Of a stretch of DNA of 64,000 nt, positions 1-64,000 are shown in pieces; position 1 is the stretch's first letter; each line of letters begins with the position of its first letter. Made by a program: the position numbers and the translations under genes. The notes below the pieces were generated by a model. The model worked only from the letters and a program-made list of their open reading frames with translations, was not told the DNA's origin and did no database searches. The stretch lies in contig JANJGN010000210.1 in the NCBI GenBank assembly GCA_026770705.1, positions 806,001 through 870,000 on the forward strand. The letters are read 5' to 3'. Source of the stretch: Isurus oxyrinchus. Taxonomy: Eukaryota.

Positions 1-975
1 AATTTATAACAATGACTTGAATGAAAGGACTGAATGAATTTGCTAAATTTGCTGATAACACAAAAATAGATAGTAAAGTAAATGGTGAAGAGAGGGTAAA
101 GATCAGCAAAGGGATATCGATAGGTTAATTGAGGGCAAAAAAATGACAGATGGAGTATAATCTGGGAAAATATAAACTTGTCCACTTTGGCAGGAAGAAT
201 ACAAAAGCAGCGTATTATTGAAAGGGAGAGAGATGGCAGAACCCTGAGGTACAGAGGGATGTGGATCCCTTGGTGCATGAATCACAAAAAGTTATAATAC
301 AGGAACAGCAAGTGATGAGGAAGGCAAAGGGAATGTTGGCATTTATCACAAGGGGAACAGAATATAATGGAAGGATATTTTGCTACAGTTTAACGGGGTG
401 GCGATGAGACCTCGTCTGAATTACTGTGTACAGATTTGGTCTCGTTTAAGAAAGGATATAAAAGCATTAGAAGCTGTTCAGAGAATGTTCGTTCAAATGA
501 TACTGGGAGGTGTCGTCAGTTATCTTATGAGGAAAGTTTGGATAGGCTGGGCCTGTATCCATCGGAGTTTAGAAGAATAAGAGCTCATTTTATTCAAACA
601 TATAAAATCCTGAGGGGAATTAACAGGGTGGATGCTGAAAGGATGTTTCCTCTTGTGAGAGAGACTAACGATAGGGAACACGGTTTAAAAATAAGAGGTC
701 TCCCGTTTCAGACAGAAATGAGGGGATTTTATTTTTTCTTTCAATGACTCGTGAAACTTTGGAACTCTTCCCCAGAGACCGATGGAGGAGGAGTCATTAA
801 TATTTCAAGGCAGAGGTAGAGAGATTCTTCATTGACAAGGGAGTCAAAGGTTAGCCGAGAGGAGGCGGGAATGTAGAGTTCACGCCACAATCGGATCAGC
901 TATGATCGGTAGTGAATGGTGGAGGAGGCCCCAGAGGCCGAATGGCCTACTCCTGCTACTGATCCGCATGTTCAC
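1..975 (+). mobile_element. CR1-type LINE 3' fragment (decayed RT C-terminus and 3' UTR) in the IgM J-C intron
   Basis: Broken frames give FADNTK, RPRLNYCVQIWS, LSYEESLDRLGLY and YKILRGINRVD, typical CR1 ORF2 motifs; several homologous copies occur elsewhere in the window. Confidence 0.85.
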
Positions 976-1526
976 ATGTACATACGATTGGAAAATATCG
1001 TACTAACAGTCACTGGTATTCAGTTTAGAGTTCTATGGTTATTATATAGGTACCATTACAAAGGTACTTTCGAAGGGTTATTGCTGTTTTGGGGGGGACG
1101 TGGAGAGGGGAGGGGGCATCAGTCAATTTGAACAGAGCCAATTTTCAAAGCTGCAATGATATAAATGACGAGATAAATTCTCTATCACCAAGTGCTGTTG
1201 ATTGAGAAATAAATGGTGCCAAAATAATGGGGAAGATGCTCTGCTCTTCCATTTTAATCCACTGAAAGGTACGTCATTCAGATGACATCAAAATGTTCTC
1301 TTTTAGTAATGGGATAGAGGCGGAAAAAGAGGTGTGGGTTTCTAAAGAGGGAACCGACAAGTGAGGGTCACCAAATAATGGAAATAATAAATGATCAAAT
1401 GTGGATGTGGGCTTTAGTTGGAATATATTTGGATATGTTTATAGTTCTAGTCTAATTTCGAGTTGTTTGGTTACTTAATGATCACAAATCAGAGGCTAAC
1501 TTGTTCGATCGGCCATTCTTTCCCAG

Positions 1527-1826
1527 CGACACCGTCTTCGCCCACTCTCTACAGCCTGGTCTCCTCCTGTCAGCAACACAACCCCGACGGCTCCTTCACC
1601 TACGGCTGTTTGGCAATGGACTACTCCCCAGAAATCACCAGCCTGACCTGGAAGAAAGATGGGCAGCCGATCGCTACTGGATTTAAGACTTACCCGTCGG
1701 TGAGAAACCAGAAGGGAACTTTCACCCTGAGCAGCCAGTTAACCATCACCGAGTCAGATGGAGAATGCAGCAAAATCAAGTGTGAGGTTCGATACAGCGG
1801 CTCAGACAAGAGCATTGAAATGCACT
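1527..1826 (+). CDS. IGHM: IgM heavy chain constant exon CH1
   Basis: ttcccag acceptor and T|gtaagt donor, 300 bp, phase 1. (A)[14 protein letters not shown]...[10 protein letters not shown]...TWKK...SSQLTI...KCEV is a C1-set domain resembling shark C-mu1. Confidence 0.95.
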
Positions 1827-2040
1827 GTAAGTATTGGGGAACCTGTGAGAAACAGAAAGACAGTGATTGACCTGTATAGGGCCTTGGCTGTAACGCATTT
1901 ATAGTGCTCTGCATAGTTCTGATCCCTGGAAATTCCAAGTTCGTGTCCATCGACCGCAAAGAGCCTGTTAAAATATAAGAACTTATTGTATCTGTTATCA
2001 ATTTCTTCTGCAAGAAATGGCTAACCTTTGTTTTTTGAAG

Positions 2041-2355
2041 GTCCTCGTCCTGACTTACCTCCAACTGTTCTCCTCACCGTGAGTTCCAGAGATGAAATCA
2101 CAAGCAAAAAATTTGCAATCGCCGTCTGTTCAATCATCGATTTCCGTCCGAAGCCATTCACCGTGAAGTGGCTGAAAAATGGACAATCCATAAATTCAGG
2201 AATTGTCACCTCTCCCGCCTTTGGAATGAACGGGAACTTCTCGGCGACCAGTCGGCTGCAAGTCTCCGCTGGGGAATGGTTCAGCGACGCAGTCTATACC
2301 TGTCAGGTCACTCACCAAGGGGTCACCCAAAGTCGAAACGCCACCAAGTGTGAGG
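2041..2355 (+). CDS. IGHM: IgM heavy chain constant exon CH2
   Basis: ttttgaag acceptor and G|gtaag donor, 315 bp. PPTVLL...[10 protein letters not shown]...KWLKNG...FSATSRL...EW...YTCQVTH. Confidence 0.95.
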
Positions 2356-2979
2356 GTAAGAAATACAAACCGTGGAAGCAATAGATCATTCTCCACTCCG
2401 GTGTTAATCAAATCAGGAATTTATTGGAGTTAGTAGAAAGCACGAAACAACATCTAATTTACTATCATATAGTTGGTGTTTCATTCCGATGTAAGGGCTG
2501 CATTCGGATTATTCACCATTCAGGATTTGATCACATCACGTCTCTGCACTGACGTCATAGAGTATGTGAGGTGGACTTGATATCAGCTTTACCTTGAGTC
2601 AGCTGATCATATTTGGAGAGGCAGAAGGTATCTGGAACCCTTCACTGGTAACAGCTTCGAGACAGAGTGTTGGAAAGTGCACCCACCCTTTTTATAAAAC
2701 ATATTTCAGTCCTGTATTCCAGGGCCCAGGAATGATACATTTGTATTGGGACTGGGGCAACGCAGATTTATGAGAATGTTACCGGGGCTGAACGACTTAA
2801 ATTATGAGAACAATTTACACAGACCAAGCTGGTTTTCCATTGTGTAAAGAAGATTAAAAACGATAGTTAGAGGTTGATATGTCCCAGGTGATTTATTCTC
2901 CTTCAGGGAGAGAAGACTGAACACTGCTGTCCTGCTTCTGAAGGTGAAACTTTGGTTGATTTTCATTTCTGTCTCACAG

Positions 2980-3291
2980 GCGATCACCAATGCCTCAACG
3001 ATCCCACAATTACTCTATTGCCACCTCCAATAGAACAAGTCTTACTGGAGGCGACCGTGACCTTAACCTGCATCGTTTCTAATGCTCCTTTTGGAGTCCT
3101 CGTGTCCTGGACACAAGAGAAGAAGCCTTTGAAATCAGAGATCGCCGTCCAACCGGGAGAGGATCCCGACAGCGTGGTCAGCAACGTAAACATCTCGACA
3201 CAAGCCTGGCTGAGTGGGGCTGAGTTCTACTGCGTGGTGAGCCATCAGGATCTGCCGACTCCTTTAAGAAGTTCCATCCACAAGGAACCAG
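2980..3291 (+). CDS. IGHM: IgM heavy chain constant exon CH3
   Basis: ctcacag acceptor and G|gtgag donor, 312 bp. [23 protein letters not shown]...SW...[20 protein letters not shown]. Confidence 0.95.
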
Positions 3292-4005
3292 GTGAGCGGT
3301 GAGATTGAAGCAATAAGTTGTTCAATGTGTCTATTTCCAGTGTAAATGTAAGGATCAGTATTTACTATTCAGTGTATTCATGGTCTACTCTGATTAGCAA
3401 TTTCGCCAACGAAACGCCCTGGGCCTGTGGACTTTCAGGAGGAAATTGATAAGTAGATGAATGAACAATGAATTGAAGGCTGTGCCATTGGGTTTAGATG
3501 AAGCAAGATGGGAGGAGCCTGGTGCGAAGCTGAAACACCAACATGGACCAGTTGGGCAGAATGGCCTGTTTCTATGCTGTAAACTTTGAGAAACTTTCTC
3601 GTCCAACCCTATAAGTTCTCAAGGAAAAGGATTGTGCCACCTCTGCTCCGAGCTGGAAAGCCGGACAGATCCCAAACTATTTTATTTATTAATTCATGGG
3701 ATGTGGGCATCGCTGGCTGGGCCAGAGTTATTGCCCATCCCTAATTGCCCTTGACAAGGTGTTGGTGAGCTGCCTTCTTGAACTGCTGCAGTCCATGTGG
3801 TGTAGATACACCCACAGTGCTGTTAGGAAGGGAGTTCCAGAATTTTGATTCAGCTATAGTGAAGGATCGGTGATATATTTCCAAGAAGTGGATAATGAAA
3901 AACCTTAATATTCATCACAAAACACGTTACTCTCACATCTAACCAGTGGTTTCATTGTCTATGAATGTATCCAGTTTATTAACATTTATTGTACATTTTC
4001 TGCAG

Positions 4006-4397
4006 TTAAAGACCCGCGGGAACCGTCCGTGTCTGTCCTCCTGCCCTCGGCAGAACATGTCTCCGCTCAGGGATTCGTCTCCCTCAGCTGCTTAGTGACA
4101 GGTTTCTCCCCGCGAGAGATTTTCGTCAAGTGGACTGTCAATGACAAGCCGGTGAATCCCGGAAACTACAAGAACACCGAGGTAGTGGCGGACAACGGCA
4201 ATCGCTCCTTCTTCATGTACAGCCTGTTATCCATTGCAGCGGAGGAGTGGGCCAGCGGCGCTTCTTACTCCTGTGTGGTGGGACATGAAGCGATCCCCTT
4301 GAAGATCATCAACAGAACGGTTGATAAATCCAGCGGTAAACCGAGTTTTGTGAACATTTCCCTTGCACTGATGGACACCGTTAATTCATGTCAATGA
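4006..4397 (+). CDS. IGHM: IgM heavy chain CH4 plus secretory tailpiece
   Basis: ttctgcag acceptor; EPSVSVLLP...[11 protein letters not shown]...[12 protein letters not shown]...VDKSS. Internal donor G|gtaaa after 4335 for the membrane form. Tail [20 protein letters not shown] has an N-glycosylation site and a penultimate Cys. Confidence 0.96.
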
Positions 4398-4424
4398 GAA
4401 TCTCTCGGTTACATTTCAAACTTC

Positions 4425-4440
4425 AATAAAAAATAATAAA
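4425..4440 (+). terminator. Secretory-form polyadenylation signals
   Basis: AATAAA at 4425-4430 and 4435-4440, just after the tailpiece stop, followed by GT/T-rich sequence. Confidence 0.8.
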
Positions 4441-4845
4441 GTCCTTTTCTCCAATCGTGATTTAAATACACAGTCGTTTAAGTAATGTTGTTTTCCAATT
4501 TTGCTAATTTTAGACGTGTTTTGTTAAAATCGGATACTCACAGGGCTCAGACCCAAGTCTTGTACATCCAGTGCTCCCAGCTCAGATACAACCTGGGTTA
4601 GAGACAGAGTAAAGCTCATTCATTACAGGATTCTGCAAAATAGCTTCACCAGCTCTCCTCCAGCTGAGGAGAAATCTGACAATTTCTCATTTCCAATAAA
4701 CAAACACAGCACATTTAGATCTCGGTGTTCCTGCTTCTCTTGTCTTCCATCCCTTTAAAATGGATGTCAGCTTTAAGCTTCTGCACCACACCCACGGGGA
4801 ACTGAAGTGAGGGTCACGCAGAAATATGTCCCAACAATCCCCCAT

Positions 4846-5355
4846 CAGAGAGAGGGGGAAGGGAAATTGTTACCCCATTGCACCTCCACCTCCCCAACAG
4901 AGAGAGGGGGAGCGGAAATTGCTAACCCACTGTACCCCGACTTCTCCAACAGAGAAAGGGGAGGGGAAATTGTTAACCCAATGTACCCCCACTTCCCCAG
5001 AGAGAGTGGAAGGGGACATTGTTAAACCACTGCACCTTCACTTCCACAACAGCAGGTGGTGGTGGGGGGGAATTGTTTAACCACTGTACCCCCACTTTCC
5101 CAACAGAGAGAGGGGAAGGCAAACTGGTAAACCACTGTACCTCCACTTACCTGAGATAGAAAACTGAAAGGAAAATTTTAAGCCAATTTTATCTCCACTT
5201 GCTAAACAAAAAGACAAGGAAGGCCATTGGTTAACCCGGTGTGTTTCCACCTTCTCAGCAGAGAGAACCGAAAGGGAAATTGCTTAGACAACCAGACAGA
5301 GCAAAACTATTAACTCACTGGACCCTCAGTCCCCTAGTAGAGAATCTGGAAGGGA
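4846..5355. repeat. About 52-bp minisatellite, roughly 9 degenerate copies
   Basis: Unit CAGAGAGAGGGGGAAGGGAAATTGTTAACCCACTGTACCCCCACTTCCCCAA; the first copies start at 4846 and 4898. Confidence 0.85.
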
Positions 5356-5764
5356 ATGGGTCTCTACTATAAGGACTCAGTTAACAACAGTCGAAGTCAG
5401 CTTCTAGCTTACTGGCCACAGATTTTAAACTCCCATCATGCTTGGGATGTTGTAAAAACGTCTACTTATGCAACATAACTTGAAGATGTTTTAACACTCT
5501 TGCCCTGTTAAGCTTATGCTAAGATTGATTTCCCATCATCCAAATCTAAACTGGTGACTGAATCCTCCCTGGGTTGTTCAAGGTTCTGTCCCTGAATTTT
5601 TATGAGGCACATGGTTGATTCTTTGCATTCGTTCATCTGATATCACCTTGCATCTCACAGAAAACATGTTTATACACAGAACTTTGAAAATATTCACCGG
5701 ATTTTTCACCGTCAAGGTCAGACTCGATCATTGGTATCTGGTGAACTTTGGAAAAATAGTAAAA

Positions 5765-6880
5765 ATACACACAGCTGACACAAATTGACAAACAAAAAAC
5801 ACGTCTACACACACACATAGGCACAGACACACTGACACAAACGCACACAGGTACAAGCAGACACATGTACACCAACACATGCGGAACCACACAAAGACAG
5901 ACAGACACACATAGACAAATATACACACACGTGCACACACACGCAGACACACACGCACACAATCACAAACACATGGACACAGATGCACAAACATACACAG
6001 ACACACACGTACACACATAAACAAATACACACGCACAATCACACACATTCATAAACACACACACAATCACACACATACAGAAATACACACACTGACACAC
6101 TCGCTCACACACATATACACAATCACAAACACACACAAACAGATAAAACCAGACAAGCAGACTCATACAAGGATACAAAGCACAAATGTAACTTTTAGCA
6201 TATGCATTATCACACGTTCACAATGAAAGAAATACAGACAGAAAGACACACACGATCGTACACATTAAAACAATGCATGGACATACATTAACACATGCAC
6301 ACACATGAGCAGACAACACCCAGATACAAAAACACAGAGAAACCGACTAACACATTCACAGACACCCATGTGGACACAAACATGAACATACTCATACACA
6401 CTAGAACACAAAAAACACATGTTGGTACATATGAAAACATAAACACGCATTGATACATAGTTCTAAATATCGATCAACACACAAATGCACACATTAAAAA
6501 CCCTATTTCTCTCTCGCTGTGTCATACACACAGACGCTGTGACACAGACATTAATATGCTGACACACAGTGGAATACAAAAAGACACATTAACACTCATA
6601 TTAGCAGGCAGGAACTCGTAAACACACATTAACTCAGATAGTAATAAGTCAACATAGACAACAATACACAAACACGCACAATAACACACTCATACATACA
6701 CATCAGCAGAAAAACCAAATATACATACAGACGCAGACACAAAAATACACAAATCAGCACTCATTAGCACATGAACACACACATTAACACACATGCACAC
6801 CTATGGACACACAAACAACCAGTAATGCAAAGTGCGAGATACTCATGCAGATACACACAAAAGCTAAAGCACAACACAGA
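5765..6880. repeat. Degenerate (CA)n-rich low-complexity tract
   Basis: Long interrupted ACAC runs; source of the spurious Cys/Val ORFs on the minus strand. Confidence 0.9.
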
Positions 6881-7416
6881 GGCCAGGCTATTGAAGAAAG
6901 TATAATTCAAATGTACTTTTCTAACGGGCATATCCTCCGGCAATTGTCTCTATTACATAATAACCCGATAAACACACTGAAACAATGCTCTTACTGAGAA
7001 ACTGATTTAAATTAATGATGCACCAAACATTCCCATCACAAATAGACAAACAAGATGGGAAATCATATCCGAGATTTTAAAAAGCAACGTCCACAGTTTC
7101 CAAATAAGTAGCTCAGTGAATCTCTCCCGATACCCATCATAATATTCTCCAATAATAGATCATACGAAATTGTTCGAAAATAACCTGATACTGGAGAAAA
7201 TTTGCCATATTTTCTGACATGGACTGTACAACGATTGTAAAGGGAGAACAGCTGTGGAGATAGTTACAGAGATGGGTTACTGAGTGTCACTTAATAGTAG
7301 ATATACATTGAACATTCAATACATTAATAACTTATGAAAGAGTAAAGGAAATATTTTTAAAATGATATCCTAGATTAATAAACAATCTAATTATATTTCC
7401 TCATATATCCCCGTAG

Positions 7417-7544
7417 ATTCCACAGACCGCATCTGGATTGAAGACTCTGAGGATGATAACGGCAACATCTGGACAACTGCTTCCACATTCATCATCCTGT
7501 TCTTCCTGAGCATTTTCTACAGCACTGCCGTCACTCTGGCGAAG
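7417..7544 (+). CDS. IGHM: IgM transmembrane exon TM1
   Basis: ccgtag acceptor and AAG|gtgag donor. (D)[42 protein letters not shown] carries the conserved antigen-receptor TM (CART) residues and is in frame with the CH4 internal donor. Absent from the ORF track. Confidence 0.95.
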
Positions 7545-7682
7545 GTGAGAAGATTCAATCCACTCACACTTCAAACTGACAGAAGTGGTTTGAAATATCT
7601 CTCAATGTTTCATTGATTAGAACTCTAACATAATAATTCCAGATTATAAACATCTGCTTCATTATTTCATCCTCTTTTACAG

Positions 7683-7691
7683 ATCAAGTGA
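7683..7691 (+). CDS. IGHM: IgM transmembrane exon TM2 (IK-stop)
   Basis: cttttacag|ATC AAG TGA, giving a K-I-K cytoplasmic tail; AATAAA at 7785-7790 and 8102-8107. Confidence 0.9.
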   Translation: MK

Positions 7692-8277
7692 CCGGTTGAA
7701 TTTTGGACACCGTAGATTTTCCTCAGCTCTTTATTGAGATCTCTGTATTCTGAATTTAAAATATATCCTCTCGGTGACTGTAAAAATAAAATACCTTCAG
7801 TTTATGTTTCCCAATTTGTAACTGAGACAATCATGAACAGTATTTCCGTTTCTCTGTTTCAAATGTGCGAGATAATTGTGAATCATTGTAACAGCAGCTT
7901 ATAATTTCCCACTAGTTTGAATTCCCTGTGTAAATAAGTAACTTTTCTCATTCCTCATTCCCAATTAATCCCTTCCCTTTATATTGAGCTCCTGTTTTCT
8001 CTTTCTGGTGTCTGTTACAGTTGTACACACAGTTGGCAGCTCAGAGTGAATGTGCTCTGTTCTCAATGTGACCCTCAGTCATTATATTCAGTTAACTTTA
8101 AAATAAACTTTTCTGTAAAATGTTCCCTGAAATTGTTAATAAATCATGAATGTGAAACGAACTGACTTTGCTGAACTCCTTTCTCTCAGACCCATCGACA
8201 TCGCTCCATTTTCCCTATTACACAGCTTTCCCCCCTTCTCCCAAGCAGGCATTTTTAACCAGTCTTGTCTGGGATCT

Positions 8278-8380
8278 GAAACAAAAACAGAAAATGTTGG
8301 AAAAACTCAGCAGGTCTCAGCATGTGTGGAGACAGAAAACGGAGTTAACGTTTCGAGTCCTCATGACTTCTTCAGAGCCC
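8278..8380 (-). mobile_element. Short Penelope-like terminal fragment with hammerhead ribozyme core
   Basis: Reverse complement CTGAAGA-AGTCATGAGGACTC-GAAACGTTAACT...GACCTGCTGAGTTTTTCC matches the 3' end of the element at 12558-13432. Confidence 0.65.
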
Positions 8381-9330
8381 GAGATCCTTCAGTGAAAGAG
8401 TCACCGCGCCACCAAGCGACCCATCGGTGTTAATACACCTTTACCTCTGCCTTTTTATGGCAAATTCCAGAGGCAAAATGATTGCACGGCGAGGAGAATC
8501 TCGGTGATTTCACTCATACTCAGGCCTCTCACAGTCACATGTCAGGTAATTGTAAACAGCAGGGATCAGCTTAATCCGAGGTCCATATAGGACAGTATAT
8601 GGAGGATGAAAGTTTCCTTTACACTGTCCCATTAATCACTCCCAGCGTCGGTGCAGCAGGGTTTAGATAGAGAGAAAAAGTTTTTTTCCCCTCTTTATCC
8701 TTTCATGAGATATGGTGTCGCTGGCAAGGCTGCTCTGAACAGTTCACCTTCCGAGGCCATTTCAGAGGGCAGTTAACTGTCAACCGCATTGCTGTGGACC
8801 TGGAATCAGATGTCGGCCACGCCAGATGAAGATGACAGATTTCCTCCCCGAAAGGACTTGAGTGCAGCAGATGGGTTTTTACGAAAATCGGTGATAGTTG
8901 TCATGGTCACCATCACTGAGGCCAGTTTTCAATTCCAGATTTTATTAATTGAACTCACATTCCAGCAGCTGCCATGTTGGGATTTGAAGCCCAGCCCTGA
9001 GAGCATTCGCCTGGACTCTCTCTACCTTGTCCGATTAAACACTCACAAGGCAGAGTCGTCACAGGCCGCCTTCTCAAGTCTATTAGGGATGTGCAATAAA
9101 TGCTGGCCCAGACAGACACGCCCACATCGCATAAACGAATAACAAAAAATACGTATATACCACACACAGTACAGTTGATACAAACCATTGAATGATTCCT
9201 AGAGACTAGGGCCGATCGAAGAGCAATTCTGCAAATTATTACCACAGTTTGGGGCTTATCAGGGACACCACGGAGCACAAATCTTGGAAATTCCCAGGCA
9301 CTGCGGCCTGCCTGATGCAACAAACAACTG

Positions 9331-9758
9331 AACTCACTAAGCATCTCCCCAGGGATCCTCTCTTCCTGTTCCATTCCGTCTGATACCATCCTCCTGAATT
9401 CACTGAGCATCACCCCAGGGGTCCTCTCTCCCTGCTCCATTCCCTCTGACACCATCCTCCTGAACATCACCCCAGGGGTCCTCTAACCCTGCTCCATTCC
9501 CTCTGACACCATCCTCCTGAACATCACTCCAGAGATCCTCTCTTCCTCCTCCATTACCATCCTCCTGAACTCACTGAGCATCACCCCAGAGATTCTCTCT
9601 CCCGGCTCCATTCCCTCTGATACCATCCTCCTGAACTCATTGAACATCACCCCAGGGATCTTCCCTTCCTGCTCCATTCCTTCCATTACCATCCTCCTGA
9701 CCTCTCTGAACATCACCCCAGGGATCCTCCCTTCCTGCTCCATTCCCTCTGATACCAG
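9331..9758. repeat. Tandem repeat, about 66-bp unit with shorter variants, about 7 copies
   Basis: Unit AACTCACTGAGCATCACCCCAGGGATCCTCTCTTCCTGCTCCATTCCCTCTGATACCATCCTCCTG. Confidence 0.9.
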
Positions 9759-9881
9759 CTCAAATGGGAAGCTTCAACTCTCACTCCACTGATTCTGGCA
9801 GAGGCTGTTAAGCGTTTTCAGTTTTAAACCAATAATAAGAACTCTCTGTTTAAGCAGTGTGACATGAGCAAAGAACCCTCA

Positions 9882-9953
9882 TTCCCAAACCAGAAATTTA
9901 ATCTGGGCTGCGGCGTTGAAAGGGCCAAATTCTAACCACATGGCCACCAGGGA
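9882..9953 (-). pseudogene. tRNA-Glu(TTC)-derived pseudogene
   Basis: Reverse complement TCCCTGGTGGCCATGTGGTTAGAATTTGGCCCTTTCAACGCCGCAGCCCAGATTAAATTTCTGGTTTGGGAA is colinear with vertebrate tRNA-Glu; the B box is degraded. Confidence 0.7.
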
Positions 9954-10384
9954 TGTTATCCTTGTGTTTTGATAAATGATACTTTTGCCATTTTTTTCAT
10001 TTCAAGCTGCTTTATCCAGAGACAAAATGACCTATTTAGCCAACTCAACAACCATTGCCATTGGCTGGAACATGAAATTGACAGTGTGGTGAAATAGTAC
10101 CAAAAGCTGTGAATTGCAAATTCAATTTCCAAAACCCACCAATCTAATCACTGCAGCTCCTGTGCAACTTGCAAGGCAACACACGACAGACATTCATCAT
10201 CGAAAGTAATTGACCGACATAAAATTCTTCCACTCTCATGTTACATCTTCTAACTCCTAACCTCCACCTCAGTCATTTCCAGTTCTATTTAATACCCATT
10301 TGGAACTTTAACTCTGCTCCTCATTCCACGGATTTTGGCCGACTTGCTATGCATTTTATATTATAATAAAGCCATGAATTTGTG

Positions 10385-11270
10385 CTCTAATAAAAACAGG
10401 GGTGCTGAAGTTCCCAGCAGGTCTGGCAGCATCTGTGGAGACAGAAACAGGTTGAATGTTTTCAGGCCATATGGCACTTCTTCAGACCTGAAAGGAGATA
10501 GAAATGTGATGGGATTTATGCTGCTGATGGGGCGGAGGGTTGGGGGGGCGGTCGGGGGAGCAAAAACGTTCAGGGATAGGTTGGAGGTCAGGAGAGATTA
10601 AATGACAAAGATATCATGGAACACAAGTCAAAGGCAAAGGAAATTATATTATTAATTATGAAAGTAGGTATTAATATCTAGACAAAGGTCAGCACTGACT
10701 GGAAGCAAAATAGCAGAATGTGTTAATTGCAGAAAAAGGGTCGGCGCTGTCTGAAAGCAAACATGAGAACAAGATGCAGGCTGGCACTTGGGGGGTGGGA
10801 GGCTGCAGGGAAATTAAAATGGAGGATGGAGTTGATGGTGTGAATCTGTTGACCTCAATGTTGAGTCCAGAAGGCTGTAGAGTGCCTATTGAGAAGATGA
10901 GGTGCTGTTCCTTCAGTTCGCATTGAGCTTCACTGGAACATTGTAGAAGGCCGAGGACAGAAATGTGAGTGTGAGCGAGATGGTGACAGGCAGGTCTGGG
11001 TTATGCTTGTGGACTGAGTGAAAGTGTTCCACAAAGCGGACTGTCAGTCTGTGTTTACTCTCCCCACTGTAGAGGAGACCACATTGAGGGCAATGAATGC
11101 AACAGCCTGAATTGCATGAAGTGCAAATAAATCTCTGCTTCATCTGGAAGGAGCGTTTGAAACCTTGGAGGGAGGTGGGAGGAGGTAAAGGGGCAGGTGT
11201 TACACCTCCTGCAATTGCATGGGAAGGTGCCATGGGAAGGGGATGAGATGTTGGGGGTGATAGTGTTTTT
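10385..11270 (-). mobile_element. Penelope-like retroelement fragment (GIY-YIG endonuclease region and 3' end)
   Basis: GTFPCNCRRCNTC and CIHCPQCGLLYSGESKHRLTVRFVEH; homologous to the + strand copy at 12.6 kb. Confidence 0.8.
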
Positions 11271-11310
11271 TGAATCAGAAATTGGTTTCTGGTTGTGATA
11301 TTTTGCACGA

Positions 11311-11376
11311 CAGCGAGACCGGGAATCAAACCTGGGCGTTGAGAACACCAGATCATAACCACTAGGTCACCAGGGT
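11311..11376 (-). pseudogene. tRNA-Glu(CTC)-derived pseudogene
   Basis: Reverse complement ACCCTGGTGACCTAGTGGTTATGATCTGGTGTTCTCAACGCCCAGGTTTGATTCCCGGTC matches tRNA-Glu with an internal deletion. Confidence 0.6.
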
Positions 11377-11939
11377 GCTTGTGAATCATCCTGTTTAGAG
11401 AATTCAGCTGTCAACCAGAGCATTGGTGGTTTGACACCATCTGGGGCCAGTAGAATCTCTCTAATCCTGCTTCTAATTATATTACAGACACAGTTCTGCT
11501 TTGAGTCCTTTGATTACAAGGAAATGTTGCCCTAACTTTGCCAGCCCTGCTGTTATCCAGTAGGTTCCCAGGCAAATAGTTATATGAATTTTTATTTCAA
11601 AGAAATGAGATAAATTAGAGCAAACATGTGCATAACAACCAACTCGTTGGGTTCAAAGCATCAAATAGAAATTGATATAGAAACAAAAATAGCTGGAAAA
11701 GCTCAGCAGGTCTGACAGCATCTGCAGAGAGGAACACAATTGATGTTTCGAGTCTGTATGACTCTTTGAATAGACTCAAATAGAAATTGATTCTGTGATT
11801 GCATATATAGAACTGGAACACACCATCGCACCGAGTGAATCCGTTGTCTGTTTACATGTTGCTCAGTGAAAATTTCAATCATTCTTGACTTTGTGGCATT
11901 CGGGTACTGAATCGGTAAGCAGTCTATACTCAAAGGGCA

Positions 11940-12529
11940 TGTGAACATACGAATTAGGAGCAGGACTGGGCCACTCGGCCCTTCAAGCCTTTTCCACCAT
12001 TTTATAAGATCATGGCTAACCTTTCAGCCCCTTGTTATATCTACCTATCTCTGCCTTAAAAAGATTCAAAGACTCTGCTTCCACTGCCTTTTGAAGGAGA
12101 GAGTTACAAATACTCACGATGCTCTGAGAGAAAAATAATTCTCTCATCTCTGTCTTAAATGAGTGAACTCCTATTTTTAAACAGTGACACCTAGTTCCAG
12201 ATTCTCCCACAAGAGGAAAGATCCTCTTCACACCCACCCTGTCAAAACTCCTCAGGATCTGAAAGATTCCGATCAAGTCGCCTCTTAGTTTTCTAAATTC
12301 CAGCGGATACAGGCCTAGCCTGTCCACCCTTTCCTCATAAGACAGCCCGCCTATCTGTGATATTAGTCCAGTAAGCCTTCCCTGAATGACTTCTAACGCA
12401 TTTACATCTTTCCTTAAATAAGGAGGCCAACACTTTCCACAGCACTCCAGATATGGTCACACCGGTGTCCTGTACAACTGAACCATAACCTTCTTACTTC
12501 AATTCCCCTCACAGTGAATGATAACGTTC
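11940..12529 (-). mobile_element. CR1-type LINE fragment, interrupted by a Penelope-like insertion
   Basis: DRLGLYPLEFRKLRGDLI...RIFPLVGESGTR...EMRELFFSQ. Confidence 0.85.
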
Positions 12530-12557
12530 AATCCTAATTACTGAATCCTAATTACTG

Positions 12558-13432
12558 AAGCAGCATTTCACTTGCATTTCCCCCAACTTAGTCTACTGCA
12601 TTCGTTGCTCCCAATGTGGTCTCCTCTACATTGGAGAGACCAAACGTAAACTGGGCGACCACTTTGCAGAACACCTGCGGTCTGTCCGCAAGAATGACCC
12701 AAACCTCCCTGTCGCTTGCCATTTTAACACTCCACCCTGCTCTCTTGCCCACATGTCTGTCCTTGGCTTGCTGCATTGTTCCAGTGAAGCCCCATGCAAA
12801 CTGGAGGAACAACACCTCATCTTCCGACTAGGCACCTTACAGCCTTCCGGACTGAATATTGAATTCAACAACTTTAGGTCGTGAGCTCCCTCCCCCATCC
12901 CCACCCCCTTTCTGTTTCCCCCTTTTTTTCCCAATAAATTATATAGATTTTTCTTTTCCCACTTATTTCCATTATTTTTAAATATTTTAAAATCTTTTAT
13001 GCTCCCTCCACCCCCACTAGAGCTGTACCTTGAGTGCCCTACCATCCATTCTTAATTAGCACATTCGTTTAGATAATATCACCAACTTTAACTTTAACAC
13101 CTATGTGTTCTATTGTACCACTGTCGCTGACATCTTTTGATGATCTGCTTCTATCACTGCTTGTTTGTCCACACAACCACACCACCCCCCCCCCCCCACC
13201 TCTCTCTCTCTCTATCTCTCCGCTGCCACACACACACCTTAAACCAGCTTATATTTCAACTCTTTCTTGGACTCGAAATCAAGTTCTGTCGAAGGGTCAT
13301 GAGGACTCGAAACGTCAACTCTTTTCTTCTCCGCCGTTGCTGCCAGACCTGCTGAGTTTTTCCAGGTAATTCTGTTTTTGTTTTGGATTTCCAGCATCTG
13401 CAGTTTTTTTGTTTTTATATTTTTTTTGTTTT
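12558..13432 (+). mobile_element. 5'-truncated Penelope-like retroelement with target-site duplication
   Basis: Translates HFTCISPNLVYCIRCSQCGLLYIGETKRKLGDHFAEHLRSV (GIY-YIG-type VY...YIG); flanked by AATCCTAATTACT at 12544-12556 and 13433-13445. Confidence 0.85.
13282..13320 (+). ncRNA. Minimal type I hammerhead ribozyme-like motif in the Penelope terminal repeat
   Basis: AGTT-CTGTCGA-A-GGGTC atgag GACTC-GAAAC-GTC-AACT: helix I AGTT/AACT, helix II GGGTC/GACTC, near-consensus CUGANGA/GAAA core, palindromic ACGT helix III. Confidence 0.6.
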
Positions 13433-14356
13433 AATCCTAATTACTTGTTGTGCCTAAATAGTTCCGCTTTTTTATCAATTTCTTTCAGACCTCCTGAATA
13501 GCTTTGCACATCTGGAAACTATTCTCTCATGTTTCAGCCCTGTTACCCTGACGTGTCTAAATCTCTTCACAGCCGATTTACTCCTCTGTATCCTCCTCAC
13601 AGCTTACATTTCCACCATTTACATCAGCTAAGTTTTGTCTACATGCGCCAGCAAGTGTCGAACTCAGCACCTGGTTTGGTAAGTCCACTGTTTTAACCAC
13701 TGGGTTGCCCCAAGGAGGTAAATGTCCTCTTGCAACTTTTAAAACTACTATTATTCTCTGTACCACTTACCATGAAGATACATAACTAAAGTGAGTAAAG
13801 TTTACAATGGTAAAAATGCGTTTACCCCCCTCAGGGAACTAAATCATATTGACACATGCAGATGAACATACACAGACATGGACACCGATAGTGACAGCTG
13901 CCTAAGGAAAGAAAGATATCCAGAAAGCAAGGATGTCACCAGACTGGCTCCGTTTTTGTTCCATTTCCAACTGCAAATTTGGTGAATGCCTGCGGATGAA
14001 CGGAAATGAAAAATACTGGGAAGCGTTTGAAATTTTTTTTAATAGATAATTAATTCTGTGACTCATTCTTAAAGCAGGAACAATGAGAAATGTAAACTAC
14101 TAAATGTAGTTTGCAGGTTCAATATGCAGGATTTGAAACTGTATCAGGAAACATAAAATGGTTTCAAGCCCATTACATAAGCAACTCAGCTCCGTCCATT
14201 GCTGCCATCTACCTTTTAATGCGACAAAGTGGTTACAGCTGAGAATGAAGACATGTAGCCCCATCTATTCCTGGCTGCCCTGCAATTTCTGCTGTCTCTC
14301 CTCGATTTTTCCTCCAGAATGGAGCACTGCACACTGAACGTGCACAGGAACACACA

Positions 14357-14722
14357 TGTGATTGAGGTGTATAAAATTATATGGGGCATAGGTAGGGTAG
14401 ACAGGAAGGAACTTTTCCCCTTAGTGGAGGGATCAATAACCAGGGGGCGTAGATTTAAGATAAGGGATGGAAGGTTTAGAGGTGATGTTTTCACCCAGAG
14501 GGTCGTGGGAATCTGGAACTCACTGTCTGAAAGGGTGGTAGAGGCAGAAACCCTCATAACATTAAAGAAGCATTTGGATGTACACTTGCGACGCCATGGT
14601 ATACAAGGCAATGGGCCTAGTGCTGGAAAATGGGTTTAGAATAGTTAGGCACTTGTTTGACGGGCGCAGACTCGATGGGCCGAAGGGCCTTTTTCTGTGC
14701 TATGGGCCCCAATGACTCTATA
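14357..14722 (+). mobile_element. CR1-type LINE 3' end
   Basis: IEVYKII...VDRKELFPLVEGSITRG...FTQRVVGIWNSL, followed by a typical 3' UTR. Confidence 0.85.
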
Positions 14723-14771
14723 ACTGAAGGGTTTGGCAAAATTGATTGAAAATATGAACCGTCTGAAGCTC

Positions 14772-14853
14772 TGACAATGGAGGGATTTGAACCCACGCTT
14801 CCACAAAAACTGGAACCTAACTCCAGCATCTTGGACCACTCGGCAACGCAACC
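14772..14853 (-). pseudogene. tRNA-Leu(TAG)-derived pseudogene
   Basis: Reverse complement GGTTGCGTTGCCGAGTGGTCCAAGATGCTGGAGTTAGGTTCCAGTTTTTGTGGAAGCGTGGGTTCAAATCCCTCCATTGTCA, 82 nt. Anticodon stem CTGGA/TCCAG; acceptor stem mispaired. Confidence 0.8.
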
Positions 14854-16627
14854 ACTATAGTGGCAAAAATTGTCCTTGCCATGACTGAAATTTTCAATCA
14901 CTCTCCATGTTATAACATTCAGTAACTGAACAGTCTCCACTGAAAAAACATACAGAAAGAAACATTCTCCTCTTGCATCTTTCCAACCTACTTTTTCTTT
15001 CTGAGCCTTTTTAATGTGAAGCTACACAACTAATGTGAGTGAAGTTTGCGATGGTAAAAATGGGTCCATCCCCTCGTGGAACCGAACCGCTTTGATACAT
15101 TCCTGATCTGAACCACTCGCTGTGCAACATAGAAGCACCTTTAAAACTGTAACTATTATTTTCAGTTTCCTCTCCTCTCCGACCAAAATGAATCACTTCA
15201 CACTTCCAGACATTAAATTTCAGCTGCCACTTGTCCATCCAAATGGATTTGTTGAAGGGGCAGAAAGGAGAACCGACTCAAACTGGGAATGAAAGAGTGA
15301 GAATGAAAGAAGAGACGTGACGGGTGTTGTCGATCCCAGGGGAAAGAGACTCTGTTCATTGTGACAGTTCACACAGCAACAAGGAAACAACATTCCCTGA
15401 TGAGGGCCAACTGCGAGCGGCAGGAGCGGGAGTGCCGAATAACAGCCTATTTAGTTAAAACATAGAAGACTTCTTCAGCCAATAACAGCATCGAGTGTGT
15501 TCGACATGAACATGAAGTGAAAAGTGAGGGGAAATAGTGCCACAAGCTGCGGATGTACAACGTTCAATTTCCAAATCCACCAACAGAATCAATGCGGCTC
15601 CTCTGAAACTTTCAAGGCAAATATTGATCCTTTATCAGATGCCGTTCCCAGAACTATACACAGTCCTCCACGTGTGACCTAACCAGGGCTTTGTATAGCT
15701 GCAGCAAATCTTTCCCTCTTTTCTATAACAGTCTCTGTAACAGTTTGTACAGCAAGACAAATTAGATTGTATAAGGCGACTGAGAAAAATGAGGACATGC
15801 TTGATCTGAATCAATCTCTTTGGAAAGTTTGGTATGAAATCAGCTGCATAAATATATTTATGGTTCAAAAAATATATCGGAATCTAAAGTCCAACTCCTG
15901 ATGTCATTTGTTCAGGGAAACTTTGTTAATGATCACACAGTATGCTGGGCACTGCAGAAACTCCTGCACCTCTTTAATATTGTTCCATAACTTTCATAAG
16001 CTCCATGAAATCTCTGTTTAACCTCCTTTGTTCTAAAGAGAACAATCGCGGCCTCAATAATCTCTCCACAAAGCTGAATTTCGTCATCTATAGACATGAT
16101 ACAAGGTGGAAAATTGCAATGAGATTTTAGAAAATATTGCCAGCTGGCAGTTGGGAAGATGGAAAAGGAACCAAAGCAGAAAGCCCAGTCTCCAACTTTG
16201 CGAATCTTTCCAAATTCTTTGGGAACCAGGATCAGAGGAGAACGAAGGGTGAACTGTCTGACTGACCGTTCAAGGTACCATTCCCTTCTTTAAGGTACTG
16301 GAACATTGACTCTGATGTTATCATTGAAATTAACTGATCTGAGACATGGAAAGGATTCTCCTCACTGCGCATCAGCAATTCAAGCCGAATATTGGTTTCG
16401 GGACAATCAGAACACTTGGTGACAGACAAGGCACCAAAAGGATCGAAGGGAGACTGTAGGAGAGCTGGTTCCAGGTGACACGGATGTGTCTGCAGTGGGT
16501 GGGATCAGACTGTTTCCATGTATCTAAATCAATGCCTTACATTTTATTTTGGAAAAGTAAAACTCGTAGAGAACAATGATCATTCTGATAGTGGCAATCT
16601 GAAGCTTTAAGTACATATCTTGCGACT

Positions 16628-16701
16628 TTTTCTGTGGTGCAATTGGTCAGCGTGTTCGGCTGTTAACTGGAAGGTTGGTAGTTCGAGACCACCCGGAGAC
16701 G
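16628..16701 (+). pseudogene. tRNA-Asn(GTT)-derived copy, probably a pseudogene
   Basis: TTTTCTGTGGTGCAATTGGTCAGCGTGTTCGGCTGTTAACTGGAAGGTTGGTAGTTCGAGACCACCCGGAGACG, 74 nt, colinear with vertebrate tRNA-Asn but with several stem substitutions. Confidence 0.8.
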
Positions 16702-17589
16702 AAGCTTTCACTGTTTATCAGCCCATCACATTCATCACCCCACAGCTCTGGGTTGTTAAGGTGCATATTGTTTTCAAGCAAATAATCCACATTTCTGTTA
16801 TTCAGTGACCCACACAAACGGTTGCTTTCTTATGAATATTTCAAATGTAAAGAGAAAATTATTAGGCCCACCATGTACCAATATCTAACTCATTGGAAAG
16901 ATATGAAGTTATATGATTCAAACAAACCCATCAGTGATTCTCTCTTCCTCAGCTCCACAGTGAGTGGGACAGGGAAGAGCGGAGAAGCGGCAATATTCCG
17001 GCCCCACACTCTCCAATCACCCGCTGCCAGCAGAAAGCAGCGACAGCAGCTTCAATCAGCAGATTACTGTCCATCCCTGGGATGCAAGATACTCCAACAC
17101 GGGCTAAACCTCCCAAAACACCGAGCACAGGCTCAGGCAAACACAGGTAGATTATATCCCGGCCACTAAACCTCCGAGCAGCATTAACAGAATTCCCGAG
17201 AGACGGAGTCACAAATAAAAACGACGACAACTTTGTAAATCTTTTCACTGTGAAATTCTATCTTTTTATTTAAAAACTGACAGTTGTGAATCTGAAAATG
17301 AGCACCATGGGATTTGTGTTACTGACTGACTTGTTTTCCATTGTTTGTCCGACAGGTTTGCAACTCAATTTGTGTTGGAGATTGAAGCGAATCTGATTTC
17401 AAAATGTGGTTATAAAACAGATAAACATTAAATCCAGGAACAAATCCTGAGGAAAATGGATCACAATGTTTGGAAGTAGGTGCAGCTGAGAAGCAGACGC
17501 TGTGAATGATGTAATTGATGATTGATGGGAAAGCATTGGACCCTTGGGCTTCAGGTGGTCAATTTCCTTCTCTCCCATTGCATTCAGAC

Positions 17590-17925
17590 TGTTAACTCGC
17601 TGTGATGTTTTCCCTTACCACATTCGGAGCAGGTTAATGGCCTCTCCACAGTGTGAACTTGCTGGTGTCTCAGCCGATAGATGTATGAGTGAATCCCTTC
17701 CCACACATGGAGCAGGTTAATAACTTCCCATCAGTGTGACTGCATTAGTGAATTTCCAGCTAAGATGGGTGACTCAATCCTTCCTCACATTCCCCACATT
17801 TTACAGATTCTCATCAGTGTAACCATGCTTGTATTTCAACAGACAGATGATGCATTGAATCCTCGTCCACACACAGGACACGTGTACAGTTTCTCCCCAC
17901 TGTGAACGGTGCTTTTTCCTTCCAT
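17590..17925 (-). pseudogene. C2H2 zinc-finger pseudogene (truncated, frameshifted)
   Basis: ATG at 17925: [23 protein letters not shown]..., later [15 protein letters not shown]. Upstream acceptor/UTR region is homologous to that of the ZNF at 27.9 kb. Confidence 0.85.
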
Positions 17926-18549
17926 GTTCAAACTCTGATGATATTCAGGCTACGATAAACTGGGCGACTCAGCCAGATCCTAGTGTGATGTTGGTTTGAG
18001 TTTCCTGACTGCAAATCTTCCCCTCCTAATACCCTGTGAAAATGATTTAAAGCAGAAAAACGGGAGAGAGGGAGAACCCACAAAAACACAAAGGCAGGTT
18101 GTGAAATTGAACTGAAAATTTGGAAATTTGTGGGACAGACACTAGGGCAAAATGACATTCAAAGCTGTTGGATTGTCAAAACAATTCAACTGGTTGACTA
18201 ATGTTCATCAGAGAAGGGAACCTTACACTCAGTCTGGGCCTACACAAGACCTCTATAGGAGGAGAGAGGCGGAGACAAAGAGGGAGATAGAGAGAGAAAA
18301 TGAGGGAGAAATGCAAAAGGAGAGATAGAGAGTGACATAAGAGGGTAAGGTTCAGAGGGAGAGAGAGATAGAGAGAGAGAGAGGTGAGAGTGGCAGGGGT
18401 GAAAGAGAGGGATTTCATATCAGCTCGACCAGAACTTTAACAGAACGTCTCGAACCCTGAATCTACACCATCTAGAAGGAGCAAGGTAACAGGTGTACGC
18501 AAACGCACACACCATCCTGACTTGTCTGGCATCTAGTGCTGCATGAACA

Positions 18550-19480
18550 GAAATGTCCTCCAATTAAATATTGGAAAAATTAAAGCCATTGGCTTTAGCC
18601 CCTCCCACCGACCCCCCCCCCCCCCCCCCACCTCCCCACAACCACCACCACCACCACCCCCGACCCCCCCCCCCCACCCCCCCACACCCCGGCCCATTAC
18701 AAACGTCACTCCTTAGCCAATGGCTCCTTTCCTCTCCCCAGCAATTGTCTGAGGCTGAACCAGATTCTTCTAAAACTTGATGTCATGCTTCAAACATATC
18801 TGCATCATCACAAAGACTGCCGATTCCCACCTCAGTAACATCACCAAACCCTGTCCTAGTCTCAGCTCACCCAATTCTGAAACTCTCATCCATTCCTTTA
18901 TTATCTCTAGACTTAACTACCCTAATGCACCCCAGGCCAGCCTCCCACATTCACCTCCCCAGTAAACTTGAGGTGATGCAACACTCTGCTACCCATGTGT
19001 TTGTTTGCAATAAGTCTTGCTCTCTCATCACCTCTGTGCCCGCTGACCTAAAAAGGCTCACGTTTAAGAAGCACCAATTTTTTAAAATTCTCATCCTTGT
19101 TTTCCAATCCCTCTGGGGCTGCAATCACCCCTTTCTCTGCGATCTCCTCCAGGCCAACAACCCTTCAGGATCTCTGCACTGATCTAATCCTGATCTCTTG
19201 ACCATTCTCAATTAATCACTCCACCACTGGTTGCCATTTTTTAAGTTTCCGACACCCCAAGCTCTGAAATTTCCTCCCTAAACCTCCGCACATCTCTATT
19301 CACTTTCATCTATTAAGATACTCCTTAGCCTTACTCTTTCACAAAGCTTTTGGTCACCTGCCCTAATGTCTCCTTTTGTGGCTCGGTGTCAAATGTTGCT
19401 TTGTAATATTTCTACAAAATGCTTTGGAACATTCAGTTACATGAAAGATGCTATATGAATACAAATTATTGTTAGTTTGG
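18550..19480 (+). mobile_element. L2-type LINE fragment
   Basis: ITKTADSHLSNI...SETLIHSFIISRLNYPNA resembles the L2 RT C-terminus; related copies at 22.2-22.8, 26.9-27.4 and 29.0-30.2 kb. Confidence 0.65.
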
Positions 19481-20264
19481 ATATATATTACTGTTCCTTC
19501 ATCGCCACAGGGTGAAAGGTTCTGTAACTCCCTATCTAACAACATTGTGGGAGCACCTTCACACGGGTTGCAGAGGTTCAAGAAGGTCAAACATCATCTT
19601 CCCCACAGGTAAATGGGGATGGGCAATATCTGCAGCTGGCCTTGTTAGTGACACTGAAATCTCAAGGATTGCCTGTGTCGGATGGGGCGGTCCTTCCTTT
19701 AAACTCCATCTGAGAGGAAAGTGACTGCTCCCGAGAGCTGGATGAGAGGAGGCAGCTCAGAGTCAGATGCTGAACACACTGCAGCCCACATGGACATTAC
19801 AAACTGCCCCCTTTCTTGGGTACTCATTGCTGGAGGCGTAGCAACCAGCACATAGGAACAGAAGCAGGCCATTCAGCCCCTCAAACCTGCTCCACCATTC
19901 TATTCGCTAAGCTCCCTTTTCCCATCTTTGTCAAATTACTTTTATATCTTTGCTTAACAAAATTCAATCTATTCATGTCTTGAAAAATTCAACTGACCAC
20001 CAGCATTCACAGCTTTTTGGGGAGGTTGGTCCTGGTTCCCACAACTCTTGTCTGAACACGTTGTTCCTGATTTCACTCCAGGTTCTACTGTTTTGATTCT
20101 GCCCCCTTGTTCTCGATTCCCCAGCAGAGCAAATGTTTTCCCTGAATCTACCCTCACAAACACATTGATCATTTTAAAAAACAGCATATCACCCCTGAAA
20201 CTTCAATATTTCATGAAATATAAAGCAATTTTCTGCAGCCTGTTCACCTTGAAGTGCAGCAGCA

Positions 20265-20550
20265 TTGACTTTAATGACTTGGAGGAGCTTTCTACCAACT
20301 GTTCAGAATGGCGACAACTTATCCATCAAGCTGCATCACACTTTGAGTCACAGTGTCTTCATGATGAGGCACAGCAGCAGAGAAGTGGAATCAAATGCTG
20401 TCCAGATCCCAATACTTCATGGATGTCCTGCCCCATGAGTCCAAATATCTGCAGGTCAAGAATCAGTCTGTTCATTTGCAAGAAGACCCATGGCAGAAAC
20501 TCACCACCCTGAGTAGACATCATCCTTGAATCGAGAGGCTGCTGACAAAG
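20265..20550 (+). mobile_element. RTE-type LINE 3' end relic (second copy at about 26420-26710)
   Basis: SEWRQLIHQAASHFE...CPMSPNICRSRISLF...KTH-stop resembles an RTE C-terminus; two homologous copies are visible. Confidence 0.5.
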
Positions 20551-21559
20551 TATTAAACAACAACTAACACAGGCACTTGAGCACTGAGAGAATACACATA
20601 GATGGACAGGTTGTTTAACAGAATTCTGACCACAGAAAGTTCATTCCAGTGAAGCCAGACTGAACATGAAGATAAGGCAGAGATAGAGGCAGATATGATA
20701 GCCCAAGATTAAACATAATGCAAACTGAATTAGAATCACCATTGGAGCAGCTTTATTAGATTCACAATAACTAAGCATAATAAACAGAGGCCTTTCACTG
20801 TAGGATAATGAAAATACTGGACAAAGATAGGAATAGTTTCATTCTGAGGGTTTGAGGAGAGGCTTGGTAGAGGATAGACAAATGGTGTGGCTTCTGCAGC
20901 TACTGCAGTTCTGCACTCTCACAAGGAAGGGGGTGTTTAGATTATGTAAGTGTCACCATTAAGCTGCAAACATAAAATCAAGGCTTTATTTAAGCAATGA
21001 AATGGATATAGAAATGAAGAGGCCCTGTCAGTTCAATGGAACTTGAGGGATTTAGGGTTATTAATAAAAATGAAACATTCTCGCCTCTGAGCCAGAAACT
21101 CCTCTGCAGACAGTGCTGGAGAGTGAAGACGGCTCTCCAGCTCATTCTGAATTGACATCAGGCAGGATAGGTGTATCCGGCGGGCCTGGCTGTTCTCTCC
21201 CATTGGGTGAGCTGATCAAACTCTCTCGGCTAATGCCGGAACAACAAACCGGCTGGAATTAAATGGTTCCAAACACGGAAGGGGGGTTAACAGCCTGCAA
21301 ATTCTTCCACTAATTCACACTGTTCTCCAAGGGATGAATTCAAAGAGAAACAATCACTACGCCCTGTCATTTCCCGAAATAATTCCTGCTGCCTGTCCTG
21401 ACTGAATCCATTTCAGCAACAAATGTTGATATGTTTGCTCCACACCCACAGGTGTGGACAGTTTCATCTGTTTAAAGCCACAAACAGAAAGGTCCAGTTT
21501 TCTCCTGGAGTTTGAGACAAATCAGCTTTCAAAATGATGCCGTTTCTGGCAATGAGGGA

Positions 21560-21920
21560 GATCCGGACTCAGCCCCGCCCCTCATTCACTCCAATTGCTT
21601 GGAGGACCAGTCACTTTCGCTTGGTCCTCTAGTCCAGCCCCGTCTTCCTATTGGTCCTGAGTTGCCGTCAATCAGTCTCCGGGCATTGTGATTTGAGCAT
21701 GCGCACGCCATGGCGACGGACGGTAAGAGAGCTCGAGCGAGCGGGTTTAAAATGGAGGGTTTACAAAGACCGAATGCGGATCCAGAGCCCAAAATAAAAC
21801 CTGCAACATTTTCTACTTAAGACGCGACTAGAAACCGTAAACATTATCCCTGACTTCCCGGTTTCTCCCGCTCAGGTCTGACTTTGGAGTGAGTCCGGCG
21901 AGGCCCCAGCGCATGTGCAA
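21560..21920. promoter_or_regulatory. CpG-rich housekeeping-type promoter module
   Basis: GC box CCCCGCCC, CCAAT and ATTGG boxes, NRF1-like GCATGCGCA, YY1-like CATGGCG and AAAATGG; CpG visibly enriched over flanks. Confidence 0.55.
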
Positions 21921-22774
21921 TGTCAGCTCATTCAGGAAGCGTCTGTAAATGGAGAGAAAGTGGTAAAAGTTAGGGAGCGTCTCTAAAAATGGTGATTGTC
22001 AGGAAATGTCTGCAAATGAAGGAAATAATGACTGAGCATGGAGTGCTTAAAAAGCAAGAGAACGTGCTGATGAACAGAGAATGTCTGTAAAGAATCATTG
22101 AGTCATAGAATTGTATAACACGGTTACCAGAGAAGAAGATGATGCTTGACCTTGAACCTTTGCAGTCTGTGTGGTGAAACTGCTCCCACATTTCTGTGAG
22201 ATAAGGAGTTATACGAATTTCACTCAGTGATGATGAAGGAATGGTGACATGTCCAAATCAACAACAACAATGTGAGTTTATATGGCGCCTTTCTTGTAAT
22301 GGAAAACTCCAAAGTGTTTCACAGGAGTTTTATGAAGGAACTTTTGCCACTGAGCCCACAAAAGGAGATGTTTGGCTAGATGACCAAAAGTTTGGTCAGA
22401 GATAGGTTTTAAGAATTATCTTGGAGGGTATGAGGCTGGAGAAAATCACAGAGATAGGAAGGAGTGATATCCTGAAGAGATTTGAGAGCAAAAATGATAA
22501 ATTTAAAATTTAAGTGCTTCTTAGTCTGGAAACGTACCTCAGCGAGCATGATGGTGATGAGTGAACAAGACTTGGTGGAGTAAGCACACGAGCAGCAGAG
22601 TTTTGAATGACCTCAAGATCACAGGGAGGTTTAATGTGGGAGGCCGGCTGGGATTGCATTAGGATAGTTAAGTCTATAGGTAACAAATGAATAGATAAGA
22701 ATTTCAATTGCAGAGCAACTGAGACTAGGATGGAGTTGGATGATACTGAGGTGGAAATGGGCAGTCTTGGTGAT

Positions 22775-23985
22775 GATAAAGGGGAGCCTGTAGACATACT
22801 GTACTTGGATTTCCAGAAGGCATTTGATAAGATGCCACATCAAAGGTTATCGCGACAAATAAAAGCTCATGGTGTAGGATGTAACATGTTAGTGTGGATA
22901 GAATATTGACTGGCTGGCAGAAAACAGAGAGTATGCATAAATTGGTCTTTGTCTTATTGGCAGAATGTAATGAGTGGAGTCCCACAGGATCCGTGCTGGC
23001 ACCTCAACTTTTTACAATTGATATCAATGACTTAGATGAGGGGAGAGAAGCCATTGTAGCTAAATTTGCAGATGACATGAAGATATGTAGAAATGTATGT
23101 TGTGAAGAGGACATAAGGAGGTTGCAGACGCATATAGATAGGCTGACTGATTGGGCAGAGATCTGGCAAATGGAGTTTAATGTTGGAAAATGTGAAGTTG
23201 TTCACTTTAGCAGGAAGAATAAAAAAATAGAGTGTTACTTAAATGGAGAATGACTGCAGAATTCCAAGGTGAAGAGGGATCTAGGTGTTCTAGTGCATGA
23301 GGCACAAAAAGTTAGTATGCAGGTATAGCAAGTAGTTAAGAAGGCTAAGGGAATACTTTTCTTTATTACGAGAGGAATTGAACATCAAAGCAAGGATGTT
23401 ATGCTTCAGTTATACAGGGCATTGGTGAGACCACATATCAAATACAGTGTGCAGTTTTTAGTCTCCTTATTCAAAAAAAGATGTAAATACATTGGAGGTG
23501 GTTCAAAGGAGGTTTACTAGATTGCTACCTGAATGAGCGGGTTGTCTTTTGAGGATAGGTTGGACAGGTTAGGCTTGTTTCCACTGGAGTTTAGAAAAGG
23601 GAGGGGTGACTTGATTGAAGTATATAAGATCCTGAATGGTCTTGACAAGGTGGATATGCAAAGGATGTTTCCTCTTGTGGGTGAGTCCAAAACTAGGGGC
23701 ATTGTTTTGAAATTAGGAGGCACCCTTTTAGGACAGAGGTGAGGAGAATTTTTTTCTCCGAGGACTCTGGAACTCCCTGCCTCAGAAGTCAGTGGTGGTG
23801 GAGTCATTAAATATTTTTAAGGCAGAGGTAGATAGATTCTTGTTAGGCACAGGAATCAAAGTTTATCGGGGGTAGATGGGAATGTGGAATTTGAAATGCA
23901 AGTAATCAGTCATGATTATATTGAATGGCGGCGTGGGCTCAAGGGGCTGAATGACCTAGTTATTTTCCTATTTTGCATGTTCGCA
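22775..23985 (+). mobile_element. CR1-type LINE RT fragment nested in an L2 fragment
   Basis: YLDFQKAFD, GSVLAPQLFTIDINDLDEG...KFADDMK...WQMEFNVGKCEV and DRLGLFPLEFR, with stops and frameshifts. Confidence 0.9.
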
Positions 23986-24138
23986 TGATGTGGATATGTG
24001 GTTTGAAGGTTAGTTTGGGGTGAAACATGACACCGATGTTGTGAACAGTCTGGTTCAGCCTCAGACAGTTGCTGGGGAGATGATGGAGTCAGTGGCTGTG
24101 GAGTGGAGAAGAGACTGAAGACAATGGTTTTAGTTATC

Positions 24139-24745
24139 GGGGAGACGTTGGCATAGTGGTATTGTCACTGGACAAGTAATTCAGAGATCAGGGTAATGCT
24201 TGAGGGACCCAGGTTCAAATCCCACCACAACATCAGGCTTTCACCAAGACACTTTACACAGCACCTTCCAAACCCACAGCCACAACTACCTAGGAGGACA
24301 AGGGCAGCAGATAGATGGGAACACCACCACCTGGAGGTTCCCCTCCAAGTAACTCACCATCCTGACTTGGAAATATATTGCTGTTTCTTCATTGTCACTG
24401 GGTCAAAATCCTGGAACTCCCTTCCTAACAGCACTGTGAGTGTACCTACACCACATGGACTGCAGCGGTTCAAGAAGGCAGCTCACCCCATCTTCTCAAG
24501 GACAACTAGGAATGGGGAATAAACACTGGCCCAGCCAGCGAAGCCCATGAGTGAATAAAAAAAACTTTACAAGACAAATGGTGGAATTTAATTTCAATGA
24601 AAAATCTAATGTTGGCAACAAAATCATTGTCGATAGTCGTAAAAACCCATCTAGTTCACTAATGTCCTTTAGGGGAGGAAATCTGCCAAACTTATCTGGT
24701 CTGGCCTATGTGTGACTCCAGACCCACAAGAATGTGATTGACTCT
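24139..24745 (+). mobile_element. tRNA-derived elasmobranch SINE (HE1-like) with an inserted LINE tail
   Basis: Head GGGGAGACGTTGGCATAGTGG (A box) ... GGTTCAAATCCC (B box); body homologous to repeats at 8.7-9.1, 26.1-26.4 and 45.8-46.0 kb. Confidence 0.6.
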
Positions 24746-25644
24746 GAAATGCCCTCAGTTGTATCAAACCACGACTGGAAAATGATTAAGAAATGAAACC
24801 AGACCACCCGGCATCGGCCCAGGTACCAGAAGCGACAAAGGCAAACTCAGCCCTGTCAACCCGATGAAGTCCTCCATACTAACATCTGCAGGCTGGTGCC
24901 AAGAATGAGAGAGCTGTCTCATAGAGGAGTTAAGCAACAGCCTGACATACTCATATTCACGAAACCATAGTTCTTGTGGAGACAAAGTCCTGTCTTTACA
25001 TTGAGGATACCCTCCATTATGTTGTCTGGTACTATAACCATAGATCTCAAACAAATCATGCAACCATGAGGTGCTGTGAGCCATCGGCAGCAGCAGAATT
25101 GTACTCAACCACAGTCTTCAATTTTGCCTTGAATCATCATCCCCTTGATCATTTACTCAGTCTTCCATCCTATCGCAGACCATTTGTTCTTTCCTCCTCT
25201 CCCCCTCTCTTTTACCTGACCCCATATTTGCTGGAAAAGTATTAAATCTTTCACTCTTTCCTGTTTGGATAAAGGGTCACCGATGTGAAACATTCACTCT
25301 GTTTACCTCTCCATAGATACTGTTTGACCTGCTGAGTGTTTCCAACATTTTCTGTTTTGAGGTCAATTTCTAGCATCTGCAGTATTTTTTGGGGGGCCAC
25401 TGTGTTTTCTCTCACTTATCGTTACCTGTTTAAAGGTGAAGAAGAGCTTTTAAAGAATGAGACAGCTGTAATTGTCTTGAAGGGTCATTCGGACTCGAAA
25501 CGTTAACTGTGCTCCTCTCCACAAATGCTGCCAGACCTGCTGAGTTTTTCCAGGTATTTCTGTTTTTGTTTTAGTAATTATCACCCTGTTCAACATGAAA
25601 CTAAACTAATTGTTAATTCCTCATCGGTAATAATTTTAAACACA

Positions 25645-25716
25645 AAGTTTTGGCCGGGATTGAACCGGGGACTCTCTCATGTAAAGTCAACGTGATAATC
25701 ACTGCACTGGGGAAAT
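25645..25716 (-). pseudogene. tRNA-Val-derived pseudogene (TAC at the anticodon position)
   Basis: Reverse complement ATTTCCCCAGTGCAGTGATTATCACGTTGACTTTACATGAGAGAGTCCCCGGTTCAATCCCGGCCAAAAC is colinear with vertebrate tRNA-Val. Confidence 0.65.
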
Positions 25717-25839
25717 GAGTGTGAATCCCCCCAGACAGAGGGGAACTGACCATCCATATCTAGCTCTAATTCCCAAACAGAAAATGCTGCCAAGAATCAG
25801 CAAGTCAGGCTCAGTCTGTGGCCGCTCTCAGCGTCTGAA

Positions 25840-26080
25840 ACCGTTACAATTGATGGTTGCTCCGGACCAATAGGAAAAGGGGGCAGGACTGGGGGACACG
25901 TGCACGCGAGAGGCTGGCCCTGCAACCAATGAGGAGGTGGGGCTGACTGAAGCATGTGCATTGCGGATAATGGGGCTCCACAATGGGTAAAGAGGGGGGA
26001 TGGCGGGGCGGAGGGACCGATGGACGAAGACACGTTGTGTAAACCCGCAGCTGTGTTCAACTCGGGCTAAAGGCCCCAAT
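25840..26080. promoter_or_regulatory. CpG-rich promoter module, inverted homologue of the 21.6 kb module
   Basis: Two CCAAT boxes and GGCGGGGCGG. The reverse complement AGTCCTGCCCCCTTTTCCTATTGGTCCGGAG matches AGTCCAGCCCCGTCTTCCTATTGGTCCTGAG at 21631. Confidence 0.5.
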
Positions 26081-27928
26081 ATTTTTTATTCATTCCTGGG
26101 ATGTGGGTGTCAGTGGCTGCAGCCAGCAGTTACTGGCCATTCCTAAGTGCCCTTGTTCAGAGGGCAGTTCAGGATCATCACATTACTGTGGGGTCTGGGG
26201 TCACAGATAGGCCAGACCAGGTAAGGATTTTTATAACTATCAACAATGGTTTCATGGTCATCTTTAGCCTTTTAATTCTGGATTTTTATTGAATTCAAAT
26301 TTCACCATCTGCTGTGGTGGGGATTGATCCCAGAGGCCACAGCATTACTCTGGGTCTCTTGAATATGAGTACGTCACAATGCCACTATGCCACCACAATG
26401 GGCACATGTAGGGGGCAATGTTTTAATGACTGGGAGGAGCTTGTTACCCATTGTTCAAAATGATGACAACTTGTCCATCAAGCTGTATTAACCTTTGAGC
26501 TGATCAATAATGTCTTATTGATGAGGCAAAGCAGCAGCAGAGAAGGCAAGAAAAGGAAGAAAATCCTGCTCTCCTGATCTCACTACCTCATAGACGACCT
26601 GCCCCATGTGTCCAAAGATCTGTGTGTCTGTTCAGTCACATGAAGACCAATGGCAAAAACTCACAACCCTGAGTAGACATCACCCTCTAATCGAGGGACT
26701 GCTGACGACAATGAGGGACAATGTGCAGAGGACGCATGTGAGGTCAATCTGGACCAGGAAGGAGGAGGAGAGAATGTTGTGAATTTCTATGCTGGGATGG
26801 ATTTTGGAAACTCCTTTTACAGGGGGTTAGAAGGGGAGGATTTATGCACAGCAAACTCAAAGCAAGAAAATATTTGTCTCCTCTGAATTTCCATCCTGGA
26901 CTGATAGTGATTGTTTCTATAAACTCATGGGGTACTGGAAGCAGAGGTCTTTTTTAAGGAGTATCTTAAAGGAGGAAAGGAAGATAGAGAGGCAGACAGG
27001 ATTAGTAATGAAATCTCAGATTTTATGGCCTTGGCAGCTACAGGTACCAAATGTGGAGCAAATGAAATCAGGAATTGTCAGGAAGTCAGAAGTGGAGGAG
27101 TGCAGATATCTCAGAGGTAACAAAGGAATGGATGATGGTTTCAGCAGCAAATGGGCTGAGACTTGGGTGGAGTCTGGTGATGTTACTAGTCTTCATGATG
27201 ATGCAGGTATGTGGTTGGAGCTTGTCTTGGGGTCAAATATGACACCAATGTTTTGAAGGATCTCCTTCAGCCTCAGGCAGTTGACAGAGAGGGGGCTGGA
27301 GTCAGTGCCTAGGGAATGAAGTTTGTAGTGGGGACTGAGGACAATGTCTTCAGCCTTCTCAATATTTAAATGGAGGAAAATTCTCCTCATCCACTGCTGG
27401 GTGTTGGGCAGGTCAGGATGGTGTGTGACTTGGAGGGGAACCTGGAGGTGATGGTGTTCACATACACCCGCTACCCTGGTCCTTCTAGGTGGTGGAGATT
27501 GAGGATTCATGAGATTCTGTTAAAGTTCTGGTCGATTTGCACAAAATTAAATAATATTCCTCTCCTCTGATTCTGCTCCCAGCTTCTTTCACTCTTCTCC
27601 CCCCATATTCCAGAGTCTTGTGTAGGACGAGACTGGGTGGCATGTTTCCTGAAGCATATTAGTGAACCAGCTGGGGTTTTACGACAATCCAGCAGTTTTC
27701 ATGGTCATATTTTCCTAGTGTCAGCCCCACAAATCGCCAGATTCATTCAGCTCAATTTCACAATCTGCCTTTGTGTTTTTGTGGGGTCTCTTTTTTCTGT
27801 TTTAAATTATTTTGATAGGTTTTTAGAAGGGGAGGTTTTCGAATCCGGAAACTCAAACCAAGCATCACATCAGGATCTGACAGAGTCATCCAATTTATCA
27901 TAATCTTAAACATCATCAGATTTTGAAC

Positions 27929-28713
27929 ATGGAAGGAGAAAGCACCATTCACAGCAGAGAGAAACCGCACACGTGCCCTGTGTGTGGACGAGGCTTCAGC
28001 CGATCATATGGCCTGTCGAAACACAAGTGCAGTCATGCAGGGGAGAAACCATGGAAATGTGGAGACTGTGGGAAGGGATTCAGATCCTTTTCTGAGTTGG
28101 ATACTCATTAACGCACTCACACTGGGGAGAAGCCGTTCATCTGCTCCATATGTGGGAAGGGATTCATTTGGTCAGCAAACCTGCTGACACACCAGCATGT
28201 TCACACTGGGGAGAGACCGTTCACCTGCTCCGAGTGTGGGAAGGGATTCACTCATTTATCGTCCCTGCTGAGACACCAGCGAGTTCACACTGGAGAGAGG
28301 CCATTCACATGCTCTGCGTGTGGGAAAGGATTCACTGATGCATCCAACCTGTTGAGACACCAGCAAGTTCATACTGACAAGAGACTTTTTAAATGCCCAG
28401 ACTGTGGGAAGTGCTTTAAAAGTTCTGGGGTCTGATGTCGCATCAGCATGTTCACACTGATGAGAGACCTTTTAATTGTCCAGAATGTGGGAAATGCTAT
28501 AAAAGGTTCTGGGAACTAATGTTCCATCAACGTGTTCACACTGACAAGAGACCGTTCAGGTGCTCTCACTGTGGGACTGGGTTCAGGAGATCACCTGAAC
28601 TCACTGTACACCAGCGAGTTCACACTGGGGAGAGACTGTTCACCTGCCCCGAGTGTGGGAAGAGATTCACACGGTCATCCATCCTGATGAGACACCAGCA
28701 AGTTCACAACTAA
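27929..28713 (+). pseudogene. C2H2 zinc-finger pseudogene, 9 fingers
   Basis: [23 protein letters not shown]... with TGEKP/TGERP linkers; in-frame TAA at 28109-28111 and a frameshift near 28430. Confidence 0.92.
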
Positions 28714-28715
28714 CT

Positions 28716-28852
28716 CTTTCGAGTACAAACACGTTTCCATCTGTTTCAGATGAAGTTACATTGTTTCATAGTTTGTCATTGTGAGATTTGAACTCTTGAT
28801 CTTGGGGTTACAAACCCAGTACCATAACCACTTGGCTATTTAGGCCAAACCC
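28716..28852 (-). mobile_element. Short tRNA-derived SINE with 11-bp target-site duplication
   Basis: Reverse complement GGCCTAAATAGCCAAGTGG...GAGTTCAAATC (A and B boxes); flanked by CACAACTAACT (28705-28715) and CACAAGTAACT (28853-28863). Confidence 0.7.
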
Positions 28853-29039
28853 CACAAGTAACTACAGTGATTGGATTTCGCTGTTAATCACATTCAGGAC
28901 TGAACCATGTTCTTTGGGGTCTATTTCTGCTGAATGTTAATCAACTCCAAACCAGTTGTAGTTGTTAGTATTGTTGAAATTTAAAAAAGATTAGTTTTGT
29001 GTAAAGTACACAGTGAGGCGAATCTTTTTAATCTCTCTA

Positions 29040-30160
29040 ACTCACGAAGTTCCTTTTGAAGGGCTCTCCCTCTCCTCTGTCTTCTCCATACTCACCCCCA
29101 ACAAGTGTGAGGAGCTCATGGAGCTTCTTTGTCACTAAGATTGAGACAATCCCATCTGTTGACTCTACTGCTTCCCTCTCATCCACTGGCCAATCGGGCA
29201 AAACTATCTTTAAAGCTCCTCCTTGTCCGAGCCCTGAACTTACATCTTTCCCCAGTTTCTCTTCTATCTCTCCCTCATTCCCTTCAGTGCTCATCTTATC
29301 CATGAGACCCACCTTCTGCTCCACTGACTCTAGTCCCACTAAGCTGCTGACCATTCAACTCTCGCTCTCTCCTGGTACTATCCCTCTATCTTTAATCCAC
29401 CATCATCACCCATTCTATAAAAAAAAAATCTTTAACCCCATCTCCAACTCCCTTTCCTCTCCAATGTCCTTGTACTTGGTGTCCCCCAAGGATCTATCCT
29501 TGGACCCTCCTGTTTCTCATCTACCCACTGCCACTAGGTGACACCATCCAAAAGCACCACATAAGGTTTCAAATGTACACTGACAACTCTACCTCACCAC
29601 CATCCCTCTCCATTCCTCCAATTACTAAATTATCAAACTACTTATCCGACATCCAGTACTGAAATAAGCAGAAATTTCCTCCAATTAACAATTTGGAAGT
29701 CTTCAGTCACCATAATAAATTCTGTTCCCTAACTACCAAGTCCATCCCTCTCCCTGGGAACTGTCTGAGGCTGAACCACACTCTTCATAATCTTGGTGTC
29801 ATATTTCACCCCAAGATGAGTTTCTGACCACATACCCGCACCATCACGAATACCAGATATTTCAATCTCCATAACGTCACCTGTCTCCCCCCGCACCCCA
29901 GCTCATGTGCTACTGAAACCCTCATCCATGCCCATGTTACCTTTAGACTTGACAATTCCAATTGACCAACCTCAATACATTCACCCCACCCCCACATGGA
30001 ACCGTGAGATCATCCAAAACTCTGCTGCCTGTGTGCTTTCTCACATCAAGTCCTGTTCATCCATCACCCCTGTGCTCACTGACCTACATCGGCTCCTGGT
30101 CAAACAATGCCTCGATTTTAAAATTCACATTCTTGATTTCAAATCCCTCCATGGCCGTCT
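29040..30160 (+). mobile_element. L2-type LINE fragments
   Basis: FFVTKIETI, GVPQGSILGP-type nucleotide motif and IQNSAACVL...ITPVLTDLHRLLVKQ. Confidence 0.7.
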
Positions 30161-30274
30161 ATCATCTGAATTATATCTACATCAATATAACACTGTCTGT
30201 GAACTATTGCTGTCAGTTCAGTTCAATTGAAGTAATACTCTCTGATTTCCTCTTCCTTTGACCGTGTGTTCCAG

Positions 30275-30585
30275 ATCTGAGCGATGGAGATTCTGTTACT
30301 CAGCGCGAATCCTCGCTCACACAGGCAGAGCGAGAAGATGTCGCTTTAACCTGCATCTTTACTGGCGATGGTTATTACTTATCCTGGTGCTGTCAATACC
30401 CAGACAGACAGCCCGAGTTTGCACTCCAGAGACACATGGGCGGTGATTCTGAATTTAAGGCGGATTTTGCTTAGAGCCGGTTTTCTGATACATTCCAGCA
30501 GACAGACAGATTGTACCGATTGACCTTCTCGGAGCTGCGGCTGTCTGACACCGCAGTATATTACTGTGCACTGAGTCTCATAGCG
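30275..30585 (+). pseudogene. TCR V alpha/delta pseudogene (V exon and degenerate heptamer)
   Basis: ttccag|(D)LSDGDSVTQRESSLTQAEREDVALTCIFTGDGYYLSWCCQYPDRQPEFALQRH...ADFA*SRFS...LTFSELRLSDTAVYYCALS. TAG at 30472; heptamer CATAGCG at 30579-30585; no nonamer or leader found. Confidence 0.9.
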
Positions 30586-31062
30586 ATTGTTCCTCGTTCA
30601 ATAACTGCTGCAGCTTTCTGGGTTACAGCTTCTCTCTGTTGAGGGCTGTTTACCACAGCGGGTCAGACACTGTCACGTGAATCCATTCCTACTAGCAATA
30701 AAACAAGCACAAGAACAAGTACAACAAAAACTGCATCTGAAATCGGTCCCTTTGATTGCTGACCCTCTTCCCGATGATTGCATTAACGTTATGGGGGCTG
30801 AATTGGCTGCTCGCCATTCCCCATTTCCCAAAACTATCTCCAGACCCTTTCCTGGAACCGTTCTACTAGTTTAGCTTCAGAGGCAGTTCGTGGCAAACAG
30901 AAAAGGAATAATTGTTCTGAAACATCAGTCTGCAGTGGAAACAGCAGTACTCCAAGCTATAAGGGCGTAATAATTATATGAACCAGTAAATGTTCCTAAA
31001 TGTAAAAGAAATTTGGACATATTAAAACAGAGCATGTGTAATCTGAGCAGTTCCTGAAAGTG

Positions 31063-31078
31063 TGCTGCCATCTTGCGG
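31063..31078 (-). promoter_or_regulatory. CTCF-like site 1
   Basis: TGCTGCCATCTTGCGG, reverse complement CCGCAAGATGGCAGCA. Confidence 0.55.
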
Positions 31079-31503
31079 GAGAAATCAGAATTGTCCCCGT
31101 CATTGTTTCCTTCAGTTCAGAGAACTGTTGTTCAGGAATTATCTTCCGAAGACACTCAAAGGGCACAAATCCCTACGGCAATCCTCATAAGCGCCATCTA
31201 ATTACGTTCATGTTGAACAATGGCTCTCTCTTTGATGATTGCATGAACGGAATGAGGGCAGAATTGGCTGCTCCTTATTCCCATTAAGAAAACACACTCC
31301 CACCCGCTTTCCTGGTGCCAGTTCAGTTGGTTTCCCGCTTCTTCTGACATGGCTGCAATAATTGGTTGTTTCTACCGGCCTGCAGGGGAAGCAGAAGTCC
31401 GCCAGCTCGAGACGATTCGAATAATTTGATGAGCCTGTTTAAATGTCCCTCAGTGTTAAAGACTTTCGGACATATTGAAAAGAATTATCCGTTTCTGAGG
31501 TGT

Positions 31504-31519
31504 TGCTGCCACCTGGTGG
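31504..31519 (-). promoter_or_regulatory. CTCF-like site 2
   Basis: TGCTGCCACCTGGTGG, reverse complement CCACCAGGTGGCAGCA, matching the CTCF core consensus. Confidence 0.7.
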
Positions 31520-32423
31520 AAGCAATCAGAATGCCGCCGGCAATATTTTCTTCAATTCAGAGCGACTGCTTAGGAGTAATATTTCTAGGAGACTCAAAAG
31601 GTAAGTAAGATCGATTGTTGTAATTCTATATCGTGATATTACTATAGTTGCTGCACTAGGGTGTACCTCTTTTTATATCACATTACACTGAGTGGTCAGC
31701 ATTGATTGTTGCCTGAATATACAATGTGTGAAGGCGTAAGTTTGGTGAGTGAGGGTGTTCAGTGAAGATACAAATTAATTAATCAAAATAAATGTAATTC
31801 GCTCAATAAAGATGGCAGGAGAGGTGATGTGTCTCGGCTGCAGCATGTGTGAGCTACTGGCTTGCACTGCAATCCATGGCAACCACATAAGACCATAAGA
31901 CTTAGGAGCAGAAGTAGGCCATTCGGCCCATCGAGTCTAGGTCCGCCATTCAGTGAGATCATGGCTATTCTGATAATCCTCAACTCCACTTTCCTGTCTT
32001 TCCACTATCACCCATGATTCACTTACTTACTGTATTTCTCAACCTTGGATATATTTAACGACCTAGCCTCTTTGGTAAACAATTCCACAGATTGACGACC
32101 CTCTGAGAGAATAGATTCCTCCTCATCTCTATTTTAAGTGGGGGGCCCCATTACTCTGCGATTATGCCCACCCCCACCCCCACCCTCCCCCCTCCCCCCC
32201 CCCATCCCACGTCCTAGGAAACCCTGTGCCACTCTGCGTAACATCTGTCGCTTGTAAAATGCTAGAGTCAATTATTAAGGAAGTAGTAACAACCTAACTA
32301 GTGTCTTACAAATGTTCAACATGACCTCATTACTCTTTTCCACAATGCCCCTATTAATAAAGCCTAAGATACTATGCTTTATTAACTGCTCTCTCAACAT
32401 GCTGTGCCATCTTCAATAGCTTA

Positions 32424-32460
<37 letters not shown>

Positions 32461-33315
32461 GCAGGTTCCTTTGTGCCTGCATCTCCTTTAGAGTTTGTCC
32501 CTTTATTTTATACTATTTCTCCATATTCTTTCGGCCAAAATGAATTGCATCACACTTCTGTGGCATTGAACTTCTTCTGGCAAACCACCCATGTCTCTAT
32601 GTCCTTCTGAAGTTCAAATCTATCCCAAACAAAATTCACAAAGCTTCCAATCTTTGTATTATCTGCTAGTCTTGGAATCTATCTCAGAACAGCACAATCT
32701 AGTTTCTTACATCCAGGTCACCATAAGAAGACAAGTGTTATTCGTGGGAGCGTTGCTGAGCTGGAAGTCAGTGAATAGAAGCAGCTCGAGCTGCGCTGCA
32801 GCCAGTGTCCTCATTGTGGGAATAGTTCAGCTGCTAGAGACCGGGGTTGGGCATAAGAGTCCGGTACGTTCATTAGGGACTGTCTCGATGTCCTGGGCCC
32901 ACATCCCACATTTAACAAACACCACCCAATACGAACTCATGCACCGACCTCCCGGTTCATCACTGTGGGGTAAGGAGGGCGGCAGCACAACTGGCAGAAA
33001 GAAAAAACTCCCTACCCCCCAGCCCTGTACAACAGAGTATTGTGGGAGGGGATTTCACATCCGGATCACAATCCCAATGTAGAGTCAGAAAATTGCAGCC
33101 TCCTTTTATAAACCTGTCTCTTATTCACAAAACATTTAGCCAGCGACCCGAGAACGTGCGGCCCATCAATGATCTCAGCTAATCTGCCCTTTGTAAATCA
33201 ACTCGATCCCCTAAGGTGTTTCAGTCCAGCCCTGAAGTCCGGTCTCCCAGGGCAGTCCAGGGCTGCAGTCTCCAGCTCCCCGTCACATAAACCCCCAGCT
33301 CTAGGCAGCAGAGCG

Positions 33316-33358
33316 ATGGGAATCCTCCTTGTTTTCACCCTGTGTGTCTGTATACCCT
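33316..33358 (+). CDS. Leader exon of the NAR-TCR V
   Basis: MGILLVFTLCVCIP followed by T|gtgagt; phase 1, in frame with the V exon. Confidence 0.9.
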
Positions 33359-33506
33359 GTGAGTACCGATCAAACAAACCGACATTGTGTGGGTTTAATA
33401 TAAAGCTGCTTGAGTCCATCCCAATTACAGACAATGTCTGCGGGTTTAACCCCGCTCCGTGGTTCGGCTCTGATGGTCCATTACACTCTCTCTGTTTAAT
33501 TTCCAG

Positions 33507-33794
33507 GCTCTTTCAGTCAGTCAGTGACACAGACCCCAGCAGCGGTGACCAGGAAGGAGTGTCAGTCTCTCACCATCACCTGTGTTTATTATGGTTATTA
33601 TTATTTACAAAATGGACATTTCTTCAAACAAACCCAGACCGGGACAGAGTGGGAGCGGATCTCCAGCGGGGAGAGATTTGTTGTGTCGGTGAATAAAGCA
33701 GGAAAGACATTTTCACTGGAAATTCGGGACGTGAGAGTTGAAGACACCGCCAACTATTACTGTAAAGCTCAGTACAGATACAACATTGGTTAAT
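33507..33794 (+). CDS. NAR-TCR variable segment (IgNAR-like V)
   Basis: ttccag acceptor. SQSVTQTPAAVTRKECQSLTITCVYYGYYYLQNGHFFKQTQTGTEWERISSGERFVVSVNKAGKTFSLEIRDVRVEDTANYYCKAQYRYNIG*. Short V lacking the CDR2 region as in IgNAR, with an extra FR1 Cys and a YYCKA ending. Confidence 0.9.
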
Positions 33795-33822
33795 CACAGA
33801 GGAAAAGGCCTGAACAAATAGC
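33795..33822 (+). other. RSS of the NAR-TCR V, best read as 12-spacer
   Basis: CACAGAG + gaaaaggcctga (12) + ACAAATAGC (7/9 match to ACAAAAACC). A 23-spacer reading gives TGTACAATT. Confidence 0.65.
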
Positions 33823-34136
33823 TCTGTACAATTAAAATATATATTCTCCGGGCCCAGATAGTGAATTGTCGGGTTGATGTTATCATCGCTGGAATCTGAT
33901 TACGTTTTATTGTAATTTCCACCATTCCATTATCTTTCTTTGATATTTGTCTCGGTTTATATGAAGCGAACATCTCGTTCCCTGGACCAGTTACTCAGCG
34001 CTCAGGGCCTCACAAAGCACAGTGTCAGCCGGCAGACATTTTGAAACATTGAATATTGTTTATTTTTTTCAATCCGCTGAAAATATGGCAGTTTCTACTG
34101 TCTGGTGATGATTTCCCGCCAGGTTGAGTTGTCGGT

Positions 34137-34175
34137 GGTTCTTGTGCCGGGGAGACTGATAGCAGTGTTACTGTG
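34137..34175 (-). other. 23-spacer RSS 5' of the NAR-TCR J
   Basis: GGTTCTTGT + 23 nt + TACTGTG on the + strand. Confidence 0.9.
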
Positions 34176-34228
34176 GTGGAAATATGATTCTGTAGATGGA
34201 TCTGGTACGATGTTGACTGTCATAGCCG
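34176..34228 (+). CDS. NAR-TCR joining segment
   Basis: WKYDSVDGSGTMLTVIA + G|gtaagt; NAR-type DGxGT motif; phase-1 donor compatible with the supporting V acceptor. Confidence 0.9.
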
Positions 34229-36843
34229 GTAAGTGACTCCAGCCACCATCCCCCTCACACCTGTTGCGACCTGTCCTAGCTAATGTTCACCCGCTGCTTT
34301 TTATTGTGATCAGTGTCAGTTCAGTCCCACGAAAAGGAAAACAGATGGTTTTCATAAGGAAACCTCTCTGTTGGCTTTTTCGATTTGGGGGCAGAATATT
34401 ATTCAGGAGCCGGGTCGAATGTCTAGGTGAAACTATGTCTGAGATCTGTCAGACTAGGCGATCAACGGGATCAGGGTGGGTGGAGGATGGAGTGTGGGGA
34501 CGTGAGGAAGGGGATTTTAAGTTTGGAGGAGCATGAGGGTTCGCTGCATCTGAACCATTATTAGTTTCACTGGTACATCGGGGACAATCAATCCCTCTGA
34601 TTCACAATCCTAATCATTTGTAAGTTTGGAATTGCTAACATTTATCTCTTTTGAATGTAGATTTTTGAGATACTGGATTGCTTTAATTTATCTGTATCTG
34701 TGATTTCTGCAAATTAAAACAACACAGAGCAGTGGGAGAGTGAGGATGATGCACTAAACTGCTAGAAGGGAACAGGAACATAAGAGAACAATGATAATCG
34801 AAACCAAGAGAAAGGTTGGATGATTTCTGGGGGCCGTTCAAAATTCTTCCTGGCACGAGGGTGGGGGGTGAGGTTTATGGAGGGACAGGCTGCAATGGGT
34901 CCAGTCTGGAATGCTAGGTAAACGCTTGGCCTCTTTGTTAGGGAAAGATCTAAATCCTTTGGAGTGAGTGCAACAAAGTTTCATCAGACTGATTGCTGAG
35001 ATAAAGTCTTACGAGAAGACATTGAGTTGTCTGGGTCTATATTGCCCCGGATTTCGAGGAATTGAGATGTAATCTCATTTGAAACATGTAATATGGAAGA
35101 CAGGGCAGATTCCCGGTGGATGTTTCCCAAGGCTGGTAAGTCTATAACTATGGGTCAAAGTTTCAGAATAAACATTCGGCCATTAGAACTCAGAAGAGGA
35201 GAAGTCAAACCATTGTTGTGAGTCTGTACCTCAGAGAGCTTTGGATACTCAGTGCTGACTGTACTTAGGACGGTATTCGATAGATCTTTGGATACTAAAA
35301 GAATGAAGGGATATGGGGGCACTGCTGTAATGTGATTTTGAGGATGGAGATCAGCGACGATGTTATTGAATGGCAGAGCAGGTTTGAAAGGTGCTATAGC
35401 GGCCTTTCCATCTCTTTGTTAGGTTCTCTGCTTTGATTTCTTACATTCCTGAGAAATGCAATCAGCAACAATCCACGTCTCTCTAGAACAATTGAACAGG
35501 CTGGGCCACTTTTCATTGTAAAAGAGGAAACCGAGGAGATATCAGAGAAACCTTTTAATTATGAATGTGTTCAATCGGGTGGATGTGGAGCAACTGGTAA
35601 TTTGTGGCTGAGTCCAGAGCAATAGGAGATTATTATAAGGTAGCCACTAATTGAACATAAAAGGCATTAAGAAAAATACATTTGCATGAACACATGTCAG
35701 AATGTGGAACTGGAGGTCACATGGAGTGGCTGGAGCAGAGAGCATTGATAGATTTATGGGAAGACTTCAAAATACAAGAGGAAGAGCGGAATAAACAGGC
35801 AGAAGGATGTGGACCGAATTGGTCATTTAGATTTCGGGCAGGAAGGGCTGGTTTGGAGTGTAAACATAGGCATCAATCAATTAGGCCGAATGGCCTGTTC
35901 CTCTTCTGCAGATTGTGTATAATGTAAAACCTTCGAGAATACTCCGCTCAGAGAACCAGGGACAGAATCAGTCAATGAGCGGAAAGAATTGAAATTGTCA
36001 GAGAGCCGGAAGAGACAGCTCCCAGTGAGTAACAGGGAAACCACTGCGGACACTGAACAGACTGATCCCAACCGACAAATGAGAAAGATTGGGACAAGTT
36101 CCCACGATTGCAAAAAGCGCAAACAGCACATTAACGTAAAATAAAGTGAGAGTAACTGTAAATATTTCAAATTAAAAGGACACGGAGAAATTTGGGCCCT
36201 CATGTTAGATGAATATAGAGAAACAGATCAAAAAGTTGATAGAAACTCCCGAGCAGTGGTCAACTCCAGCAAATGATTAACCTTTGACCACCTATGTTCA
36301 CTATCGGTTTGGCCCAATCAGTGCTGATGAATCTCATCAAGTTATTATGGATCTTGCTTTGATGCTAAACAGTTCGGTTAGTCTCGGGCAATCATTTTGG
36401 AAACTGATTGCTTCGCTGATAATAAAATGTTCCTTCTGGAAAAATAGAAACAGAAATGTAATATACATTACATGCTGCACTGCAGTTGAAATCCGGTCCA
36501 TCCTGTCGGTGCTGCCCCTCTAAAAATGCAACCCAATTATCCCCACTACTCTCTTTCCCCGTAGCCCTGTGTTTTTCCATGTTCCAACATTTATCCATTA
36601 CTCGTTTGGAAAACACCCTTAACCAGTTTCACCGTCTGTTCAGACAATGCATGCCAAATAGTAAGAACTCGCTCTGAAACACAAAATAATACCTCATCCT
36701 TTCACTGCTTCATATTTCAATAACAGTGAATGAAGTTAAAGCAGGTTATAAATTAAACAAACTCACCCAAAACCACAGCATCTACTGCGATTAACAAGTT
36801 TCCCAGTCTCTAAATAGATTAAGATCAAATTTTTCTCCTGCAG

Positions 36844-37149
36844 ATTCCAGTTCCATTGTATCCCAGAATCCGCCTGTCCAAACCTCTGCTGTGGGTGACA
36901 CCGTTTCTTTAAGCTGTGAGTATTCAGGTGTCTGTCAGTACACAGTACACTGGTACCGTCAGTCCCCAGGACAGGCTCCGGATTACTTGCTTCAGAGACA
37001 TGCTTCAGGAGAAGAGGATAAAGAAAACACTGTTGGGGGGAGAAGTTCTGCTTCTATCGATCCTGCCGAGAAAATCAGCCGGTTAAATATCTCCAAACTA
37101 CAACTGAGCGATTCCGCTGGGTATTACTGTGCACTGAGTCAGCGCACAG
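36844..37149 (+). CDS. Leaderless supporting TCR V delta of NAR-TCR
   Basis: ctcctgcag|(D)SSSIVSQNPPVQTSAVGDTVSLSCEYSGVCQYTVHWYRQSPGQAPDYLLQRH...LNISKLQLSDSAGYYCALSQRT. Open frame, non-canonical Cys in CDR1, no leader exon found nearby. Confidence 0.92.
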
Positions 37150-37188
37150 CACAGTGATACAGAGCACGGAGGGTGCCATACAAAAACC
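37150..37188 (+). other. Consensus 23-RSS of the supporting V delta
   Basis: CACAGTG + 23 nt + ACAAAAACC. Confidence 0.95.
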
Positions 37189-37207
37189 TGAACATGGAGG
37201 GATTAGA

Positions 37208-37246
37208 CACAGTGATAAAGAGCAGGGAGAGAGCTGTACAAAACCT
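37208..37246 (+). other. Second, tandemly duplicated 23-RSS
   Basis: CACAGTG + 23 nt + ACAAAACCT, 58 bp after the first, with homologous spacer and flank. Confidence 0.85.
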
Positions 37247-39681
37247 GAACATGGTGGGATTACAGACATACAATGACACAGAGTGCAGGGATATTGGGAA
37301 CTCAAACATTATTCACGAACATTTTCTCAAAGGTTGTCCGCATTTTACCGCACAGGATAAAGTGTTTAAACTGATCAGGTCTGCATTTCCTTCTCGCTCC
37401 TCCCACCCTTGAATTTTCCTCTCTGCCCAATGCTCCTGTGAATATACTTCATGAAATTATTTCACATTCTCACACTCCATTATTTCCCATGAATCGGTAT
37501 TTTACCGATTCATAATAACTCAAGTGAGTTTATTGCCACCTTTTTCTACGGGGACCGGGAGATTTTTTTCTCTCTCTTGTTTGGTCCAGTCCGCCTTTTA
37601 CCGATTGAGTTGATGAGAAGTCACCGCCTCCTGTGATTTCCCGGATTCTGCCTACGATCGGCTGAGAGATTCTCTCAACTCAACAGGACATTTACTGTCT
37701 GTTGGAACCGAAAACTGGGGCACCTCTCGACTAGAAAGGATTTAGATCCAGACATGTAAGATAGCATTTCCCACAATTGAGCGTAGCTGGGAGTGGCCTC
37801 TATCTGTGACACGGACCGCTCTGCACTCGGGACAAACGGGCCACACATGCGGACTGGAACAACACAGCCTCTTACAATCGGCCTGTTCTATTTTAATCAA
37901 CCGCCGCAGCCGCGCAGCGGGTTACTGGCCTCAAACATGACCGAAATCAAGTTTTATGAAGCTGATCAATGATTTCCCCATAATGGATGACGTCAAAATG
38001 CCTTCTATCAGTCACAGCCCATGTTTCACCCAATCAACCAGGGCCAGGGGGTCGGGGACCGGTGGGTGGGGTAACAGCCGGGAGTGGGGCGCCTCCAGCT
38101 CAGCTGATAGCCTGGGCATAAGAATGGAGGCTATTTGACTAAAGGATGTAATCAGGAGCGAAATGGTGCTGGGCAAATAAATTACAACTGTTTCAAAGTC
38201 TGGATTTAGCTCAGTTTAGGGCCCCATTGTTCATAATTGATATTAGAACATGCCTGGAGGCCGGATGTTACGTCACTATCCGTGTTCTCCTCTGTCTCCC
38301 CTGAGCAATTAGAGCTGCTCCGTCTGGTCTCACTACCTTCTCCCATTCCTCACTTAGATCAAGGGGGCGCTAATAAGATGATTTTGACCAGGTTCTCTCT
38401 TTCACCTGGTGACTCCTGTAAAGGGTACAAAGATATGAAGTCGAGGTAACTCTTTTTAGGCGAGGCCCCCAGAAGAAGTCCAGAATAAGCGTTGTCCACA
38501 AGTTGTTCATGCCCTGACAAGGTGTCTCAGGGAGTCTCCCAATGTGGTTCACTTCACAGGTGCAGCAACAATGAGCATGAAAGGGTGACCCCCTGTCAGT
38601 GGCGAGCGTCCCTTTAAACTGCGCTTGCAATTAACACCAAGATCGTGTTTTTTCCCCATCACCTGGACTCTGTTGGAGAGTGCTTTACTTGAAGCATTTG
38701 CACCAACCGCTGTGCAGCATCTTTAAGTAAAGGGAGCAGGCATTTTTGCAGCCTCACTGCGGCTCCCAGCTCTGACTTCAACTTCTTTATCGACATTACC
38801 TCGTGACCCCGAGTTCCATACTCCTCAGTTTGGGGAAACTTCCACCCAGTATCTGCCCTGTAAAGCCCCTGAAGAATACTATTTGTGTTCATGAGATCAC
38901 CTCTCATCCTCTTAAACTCTAGGGATTATAGGCCCGGGCTACTCAATCTCTTCCCATTGGACAATCCATTCATCTCAGGAATCACCCTGATGCACCTTTG
39001 CTGCACTCCTTCCAAAGCATCTTGATCTCTCTTCTGTAAGGACACCAAAACTTTACACAGTATTTCAGACTGGAGTCCATTTCAGTCCTCTCCTGCATAA
39101 AACTCACCCAACATCCTGGGGTCGGATTGCACTTTGAAAGGCGGCCAGAGATCATCCAATCCTTTTCTCCCTTTGGACGAGCTATTTCTTGCTGGTTGTC
39201 AATGAACATGCCACCAGTTTCTAATGGTTCCCTTATGTTCATGTTCTCCTTTATAAGATTAATGCATCATCCTTATTCTCTCACTGCACTATGTTGTTTC
39301 CATTAACATTAATCAGGGATACAGATAAATTACAGCAATCCCAACTCTCAACATCTGCTTTAAAATAGAGAGAAGTGTCTGCAGTTCCAAACTTTCACGT
39401 TTCAGCCTGAGGGCTGAAAAGGAGGAGAGTGATTGGTTCTACGAAGACAATTGAAAGATATGGCGGGGACAATGTCACTAATTTCAGTCATTGATTGTCC
39501 AATAATAAAATTCCATATTTACCCACATCAGGATCACTTATATCTGAAGTCCGTTGTGTCACTCTCCCGTTTTTCTCCCGGGTCAGGTATTGAACAAGCC
39601 ACTGCACGTATCCAAACTTGCCGCAGTTGTGTTGAGTTTATTCACCTGGTGCCTCATTCACATTGTACGGCTTGAGAGATT

Positions 39682-39990
39682 TGCAGCTGTTAACCGTTTA
39701 CACTGTTCAGTTTCTGAATTCCAAACAGAACGGTTAAACGAGTGGTTTCTGCAGTGCGGCCACCAACAGCTCGAAGACCGTTGATCAGCGGAACCAGTTT
39801 TAGTCACGTTGAAATCACACAATGGGACAAAATTAAAACACAATTTGCTGGAATTCAGAAATTGAACCGGATTTTATAGAATGAGCTGTTGGCTCTCTCT
39901 CTCTCTCTCTCTCTTTGCCTGTCTATTTCTCCCTGCCTCTATAGCTTTCCTTCTTTCCCTGTCTCTGTCTGGGCCTCTCTCCCTTTGTCT
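39682..39990 (+). repeat. About 300-bp non-coding segment duplicated at about 44247-44545, ending in a (CT)n tract
   Basis: Shared TGCAGCTGTTAACCGTT...CACAATGGGACAAAATTAAAACACAATTTGCTGGAA...GGATTTTATAGAAT. Confidence 0.85.
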
Positions 39991-40487
39991 ATTGCATTCT
40001 CCTTCCCTTTCTAAATTTCTGTCTTTGTTGTTGTGTCTCTCAGTTGTCTCTCGCAATCTCTCTCTCTCTCTCTCCCTCTCTCTCTCCCTCTCTCCCTCTT
40101 TCTCTCTCACCCCCTCCCGTCTCTCTCGTACACACACCTTCTGCTCTCTGCATCAATCTTTGTCTCCATCCTGTGACTCTTTCTGAGTGTCTCGGCATAT
40201 TTTCCTCCTTTTCTCTCCCTCATCTCTCACTTTCTCTCTTTCATTCTACTTTCCTTGGCTTTCATGCTCTACTTTCATTGGTTCCAATCGAAAGTGTCAC
40301 TTTTCCCTTTTTTGTTCAGAATCCGAAATATTCGCAAACTTGACTTTCTGTCAATAAAACGTATTAACTTTGGATGCAAATTTACAGCCGGAAAGCGTCG
40401 GTTTCTGATTCTGGTGCTGTCAGAGGTGAAGATTCAGTTTTCACAAAATGAACTCCCACCATTCAGGTTATATGGCAGCCTAGCGAT

Positions 40488-40826
40488 ATTTTCCGTACAG
40501 TGCCTATATCGGTTTGTATCACTGAATATTCAGCACACAATAAAACATCCCACTGTCACTCAGTTCTACATCTTTCAGGATTAAACTGAAAAAACGATCT
40601 GATACCCGGAGTGTTGAATAGATTCGGCCGCCCACACGCTCTGCTTACTGCCCTCCCTCTGAATTCATTTTGATTTTCAGTGTCAGCGCCTTCTCGTTTC
40701 TTTGGTGCCAGAAAAGATCATATCGGCGGCGACCTGTGGAGTTTCAACAGGGCAATACCATTCATCCTTTCTCCAAACATGATACTGATGATGCAGGTTG
40801 CTTAATTGTATTTGAATAGTACAGAC
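40488..40826 (-). pseudogene. TCR V alpha/delta pseudogene with decayed 23-RSS
   Basis: SNTIKQPASSVSCLEKG*MVLPC*NSTGRRRYDLFWHQRNEKAL...GRIYST...FSLILKDVELSDSGMFYCVLN, three stops. RSS TTCAGTG-23-ACGGAAAAT at 40526-40488. Not in the ORF track. Confidence 0.85.
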
Positions 40827-43800
40827 TTTCGAATAGTCAATGAACAGAAGACAAATGGATGTTTAGATACTGGAGGCAACAATAAATCCTCGTTCCTTTC
40901 CTTCATCGCACCAACATTGTATGAGGCCATTCAGCTCATCGTGTCAGTGTAGCCTCTTTGGCAGAGGCACCAAATTGTTCGCACTTCACTGTTCACCCTG
41001 CTTTGTCTTGCAAAGGTTTCCATTTCAAGTAGTTACCCAATTATGTTTTTGACATTTGTTATTGAAACTGCTTCCACCAACCTATCCGGCAGTGCATTCC
41101 ACAACTCAACAACTTAGAGTGCAAATAAATGGCTGCTCAGGTTGCCTTTGATTCTTTTGCGAATTAATTCAAATCCAAGTTCTCTGATTACCGAGATTTC
41201 CGCCGGTGGATGCAACTTCCCTTATTTATTCAACTAAAACAGCTGATAATTGTTAATATCTCCATCGCATGTCCTCTCAATCGTTCCTGTTCAACACAGA
41301 ACAACCGCAGATTCTCAAGTCGCTCCACAAAGCTAAAGCCTCTCATCAGCTGAAGCTTCCTAATAAATCTCTCCCGCACCTTCTGCAAGACCGTCAAATC
41401 ATTCATCAGGTGTGGTTCACATATTTATACACAACAGTCCAACTGAGAACTTAACAGCTTTCTAGAAATGTTTAGCAAAGCATCCTAATCCTATTGATAA
41501 AATCAAGAATTTAAAATCTTCTTTACAGCAGTCCCAGCCTCCACTACCAACTTCAAACGTTTGTGCACTTTGCAAAGTCTCCATCTCTCTGTTCCGACAG
41601 CGCCAATGAACTTGCATCATTATGTTCATATCGGATATCCTCATCACCTTCAGGCATGAAGAAAGTCAAACAGAGATAGGTGAGCAAAAATTATCTGGAG
41701 AGGTGCAGAAGGGCTAACTGCAAGATACAGAACCATATGTAGATAACTGTTGAATACCTTTAACAGAATGCACATCACTTAACTTGCTGGGATTGGAGGG
41801 TCTGGTGGTTGGGGGTTCCAAACAATTACATATTGTGTGGAGTCAGGATGTCACATCGGAAAGACAGGGATAGTTTTTTTGTACGGGCCTCTCGTTGTCT
41901 GGTGACGTTCTGTTTCCTAGAACCTAGCTATCCACAGTGCGGTCAGACAACTTCGCCTAGTGAATGGTTAAATGGACCGTTCTTGCAGCTTTATGTAAGG
42001 TAGCACATATCACATGCTTCCCAAAGATGTTTGTTATGACTTGGCAGGCCTGGATGTGTGCCAGACGGACCAAACCCACAAGGGAAACTTGGCCACGTTA
42101 TCACAGTTTTGCAATTTGTTTTTATTCCGAGACGTTTTGTGCACTGAATTCAGAAGTAATGAGCCTACTGGAACCTTTAGAGATTTTTAAAAACCATATT
42201 TAAACATATATTAACAACAGGAAATATTTCAAACACACACACATACGTTTAGAGTTGCTGAGTACTATAACAAATATCAAACTTCCTAATTTACCTGATT
42301 TCAACCTGCACACACCTATTGGGGAAATATTCTAAAATAGATTTTAAATTAAAATAAATACAAGCAAGCAAGGTTAGCAAAGGATACACTCGACAGCAGA
42401 ATTCCAAAGGCTTTTACCCAACTTTAGCTCCTCGACACAGTTGACGTTTGCTCACATGGTTAGAGGCTTCCCCAAGGCTATTTCACACACTCCTGTTAGA
42501 TCTTACATACTTCCTGAAACACGGGCCCCATTACCTCAGTGGGTTGAATGATTGTGAATATCGGTGTCAAGCAGATGAAAGGCAGCATGTTATCAGATTA
42601 AGAAACACACCAGCAACAGAGGCTCAGGCCCACAGCAAAAACTTCATAAATCCTGAACAATATGGTATTGGGCACAATCCACCCTCCGAGTGAACAGTGG
42701 AGTTACATGAGTCAGCCACCTGAAAAATTCAAAGGAATTTAAATCTCTGCGATCCATGTGTGGAAATGGCAGCTTCGATGACAGGCTGACAGGTTGTTCG
42801 ACATATGTCAATTTCCATTACCCCCCGAATCAACATCACTGAAGCAGATCACCAGGTCATTATCACCTTGTTCTTTGTGGGAGCTTGAGGTGGTAAATTG
42901 CCTGCCATGTTTCCCACATAAAGACACTCCAAAGCCTTCTTTGGTTGTAAAGTGCTTTTTAAAGTTCTGATGTCATGAAAGGCACTGTATAAATACATGT
43001 TCTTCTTTCCTTATTGTTCTTGAGAGGCATTTTGAGAATCAGAGCCAGAAGATGGGGTTGAGTTCTTTATACTAAGTGCAGTGTTAAACGTTACAATAAA
43101 ACTCACCATCTGGACTCTCCCTCCCTCTGTATTTTACTCTCTTTGTGTATCTTTGTGTCACTCTCTAGCTCTTTATTTCCATAACTCTATCTCTGAATTG
43201 TTGTGTGTCTTGAAGGAAGTTGAAGAAAGAAATATGCACACAAATTAAGGAATTTAGTAACAAACAGATTAATAATAATGGGGCTTGCGCAACGTAGTAT
43301 TACGTCAGTAGAAGAAGTATGTAAAGGGGCTAAGGGAATTGAGTTCCCACAATGTGCACTGTTGTCTTTATAAAGCAAAATGCAAATAAAAAAGAAAGGC
43401 AAGGTAACGGCGAATGAAACTGATCAGGGTGAGAAGTAAAGGCAGTGGAGCATCTAGGCATTGATGACTATAACAAAATATGCTCCAAGATGAGGATAGG
43501 GATTAATAAAATTTTGAGGGAAACCAACTAACCATCTGGTTGATTGAACGCTAGGCAATTCCAGTGAAGCGGGATGGTCGAGTGATTGAGGTAATGGGCA
43601 TAAAATAGAATAAATGAATGCTCACGTGCAATTGAACTCCATTCCTGGGAGTTTGTTTATCAGTGCTGCTCCTACTTTTGTTGATTAAAGAAAATGGAGG
43701 TAAGGTACTGAAGTTGATGGACAGAGCAACAATTCTCTTAGTAAATGCGGAGCAAGCTCGAGGGGCTGAATAGCCTCCTTCTGTTCGTGTACGGAAATAT

Positions 43801-44574
43801 TATGTCTCCAGATGCAGAGGTTAAGTTTGTCCCAGGGAGAGAGATGCAGAGAGGGGTCCGAAAAATAGAATGTTGGGCTGACAGGGAAATAACAAGCAAT
43901 TTATTTAAAGCAAAAAGAAATTTTGGCACAGTGTGTGACAATGACAGATAAGTTCAGGGGTTTAAAAGACGCTCTTGGAAAGTCAGTTGTTGAAGACGAT
44001 TGGGATTTAATTGGGGCAACTGAAGGCAATTGGGATTAAAACCATTAAATACTGTAGTGATAAACAAAACAATGTTGTAGAATTGGCGGGTATATGAACT
44101 CCTCGTATTTCTGTCTTACATCTCCCTATCTTTTAGCAGATTAATAAAAACAACTAATAAATAGTGGAGGTGAGTGGGGATGTTAGAGACTACCGCTCTG
44201 AACTACCACATTTTCTAACCACCTAGCCTCAATGCCTGAGGGACGTGCAGCTGTTAACCGTTCTCACTGTTCAGTTTCCCCAGTTCTAAACAGCAGTTAA
44301 ACGACCGGTTTCTGTACTGCGGTCGCTGACAGTTCGATGTCCGTTGCTCAGCAGAACCGGATTTAGTCAGACTGAAATTGCACAATGGGACAAAATTAAA
44401 ACACAATTTGCTGGAAATCAGAAATTGAACCGAAGGATTTTATAGAATAAGCGGCGGGCTCTCTCTCTCTCTCTTTGACTGTCTCTGTTTCGCCCTGCCT
44501 CTATATCTTTCTGTCTCTGTCCTCGTCTGCCCCTCTCTCCCTTAGACTAACAGTTGCGTCAAATCTGGGTGTGA

Positions 44575-44808
44575 TTTACAGGGACATTATAGAGGGAGCT
44601 TTACTCTGGATCTAACCCCGTGCTGTACCTGTCCTGGGGGTATTTGATGGGGACAGTATGCAGGAAGCTTTACTCTGTATCTAACCCCGTGCTTTACCTG
44701 CTCTGGGAGTGTTTGATGTGGATGTTATAGGGGAAGCTTTATTCTGTATCAACCCCGTGCTGTATCTGCCCTGGGCTTCTTTTTGACAACGTAGAGGGAG
44801 CTTTACTT
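44575..44808. repeat. About 70-bp tandem repeat, about 3 copies
   Basis: GAGGGAGCTTTACTCTGTATCTAACCCCGTGCTGTACCTGCCCTGGGAGTGTTTGATGGGGACAGT-like unit; single inverted relics near 4600 and 8650. Confidence 0.8.
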
Positions 44809-46050
44809 CGAGAGGGAATGAAATAGAGAAAGGACGCGCAGAGAGAGGACGAGAGAGAGATCGGGAGCATTAACTTTTCATATGCAACTTTAAAAATTAT
44901 ATTATTGTTCTAAAATGAGTTGGTTTTGTAGTTAAACCGACTGTCTTTTTTTTCCAGACCTGTTTGGCCGGACATTCAGAAACACAAGATCGTTTTTAAG
45001 AAATTGCTTTTTTACTGAAATAATCCTTTTCGGTTCAATCAAAGAAGTTCCTCGGGGTTATTTTCCTGTCGAACTTTTTAGCTTTTGATCTTTTATGCAC
45101 CCTGGCATTTGAAAACCAACTGCTAACTGAATCCTAACGGAAAGTTTTCTGCTCGTGTTTGCACCGACTGTATTACGTTCAATGTTACCGTGCATAACTT
45201 CGTTTCATCTAGTATGTTTCACTTTCAGTTAGGTTTAAACATCATTGCGTCAGATAGCTTGGAAATTGAAAATAAGATGATTTTGAAAATAACTTGATTT
45301 CTTTCACTATGTTGTCTGCTATGTTCCATTCTATTGCAGTTTTAGCTCCTTACTTTGCTCAGGAGTATTATAACAAATTAGACACATCTTGTGAAATTTA
45401 TCAATCGGTTTACTTTGTCTGTTTCTCTCTGTCTAACTTCATTCGATTCCATGGATATGTTTTGTCCAAGTAGAGATTAACACCATATCTCAGCAACTGT
45501 AATTTTTGATGATTCATATTTGGCACTAATTCCGATGTGTCAATGAAGAGAAAATGTCCACTAAATGGAAGCAACATCCTGTGCAGTGGGGAATTTGTAA
45601 TCAACATGGGAGATAAGAGTGACTGATGATTTAGTAGAAGTGCCAGCGAGATTTGATTTAATCACACAACACTTTTAAATGCTGCATTAAGAGGGCAGCA
45701 AAGACACCAAATATATCAGGGAATATATGAATACAGCCAGAAGTTGCTTCCCAACACGAATTACCTTGCTAGGCCATTCTAGAGGGCACTTAAAGCTCAA
45801 CTACATGGCTGGGGCTGCGGAGTCACATGCAGGCCAGACCACGTAAGGACTGCAGGTTCCCTTCTCGAAAGGACATTAGAGAATCAGATTTTTTATGACA
45901 ATAGATGATCGCCATTGGGACTAAGCTGTTTTCAATTCGAGATTGGTTTTATTAATTAATTGAACAGATTCAATTCCGCTAGTTGCTGTGGGGGGCCGGG
46001 GTGGGGGGGTGGGGGGGGGGGGAGTGAGATTGAACCCAGTCTCCACATCA

Positions 46051-46588
46051 GCACCGCCTGAGAGTTGGAGAAGTTTTGTAAAGCGGGGAGAACAGAATAG
46101 AATCAGGAGGATAACAATCCTGGAAATATTGCACCACATCATAAAGTAATCACGATGTAATACAACGCAGTCAACATCTGTAAGTGACAGACACCGGCAG
46201 GTCAACACGTTCCTAAGTGACCTAAGGCCTTACAGGGACCAGTGATATTGCCGCTACCCCACCGTCTTGCGTAACTGCTAAGATAAAGTGGCAATTATGT
46301 ACTCGCATTGCCGTGAACTTCACTACAGTGCCATTGTCCAACAATGGTGATGAAAAATAATGAAAACCATTTAATAAAGCAGAGATCAATTAGAGAAGTC
46401 TAAGAACTCTTTGTCGCTCAGATAACTTAGGAACGCGTGGACTTGCTGATGTTGCTCACTTTCAGATGTTGACTGTCTTGTATTACATTGTGACTACATT
46501 ATGATGTGATGCAATATTTCCAGGAATATTGACCTATTTTATTCTGTTCTCCCCGCTTTACAAAACTTCTCCAACTCTCACACGGAGC
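46051..46588. mobile_element. MITE/foldback-type non-autonomous DNA transposon with long terminal inverted repeats
   Basis: TGAGAGTTGGAGAAGTTTTGTAAAGCGGGGAGAACAGAATA from 46059 is the exact reverse complement of the sequence ending at 46580; imperfect pairing continues about 180 bp inward. Confidence 0.8.
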
Positions 46589-47645
46589 TAGCACACATAT
46601 GGTTTGAAAAATGATAATAACTGAAAATATTGAGATTAATGCTGCCATGTTCCCTATTTCCTAACAAGCTCTTGGTAGAAACATTTGCTCAAGTTTACAA
46701 ACCGCCAGAAGAATTCGCTGGAATGCATATATTTCACTGTGGATTTTTTCTTCTGACTGGTATAACTGCCATCCTGCGGTTTTTGTTTTTCAGCTCAAAA
46801 AATAAACTAGGTCATCAAAACCCTGTTGTCTCAGATATAGATAAAGGGAAGATGGAGGAGAGCAGATTAATGAGTCAAATTATCAGAAAAGTGAAGGCGA
46901 GCTGTTTTAAATCCAGTCCAATATTCTTAGTGTGGGAGTAGAGAGCCTTTTGAGGGGCTGCACTCAATAACTGTTCGTGGATTGGTGCACAGAATATCCC
47001 ATTTGCTTACGCAGCGCCGCAAAGGCCAGTCCTGAGGCCAAGTCGAGTTACATACACCATTTGTACCAGTGTTGGGTGAAAAAGAGAAAAAGATGTGGAC
47101 AGGCCCACAAGTTGCTATAATTAATTTACTATTTCCATCAACAATTACAGAAATCAAAGGACGGCCCAGTCCATCCAGACTGCCCCGTAGTAGGAATTAA
47201 GTAAATTGGAATTGCAGTCACTATGGTAATGTAGGAAATGGTCAAATTATGCATAGCAAGCTCCCACAAAGAGCAGTGTGATCATTTGTTTCACTGATAT
47301 CGTTTGAGTTTTAAATGCACAGGAGATTTGACCAGCTCTTTTGTGCAATAAGTGGTGGGGTGTTTAAGGTCCTCCTCGGGGAGGAGGGCGGGAGTGCGTG
47401 AGAGGCGGAATTTCCATTTAATAGCTCATCCGAAAAATGCCACCACGGACATTGCAGCACTCCCTTCATACTGGCAGGAGAAGTGTCAGCCTGAGTTATG
47501 TGCTCACGCCTCCAGAGTGGGGCCTGAACACACACATTTCTGATAGAGAAGCAGAGTTGTGAGATGGAACAGTTAAACTGAGCCGCGGATAGCACTTACC
47601 CACAAAGGGTGGGTTTCTTTGAGCTGGTAGTTCTACATCACTGCG

Positions 47646-48116
47646 GGGTTTTTTACAGCGACAGATGAGTTTTAAACCAGTGTGTTGCGGCGGTGTCCTG
47701 GATTTCCGCTCAAGTGATCGTTAGAGGAAACTTCTTTCCTTCGTTAGTCTGACCCGCCTCGGATATCCCTTTGGTAAAATCTGCATCTCTTTTACTGCTT
47801 CTATCTCGATACAAAATAAAATCGGAACCTGATTCGTGTGCTGTCTGTACCAGTACAGGCCGGGATTACTATGATTTGTTGTGTAGCTACAGTCTATTTT
47901 CTTGCTGTCTCCTTCAGTAACATGCAGTGTGGTCTGAGGTTGGGACACAGAATCTGCCTGAATCAAACCTGAAATAAAACGTAACGAAAAACGAATGCAA
48001 TACTGAGTTTAAAAGTCTATTAACATCACATAACTGCAAACGGATAAAATGATGTGGCTGCACCTACCGAACATCAGCCACAATAAAATCAGATGACGAT
48101 GTGGCATAAGCCACAT
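47646..48116 (-). pseudogene. TCR V alpha/delta pseudogene (leader 48116-48068, V exon 47968-47685, RSS 47684-47646)
   Basis: Leader MWLMPHRHLILLWLMF|gtaggt; ADSVSQPQTTLHVTEGDSKKIDCSYTTNHSNPGLYWYRQ, then a frameshift, a stop and loss of the YYC motif after QDTAA. RSS CACACTG-23-AAAAAACCC. Confidence 0.9.
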
Positions 48117-49480
48117 TATATCCTGAGCAACAATCTCTTCGAAAAGCAGATATATTTACTGTTGCAATCTGTTACATTAAGAAACAGTTCTCCAGAGAGC
48201 TTTAACGGAAGGGGAGTAAGGGGCGGGGGCTTTTGTAATTCTTCTGTAATTCTTTTCCAATAAGAAGTAGCGAATGAGTTAACTCGGTCACCACATTTTG
48301 TCACGAGTGCTGACTGGCCAAATATAGTTCCTCTACTTCCTCCTATGCCGTCTAATGGCATCACTCAGAAGATGGAAGGAGGAGGGGACAATGTTTGGCG
48401 GCTGGGGGGAACTATTCTGGATGGAGTTTGTGTTTGGCAATTCGCCCCTCCCTCCCCTCCTCAGACCTCTTGGTCAGGAGAGAAAATAATGAGGTCATTT
48501 AAAGAACAACTGTACATTCTTCATGTTGCAGGAGGAAAATAGCGAACCAGAGAAACTCGGAGAGAGAATAACAGGACTGAAAAAGACGGAAGAGACACAA
48601 ATAAGGAAGGGAAGGGTGAATAAGAAACACTGAGGAAGAAATCACACGATGATTGCCATAAGGGAACAGCTGCTCTTCCTAGTGTTGTTCTAGCCATTGC
48701 CCAGTTATGGGCGATGGTGGCAAGATCGGCATTTATTGCCCATCCCTTGCTTCACATAAGGATCTTATGATGAGCCTTCTCCTCCAACCACCAGTGTGTG
48801 TATGGTGAAAGTGCTCCACTGTACAGCTTACACCGGAGTGAGAATTGACTGTGGTTTGTAGGATTAATTGATAACACAGCACATAAAGAGGTCATTTGGT
48901 TAAGCGTGCATGTGCTTGAAGCCTGCAGGAGTTATCCAATAAACGCGAGGCTATTTTCTTTTTCTGTAGACCTGCATGTTTCATTTTGAAACATTTATCC
49001 AATTGCTTAATATTGTATCTGCTACCATCATTCTTTCAGGAAGGCTTTCAAGATCACAATAACTCGCCTTGAAACAAATCATTAATCCCCACCCACCCCC
49101 CCCCCCCACCCCCCCCCACCCCCCCCCCCCCCCCCCCCACCCCTCGTCCCCGCCCTCCCCGGAATGATTAACTTGAATCGATACCATCTGATTATCGACC
49201 CTCCTGCCAGAAGAAAAGATTTCTCCTAATCTACTTTCTAAGGAAATTTTCATAAATTTGGTCACCTCAATTAAAATTCCCCTCAGTTTCTCTGTTGCAA
49301 GGGAAATAAAAGGTTTCTCGATTCACTCGAGCTAAATCATATCCGTAATCCTTGACACCATTGTGTTAGAACATGAAAAATGTGTTTTTCATCATTTTCT
49401 TAATGACAAATTTTATTTTTGAAGAGTTGCTCCGTGGCAGATGCCTTTGCTTATCTCTCCAGCTTTTCTCTGGTATAACG

Positions 49481-50054
49481 ATGATTTATACGGAGTAGAG
49501 CGGCTTTGAAACACTGTGACCCTCAATCCGCAGAAATAGATGGTGCTGTCTTTAGGCTCTGCTGCAGAAATTGACAAAGGAAAAACTTGATATTGACGGA
49601 AATGACGAGCATCGAATTTTCCGTTCCAAACTCGCATCCCTGCGCCTGGTTTTATCATAGTACAACAGAGACTGGGATGCCTGGTTCGGGCACAGCCGGT
49701 ACCAGCAGCAACCCGGATCATGAGAACTGGAGTTGTATTTACAGTTCAAAAACGGATTATCTCCCTCATGTACCTTCAACTCATATTGACTCTGCATTAC
49801 CGAACTCCCTTGGGTTTTATCTGTAAAATAATATAGAAACTTCAGTTAACACACTTTCTGGTTACGAACATTCCAGTCCACAATTACGGTATAACTATTA
49901 TAAGGGACATTTGGATAATTCACACTAGAGAAAGAAAGACATTTTAACATTTACAGATTACAACGGGTAGAATGATAAGTCATATCAACACAGGGCTCAC
50001 ATGTCCCAGTATACCTATTACAAAGGAGATCAGGAACAGCTCAACAGCCGTCAT
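49481..50054 (-). pseudogene. TCR V alpha/delta pseudogene (probable leader from 50054, V exon 49820-49519)
   Basis: ttttacag|(D)KTQGSSVMQSQYELKVHEGDNPFLNCKYNSSSHDPGCCWYRL...frameshift...GKFDARH...FPLSISAAEPKDSTIYFCGLR. CACAGTG heptamer, 22-nt spacer, weak nonamer ATAAATCAT. Leader candidate MTAVELFLISFVI; its donor is uncertain. Confidence 0.88.
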
Positions 50055-50309
50055 CTCTAAAGTCCTGGCAAAATATTCCTGACTATAATGTTAAAGTCTT
50101 ACCGGGCACGTGCTTAATCAAGGTTTATTTCCTTGGCTCATGATCACCGCAATGATATCCCGAAGGTTGCTCAGTTACAAACAGCAGAAATGACCAGGTG
50201 ATAGACGTGAGCAAGAAATAAACACACTTAGCGGCAGTCTGGTTGGGCTAGCAAAGATCACTTGTGTGCATGGTTACGTCACTCTAGTGGAGTACTAGGT
50301 GCCACAAAA

Positions 50310-52085
50310 CCCACTGTAATATAAATAGACACATAATCTGGAGTATTATAAAAAAATGTTTAGTTTCGTAATGCAATAACTGAGGCAGGCCTTGTGCAAT
50401 ATAAATGAAAGCAATGTTTCAGATATTTTAACCAGAGACATATTCTAAGTAAGTGCTAACTCAGTGCTTTGTGAGGTAAGCATGGCATACCGAAGTAAAA
50501 ACTGAAACAAGCATCTAGTGTAATTCAAACGAAGACAAGATTTAGTGCTGATATAACTGCACAACCAGTGGTGAAGTTTAAACACTGACGGATCATGGTC
50601 TAACATAAAGAAACAATTTCTTCAGTGCAGCGATTCCTTCCTCTGATACAAGGTCTAGTGTAAAATAAAGATAGAAATGGGCTACCGCGGTAATAACTGA
50701 CGCAAGCCGATCCTAAACTAAAAGGATACACGTCTATTTTAAAATAAGCAATGACATTGACTTGTGCTATGAAACCTGAGATAGGGTCTTGCGTAATATA
50801 AGCACCACGTGATTTGAAGCAGAGCATAGAGAAAGCGCTACACATAAGATAAAGAGTTACATAGTACAGTGCTAACAAAGAAAGGTCATCTAATGCAATA
50901 ATTGCTTGGACACAGTCCAGCATAATACAAATGGCGACATGATCTACTGTCGCAAAAACAGAGGCAAGGCCGAGTCTTTAATAAGTTGAAACACACATTC
51001 CTGTGCATTAGTATCTGTGGCAGAGTTTTGTGTAATATGAACAGAGATAATATTCGTACACCAATAACTGAGATAGGATTAGTGTAACTTAAACAGTTGA
51101 ACAGTGTAATGTAATATGTAGAACAGCATCTACTGCAATATAAACATGGCTGGGAGCTTGTGTAATATGAAGAAAGACAGAGTCTAGAGTTGCAGTAACT
51201 GGGCAGGCCCTCAATTATTGTGAACAGTAACTTTATCCAGTCCAGTTATGACCAATACAGCGCCCAGAGCAACAAAGGAAGTGTCATGTTCTTGTGTAAT
51301 ATAAACAGGAACAGGGTCTCCTGGCATATAAACTGAAACATGGCCGACTGCACGATTAACTGAATCATCCCCCAGTGTAATATAGCTGAAGCAGAATTTA
51401 ATTCATTAATATCTAAGACCTGGCCGACTGTAATGTCAGAAGGGATGTGTTGGACTGCAATGATAAACTCACGCCGGTTCCGTCCGAAAGCAAACAGACA
51501 CATGGTCAAATGGAGTAACAATTAAGAGATGGCCTAACACATGTTAAAGAGTAGAAGGAGCTGAGATCGACACGGATGCAAAGGCGCAAGAGACGAGTCC
51601 AGTACAAAATAGAATAATAAGTGATCTCGTGCAGCAATTAAGGAATTGCACTGAGACCGAGTCTGTAGGAGATAGAACAATGTCATGGTGTTCTGGGATA
51701 TTGAGTCAGAAACATGATCTAGTGTGATATGAAATCAGATAAATGTGTGGGATAATATGGACAAACAGAGATCTAGTGTAATGAAAACTGAGATAAGGCC
51801 TGGAATAATCTGCAAAGGGACATTTCGCATTTTACAACAAACAAAGATAGGATGAAAGTTAACAGAACTATAGTCTGGTGCAGTATTAAATAAAATAGGA
51901 CCTAGTGTGAAATAAGCAGGGGACGAATCTCATGCTGTAATAAAATGCCACTTAGTCCAATATAAACAGAAACATTATCTGGTTTAAAATTATCAGCGGC
52001 ATGGTCTAGTGCATTAAAAACTCATAGAGGACACCATTTAAAATCAGTGGCATCGTCTAAAGCATTTTTTAATAAAGCCTGCTGT
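50310..52085. repeat. Old degenerate satellite, about 27-bp period; further blocks at about 54115-54297, 56560-56780, 56930-56990 and 57525-57700
   Basis: Recurring CTAGTGTAATATAAACAGAGACATGGT-like unit; a 26-27 bp period can be counted at 54169-54295. Confidence 0.7.
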
Positions 52086-52659
52086 AATCGAAAGGAAGGT
52101 ATGGTCCTACTGCCACCAGGTGGACGCTGAATGCAATGTCCCCAGTTCGCCGATGCCAAAACGTTGATGGAAAAGATAGCTCTCAGGAGGACGCTAAGAT
52201 TCTGAAAAGGAATACAAACTGGTTACATGTGTGGAAGCACCATAAAGACGGACTAAGCATGAAATCCTGCACTTGGTGACGGTGTTGGATGGATGGGGGG
52301 GTGGTGGTGGTGGGGGCGGGGGGGGTGGTGGGTGGGGACAGGATATTACTTATGGATCACGGAAAGTTAAAATTCTGGCACAGTCTGCAGTTAGGAAATC
52401 AAATGGTATGTTAGCCGATTTAGAAACGGATTAGAGTAAAAGAGTTTAGAAGCCTTACAGCAATTGTATAATTAATTGTATATATCCCAGTGAGATTTCC
52501 TAGGGTACTGTACACAGTTTTGGTTTTCAAACCTAAGGAAGGATGTATTTGCCTTAGAGAGGATAAAACAAAGGTTGACCACATTAATTCCTGGGATGAG
52601 GTGCTTGTCCCACGAGAAGAGGTTAAGTCGGCTTTGCACACGTTCCACTGAAGTTTTTT

Positions 52660-53805
52660 TAATTCTTTTTTTAAGGGATGTGGGCTCCTCTGCCTGGGCC
52701 AGCATTTTTTGCCCATCCCTAATTGCCCTTGAGAAGGGGTTGGTGAGCTGCCTTCTTGAATCGCTGCAGTTCCGGTGCTGCAGGTACACCCAAATTCCAA
52801 TTACAGATGGGATTCCAGGATTTTGACACAGCGACAGTGAAAGAGCAGTGATATTTTCCCAAGTCAGGATGCTGGGTGGCTTGGAGGGCTGATTCCTGAT
52901 GTTGGTAATCCCTTGTGTCTGCTAGTCGTGGTCCTGAGTTTGGAAGGCGCTGTCTAAGGAGCCTTGGTGAATTCCTGCCGTGCAGTTTGTAGATGGTACA
53001 CACTGCTGCTATGTGCGTCAGTGGTGAAGGGAGTGAATGTTTGTGGATGGGGTGCCAAATAAGTGGGGTGTTTGATCATGGGCTGTGTCAAGCTCCTTGA
53101 GTGTTGCGCTCATCCAGACAAGTGGACATTATTCCACCACACCCGTGACTTGTGCCTTCTGGATAGTGAACAGGATTTAGTGAGTCAGGAGGAGAGTGAC
53201 TCGAAGCACGATTCCTAGCTTCTGGCCTGGTCTTGTAGGCATACTTTCATGTGCATAGTCCAGTTCAGTTTCTGGTCAATGATAACACCCAGGATGTTGA
53301 TATTGGGGGGATTCAGAGATGGCAATGCCATTGCACGTCAAGGGGCGATGGTCAAATTCTCTCTTGTTGGAGATGGTCATTGCCTGGTACCTGTATGGCG
53401 TGAATATTACTTGCCACTTATCAGCCCAAGTCTGGACATTGGCTAGGTCTTGCTGCATTTGGACATGGACTGCTTCAGTACCTGAGGAGTCGTGAATGGT
53501 GCTGAACATTGTGCAATCATCTGTGGACCTCGTCACTTCTAACCTTCTGATCTAAGGAAGGTCAGCAGCTGAAGATGGTGGGGCTAAGGGCACTACCCTG
53601 AGGAACTCCTGCAGTGATGTCCTAGAACTGAGATGATTGACTTTTAACAGCCACAACGATCTTCTTTTGTGCTGTGTATGACTATAACCAGCGGAGATCT
53701 TTCCCCCAAATGCACATTGACTCCACTTTTGCCAGGGCTCCTTGACGCCACAGTCAGTCAAATGCTGCCTTGATGTCAAGGGCAGTCATTTTCAACTCCC
53801 CTCTG
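52660..53805 (-). mobile_element. LINE RT 3' fragment with the tail shared by the local SINEs
   Basis: DDCTMFSTI...MQQDLANVQTWADKWQVIF and CTIYKLH...NSPRLLRQ. Confidence 0.75.
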
Positions 53806-55922
53806 ATAATAACGAGAGAGGATCTCATATATAATTCTTAAGGGGCTGCAAGGATTTCGGCTTCACCGTGGAATCTAGTACCAAGGCTCACAGTCTCAGC
53901 ATACGGGGTCGACAATTTGGTACTGATGGTTCTGTACCCATTGAGCTGTGGGGCTTCTGGTGACAAAAAAGAATGAATGAATATGGGGATATTCCTGTAA
54001 CATGGAATTGAGATAGAATATGAACCATGAATTCACTGCTTTGTGGTGAAGACTCGAATGGTCGATTGCCTAATACATTCCTAGATCGTATATTTTTATG
54101 TTGAACCATCTCCTTATTTTTACATAAATAGAGAAACGTGGTCTAGTGCATTCATTCGTGTTCCAGTGTCTAGTGTAATATAAACAAAAATATGACTTGG
54201 TACAGTGCAACTGAGATAAGTTCGAGTGGACTAAAGACAATGACATGTTCTTGTACAGTAATGACAGAGATAGGTCCTTGTGCACTATGAGCAGAATCTC
54301 CGTTCAGCTGCCACTACGTGTCTACAGATTTCCAAAGCGCCACTACAACACTGCCTCTTTATTTCTATTGCACATTTTTATTTTCAGCACTGTTTGAAAG
54401 TTTGACATTGTAGTTAATGTAAAAATGGTGGGTGCAAGTTACTGATTCTCGTACTAGCAGGTCAGCAGACACTGATGACCACCTCATCACGTTCAGCAGG
54501 AGGTAAAATGGGTTTTATGTGCACTAATTGAAGATGAGCTTATTTGATTTATGCACAGAAACATCAACGGCAGAGGAAAGTGGCTTGGACCCCAGCAATC
54601 TTTCTTCGGTTATTTCAGGTCAAGAGAGGGATATTGACCAATATATAGTGTAGGACCATGAGAACTTTAATTCCTCCCAGAACAGCCAAGGTTCATGATC
54701 TCCCCAAAAAGATAGCATCTTTTCAATAGCCCGATTAGAATTCTGATATTTATGCTCAGGTTCTGAAGTTGAGGTGGAATCCACAATGTAATGACACTCA
54801 AATCAGAACAATCAGAAAGGAATAATTGGTATTCTAGTTGTGCGAGGCTTCTTGAGGATGAGTGACCAGAATATGACAGAATTCTTCATCAAGATGGAGA
54901 GTGACATAGTTGATTCTGAGACTAGGGCCCTGAAACTTAATAAAGGAAACTACGATGGTTTGACGCGCGAGTTGGCTATGATGGATTGGGAAACGATACT
55001 TAAAGAGATGACGGTGGATAGGCAATGGCAAACGTTCGAAGAGCACATGGGTTAACTGAAACAATGTCACTTTAGCTGAAAGGCTTGAGGTAATATCTTA
55101 TATTTACATATATACCATTGCATTCGCTAATGTAGTTCCTGTTAAGCTTCCCGATGCTAATATCACATAAAGCAGCCTGAAGAATACAATTACTAAACTT
55201 AATTCATCCAATTCCAATTTATGGGCTCATCAAACCTAAAGGAAAGACGGGGCACACTCACCCCATCAAAACTGTGCCCGCTTTCTGGAAAAAAGTGCCT
55301 ATAATTAGTTGTACTCTCTTTCTCTTTTTCCAAACTCCTGCACGTCTTCCACTTCCAAGCATCCGTACAATTTCCTTTTGAAGGTGACAACTAAATATGG
55401 TCCCATCTCCCTAAAGGAAATAAAGCCCAGCTCACAGCAATTCGCTGCATAAAAAAATCTACCTTTTCCCCTTTATTCCTCTACGAATTGTCTGAACATT
55501 GGCTAGTGATCCTTCTGCCAGTGGAATTAGCATCTCACTAACAATTCTGTAAAACAAACCTTCAGAAATTTAGAAACCTCTATTATAATCCCCCTGTAAG
55601 ATTCTTGTCCTTTTTCTCTAATTTCTTCAGATACCCGAGGTGTCTCATCTCTGGTTCAGTTTGAATAAATATCTTCTGGGCCTGCTCCAAAACTATTGCA
55701 TACTCCTGAAAGTGTGGTTTCAAATAAATTCAATACCTTTTTTTCCCTTCAGATAAATTCTAGCGATATATGTTCGCTTACAACTAGTCTAAGCAATAAT
55801 TTGCGTAATTCCAATCTCTGTACTAAGACTATTACTTTCGCCGACAGCGCACAGAATCACCTGTATGCTCAACAAAATTGGTTTGTTTAGAATCACCTGT
55901 ATGCTCAACAAAATTGGTTTGT

Positions 55923-56064
55923 CTAGTTCTTTCGAAGGGTCATGAGGACTCGAAACGTCAACTCTTTTCTTCTCCGCCGATGCTGCCAGACCTGCTGAGT
56001 TTTTCGAGGTAATTCTGTTTTTGTTTCGGATTTCCAGCATCCGCAGTTTTTTTGTTTTTATATT
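55923..56064 (+). mobile_element. Short Penelope-like terminal fragment with hammerhead-like motif
   Basis: Nearly identical to 13282-13420; ATTGGTTTGT is repeated on both sides. Confidence 0.8.
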
Positions 56065-56095
56065 ATTGGTTTGTTTTCAATGTCCGTTAGATCAC

Positions 56096-56111
56096 TGCCG
56101 CCACCTGCTGA
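56096..56111 (-). promoter_or_regulatory. CTCF-like site
   Basis: TGCCGCCACCTGCTGA, reverse complement TCAGCAGGTGGCGGCA. Confidence 0.45.
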
Positions 56112-56989
56112 CCAACATCCTCTACTACAGGCCCTGGAGTTTATCTAAAATGATTCAGAATTCTACACGTAACATGTCCATTTGCTAGTGAATTTCACTC
56201 AGTGAAGTTTTTCAGCGCAAACCACGAGAGACAAGAGATGAAAAGGATTTAAGACGGAAGTGCCAATATTACTGTTATGAATTTCGAGAAGTTTTCCGTG
56301 AGAAAGTGTGCAGTTACTGAGGAAGAGACTGGCAGTGAAGAAAGGAACAAAACCATTTCTGCCGGTGGAGTGGGTTGAACAGCTGCTGCTCAGTTTCTTC
56401 TGGCGGAGGCTCACTTGCGCCCATTTTATAGCGCATTCCAAATGTCTGCAACGAGCACAGGGCGTATCGAAATTTTAAAGATATTTTCAGAGCACAGTTG
56501 CAACACGGAGATGTTTGCGCCATCTTTTTACTTATATTTTCATTACGCTAGACAGACGTTCATGTGATAGAATCAGAGGCATGGCGTAATAAAATATAAA
56601 CAGGGCAAGGGCCCAATATAATAAAAGTCCAGAGACAGCGTCTGATGTAATATAAACAAAGATATGCATTTATGCAGCAACATCTGACACATGGCCAAAT
56701 GTAATATAAATTATTATATTATAATATAATGCATCGTATTATGAAATACTATAATATAATAACATTACATAATCAAATGTAGCTACGTAGGACAATCCGT
56801 TGTGACACTATTCTATGCATGGGTAAGGCATTCAAAGTTTGTGGGCTTGAATCCCACCAGGGTCAAATTTTGAAGGGGCGAATAGAGACAAACTCAGCTC
56901 TGATTCTTCAGCAGTGATAACTGCGACGGGGTTCTTGTGTAATGTCACGTGAAATAGATGCAATGCTGGAATAAACTAGACAGGCTCTT

Positions 56990-57525
56990 CTGTTGAGGCT
57001 ACAGCAGGAGTACTGTGTGCAGTTCTGGTCGCCACATTATAGGAAGGATGTGATTGCACTGGAGGGGGTGCAGAGGAGATTCACCAGAATGTTGCCTGGG
57101 ATGAAACATTTAAGTTATGAAGAGAGGTTGGATAGATTTGGGTTGTTTTCGTCGGAGCAGAGAAGATTGATGAGCGATCTCATCGAGGTGTACAAGATTA
57201 TGAAGGTTAGCACCCCTTACTTGAAGAGTCAGTCATAAGGGGGCATAAGTTCAAGGTGAGGGGCAGGAGGTTTAAGGGGGATGTGAGGAAAGCTTTTTTT
57301 TTGCCCAGAGGGTGGTGATGGTCTGGAATGCATTGCCTGGGAGGGCGGTGGAAGCGGGTTGCCTCACATCCTGAAAAAGTACCTGGATGAGCACTTGGCA
57401 CGTCATAACATTTAAGGCTATGGGCCAACTGCTGGTAAATGGGAGCAGTTAGATAAGTCAGGTGTTTCTCACATGTCGGTGCAGACTCGATGGGCCAAAG
57501 GGCCTCTTCTGCACTGTGACTCTGT
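56990..57525 (+). mobile_element. CR1-type LINE 3' fragment
   Basis: EYCVQFWSPHYRKDVIALEGVQRRFTRMLPG...LSYEERL. Confidence 0.9.
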
Positions 57526-59141
57526 GAATATAAACAGATGTTTCATCAGTCCAGCAATAACAGAAACAGTGTCTCATATTGTATAAATGGAGAAAGAGCT
57601 TCGTGTTACATACACAGTGATAGAGAGCATATATATGGTTCTGAGCTAAGATGTCCATTTGCTTGAGGAATCGAATGACCGCAACTATCAATAATCTATG
57701 AAAATTCAGTCACCTGAGCTTACATTGATTAGACGCACAGTCACCTCCATTTGACCTTGCATGGCATGACCTATAGTCAATTCCCCACCAACAACATCCT
57801 GAACACCCGTGGCTACAGCAGCCCAACAGAGTTTGAACATTATGCGGATTCCCAATCGTAGCTGTTGCATGTGAAGCCCATAAGATACACTGCAGCAGCG
57901 CACAAAGCCTCTATTTTATTAATTTATGGGATGTGGGCTTCGCTGGCAGGGGCAGCATTTATTGCCCACCACAAGTTGCCCTTTGGAACGTGGTGGTGAG
58001 CTTCCTTCTTCAACCACTGCAGTCTATGAGGTGTAGGTACACCCGCAGTGCTGTTAGGGTGTGCCAGGCTTTTGGCCCAGCAATAGTGGAGGAACAGCGA
58101 TATATTTCCAAGTCAGGATGGTGAGTGACTTGGAGGAGAACTTCCAAGTAGTGATGTTCCTATCTCTCTGCTTCCCTTGTCCTTATAGGCTTTAGTGGTC
58201 GTGGGTTTGGAATATGCTGTCGATGGAGCCTTGGTGAGTTCCTGCAGTGCACCTTTAGATGGTGCACACTGCTGCTTCTGTGCATCGGTAGTAAGTACCG
58301 CCCAAACCCATGATGTCAATCACTTAGAAGGGCAACTGAACATGGTAGAACCATCACATCCACTTTCCCCTCCAAGTCAAACATCATTCCAACTTATTTA
58401 TATCGCCGGTCTTTCATCGACCCTGGGTCTTAATTTTGTAAATCCTAGCTAACAGCATTGTGCAGACAACTTACGCAGAGGGGCTGATGTGGTTCATGAA
58501 GGTTGCTCACCAGTGGGAAGTAGAAAGCTGCATTAAATACCAGCCTTGATACTGATGTTCACATCATGAGTATAGAGGCGAAATAATACGAGGAACAGCG
58601 GATACAGAATCACAAATACCTGGCGTTATCTTTCTTGCTTTTGTTAGTTCTTTCTTTCATTTTTACTGTATATTTGAATTCTTTCCTTTTTCTTCTTTCT
58701 CTATTTCAGATTTTCTCTCCTCTCCTCCCTCTTCCACTTTGATTCATTAATTCTCTTTCTGCTTTTGGAATATGATGAGTTACCTTGCATCACAAGAGTA
58801 TTACTTTTTTGAGCATGACGATAAGGCAGTGATGGAACGGCGAATTTTTAAACACAAACCCCGCCCAGCACGGTGTTCTACCCAACCCGGGTCTCTCCTC
58901 CTCCTCTATGAATGACATTGTGAGCGATGCCGTCAAATGCGTCAGGAGGACGAGACAGTTCTCCTGTTCAAACCCAGATAATTGATTCGTTACATTTTGA
59001 TAACAGCAGAATTGCACGAGACGCTTCCTCCTCTCTAGCTCTACATATATGCAAACCCGTTTTTCCACGGTACTCTAACAGATTACAACAACAAATAGAA
59101 CTGCTCTTCCAAAGGGCTGTTGTTGCATCATAATAGATCCC

Positions 59142-59630
59142 ATGTCGTACCGCTGTCCCGTTATATTCTGATTGGTGTTCGGCAAGTACGGCCAGGCCTG
59201 GTATCTGTTTACACTTTTGTGGTGCCATGAGACGTTCTAACACAGTTAGAGTTATAGTTGCCCCTCAGTTCTGTTTTATTTCAAGGGAGATCCGGGCAGA
59301 TTCGGTATAACAAGCTCAGATAACACTCTACGTGGCTGAATGAGATGGTGTGATAAAAGATTGTAGGTAATAGACACAACAAACCTCCGTGACCCCGATC
59401 TGTAGTGGCACTGACAGCGCACAAAGGCTCCCCGTTTTATTTTTCATCGGGATAACAACAGGAAAATTGACATGGATTTTGCCAAGAGAAGATTCGAGGC
59501 CAAGCAGACTAATACAGAAAAAAAAGTTTCCTTTATCGATCACTGGAGAGGAAATCTAGGACACCGCCGCATCTTTCTGTGTGCTGAGGATCACAATTGT
59601 TTCAAACTCATCTGTCGCTGTACAAAAACT
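59142..59630 (+). pseudogene. TCR V alpha/delta pseudogene, inverted paralogue of 47646-48116
   Basis: Leader MSYRCPVIF*LVF|gcaagt; EIRADSV*QAQITLYVAE*DG...DC...DFAKRRFEA...DTAASFCVLR with several stops. RSS CACAATT-23-ACAAAAACT at 59592-59630, spacer almost identical to that of the 47.7 kb V. Confidence 0.88.
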
Positions 59631-60559
59631 TCAGCGATATAGAACTGCCATACGCTTTCTCTCCAGGTCAAACGAACATGACCTACTCTGTTAGTGCCAT
59701 CCGCTGCTCAGTCGGTCTGACTCCTGCATCTGAATTATAAGCTTATAAATTCAATTCTCACTCCAGAGAGTTCAGTCCACAATCCAGGCTGATTCTCGGG
59801 TGCCAGAGGAGACGTTGAACCGAGGGTCCAGCGACTCTCTTAGATAAAAAGATTCCAGGCCTCCATTTGGTAGAACGATAGAGGATTTCTCTCAAGTTTC
59901 CTGGACCTATTCTAATGTCTAAACCGACATCACTAAAAGAGCTTACCACGTTGCCTTTTTGTGGGAGCTTGTTGTGTATATAATAGTTACCGCATTTCCT
60001 ACATTTCAACAGCGGCTGCCCTGCGAATTGCTGCATTAAGGTTTTAAGGTGTGTAGGGAAGGCTGGATTTGCTCACTGCCATTGTTCGTATGTGTATCAT
60101 ATTAAATATTGCAATTCCTGGAACTGTCTCAACTTCTAGAATCACTTCGATGATGTTAGTTACTTGACTGGGTCTCACACCTGCACAATGGTGCGCTGTG
60201 CCTTCAAAGGAGCTGAGAGGATTTGCAACAATCTGCAAAAAATATTTGAGCAGAGACCCGAAACAACTCTTAATATCTGAGCGATCAATGTAAGGGTGAA
60301 CACAGAGCAGCTTACCGCTGATTTCAACGAGCTTCATTAACTTTCATCCGGCTTTCTCCTCCATGTTTTGTTTACACACATCCTCCAAATCAAGATTTTG
60401 GATAACTCAGTGTTATTTGGGAAAGTCAGATGGGAAACTCAGGATGGCAGCTATTTTCAGTAACATGTTAAAAATATAATCCACTATATTAGTCGAAATT
60501 CTATTCCCTTGCTCTTTGTGATCTGAAGCAACGGTTTACTTCCAATGCTTGTTAAAGTC

Positions 60560-61660
60560 AAAGGTTAACTTCAGTTACCTGGATGGCTGGCGGACAGCAG
60601 AGAGCGTGGATAAATGGCTCTTCTTCGGTTTGGCAGGATGTAATGAGAGGAGTCTGTATGGGGCCTCATCTTTTTAACGATTTACATCAATGATTTGGAT
60701 GAGGTGAGTGAAGTCATGCTAGCTAAATTTGCAGATGACACAGAGATAGGTAGGAAAGTATGCTGCGAAGAGGGCATGAGGAGGTTGCAGGTGGATATGG
60801 ATAGGTTGAGTGAGTGGGCAGAGACCTGATAAATTGAGTGTAATGTGGGAAAATATGAAGGTGTTCACTTTGGCAGGGAGAAGAAAAAAGCAAAGTATTA
60901 CTTAAATGGATAATGACTGCATAATTCTGAGGTGCAGATGGATCCACGTGTTCTAGCTCATGAGTCACAAAAAGTGATTTTGCAGACACTGGAAATAAGT
61001 AAGAAGGCTAATGGAATGCTATGCTTTATTACGAGAGGGATTGAATATAAAAGTACGAATGATATGCTTCAGTTATACAGGACATTGTTGAGACGGCACC
61101 TCGAATACTGTGTGCTGTTCTGTTCTACTTTTTTAGGGAAGGTTGTAAATGCATTACAGGTGGTTGAAAGGAGATTTACTAGATTGATGTCTGGAATGAG
61201 TGGGTTGTCTTATGAGGAAAGGTTGGACAGACTGGGTTTGTTTCCACTGGAGTTTACAAGAGTGAGGGGTGATTTCGTTGATGTATACAAAATCCTTAAC
61301 GGCCGTGACAAGGTGGATGTCAAAAGAATGTTTCCTCTTGTGGGTGAGCCCAGAACTAGGGGGCACTGTTTTAAAATAAGTGTTCACCCTTTGAGAAAAG
61401 AGATGAGGAGAATTTTCTTCTCTCAGAGGGTTGTGCGTCCTTGGAACTCTGCCTCAGAAGGCAGTGGAGGCGGGGTCATTGAATAGTTTTAAGCAGAGGT
61501 AGACAGATTCTTGTTAGGCAAGGGAATCACAGTTATCTGGGTTAGATAGGAATGTGGAAATCAAAACACAAGAAGATCAGCCACGATCTTATTGAATGGC
61601 GGAGCAGGCTCGTGGGGCCGAATGGTCCACTCCTGTTCCCAGTACTATGTTCTTATGTAA
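60560..61660 (+). mobile_element. CR1-type LINE RT fragment and 3' UTR
   Basis: IYINDLDE...KFADDT...KANGMLCFITRGIEYKS...LSYEERLDRLGLFPLEF. Confidence 0.9.
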
Positions 61661-62167
61661 TCAGTTCTTATACCTTTGAAAGCCTTTTTTGTGCTCGCTG
61701 TGTGAGGGTCGGAGAAGATGTGTTGTTAAGCGCCAACAATGATTTCAACCAGTTCACTTGGATATCTCTTAACATATTTCGGGAACATTAAAGCATCAAA
61801 AAAAGTTTTTTAAAAATACACAGACTAATCTGACACCAAAAAGCACGAAATAATGGGGCACGTGACAATGATTGGAAGAGACGGTCTTTGCTTCGGGATC
61901 GGGTAACAAGCTCAGTGTCTGCCATCGTCGGCTGCTCTTGAGGAAGACCCAAAGACACGGTTGTGGGGAGGGGGAACCACATAATTTTCAGCAGTTAGCC
62001 CAGAGGAACAAATGGAAGAGAGAAACAGTGAGTCAATCTGTTTGTTCACTGACCTGTAACTAAGGTGCAGATTGTAATTTAATTGTCCCTCTGGAGACTG
62101 TCATTTAGAATAAATGAGGGATGCTTTGATACACATCTTCGGTAATTCCTTGAGTTTCTGAGAGACG

Positions 62168-62237
62168 ATGCATGGGCCAGCGAAAGGCCTCTTCTTCGCT
62201 ATTTGCTATCCCATTCTCGCTGTTATTGGTGTGCCTG
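62168..62237 (+). CDS. GPR139-like class A GPCR, coding exon 1
   Basis: MHGPAKGLFFAICYPILAVIGVP + G|gtaagt (first half of TM1). Confidence 0.85.
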
Positions 62238-63716
62238 GTAAGTGATGAATCCCGAATAAATGTTTGTGTTGATGTAAATCTCTAGATGTTTAGTCTCTTC
62301 TCTTCAGAGTCTGCATTTAAGGGAGTTCAATCGAATTATATCGGTGCTCTGTATGATATTATACTGTGTTATGTTGGATTATAGCTCTACTTGCGCTTGC
62401 ATTATGGGGCATTGCAAAATATTATTCAATTTATTATGCTGCATATTTAGAGAAATGCTTTTTATTAGAATGCTGAGATATGAATTGTAATGTTTGCCTT
62501 TGCATAGACATTAACCTGTTATATTGTTGAACATCGTGTTTTATTCTAATCCAGTCAAATGCAATCTAGCATTTTGAGTATTGAGCGAGATCATTGCATA
62601 TCATCATGTACTGACCTGCATTTTCGTGCGCTGGTCCTATCAATATATCAGAAAATTAATTGTTACAGTGCAATTATTCAATTAAATGAATTGTAATATA
62701 AAATACTTTCAGTGATAATACACATATACAATGCAACCTCTAGAAGTATGTAAAATTTACAGTATGATTTCCCACTGGGCAGTCCTAATTGTTAATCTGG
62801 CTTTGGGATTTAATCATGGAATCGTTTGAAAAAGGGGAGTGAGGTCTCAAGATTTTTAATGTGCTTTGCTTTGTGCTGGTAGGTCTTATAAATTTTGGAT
62901 AGTTATATTTTTAATCATCAGCGGGATGTGGGTGTCCGTGACAAGATCAACATTTATTGCTCTTCACTAGTTTCCACTTCAGAAAGTGGGGTTGCATTTG
63001 TTTCTTCAGCCGATCCTGTATGTATGGCACGGATGCTTCACAGGAACTTCACCTGATTAATTTCATACTGAACGGCGCAAGGGGATATTTGACCAAAGGG
63101 TACTCACAGAGTTTACTTCTAAGGAACGTTCTAAAGAGGAAAGAAGAGCTGGAGCCGTAGAGGGAGGGGTTTTCAGAGATCAGAGCGTCGGCAGCTAAAC
63201 GCTGAACCTCTACAAATGAAAAGATTAATGCCAGGGGCACGAAACTGCAGAATTGGAAGCATATGATGGATCTCAGACAGTTGCAGTGTGTTACAGGAAT
63301 TGAAGAAGGCGAGATAACAGAAGAAGTTAAAAATGGACGGACGAGGTTATTAAAACAGAGACGTTGCCATTCAGGGGGGCATTGGGCTGATGGATGGGCG
63401 GAACTTTTGCCGTTTTATGCCAATAAGGGCAGCGGTAGCAAATGTTTCAGATAATCTTAAATTGGATAGTTAGGCCTGAAGATTGCCTCAGTGTACAGAG
63501 AGTGAAGTTTGGAGTGAGAATGAGAGGATTGCCTCATGTTTTGACTAATAGTTTATCCAGCATTGGATGCCAGACAATTACCAAAGACTTGACAATAGTC
63601 GCAGCCTGGAGGTGGCAAAATGACGGGTAAGGAGGGTTTAAGTAACAGATTCGATGAGGCAGTATCTCATGTTTGGAATCCGCTTGGTAACATCTCTACC
63701 CCTTTATCCCTCACAG

Positions 63717-64000
63717 CCAACTTGCTAGCGATCGTAATTCTATCTCGAGGGTGCTGCGGGCTCTCCCGCTGCACCACCTACTACCTGATGGCAATCGCGG
63801 TGAGCGATTTCCTGGTCATCATCACCGCCGGCATCCTCAACCGGATCGGCCGCATCTACTTTCAGGACAGTGTCCTCTCCACCACTCCCGCATGCGCACT
63901 CAGCAATGTGCTGGTCTTTACCATCCGGGATGTGTCAGTCTGGCTGACGGTCGCCTTCACCATTGACCGTTTTGTGGCCATCTGCTGTCAGAGCCTGAAG
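63717..64000 (+). CDS. GPR139-like class A GPCR, coding exon 2 (continues beyond the window)
   Basis: cctcacag|(A)NLLAIVILSRGCCGLSRCTTYYLMAIAVSDFLVII...PAC...SVWLTVAFTIDRFVAICCQSLK. TM1 Asn, TM2 Asp and DRF motif; the ANL...YL.A.A..D and TV..T.DR..A.C pattern fits the GPR139/GPR142 family. Confidence 0.88.

What the first reader, a model, noticed from the sequence alone, without database searches (positions are those of the whole stretch)
1527..37246. Intact IgM constant region in cis with, and co-oriented to, a NAR-TCR cassette and TCR V segments
Seen: all six C-mu exons are open with canonical splice sites and both poly(A) regions. They end about 26 kb upstream of a NAR-TCR leader/V/J/supporting-V unit on the same strand, with TCR V pseudogenes around it. 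Established: shark IgH genes are organised as mini-clusters; IgH V segments are found rearranged to TCR delta in sharks, and Ig-derived segments or partial clusters have been reported inside the shark TCR alpha/delta locus. Inference: this may be a fully functional B-cell IgM cluster inside or abutting the TCR alpha/delta V array. Its upstream VH could then serve both antibody and, by cis deletion across C-mu, chimeric VH-TCR delta chains, making one locus shared by B and T cells.
Basis: partly seen in the sequence, partly recalled or inferred. Interest (0 to 1): 0.85.

Follow-up and report, generated by a model that had tools for sequence, protein, structure and literature searches.

The report
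Shark IgM gene beside NAR-TCR cassette
An intact shark IgM antibody constant-region gene lies 26 kb upstream of, and facing the same way as, an intact two-V-domain T-cell-receptor (NAR-TCR) cassette among dead T-cell-receptor V genes; the sequence is real, but a 2025 paper already described this mixed antibody and T-cell-receptor neighbourhood in sharks.

Summary
All six C-mu exons (CH1-CH4, TM1, TM2; 1527-7691, + strand) are open. They have AG/GT splice sites, consistent phases, the internal CH4 donor for the membrane form, a mu tailpiece and both poly(A) regions. An intact NAR-TCR unit starts 25.6 kb downstream on the same strand: split leader, NAR-type V, J with a splice donor, and a leaderless supporting V with a perfect 23-RSS. 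Five other TCR-type V segments in the window are all pseudogenes, three of them inverted. The window has no N.

VH/D/JH upstream and D/J/C delta downstream lie outside the window. Use of the VH by both B and T cells is untested.

The arrangement is already published. Flajnik et al. [quoted passage not shown] This scan also noted the same kind of thing on another piece of this genome (s1-864177). Interest is low to moderate.

The parts
1527..1826 (+). C-mu exon CH1 (300 nt, phase 1 in and out)
   Evidence: AG acceptor and GTAAGT donor. Pfam C1-set E 2.7e-12. N-terminal Cys (SSC) plus the intradomain Cys pair.
2041..2355 (+). C-mu exon CH2 (315 nt)
   Evidence: AG acceptor and GTAAGA donor. C1-set E 6.5e-17.
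2980..3291 (+). C-mu exon CH3 (312 nt)
   Evidence: AG acceptor and GTGAGC donor. C1-set E 1.1e-8.
4006..4397 (+). C-mu exon CH4 with the secretory tailpiece ([20 protein letters not shown]-stop). The internal donor G|GTAAAC after 4335 gives the membrane form.
   Evidence: C1-set E 1.3e-21. Aligns over residues 5-128 to IgM Fc chains in the PDB. 82% identical to a Chiloscyllium punctatum protein and 63% to Callorhinchus IgH, with a near-identical tailpiece.
4425..4440 (+). Two AATAAA signals for the secreted mRNA
7417..7544 (+). TM1 exon (128 nt; ...[27 protein letters not shown])
   Evidence: AG acceptor and GTGAGA donor. Matches the membrane IgM (isoform 2) TM segment in the PDB, E 1e-8.
7683..7691 (+). 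TM2 exon (Ile-Lys-stop). AATAAA follows at 7785, 8102 and 8138.
30283..30578 (+). TCR-type V pseudogene (in-frame stop, WCCQ in place of WYRQ, no RSS)
   Evidence: 38% identical to the supporting V. Weak V-set match.
33316..33358 (+). NAR-TCR leader exon (ATG, 43 nt, GTGAGT donor, phase 1)
33507..33794 (+). NAR-type V exon. It is open, carries an extra Cys (KECQ), and has a long 3' coding end with a TAA 4 nt before the heptamer.
   Evidence: Best PDB matches are shark VNAR domains, E 1.6e-17. V-set. About 80% identical relatives in other assemblies, including C. punctatum.
33795..33822 (+). 12-RSS of the NAR V (CACAGAG, 12-nt spacer, ACAAATAGC)
34137..34228 (+). NAR-TCR J: 23-RSS at 34137-34175, then coding 34176-34228 (WKYDSVDGSGTMLTVIA), followed by a GTAAGT donor in phase 1
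36844..37149 (+). Leaderless supporting TCR V exon. Its AG acceptor is in phase with the J donor. It has an extra Cys in CDR1 (SGVCQY) and ends YYCALSQRT.
   Evidence: V-set E 7e-16.
37150..37246 (+). Consensus 23-RSS (CACAGTG, 23-nt spacer, ACAAAAACC) at 37150-37188, and a duplicate RSS at 37208-37246 (58-nt tandem repeat)
40520..40740 (-). V pseudogene, inverted, with several stops
47646..47966 (-). V pseudogene, inverted: frameshift, stop and lost second Cys. It keeps a 23-RSS-like site at 47684-47646.
49500..49812 (-). V pseudogene, inverted, frameshifted
59270..59630 (+). V pseudogene (several stops) with a weak 23-RSS at 59592-59630

Best explanation
This is the constant-region half of an ordinary shark IgM mini-cluster. 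It lies inside the elasmobranch antigen-receptor complex (AgRC), the chromosomal region where IgH mini-clusters and the TCR alpha/delta locus are interleaved.

The six C-mu exons would be used in B cells in the usual way. A VDJ joined upstream splices to CH1. Cleavage at the first poly(A) region gives secreted IgM with its tailpiece. Splicing from the internal CH4 donor to TM1 and TM2 gives the B-cell receptor.

The NAR-TCR cassette 25.6 kb downstream is a separate T-cell unit. Its NAR V joins its own J (a 12/23 pair, with no D in between). The J splices in frame to the leaderless supporting V. That V must itself rearrange, through its 23-RSS, to D/J delta further downstream.

The adjacency reflects the shared origin and continuing linkage of these loci. 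It would geometrically allow an upstream VH (23-RSS) to join a downstream D delta by deletion, but that step is not shown here.

Shown: the gene structures, their orientation and their spacing. Inferred: expression, the presence of VH-D-D-JH upstream and of D/J/C delta downstream, and any cross-use.
For: - Exon structure, splice sites, phases and poly(A) signals.
- C1-set domains in all four CH exons.
- The CH4 tailpiece and TM1 match IgM chains in the PDB.
- CH4 and its tailpiece are conserved against other chondrichthyan IgH proteins.
- The NAR V is closest to VNAR structures.
- The RSS grammar and the in-phase splice from J to the supporting V.
- No N in the window and only diverged interspersed repeats.
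- The intervening DNA holds LINE reverse-transcriptase and zinc-finger fragments and no other Ig gene.
- Two small runs of the same organism, guessed to be RNA, hold 0.26 and 0.24 of the sampled 31-mers of 1520-7519. The exonic share of that stretch is 0.2475. Runs of about 95 million letters cannot hold a quarter of a single-copy locus as genomic DNA.
- Flajnik et al. 2025 (PMC12227049) report this kind of IgH and TCR alpha/delta interleaving in four elasmobranchs.
Against: - No JH or VH lies within the 1526 bases upstream, and the flanks could not be fetched.
- Earlier notes of this scan describe 'headless' IgM clusters in this genome (s1-863583), so a VH cannot be assumed.
Transcription and splicing of this copy, as opposed to a near-identical paralogue, are therefore not shown.
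- All ordinary TCR V segments nearby are dead and three are inverted. This may be a decayed fringe, not the working V array.
- The delta-type assignment of the supporting V rests on context, not on a named homologue (searches were uninformative).
Confidence: 0.75

Rival explanations
1. Dual-use cluster. The VH of this IgM cluster is used for IgM in B cells. In T cells it is joined in cis to D delta, which deletes its own D-J-C-mu and the NAR-TCR cassette and gives VH-TCR delta chains.
For: C-mu and the NAR-TCR supporting V are co-oriented, so a deletional join is geometrically possible. As summarised in PMC12227049 and PMC5931798, IgM and IgW V segments are found rearranged to TCR delta D-J-C in nurse shark, and close linkage is said to support this.
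Against: The VH was not seen and D/J/C delta was not seen. No chimeric transcript was examined. Nothing singles out this cluster among the many IgH clusters and constant-less VH units noted in the region.
Confidence: 0.15
2. Orphan or headless constant gene. The C-mu exons are intact, but the cluster has lost VH/D (or JH). It therefore makes no heavy chain and is a young relic among decayed TCR segments.
For: No JH lies in bases 1-1526. Unchecked earlier notes describe headless and constant-less IgM units elsewhere in this genome. The neighbouring TCR V segments are all pseudogenes.
Against: All six exons, every splice site, both poly(A) regions and the tailpiece are perfectly kept. Probable RNA runs hold the full exonic share of words. 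An unchecked note places a typical JH-C-mu intron repeat about 1 kb upstream (s1-868809).
Confidence: 0.12
3. Assembly artefact. The IgM gene and the NAR-TCR cassette are joined by a misassembly through interspersed repeats and are not neighbours in the animal.
For: The 8-30 kb interval is rich in LINE and other repeats. No read-level check of contiguity was possible.
Against: The window has no N. The repeats in it are only 60-95% alike and short, 400 nt or less. The same kind of neighbourhood is reported in four independent elasmobranch assemblies and was noted on another piece of this genome.
Confidence: 0.04

Closest known systems
Elasmobranch antigen-receptor complex (AgRC): IgM, IgW and IgNAR mini-clusters linked to TCR alpha/delta (Flajnik et al., Sci Adv 2025, PMC12227049)
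   Same: An IgM cluster lies in cis with TCR-type V exons and a NAR-TCR V. TCR-type V exons are found beside or between IgH clusters. The proximity is proposed to underlie VH-to-TCR-delta rearrangement.
   Different: This report gives base-level anatomy of one junction: an intact C-mu 25.6 kb from, and co-oriented with, an intact NAR-TCR cassette, with all plain V segments dead. The paper's table S1 could not be read, so I cannot say whether this very cluster is listed. PSMB5 synteny was not tested.
NAR-TCR, the doubly rearranging TCR delta chain (Criscitiello, Saltis and Flajnik, PNAS 2006; as summarised in PMC5931798 and PMC12227049)
   Same: A NAR-type V with its own J, followed by a leaderless supporting TCR V that needs a second rearrangement. 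Each V domain carries one extra Cys.
   Different: No D lies between the NAR V (12-RSS) and J (23-RSS). The V coding end is unusually long. The supporting V has a duplicated RSS. The original paper was not held, so the comparison with nurse shark gene structure is from memory.
Shark IgM mini-cluster (VH-D1-D2-JH-C-mu; established knowledge, reviewed in PMC4279169)
   Same: Four CH exons, a mu tailpiece, TM1 and TM2, and an internal CH4 donor.
   Different: Only the constant half is visible. The V-D-D-J part lies outside the window.
IgHV and TAILV use by TCR delta in nurse shark (Criscitiello 2010; Deiss 2019; cited in PMC12227049)
   Same: Physical closeness of Ig and TCR delta elements is the proposed basis for chimeric chains.
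   Different: Those reports concern V segments and transcripts. Here a full C-mu lies between the presumed VH and the TCR elements, and no chimeric transcript was examined.

Membership tests
IgM heavy-chain constant gene | Four C1-set Ig domain exons joined in phase 1 | tested here: met
   Pfam C1-set matches all four exons. Exon lengths are 300, 315, 312 and 330/392 nt, with AG/GT sites.
IgM heavy-chain constant gene | Mu-type secretory tailpiece with an N-glycosylation site and a penultimate Cys | tested here: met
   [20 protein letters not shown] aligns with IgM Fc chains through residue 128 and with other chondrichthyan IgH proteins.
IgM heavy-chain constant gene | Internal CH4 donor plus TM1 and TM2 exons encoding the conserved membrane anchor | tested here: met
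   G|GTAAAC follows 4335. TM1 at 7417-7544 matches membrane IgM, E 1e-8. TM2 encodes IK-stop.
IgM heavy-chain constant gene | Preceded by VH-D-D-JH of the same mini-cluster | not testable with these tools
   No JH lies in bases 1-1526. There is only an unchecked note of a JH-C-mu intron repeat upstream.
IgM heavy-chain constant gene | Transcribed and spliced in B-cell tissues | tested here: inconclusive
NAR-TCR cassette | N-terminal V of the IgNAR type with a split leader | tested here: met
   The best PDB matches are VNARs, E 1.6e-17. The leader is at 33316-33358 and the V exon acceptor at 33505-33506.
NAR-TCR cassette | Its own J with an RSS and a splice donor | tested here: met
   23-RSS at 34137-34175, coding DGSGTMLTVIA, GTAAGT donor.
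NAR-TCR cassette | Leaderless supporting TCR V with an acceptor in phase with J and its own RSS | tested here: met
   The exon starts at 36844 after an AG. Phase 1 gives the codon G+AT. A perfect 23-RSS lies at 37150-37188.
NAR-TCR cassette | Extra Cys in each V domain for an inter-domain bridge (feature recalled from the 2006 paper) | tested here: met
   KECQ in the NAR V and SGVCQY in the supporting V. That the two Cys pair with each other is inferred.
NAR-TCR cassette | D/J/C delta downstream, and expression as a three-domain delta chain | not testable with these tools
   No J-like or C-like element lies in 37-64 kb. No reads were laid.
AgRC (IgH and TCR alpha/delta linkage group) | An IgH cluster and TCR alpha/delta-type V exons on one contiguous stretch | tested here: met
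   C-mu at 1.5-7.7 kb and V segments at 30-59 kb, with no N.
AgRC (IgH and TCR alpha/delta linkage group) | Synteny with PSMB5, C alpha/C delta and the other IgH isotypes | not testable with these tools
   All lie outside the window.

The most novel reading that the evidence does not exclude
This particular IgM cluster is a true shared B/T locus. Its germline VH is used with C-mu in B cells. In thymocytes it is joined in cis to D delta by a deletion that removes C-mu and the NAR-TCR cassette. One identifiable VH gene would then feed both the antibody and the TCR delta repertoires.
Probability: 0.12. Interest if true: 0.55.

Novelty: already known. Interest (0 to 1): 0.27.

Why it matters
[quoted passage not shown] That arrangement is thought to explain chimeric VH-TCR delta chains and the origin of NAR-TCR and IgNAR. 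Because the arrangement was published in 2025, the value here is as an annotated test locus. Its unique C-mu, NAR V and supporting V sequences could be followed in spleen and thymus RNA, to ask directly whether a VH next to a working C-mu is also used by T cells.

Tried and rejected
Run names are coded, and 'catshark' comes only from unchecked earlier notes.
- The search for homologous proteins on the supporting V gave nothing. This means little, because that tool is limited by length and shared words.
- The Atlas and PDB searches placed the supporting V only in the V-set, not in a chain type. Multi-V constructs dominate the PDB ranking.
- Deiss 2019, Criscitiello 2006 and 2010 and Ott 2021 are not held. 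Table S1 of PMC12227049 is not held either.
- I looked for a D segment and for an extra germline-joined NAR V exon between the NAR V, J and supporting V, as earlier notes report for other cassettes. None was found.
- I looked for JH, other J segments and C-type exons elsewhere in the window. None was found.
- I did not build a joined (spliced) C-mu or NAR-TCR model.


Full report
**Observation**

The window has no N. On the + strand I read six exons of an IgM constant gene, and a script confirmed them:
- CH1 1527-1826
- CH2 2041-2355
- CH3 2980-3291
- CH4 4006-4397
- TM1 7417-7544
- TM2 7683-7691

Each exon follows a polypyrimidine tract and an AG. The donors are GTAAGT, GTAAGA, GTGAGC and GTGAGA. 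Exon lengths of 300, 315 and 312 nt keep phase 1 throughout. The secreted reading frame ends at TGA 4395-4397. The conserved internal donor G|GTAAAC after 4335 leaves phase 1 for TM1 (128 nt, ending in phase 0), and TM2 encodes Ile-Lys-stop. AATAAA signals lie at 4425 and 4435 for the secreted form, and at 7785, 8102 and 8138 for the membrane form.

All four CH exons match Pfam C1-set, with E from 1e-8 to 1e-21. CH4 with its tailpiece ([20 protein letters not shown]) aligns over residues 5-128 with IgM Fc chains in the PDB. It is 82% identical to a Chiloscyllium punctatum protein and 63% identical to Callorhinchus IgH, and the tailpiece is almost unchanged. TM1 matches the membrane segment of human membrane IgM at E 1e-8.

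**The NAR-TCR cassette**

The leader ATG lies 25,625 bases after TM2, on the same strand. The parts are:
- a leader exon, 33316-33358
- a V exon, 33507-33794, whose best solved relatives are shark VNAR domains (E 1.6e-17)
- a 12-RSS, 33795-33822
- a J with a 23-RSS (34137-34175) and coding sequence 34176-34228 (…DGSGTMLTVIA), ending in a GTAAGT donor in phase 1
- a leaderless V exon, 36844-37149, whose AG acceptor continues that phase (G+AT)
- a perfect consensus 23-RSS, 37150-37188, with a second copy at 37208-37246 inside a 58-nt tandem duplication

Each V domain has one extra Cys (KECQ and SGVCQY). I found no D segment and no additional germline-joined NAR V exon inside the cassette. This is the doubly rearranging NAR-TCR architecture as summarised in PMC5931798 and PMC12227049.

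**Other V segments and the intervening DNA**

Five further V-set segments are present, at 30.3 kb (+), 40.6 kb (-), 47.8 kb (-), 49.6 kb (-) and 59.4 kb (+). All are broken by stops or frameshifts, and most lack a usable RSS. Three face the opposite way.

The 26 kb between C-mu and the cassette holds LINE reverse-transcriptase fragments, other interspersed repeats and a broken C2H2 zinc-finger array at 27.9-28.7 kb. Repeats within 8-64 kb are 400 nt or shorter and 60-95% alike. Nothing in the sequence points to a misjoin, but contiguity was not tested with reads.

**Expression**

The look-up of sequencing runs on 1520-7519 listed two small runs of the window's probable organism (X15 and X16, 93-98 million letters, guessed to be RNA). 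They hold 0.26 and 0.24 of the sampled 31-mers. The exonic share of that stretch is 0.2475.

Runs of that size cannot hold a quarter of a single-copy locus as genomic DNA, and exact 31-mers tolerate little divergence. This therefore suggests transcripts identical or nearly identical to this C-mu.

**What could not be seen**

Unchecked notes of this scan add three things:
- A typical JH-C-mu intron repeat lies about 1 kb upstream (s1-868809).
- NAR-TCR or TCR delta-type elements lie on the same piece 91, 346 and 381 kb upstream. If true, the IgM gene lies inside such an array, not at its edge.
- 'Headless' IgM clusters exist elsewhere in this genome. A VH therefore cannot be assumed here.

**Comparison with what is known**

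Flajnik et al. 2025 (Sci Adv, PMC12227049) examined chromosome-level assemblies of great white shark, a catshark, epaulette shark and a stingray. They report the following:
- Some TCR alpha/delta-type V exons lie between the IgH clusters.
- NAR-TCR V genes lie in the same map.
- The proximity readily supports VH-to-TCR-delta-D rearrangement and the origin of NAR-TCR and TAILV.

This scan had also already noted 'a complete IgM constant gene directly abutting a NAR-TCR / TCR alpha-delta V array' on another piece of the same genome, and its follow-up reached the same paper (s1-864177).

**Verdict**

An intact, probably expressed C-mu lies in cis with and co-oriented to an intact NAR-TCR cassette. 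A complete cluster, a downstream C delta and dual B/T use are not shown.

The most likely reading (0.75) is an ordinary IgM mini-cluster and an ordinary NAR-TCR cassette lying side by side in the AgRC, each used by its own lineage. The rivals are dual use of the VH (0.15), a headless relic (0.12) and an assembly artefact (0.04).

Novelty: already known as a kind of arrangement. Whether this very cluster is listed in the paper's table S1 could not be checked. Interest: 0.27.

Noticed in passing
window 33507-34228: The NAR V has a 12-RSS and its J a 23-RSS, with no D between them. The V coding end runs 10 codons past the second Cys and holds a TAA 4 nt before the heptamer, so it may be a germline V-D fusion. 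This is the subject of another note (s1-863567).
   Followed up: partly
window 37150-37262: The supporting V's 23-RSS is duplicated by a 58-nt tandem repeat (85% match). The first copy is a perfect consensus. The second has a perfect heptamer and a weaker nonamer.
   Followed up: partly
window 27923-28713: An array of about seven 84-nt C2H2 zinc-finger units on the + strand, split over several reading frames (Pfam zf-C2H2, E 1e-15). It is probably a zinc-finger pseudogene lying between the IgM gene and the TCR V segments.
   Followed up: partly
window 47646-47966, 49500-49812, 59270-59630: Three dead V segments are 36-44% identical to each other and so belong to one family. Two are inverted relative to the NAR-TCR cassette and one is co-oriented with it, which suggests local inversions or duplications in a decaying V array.
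   Followed up: partly
window 4840-5148 and 9328-9757: Tandem repeats with units of 51/103/154 nt lie in the CH4-TM1 intron, and repeats of 66 nt lie just downstream of the membrane poly(A) region. Their meaning is unknown.
   Followed up: no
   Followed up: no
window 380-750, 12016-12327, 14319-14639, 22894-23253, 56993-57238, 60932-61486: Many fragments of one LINE-like element family occur on both strands (C-terminal ORF motif ...ALE.VQRRFTRM.PG...; RVT_1 match at 22.9 kb). One of them lies inside the JH-C-mu intron just upstream of CH1.
   Followed up: partly

What the first reader, a model, noticed from the sequence alone, without database searches (positions are those of the whole stretch)
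33507..34228. NAR-TCR cassette with no D segment: extended V with 12-RSS facing a 23-RSS J, possibly a germline-joined V-D
Seen: the V continues nine codons past the second Cys (KAQYRYNIG), then TAA-T, before the heptamer. Its RSS fits a 12 spacer (CACAGAG-12-ACAAATAGC). The J has a clean 23-RSS. I find no RSS-flanked D in the 314 bp between them. Established: the NAR-TCR N-terminal domain was described as a V-D-J product; the 12/23 rule allows direct 12-to-23 joining; germline-joined V-D segments occur in shark IgH and IgNAR clusters. Inference: either a D was fused to the V in the germline and kept its 3' 12-RSS, or this cassette assembles by one-step V-J joining. Either would give a T-cell receptor domain with a partly hard-wired CDR3.
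Basis: partly seen in the sequence, partly recalled or inferred. Interest (0 to 1): 0.85.

Follow-up and report, generated by a model that had tools for sequence, protein, structure and literature searches.

The report
D-less shark NAR-TCR V-J cassette
A shark T-cell-receptor gene cassette whose extra antibody-like V domain is set up to be built by one cut-and-paste step (V to J, no separate D piece), probably because V and D were fused in inherited DNA long ago; it is real and shared with close relatives, but its use in T cells is not yet shown.

Summary
The cassette is complete. It has a leader (33316-33358) and a VNAR-type V (33507-33794). The V abuts CACAGAG-12-ACAAATAGC (33795-33822). A 314-bp gap follows, then GGTTCTTGT-23-TACTGTG (34137-34175). 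J (34176-34228) ends in a splice donor. A leaderless supporting V-delta (36844-37149) carries a perfect 23-RSS. No other RSS-like site and no D lie between V and J.

The layout is colinear, without indels, in an RNA contig of a related organism and in DNA contigs of a second. A white-shark gene model has the same V end and J. So it is a lineage feature, not a one-off or an assembly slip. NAR-TCR Vs of bamboo sharks and one other shark, read through their RSS, fit a 22/23 spacer and not 12, so the 12-RSS is derived.

An old germline V-D join that kept the D's 3' 12-RSS is the best explanation, but it is unproven. The V is only about 7 nt longer than the family norm, and I could not fetch an unfused comparator. 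No somatic V-J joint was seen, only a germline (sterile) transcript.

This scan reached the same reading on other cassettes of this genome. Rating: new variant of a known kind, moderate interest.

The parts
31569..31600 (+). 3' end of an upstream non-coding exon (donor AAAAG|GTAAGT at 31600/31601) that is spliced to the V exon acceptor in a germline transcript
   Evidence: The loose end of RNA contig X1 record 1 matches 31569-31598 exactly. The donor is read directly.
33316..33358 (+). Leader exon (MGILLVFTLCVCIP + 1 nt), donor GTGAGT at 33359
   Evidence: A leader-to-V splice 33358->33507 is seen in RNA contig X2 record 10, which comes from a paralogue or allele.
33507..33794 (+). NAR-type V exon. 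It has an a-b loop Cys (RKECQS), FFKQ in place of WYRK, and YYC. Its 3' end reads KAQYRYNIG-TAA-T.
   Evidence: The best PDB matches are all VNAR domains, E 1.5e-17. Pfam V-set. 99% identical to white-shark model P0014.
33795..33822 (+). 12-RSS of V: heptamer CACAGAG, 12-nt spacer, nonamer ACAAATAGC
   Evidence: The nonamer scores 7/9 at spacer 12 and 3/9 at spacer 23.
33823..34136 (+). 314-bp interval without D or RSS. It would be deleted together with both RSSs as a 381-bp signal circle (33795-34175).
   Evidence: Colinear without indels in X1 (RNA, organism A) and X5 (DNA, organism B).
34137..34175 (+). 23-RSS of J: nonamer GGTTCTTGT, 23-nt spacer, heptamer TACTGTG
34176..34228 (+). J segment (G)WKYDSVDGSGTMLTVIA, phase-1 end, donor GTAAGT at 34229. 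It is the only J-like segment in the window.
36844..37149 (+). Leaderless supporting V-delta exon. Acceptor cag|AT, in frame with J, Cys in CDR1 (SGVCQY), ends YYCALSQRTA.
   Evidence: It matches the second domain of P0014.
37150..37188 (+). Perfect 23-RSS of the supporting V-delta (CACAGTG-23-ACAAAAACC). A second copy starts at 37208.

Best explanation
This is an intact NAR-TCR cassette of a lamnid-type shark in which the membrane-distal NAR V domain is assembled from two pieces, not three.

Proposed mechanism:
1. RAG would pair the 12-RSS behind the V (33795-33822) with the 23-RSS in front of the J (34137-34175).
2. It would excise a 381-bp signal circle and form a single coding joint.
3. 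The in-frame TAA, which lies 4 nt from the V end, has to be nibbled away or shifted out of frame.
4. The leader then splices to V-J.
5. The J donor splices to the leaderless V-delta. That V-delta separately rearranges through its own 23-RSS to D/J-delta.

The most likely origin of the 12-RSS on V is an old RAG-made germline V-to-D join. That would consume the V's 23-RSS and the D's 5' 12-RSS and leave the D's 3' 12-RSS on an extended V.

Shown: the segments, the RSS spacers, the splice sites, conservation of the layout in relatives, and germline transcription.
Inferred: that the cassette actually recombines, and that the layout arose by V-D fusion.
For: - Anatomy and RSS scores.
- There is no other RSS or D-core copy in the interval.
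- The V is VNAR-like and has the NAR-TCR hallmarks listed in PMC1845163. These are the a-b loop Cys, no Trp in WYRK, and a leaderless V-delta with a CDR1 Cys.
- A 1126-nt RNA contig of organism A runs colinear from the V acceptor through both RSSs and J into the intron. It differs at 13 of 799 positions and has no gap. DNA contigs of organism B cover the interval without indel or joint.
- White-shark model P0014 has the same V end (KAQYRYNI) and the same J and J-RSS translation.
- Four NAR-TCR Vs that read through their RSS are compatible with a nonamer at spacer 22-23 (7-8/9) and not at 12 (3-4/9). They are P0004 and P0006 (Chiloscyllium punctatum), P0064 (C. plagiosum) and P0003. With a 23-RSS J, those Vs need a 12-D-12. 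This matches the published 'separate VDJ rearrangements'.
- Fully joined NAR-TCR VDJ exons occur in white-shark and basking-shark models and in DNA run X5. RAG has therefore acted germinally on this family.
- VD-J germline joins are established in shark Ig clusters (PMC4279169).
- An in-frame stop at the coding end is typical of D segments, not of V segments (my own knowledge).
Against:
- The extension beyond the family-typical V end is only about 7 nt.
- The last 13 nt share only a TGGTT pentamer with the D core (GGATGTGGTTCC...) seen in joined paralogues.
- The RSS is imperfect: heptamer position 6 and nonamer positions 6 and 8 depart from consensus.
- No somatic V-J joint of this cassette appeared in the runs laid, and only contigs were available, not raw reads.
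- The nurse-shark RSS layout comes from my memory of Criscitiello 2006, which is not held here.
- The spacer calls for other species are upper bounds from back-translation, not DNA.
Confidence: 0.6

Rival explanations
1. The cassette is D-less but did not arise by fusion. Either the V acquired a 12-spacer RSS and the D was lost by ordinary mutation, deletion or gene conversion, or a V(12)-J(23) kappa-like layout is the original state of this V subfamily.
For: The extension is short (about 7 nt) and does not resemble the D core of joined paralogues. Similar long V ends occur in Mustelus (KAQYRYDTRE, KAQYRYGTRE) and Heterodontus (QAEYRYNTG) models. The state is therefore old and cannot be polarised with the data in hand.
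Against: Changing a 22/23 spacer to 12 and also removing a D needs two events. A single RAG join explains both. Germline RAG products are demonstrably present in this family. Orectolobiform Vs have the 22/23 type.
Confidence: 0.2
2. The cassette is a relic that no longer rearranges. It is transcribed only in germline form and contributes nothing to the repertoire.
For: There is an in-frame TAA at the V end and both the heptamer and nonamer are suboptimal. The only transcript that covers this V-J region is unrearranged and starts from a non-coding upstream exon.
Against: Leader, V, J and supporting V are all open, with intact splice sites and hallmark cysteines. The protein differs from the white-shark orthologue at only 5 of about 230 residues, against about 2-3% DNA divergence in the contigs laid. 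Sterile transcripts across unrearranged segments are what accessible loci produce (my own knowledge). The runs were not known lymphoid tissue.
Confidence: 0.15
3. A degenerate D with weak RSSs hides in the 314-bp interval, and the cassette still makes V-D-J joins.
For: Weak matches exist at a threshold of 9/16, for example CACAAAG at 34011.
Against: No pair of oppositely oriented RSS-like sites flanks any short stretch. No site reaches 11/16. A V with a 12-RSS could not join a D with a 5' 12-RSS anyway.
Confidence: 0.05

Closest known systems
Nurse shark NAR-TcR cassette (Criscitiello, Saltis & Flajnik 2006, PNAS 103:5036; described in PMC1845163 and PMC5931798)
   Same: Leader plus a NAR-type V with an a-b loop Cys and no WYRK Trp. 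Its own J carries a splice donor. A dedicated leaderless supporting V-delta has a CDR1 Cys and a 23-RSS. It lies in the TCR alpha/delta region.
   Different: The published domain is a V-D-J product. Here there is no free D, and the V carries a 12-RSS where other sharks' Vs have a 22/23-type RSS.
Partly germline-joined (VD-J) shark IgH clusters (reviewed in PMC4279169)
   Same: A V fused to D material keeps the D's 3' RSS and faces the J, which leaves one somatic join and a partly fixed CDR3. The accepted cause is RAG activity in germ cells.
   Different: This is a TCR-delta-linked cassette, not an Ig cluster. The D-derived part is at most 9-13 nt and is not proven by alignment.
Fully germline-joined NAR-TCR VDJ exons of lamniform sharks
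   Same: Same V family and same locus type. They are products of germline joining.
   Different: Those exons have no RSS left and a fixed CDR3 (for example ...YKYGCGSVWEDGYAD). This cassette stopped, if it is a fusion, at the V-D step and still needs RAG.
Ig kappa-type V(12-RSS)/J(23-RSS) one-step joining
   Same: Same spacer logic and a single coding joint.
   Different: Unrelated locus. In Ig kappa no D was ever involved.
Marsupial and monotreme TCR-mu (PMC3457774, PMC2275272)
   Same: A three-domain TCR chain. One V domain has reduced or absent somatic joining: germline-joined in marsupials, D-less in platypus.
   Different: It arose by convergence. In TCR-mu the supporting domain is the simplified one. 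Here it is the membrane-distal, antigen-binding NAR domain.

Membership tests
NAR-TCR cassette | N-terminal V most similar to IgNAR V | tested here: met
   The top roughly 30 PDB matches are VNAR domains, best E 1.5e-17. Pfam V-set.
NAR-TCR cassette | Typical leader, Cys in the a-b loop, canonical Trp of WYRK absent (PMC1845163) | tested here: met
   Leader MGILLVFTLCVCIP, RKECQS, and HFFKQ in place of WYRK.
NAR-TCR cassette | Dedicated supporting V-delta without a leader, with a Cys in CDR1, spliced from the NAR J | tested here: met
   Acceptor at 36843/36844 in phase with the J donor, SGVCQY, and a 23-RSS at 37150. The splice itself was not seen in RNA for this copy.
NAR-TCR cassette | NAR domain assembled from V, D and J (published 'separate VDJ rearrangements') | tested here: not met
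   No D and no RSS pair lie between V and J. V has a 12-RSS and J a 23-RSS.
Germline-joined VD segment | RSS behind the fused segment has the spacer type of the D's 3' RSS, not that of an unfused V | tested here: met
   12 spacer here. Vs of Chiloscyllium and one other shark fit 22/23 (by back-translation).
Germline-joined VD segment | Coding end beyond the V homology aligns with a D of unfused paralogues, with the break at the RAG cut sites | not testable with these tools
Only a TGGTT pentamer is shared with the D core of joined paralogues.
Functional rearranging segment pair | Somatic V-J coding joints or signal joints in lymphoid tissue | tested here: inconclusive
   Only contigs of four runs could be laid. 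They show a germline transcript and paralogue transcripts but no V-J joint.

The most novel reading that the evidence does not exclude
An ancient RAG-made germline V-D join in a T-cell receptor locus has been kept across lamnid sharks, and perhaps across galeomorph orders. It switched the NAR V's signal from 23 to 12. Under the 12/23 rule the NAR V can then pair only with its own J. It is barred from joining the 12-RSS of D-delta, J-delta or J-alpha downstream. This would be a built-in insulation of the first rearrangement from the second in a doubly rearranging gene.
Probability: 0.3. Interest if true: 0.7.

Novelty: new variant of a known kind. Interest (0 to 1): 0.5.

Why it matters
NAR-TCR is the only known antigen-receptor chain built by two separate rearrangements, and its distal domain is thought to bind antigen alone. 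If that domain is made by a single V-J join in lamnid sharks, three things follow:
- Its CDR3 is partly inherited, which limits diversity.
- Germline RAG activity, known for shark antibody genes, also reshaped a T-cell receptor locus.
- The spacer switch offers a simple, testable rule for how the two rearrangements are kept apart.

None of the papers I could read describes this layout. The three primary papers were not available to me.

Tried and rejected
I could not fetch the DNA of P0001-P0006 or of any paralogous or orthologous cassette.
- Two metagenome scans, one by protein and one by DNA pattern, found nothing.
- Criscitiello 2006, Criscitiello 2010, Deiss 2019 and Ott 2021 are not held. 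The papers that are held say only 'VDJ' or 'V(D)J' and give no RSS detail.
- I rejected NCBI gene models that join V to J as evidence of joining. In P0014 the 'junction' NI|AVLLWW is an annotation intron that runs from the GT in GGTTAAT to an AG inside the J-RSS spacer. Many basking-shark models show the same AVSLWW read-through. The X1 transcript reads straight through, so there is no sign that this splice is real.
- I rejected TACAGATACAACATTGG as a D, because TACAGATAC (YRY) is V proper.
- A search for the D core of joined paralogues in the window gave only chance-level hits elsewhere. Repeats in the V-J region are trivial.
- A tree of 50 V domains places this V with P0014, and weakly with Mustelus and Scyliorhinus copies. 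It cannot polarise the RSS state.
Exons were searched separately by reference. L+V and J+V-delta were concatenated only inside a script, to check the reading frame.

Full report
**Anatomy.** All parts lie on the + strand.
- The leader exon runs 33316-33358 and ends in a GTGAGT donor.
- The V exon starts at the acceptor at 33507 and is open to 33790. It is followed by TAA and one T.
- The V protein has the features given for NAR-TcR V in PMC1845163: a normal leader, a Cys in the a-b loop (RKECQS), and no Trp in the WYRK motif (HFFKQ).
- Its best matches among solved structures are all shark VNAR domains, best E 1.5e-17.
- Directly after the coding end comes CACAGAG, then 12 nt, then ACAAATAGC. 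The nonamer scores 7/9 at a 12 spacer and 3/9 at a 23 spacer.
- 314 bp further on lie GGTTCTTGT, 23 nt, and TACTGTG. Then comes a J reading (G)WKYDSVDGSGTMLTVIA with a GTAAGT donor. It is the only J-like segment in the window.
- 2.6 kb downstream, an acceptor (cag|AT) opens a leaderless V-delta exon in phase with the J. This exon has the CDR1 Cys (SGVCQY) and a perfect 23-RSS at 37150.

So this is a complete NAR-TCR cassette.

**No D.** In 33700-34260 only the two RSSs named above reach 11/16 with a CAC heptamer. At 9/16 the extra hits do not form a pair around any short segment. The D core seen in joined paralogues has no copy here. In the whole window only seven sites reach 13/16 at exact 12 or 23 spacing, and four of them are at this cassette's segment borders. 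The signals are therefore not chance.

**Is the V really extended?** Only slightly.
- Homologues found by protein search run 5-8 codons past the Cys before their own heptamer. The heptamer is visible as HS(D), or TQ-stop, or AQ-stop.
- Examples are KARYRYYT and KARYWYYT (bamboo shark), KAQYRYDK and KAQYKYKT (basking shark), and KAQYDT (white shark).
- This V runs 10.3 codons.
At most the last 9-13 nt (...AACATTGGTTAAT) can be something else.
- That tail holds an in-frame stop. This is common in D segments and odd for a V (my own knowledge).

**Is the 12-RSS derived?** Four homologues are open reading frames that continue through their RSS: P0004 and P0006 (Chiloscyllium punctatum), P0064 (C. 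plagiosum) and P0003 (unnamed ENA contig). I back-translated them and took the best codon choice at every position.
- The nonamer fits at spacer 22-23 (7-8 of 9).
- It does not fit at spacer 12 (3-4 of 9).

These are upper bounds from protein, not DNA, but the contrast is the same in all four. A V with a 23-type RSS and a J with a 23-RSS need a 12-D-12 between them. That agrees with the published statement that both domains come from separate VDJ rearrangements. The present V(12)/J(23) layout is exactly what a V-to-D join would leave.

**Conservation.** I had one call of read laying.
- Run X1 (organism A) holds a 1126-nt contig that lies colinear on 33505-34303 with 13 differences and no gap. 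It covers the V, both RSSs, the interval, the J and 75 nt of intron.
- The remaining 327 nt of that contig do not lie on the stretch laid. The last 30 letters of that part match the window exactly at 31569-31598, and 31600/31601 is a perfect donor, AAAAG|GTAAGT.
- The contig is therefore spliced RNA. It is a germline (sterile) transcript that starts in a non-coding exon 1.9 kb upstream, skips the leader, and reads through the unrearranged V-J region.
- Run X5 (organism B, even depth over introns, hence DNA) covers the V-J interval at about single-copy depth with no indel and no joint.
- White-shark model P0014 is 99% identical in V. It has the same V end, the same J, and the same translation of the J-RSS.

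The D-less layout is thus inherited and shared. It is not an assembly error.

**Evidence that RAG worked on this family in the germ line.**
- Contigs of the DNA run X5 and of the RNA run X2 follow the V up to 33774 or 33780. They then continue with ...GGATGTGG.TCCGTT..., which reads YKYGC.SV / YRYGCGSVWEDG.
- The same fixed CDR3s appear in white-shark and basking-shark models P0008, P0015, P0020 and P0022.
- These are fully germline-joined VDJ exons. Partial joins (VD-J) beside full joins are the known pattern in shark Ig clusters (PMC4279169).

**What is missing.**
- No somatic V-J joint of this cassette was seen. All runs on offer were contigs, none known to be thymus or spleen.
- The tail shares only TGGTT with the D core of the joined paralogues.
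- Similar long V ends in Mustelus (KAQYRYDTRE, KAQYRYGTRE) and Heterodontus (QAEYRYNTG) models suggest the state is old. Their RSSs are unknown.
- The gene models that appear to join V and J are annotation introns and carry no weight.

**Earlier notes of this scan.** These notes are unchecked and not independent.
- Several other cassettes of the same genome were read the same way (s1-868567, s1-869584, s1-869578, s1-870790).
- One note (s1-868564) claims a fused and an unfused cassette side by side, with the break at the RAG cut sites. I could not test this.

**Verdict.**
- The D-less, one-step layout is real and is a lineage feature.
- Origin by an old germline V-D join is the best reading (about 0.6) but is not proven.
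- Function in T cells is not shown.
- I rate it a new variant of a known kind (NAR-TCR, shark germline joining), of moderate interest.

Noticed in passing
window 31245-31640 (exon end 31600), with a diverged copy at 30780-31200: A non-coding exon with a perfect donor (AAAAG|GTAAGT) is spliced to the NAR V acceptor at 33507 in an RNA contig of a related organism, giving a sterile transcript across the unrearranged V-J. A copy about 65-70% identical lies 460 bp upstream and lacks the GT donor.
   Followed up: partly
window 33504-33587 (RNA run X2, record 11): An RNA contig places a NAR J end (...GGATCCGGGACAGAGGTGATTGTCACAG, GSGTEVIVT) directly in front of a V exon start that is identical to this V over 84 nt. 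So a NAR J is spliced onto a NAR V exon, as in white-shark model P0008, which has two stacked NAR V domains. No such J is in this window. Logan contigs can be chimeric between paralogues. This is transcript-level support for the stacked-V cassettes noted elsewhere in this scan.
   Followed up: partly
window 33774-33780 (loose ends): DNA (X5) and RNA (X2) contigs of organism B continue the V into fixed CDR3s (YKYGC.SV..., YRYGCGSVWEDG...). These are fully germline-joined NAR-TCR VDJ exons of paralogous cassettes, and they are transcribed.
   Followed up: partly
window 37150-37300: Behind the supporting V-delta the 23-RSS is repeated. A perfect copy is at 37150, a second (7/7, 7/9) at 37208, and a decayed third near 37268, in units of about 58 bp. 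In DNA run X5, one contig (about 40% of the summed depth at that place) has an extra A behind 37239.
   Followed up: no
window 1463-4394: Four C1-set Ig constant-domain ORFs lie in a row on the + strand, probably C-mu exons of an IgM cluster. They sit about 29 kb upstream of the NAR-TCR cassette in the same orientation. This fits the IgH and TCR alpha/delta linkage reported in PMC12227049.
   Followed up: partly
window 30289-30567 (+) and 40537-40641 (-): There is a TCR alpha/delta-type V with an in-frame stop and no recognisable RSS after YYCAL, with an acceptor but no leader found. A V fragment (FR3 to YC) lies on the other strand. A reverse-transcriptase ORF lies at 22894-23250.
   Followed up: no
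window 33789-33790 and 34161-34162: NCBI models of white shark and basking shark bridge V and J with an 'intron' from the GT in GGTTAAT to an AG in the J-RSS spacer, which happens to keep the frame. The one transcript seen does not use it. It is an annotation artefact worth knowing when mining these genomes.
   Followed up: yes
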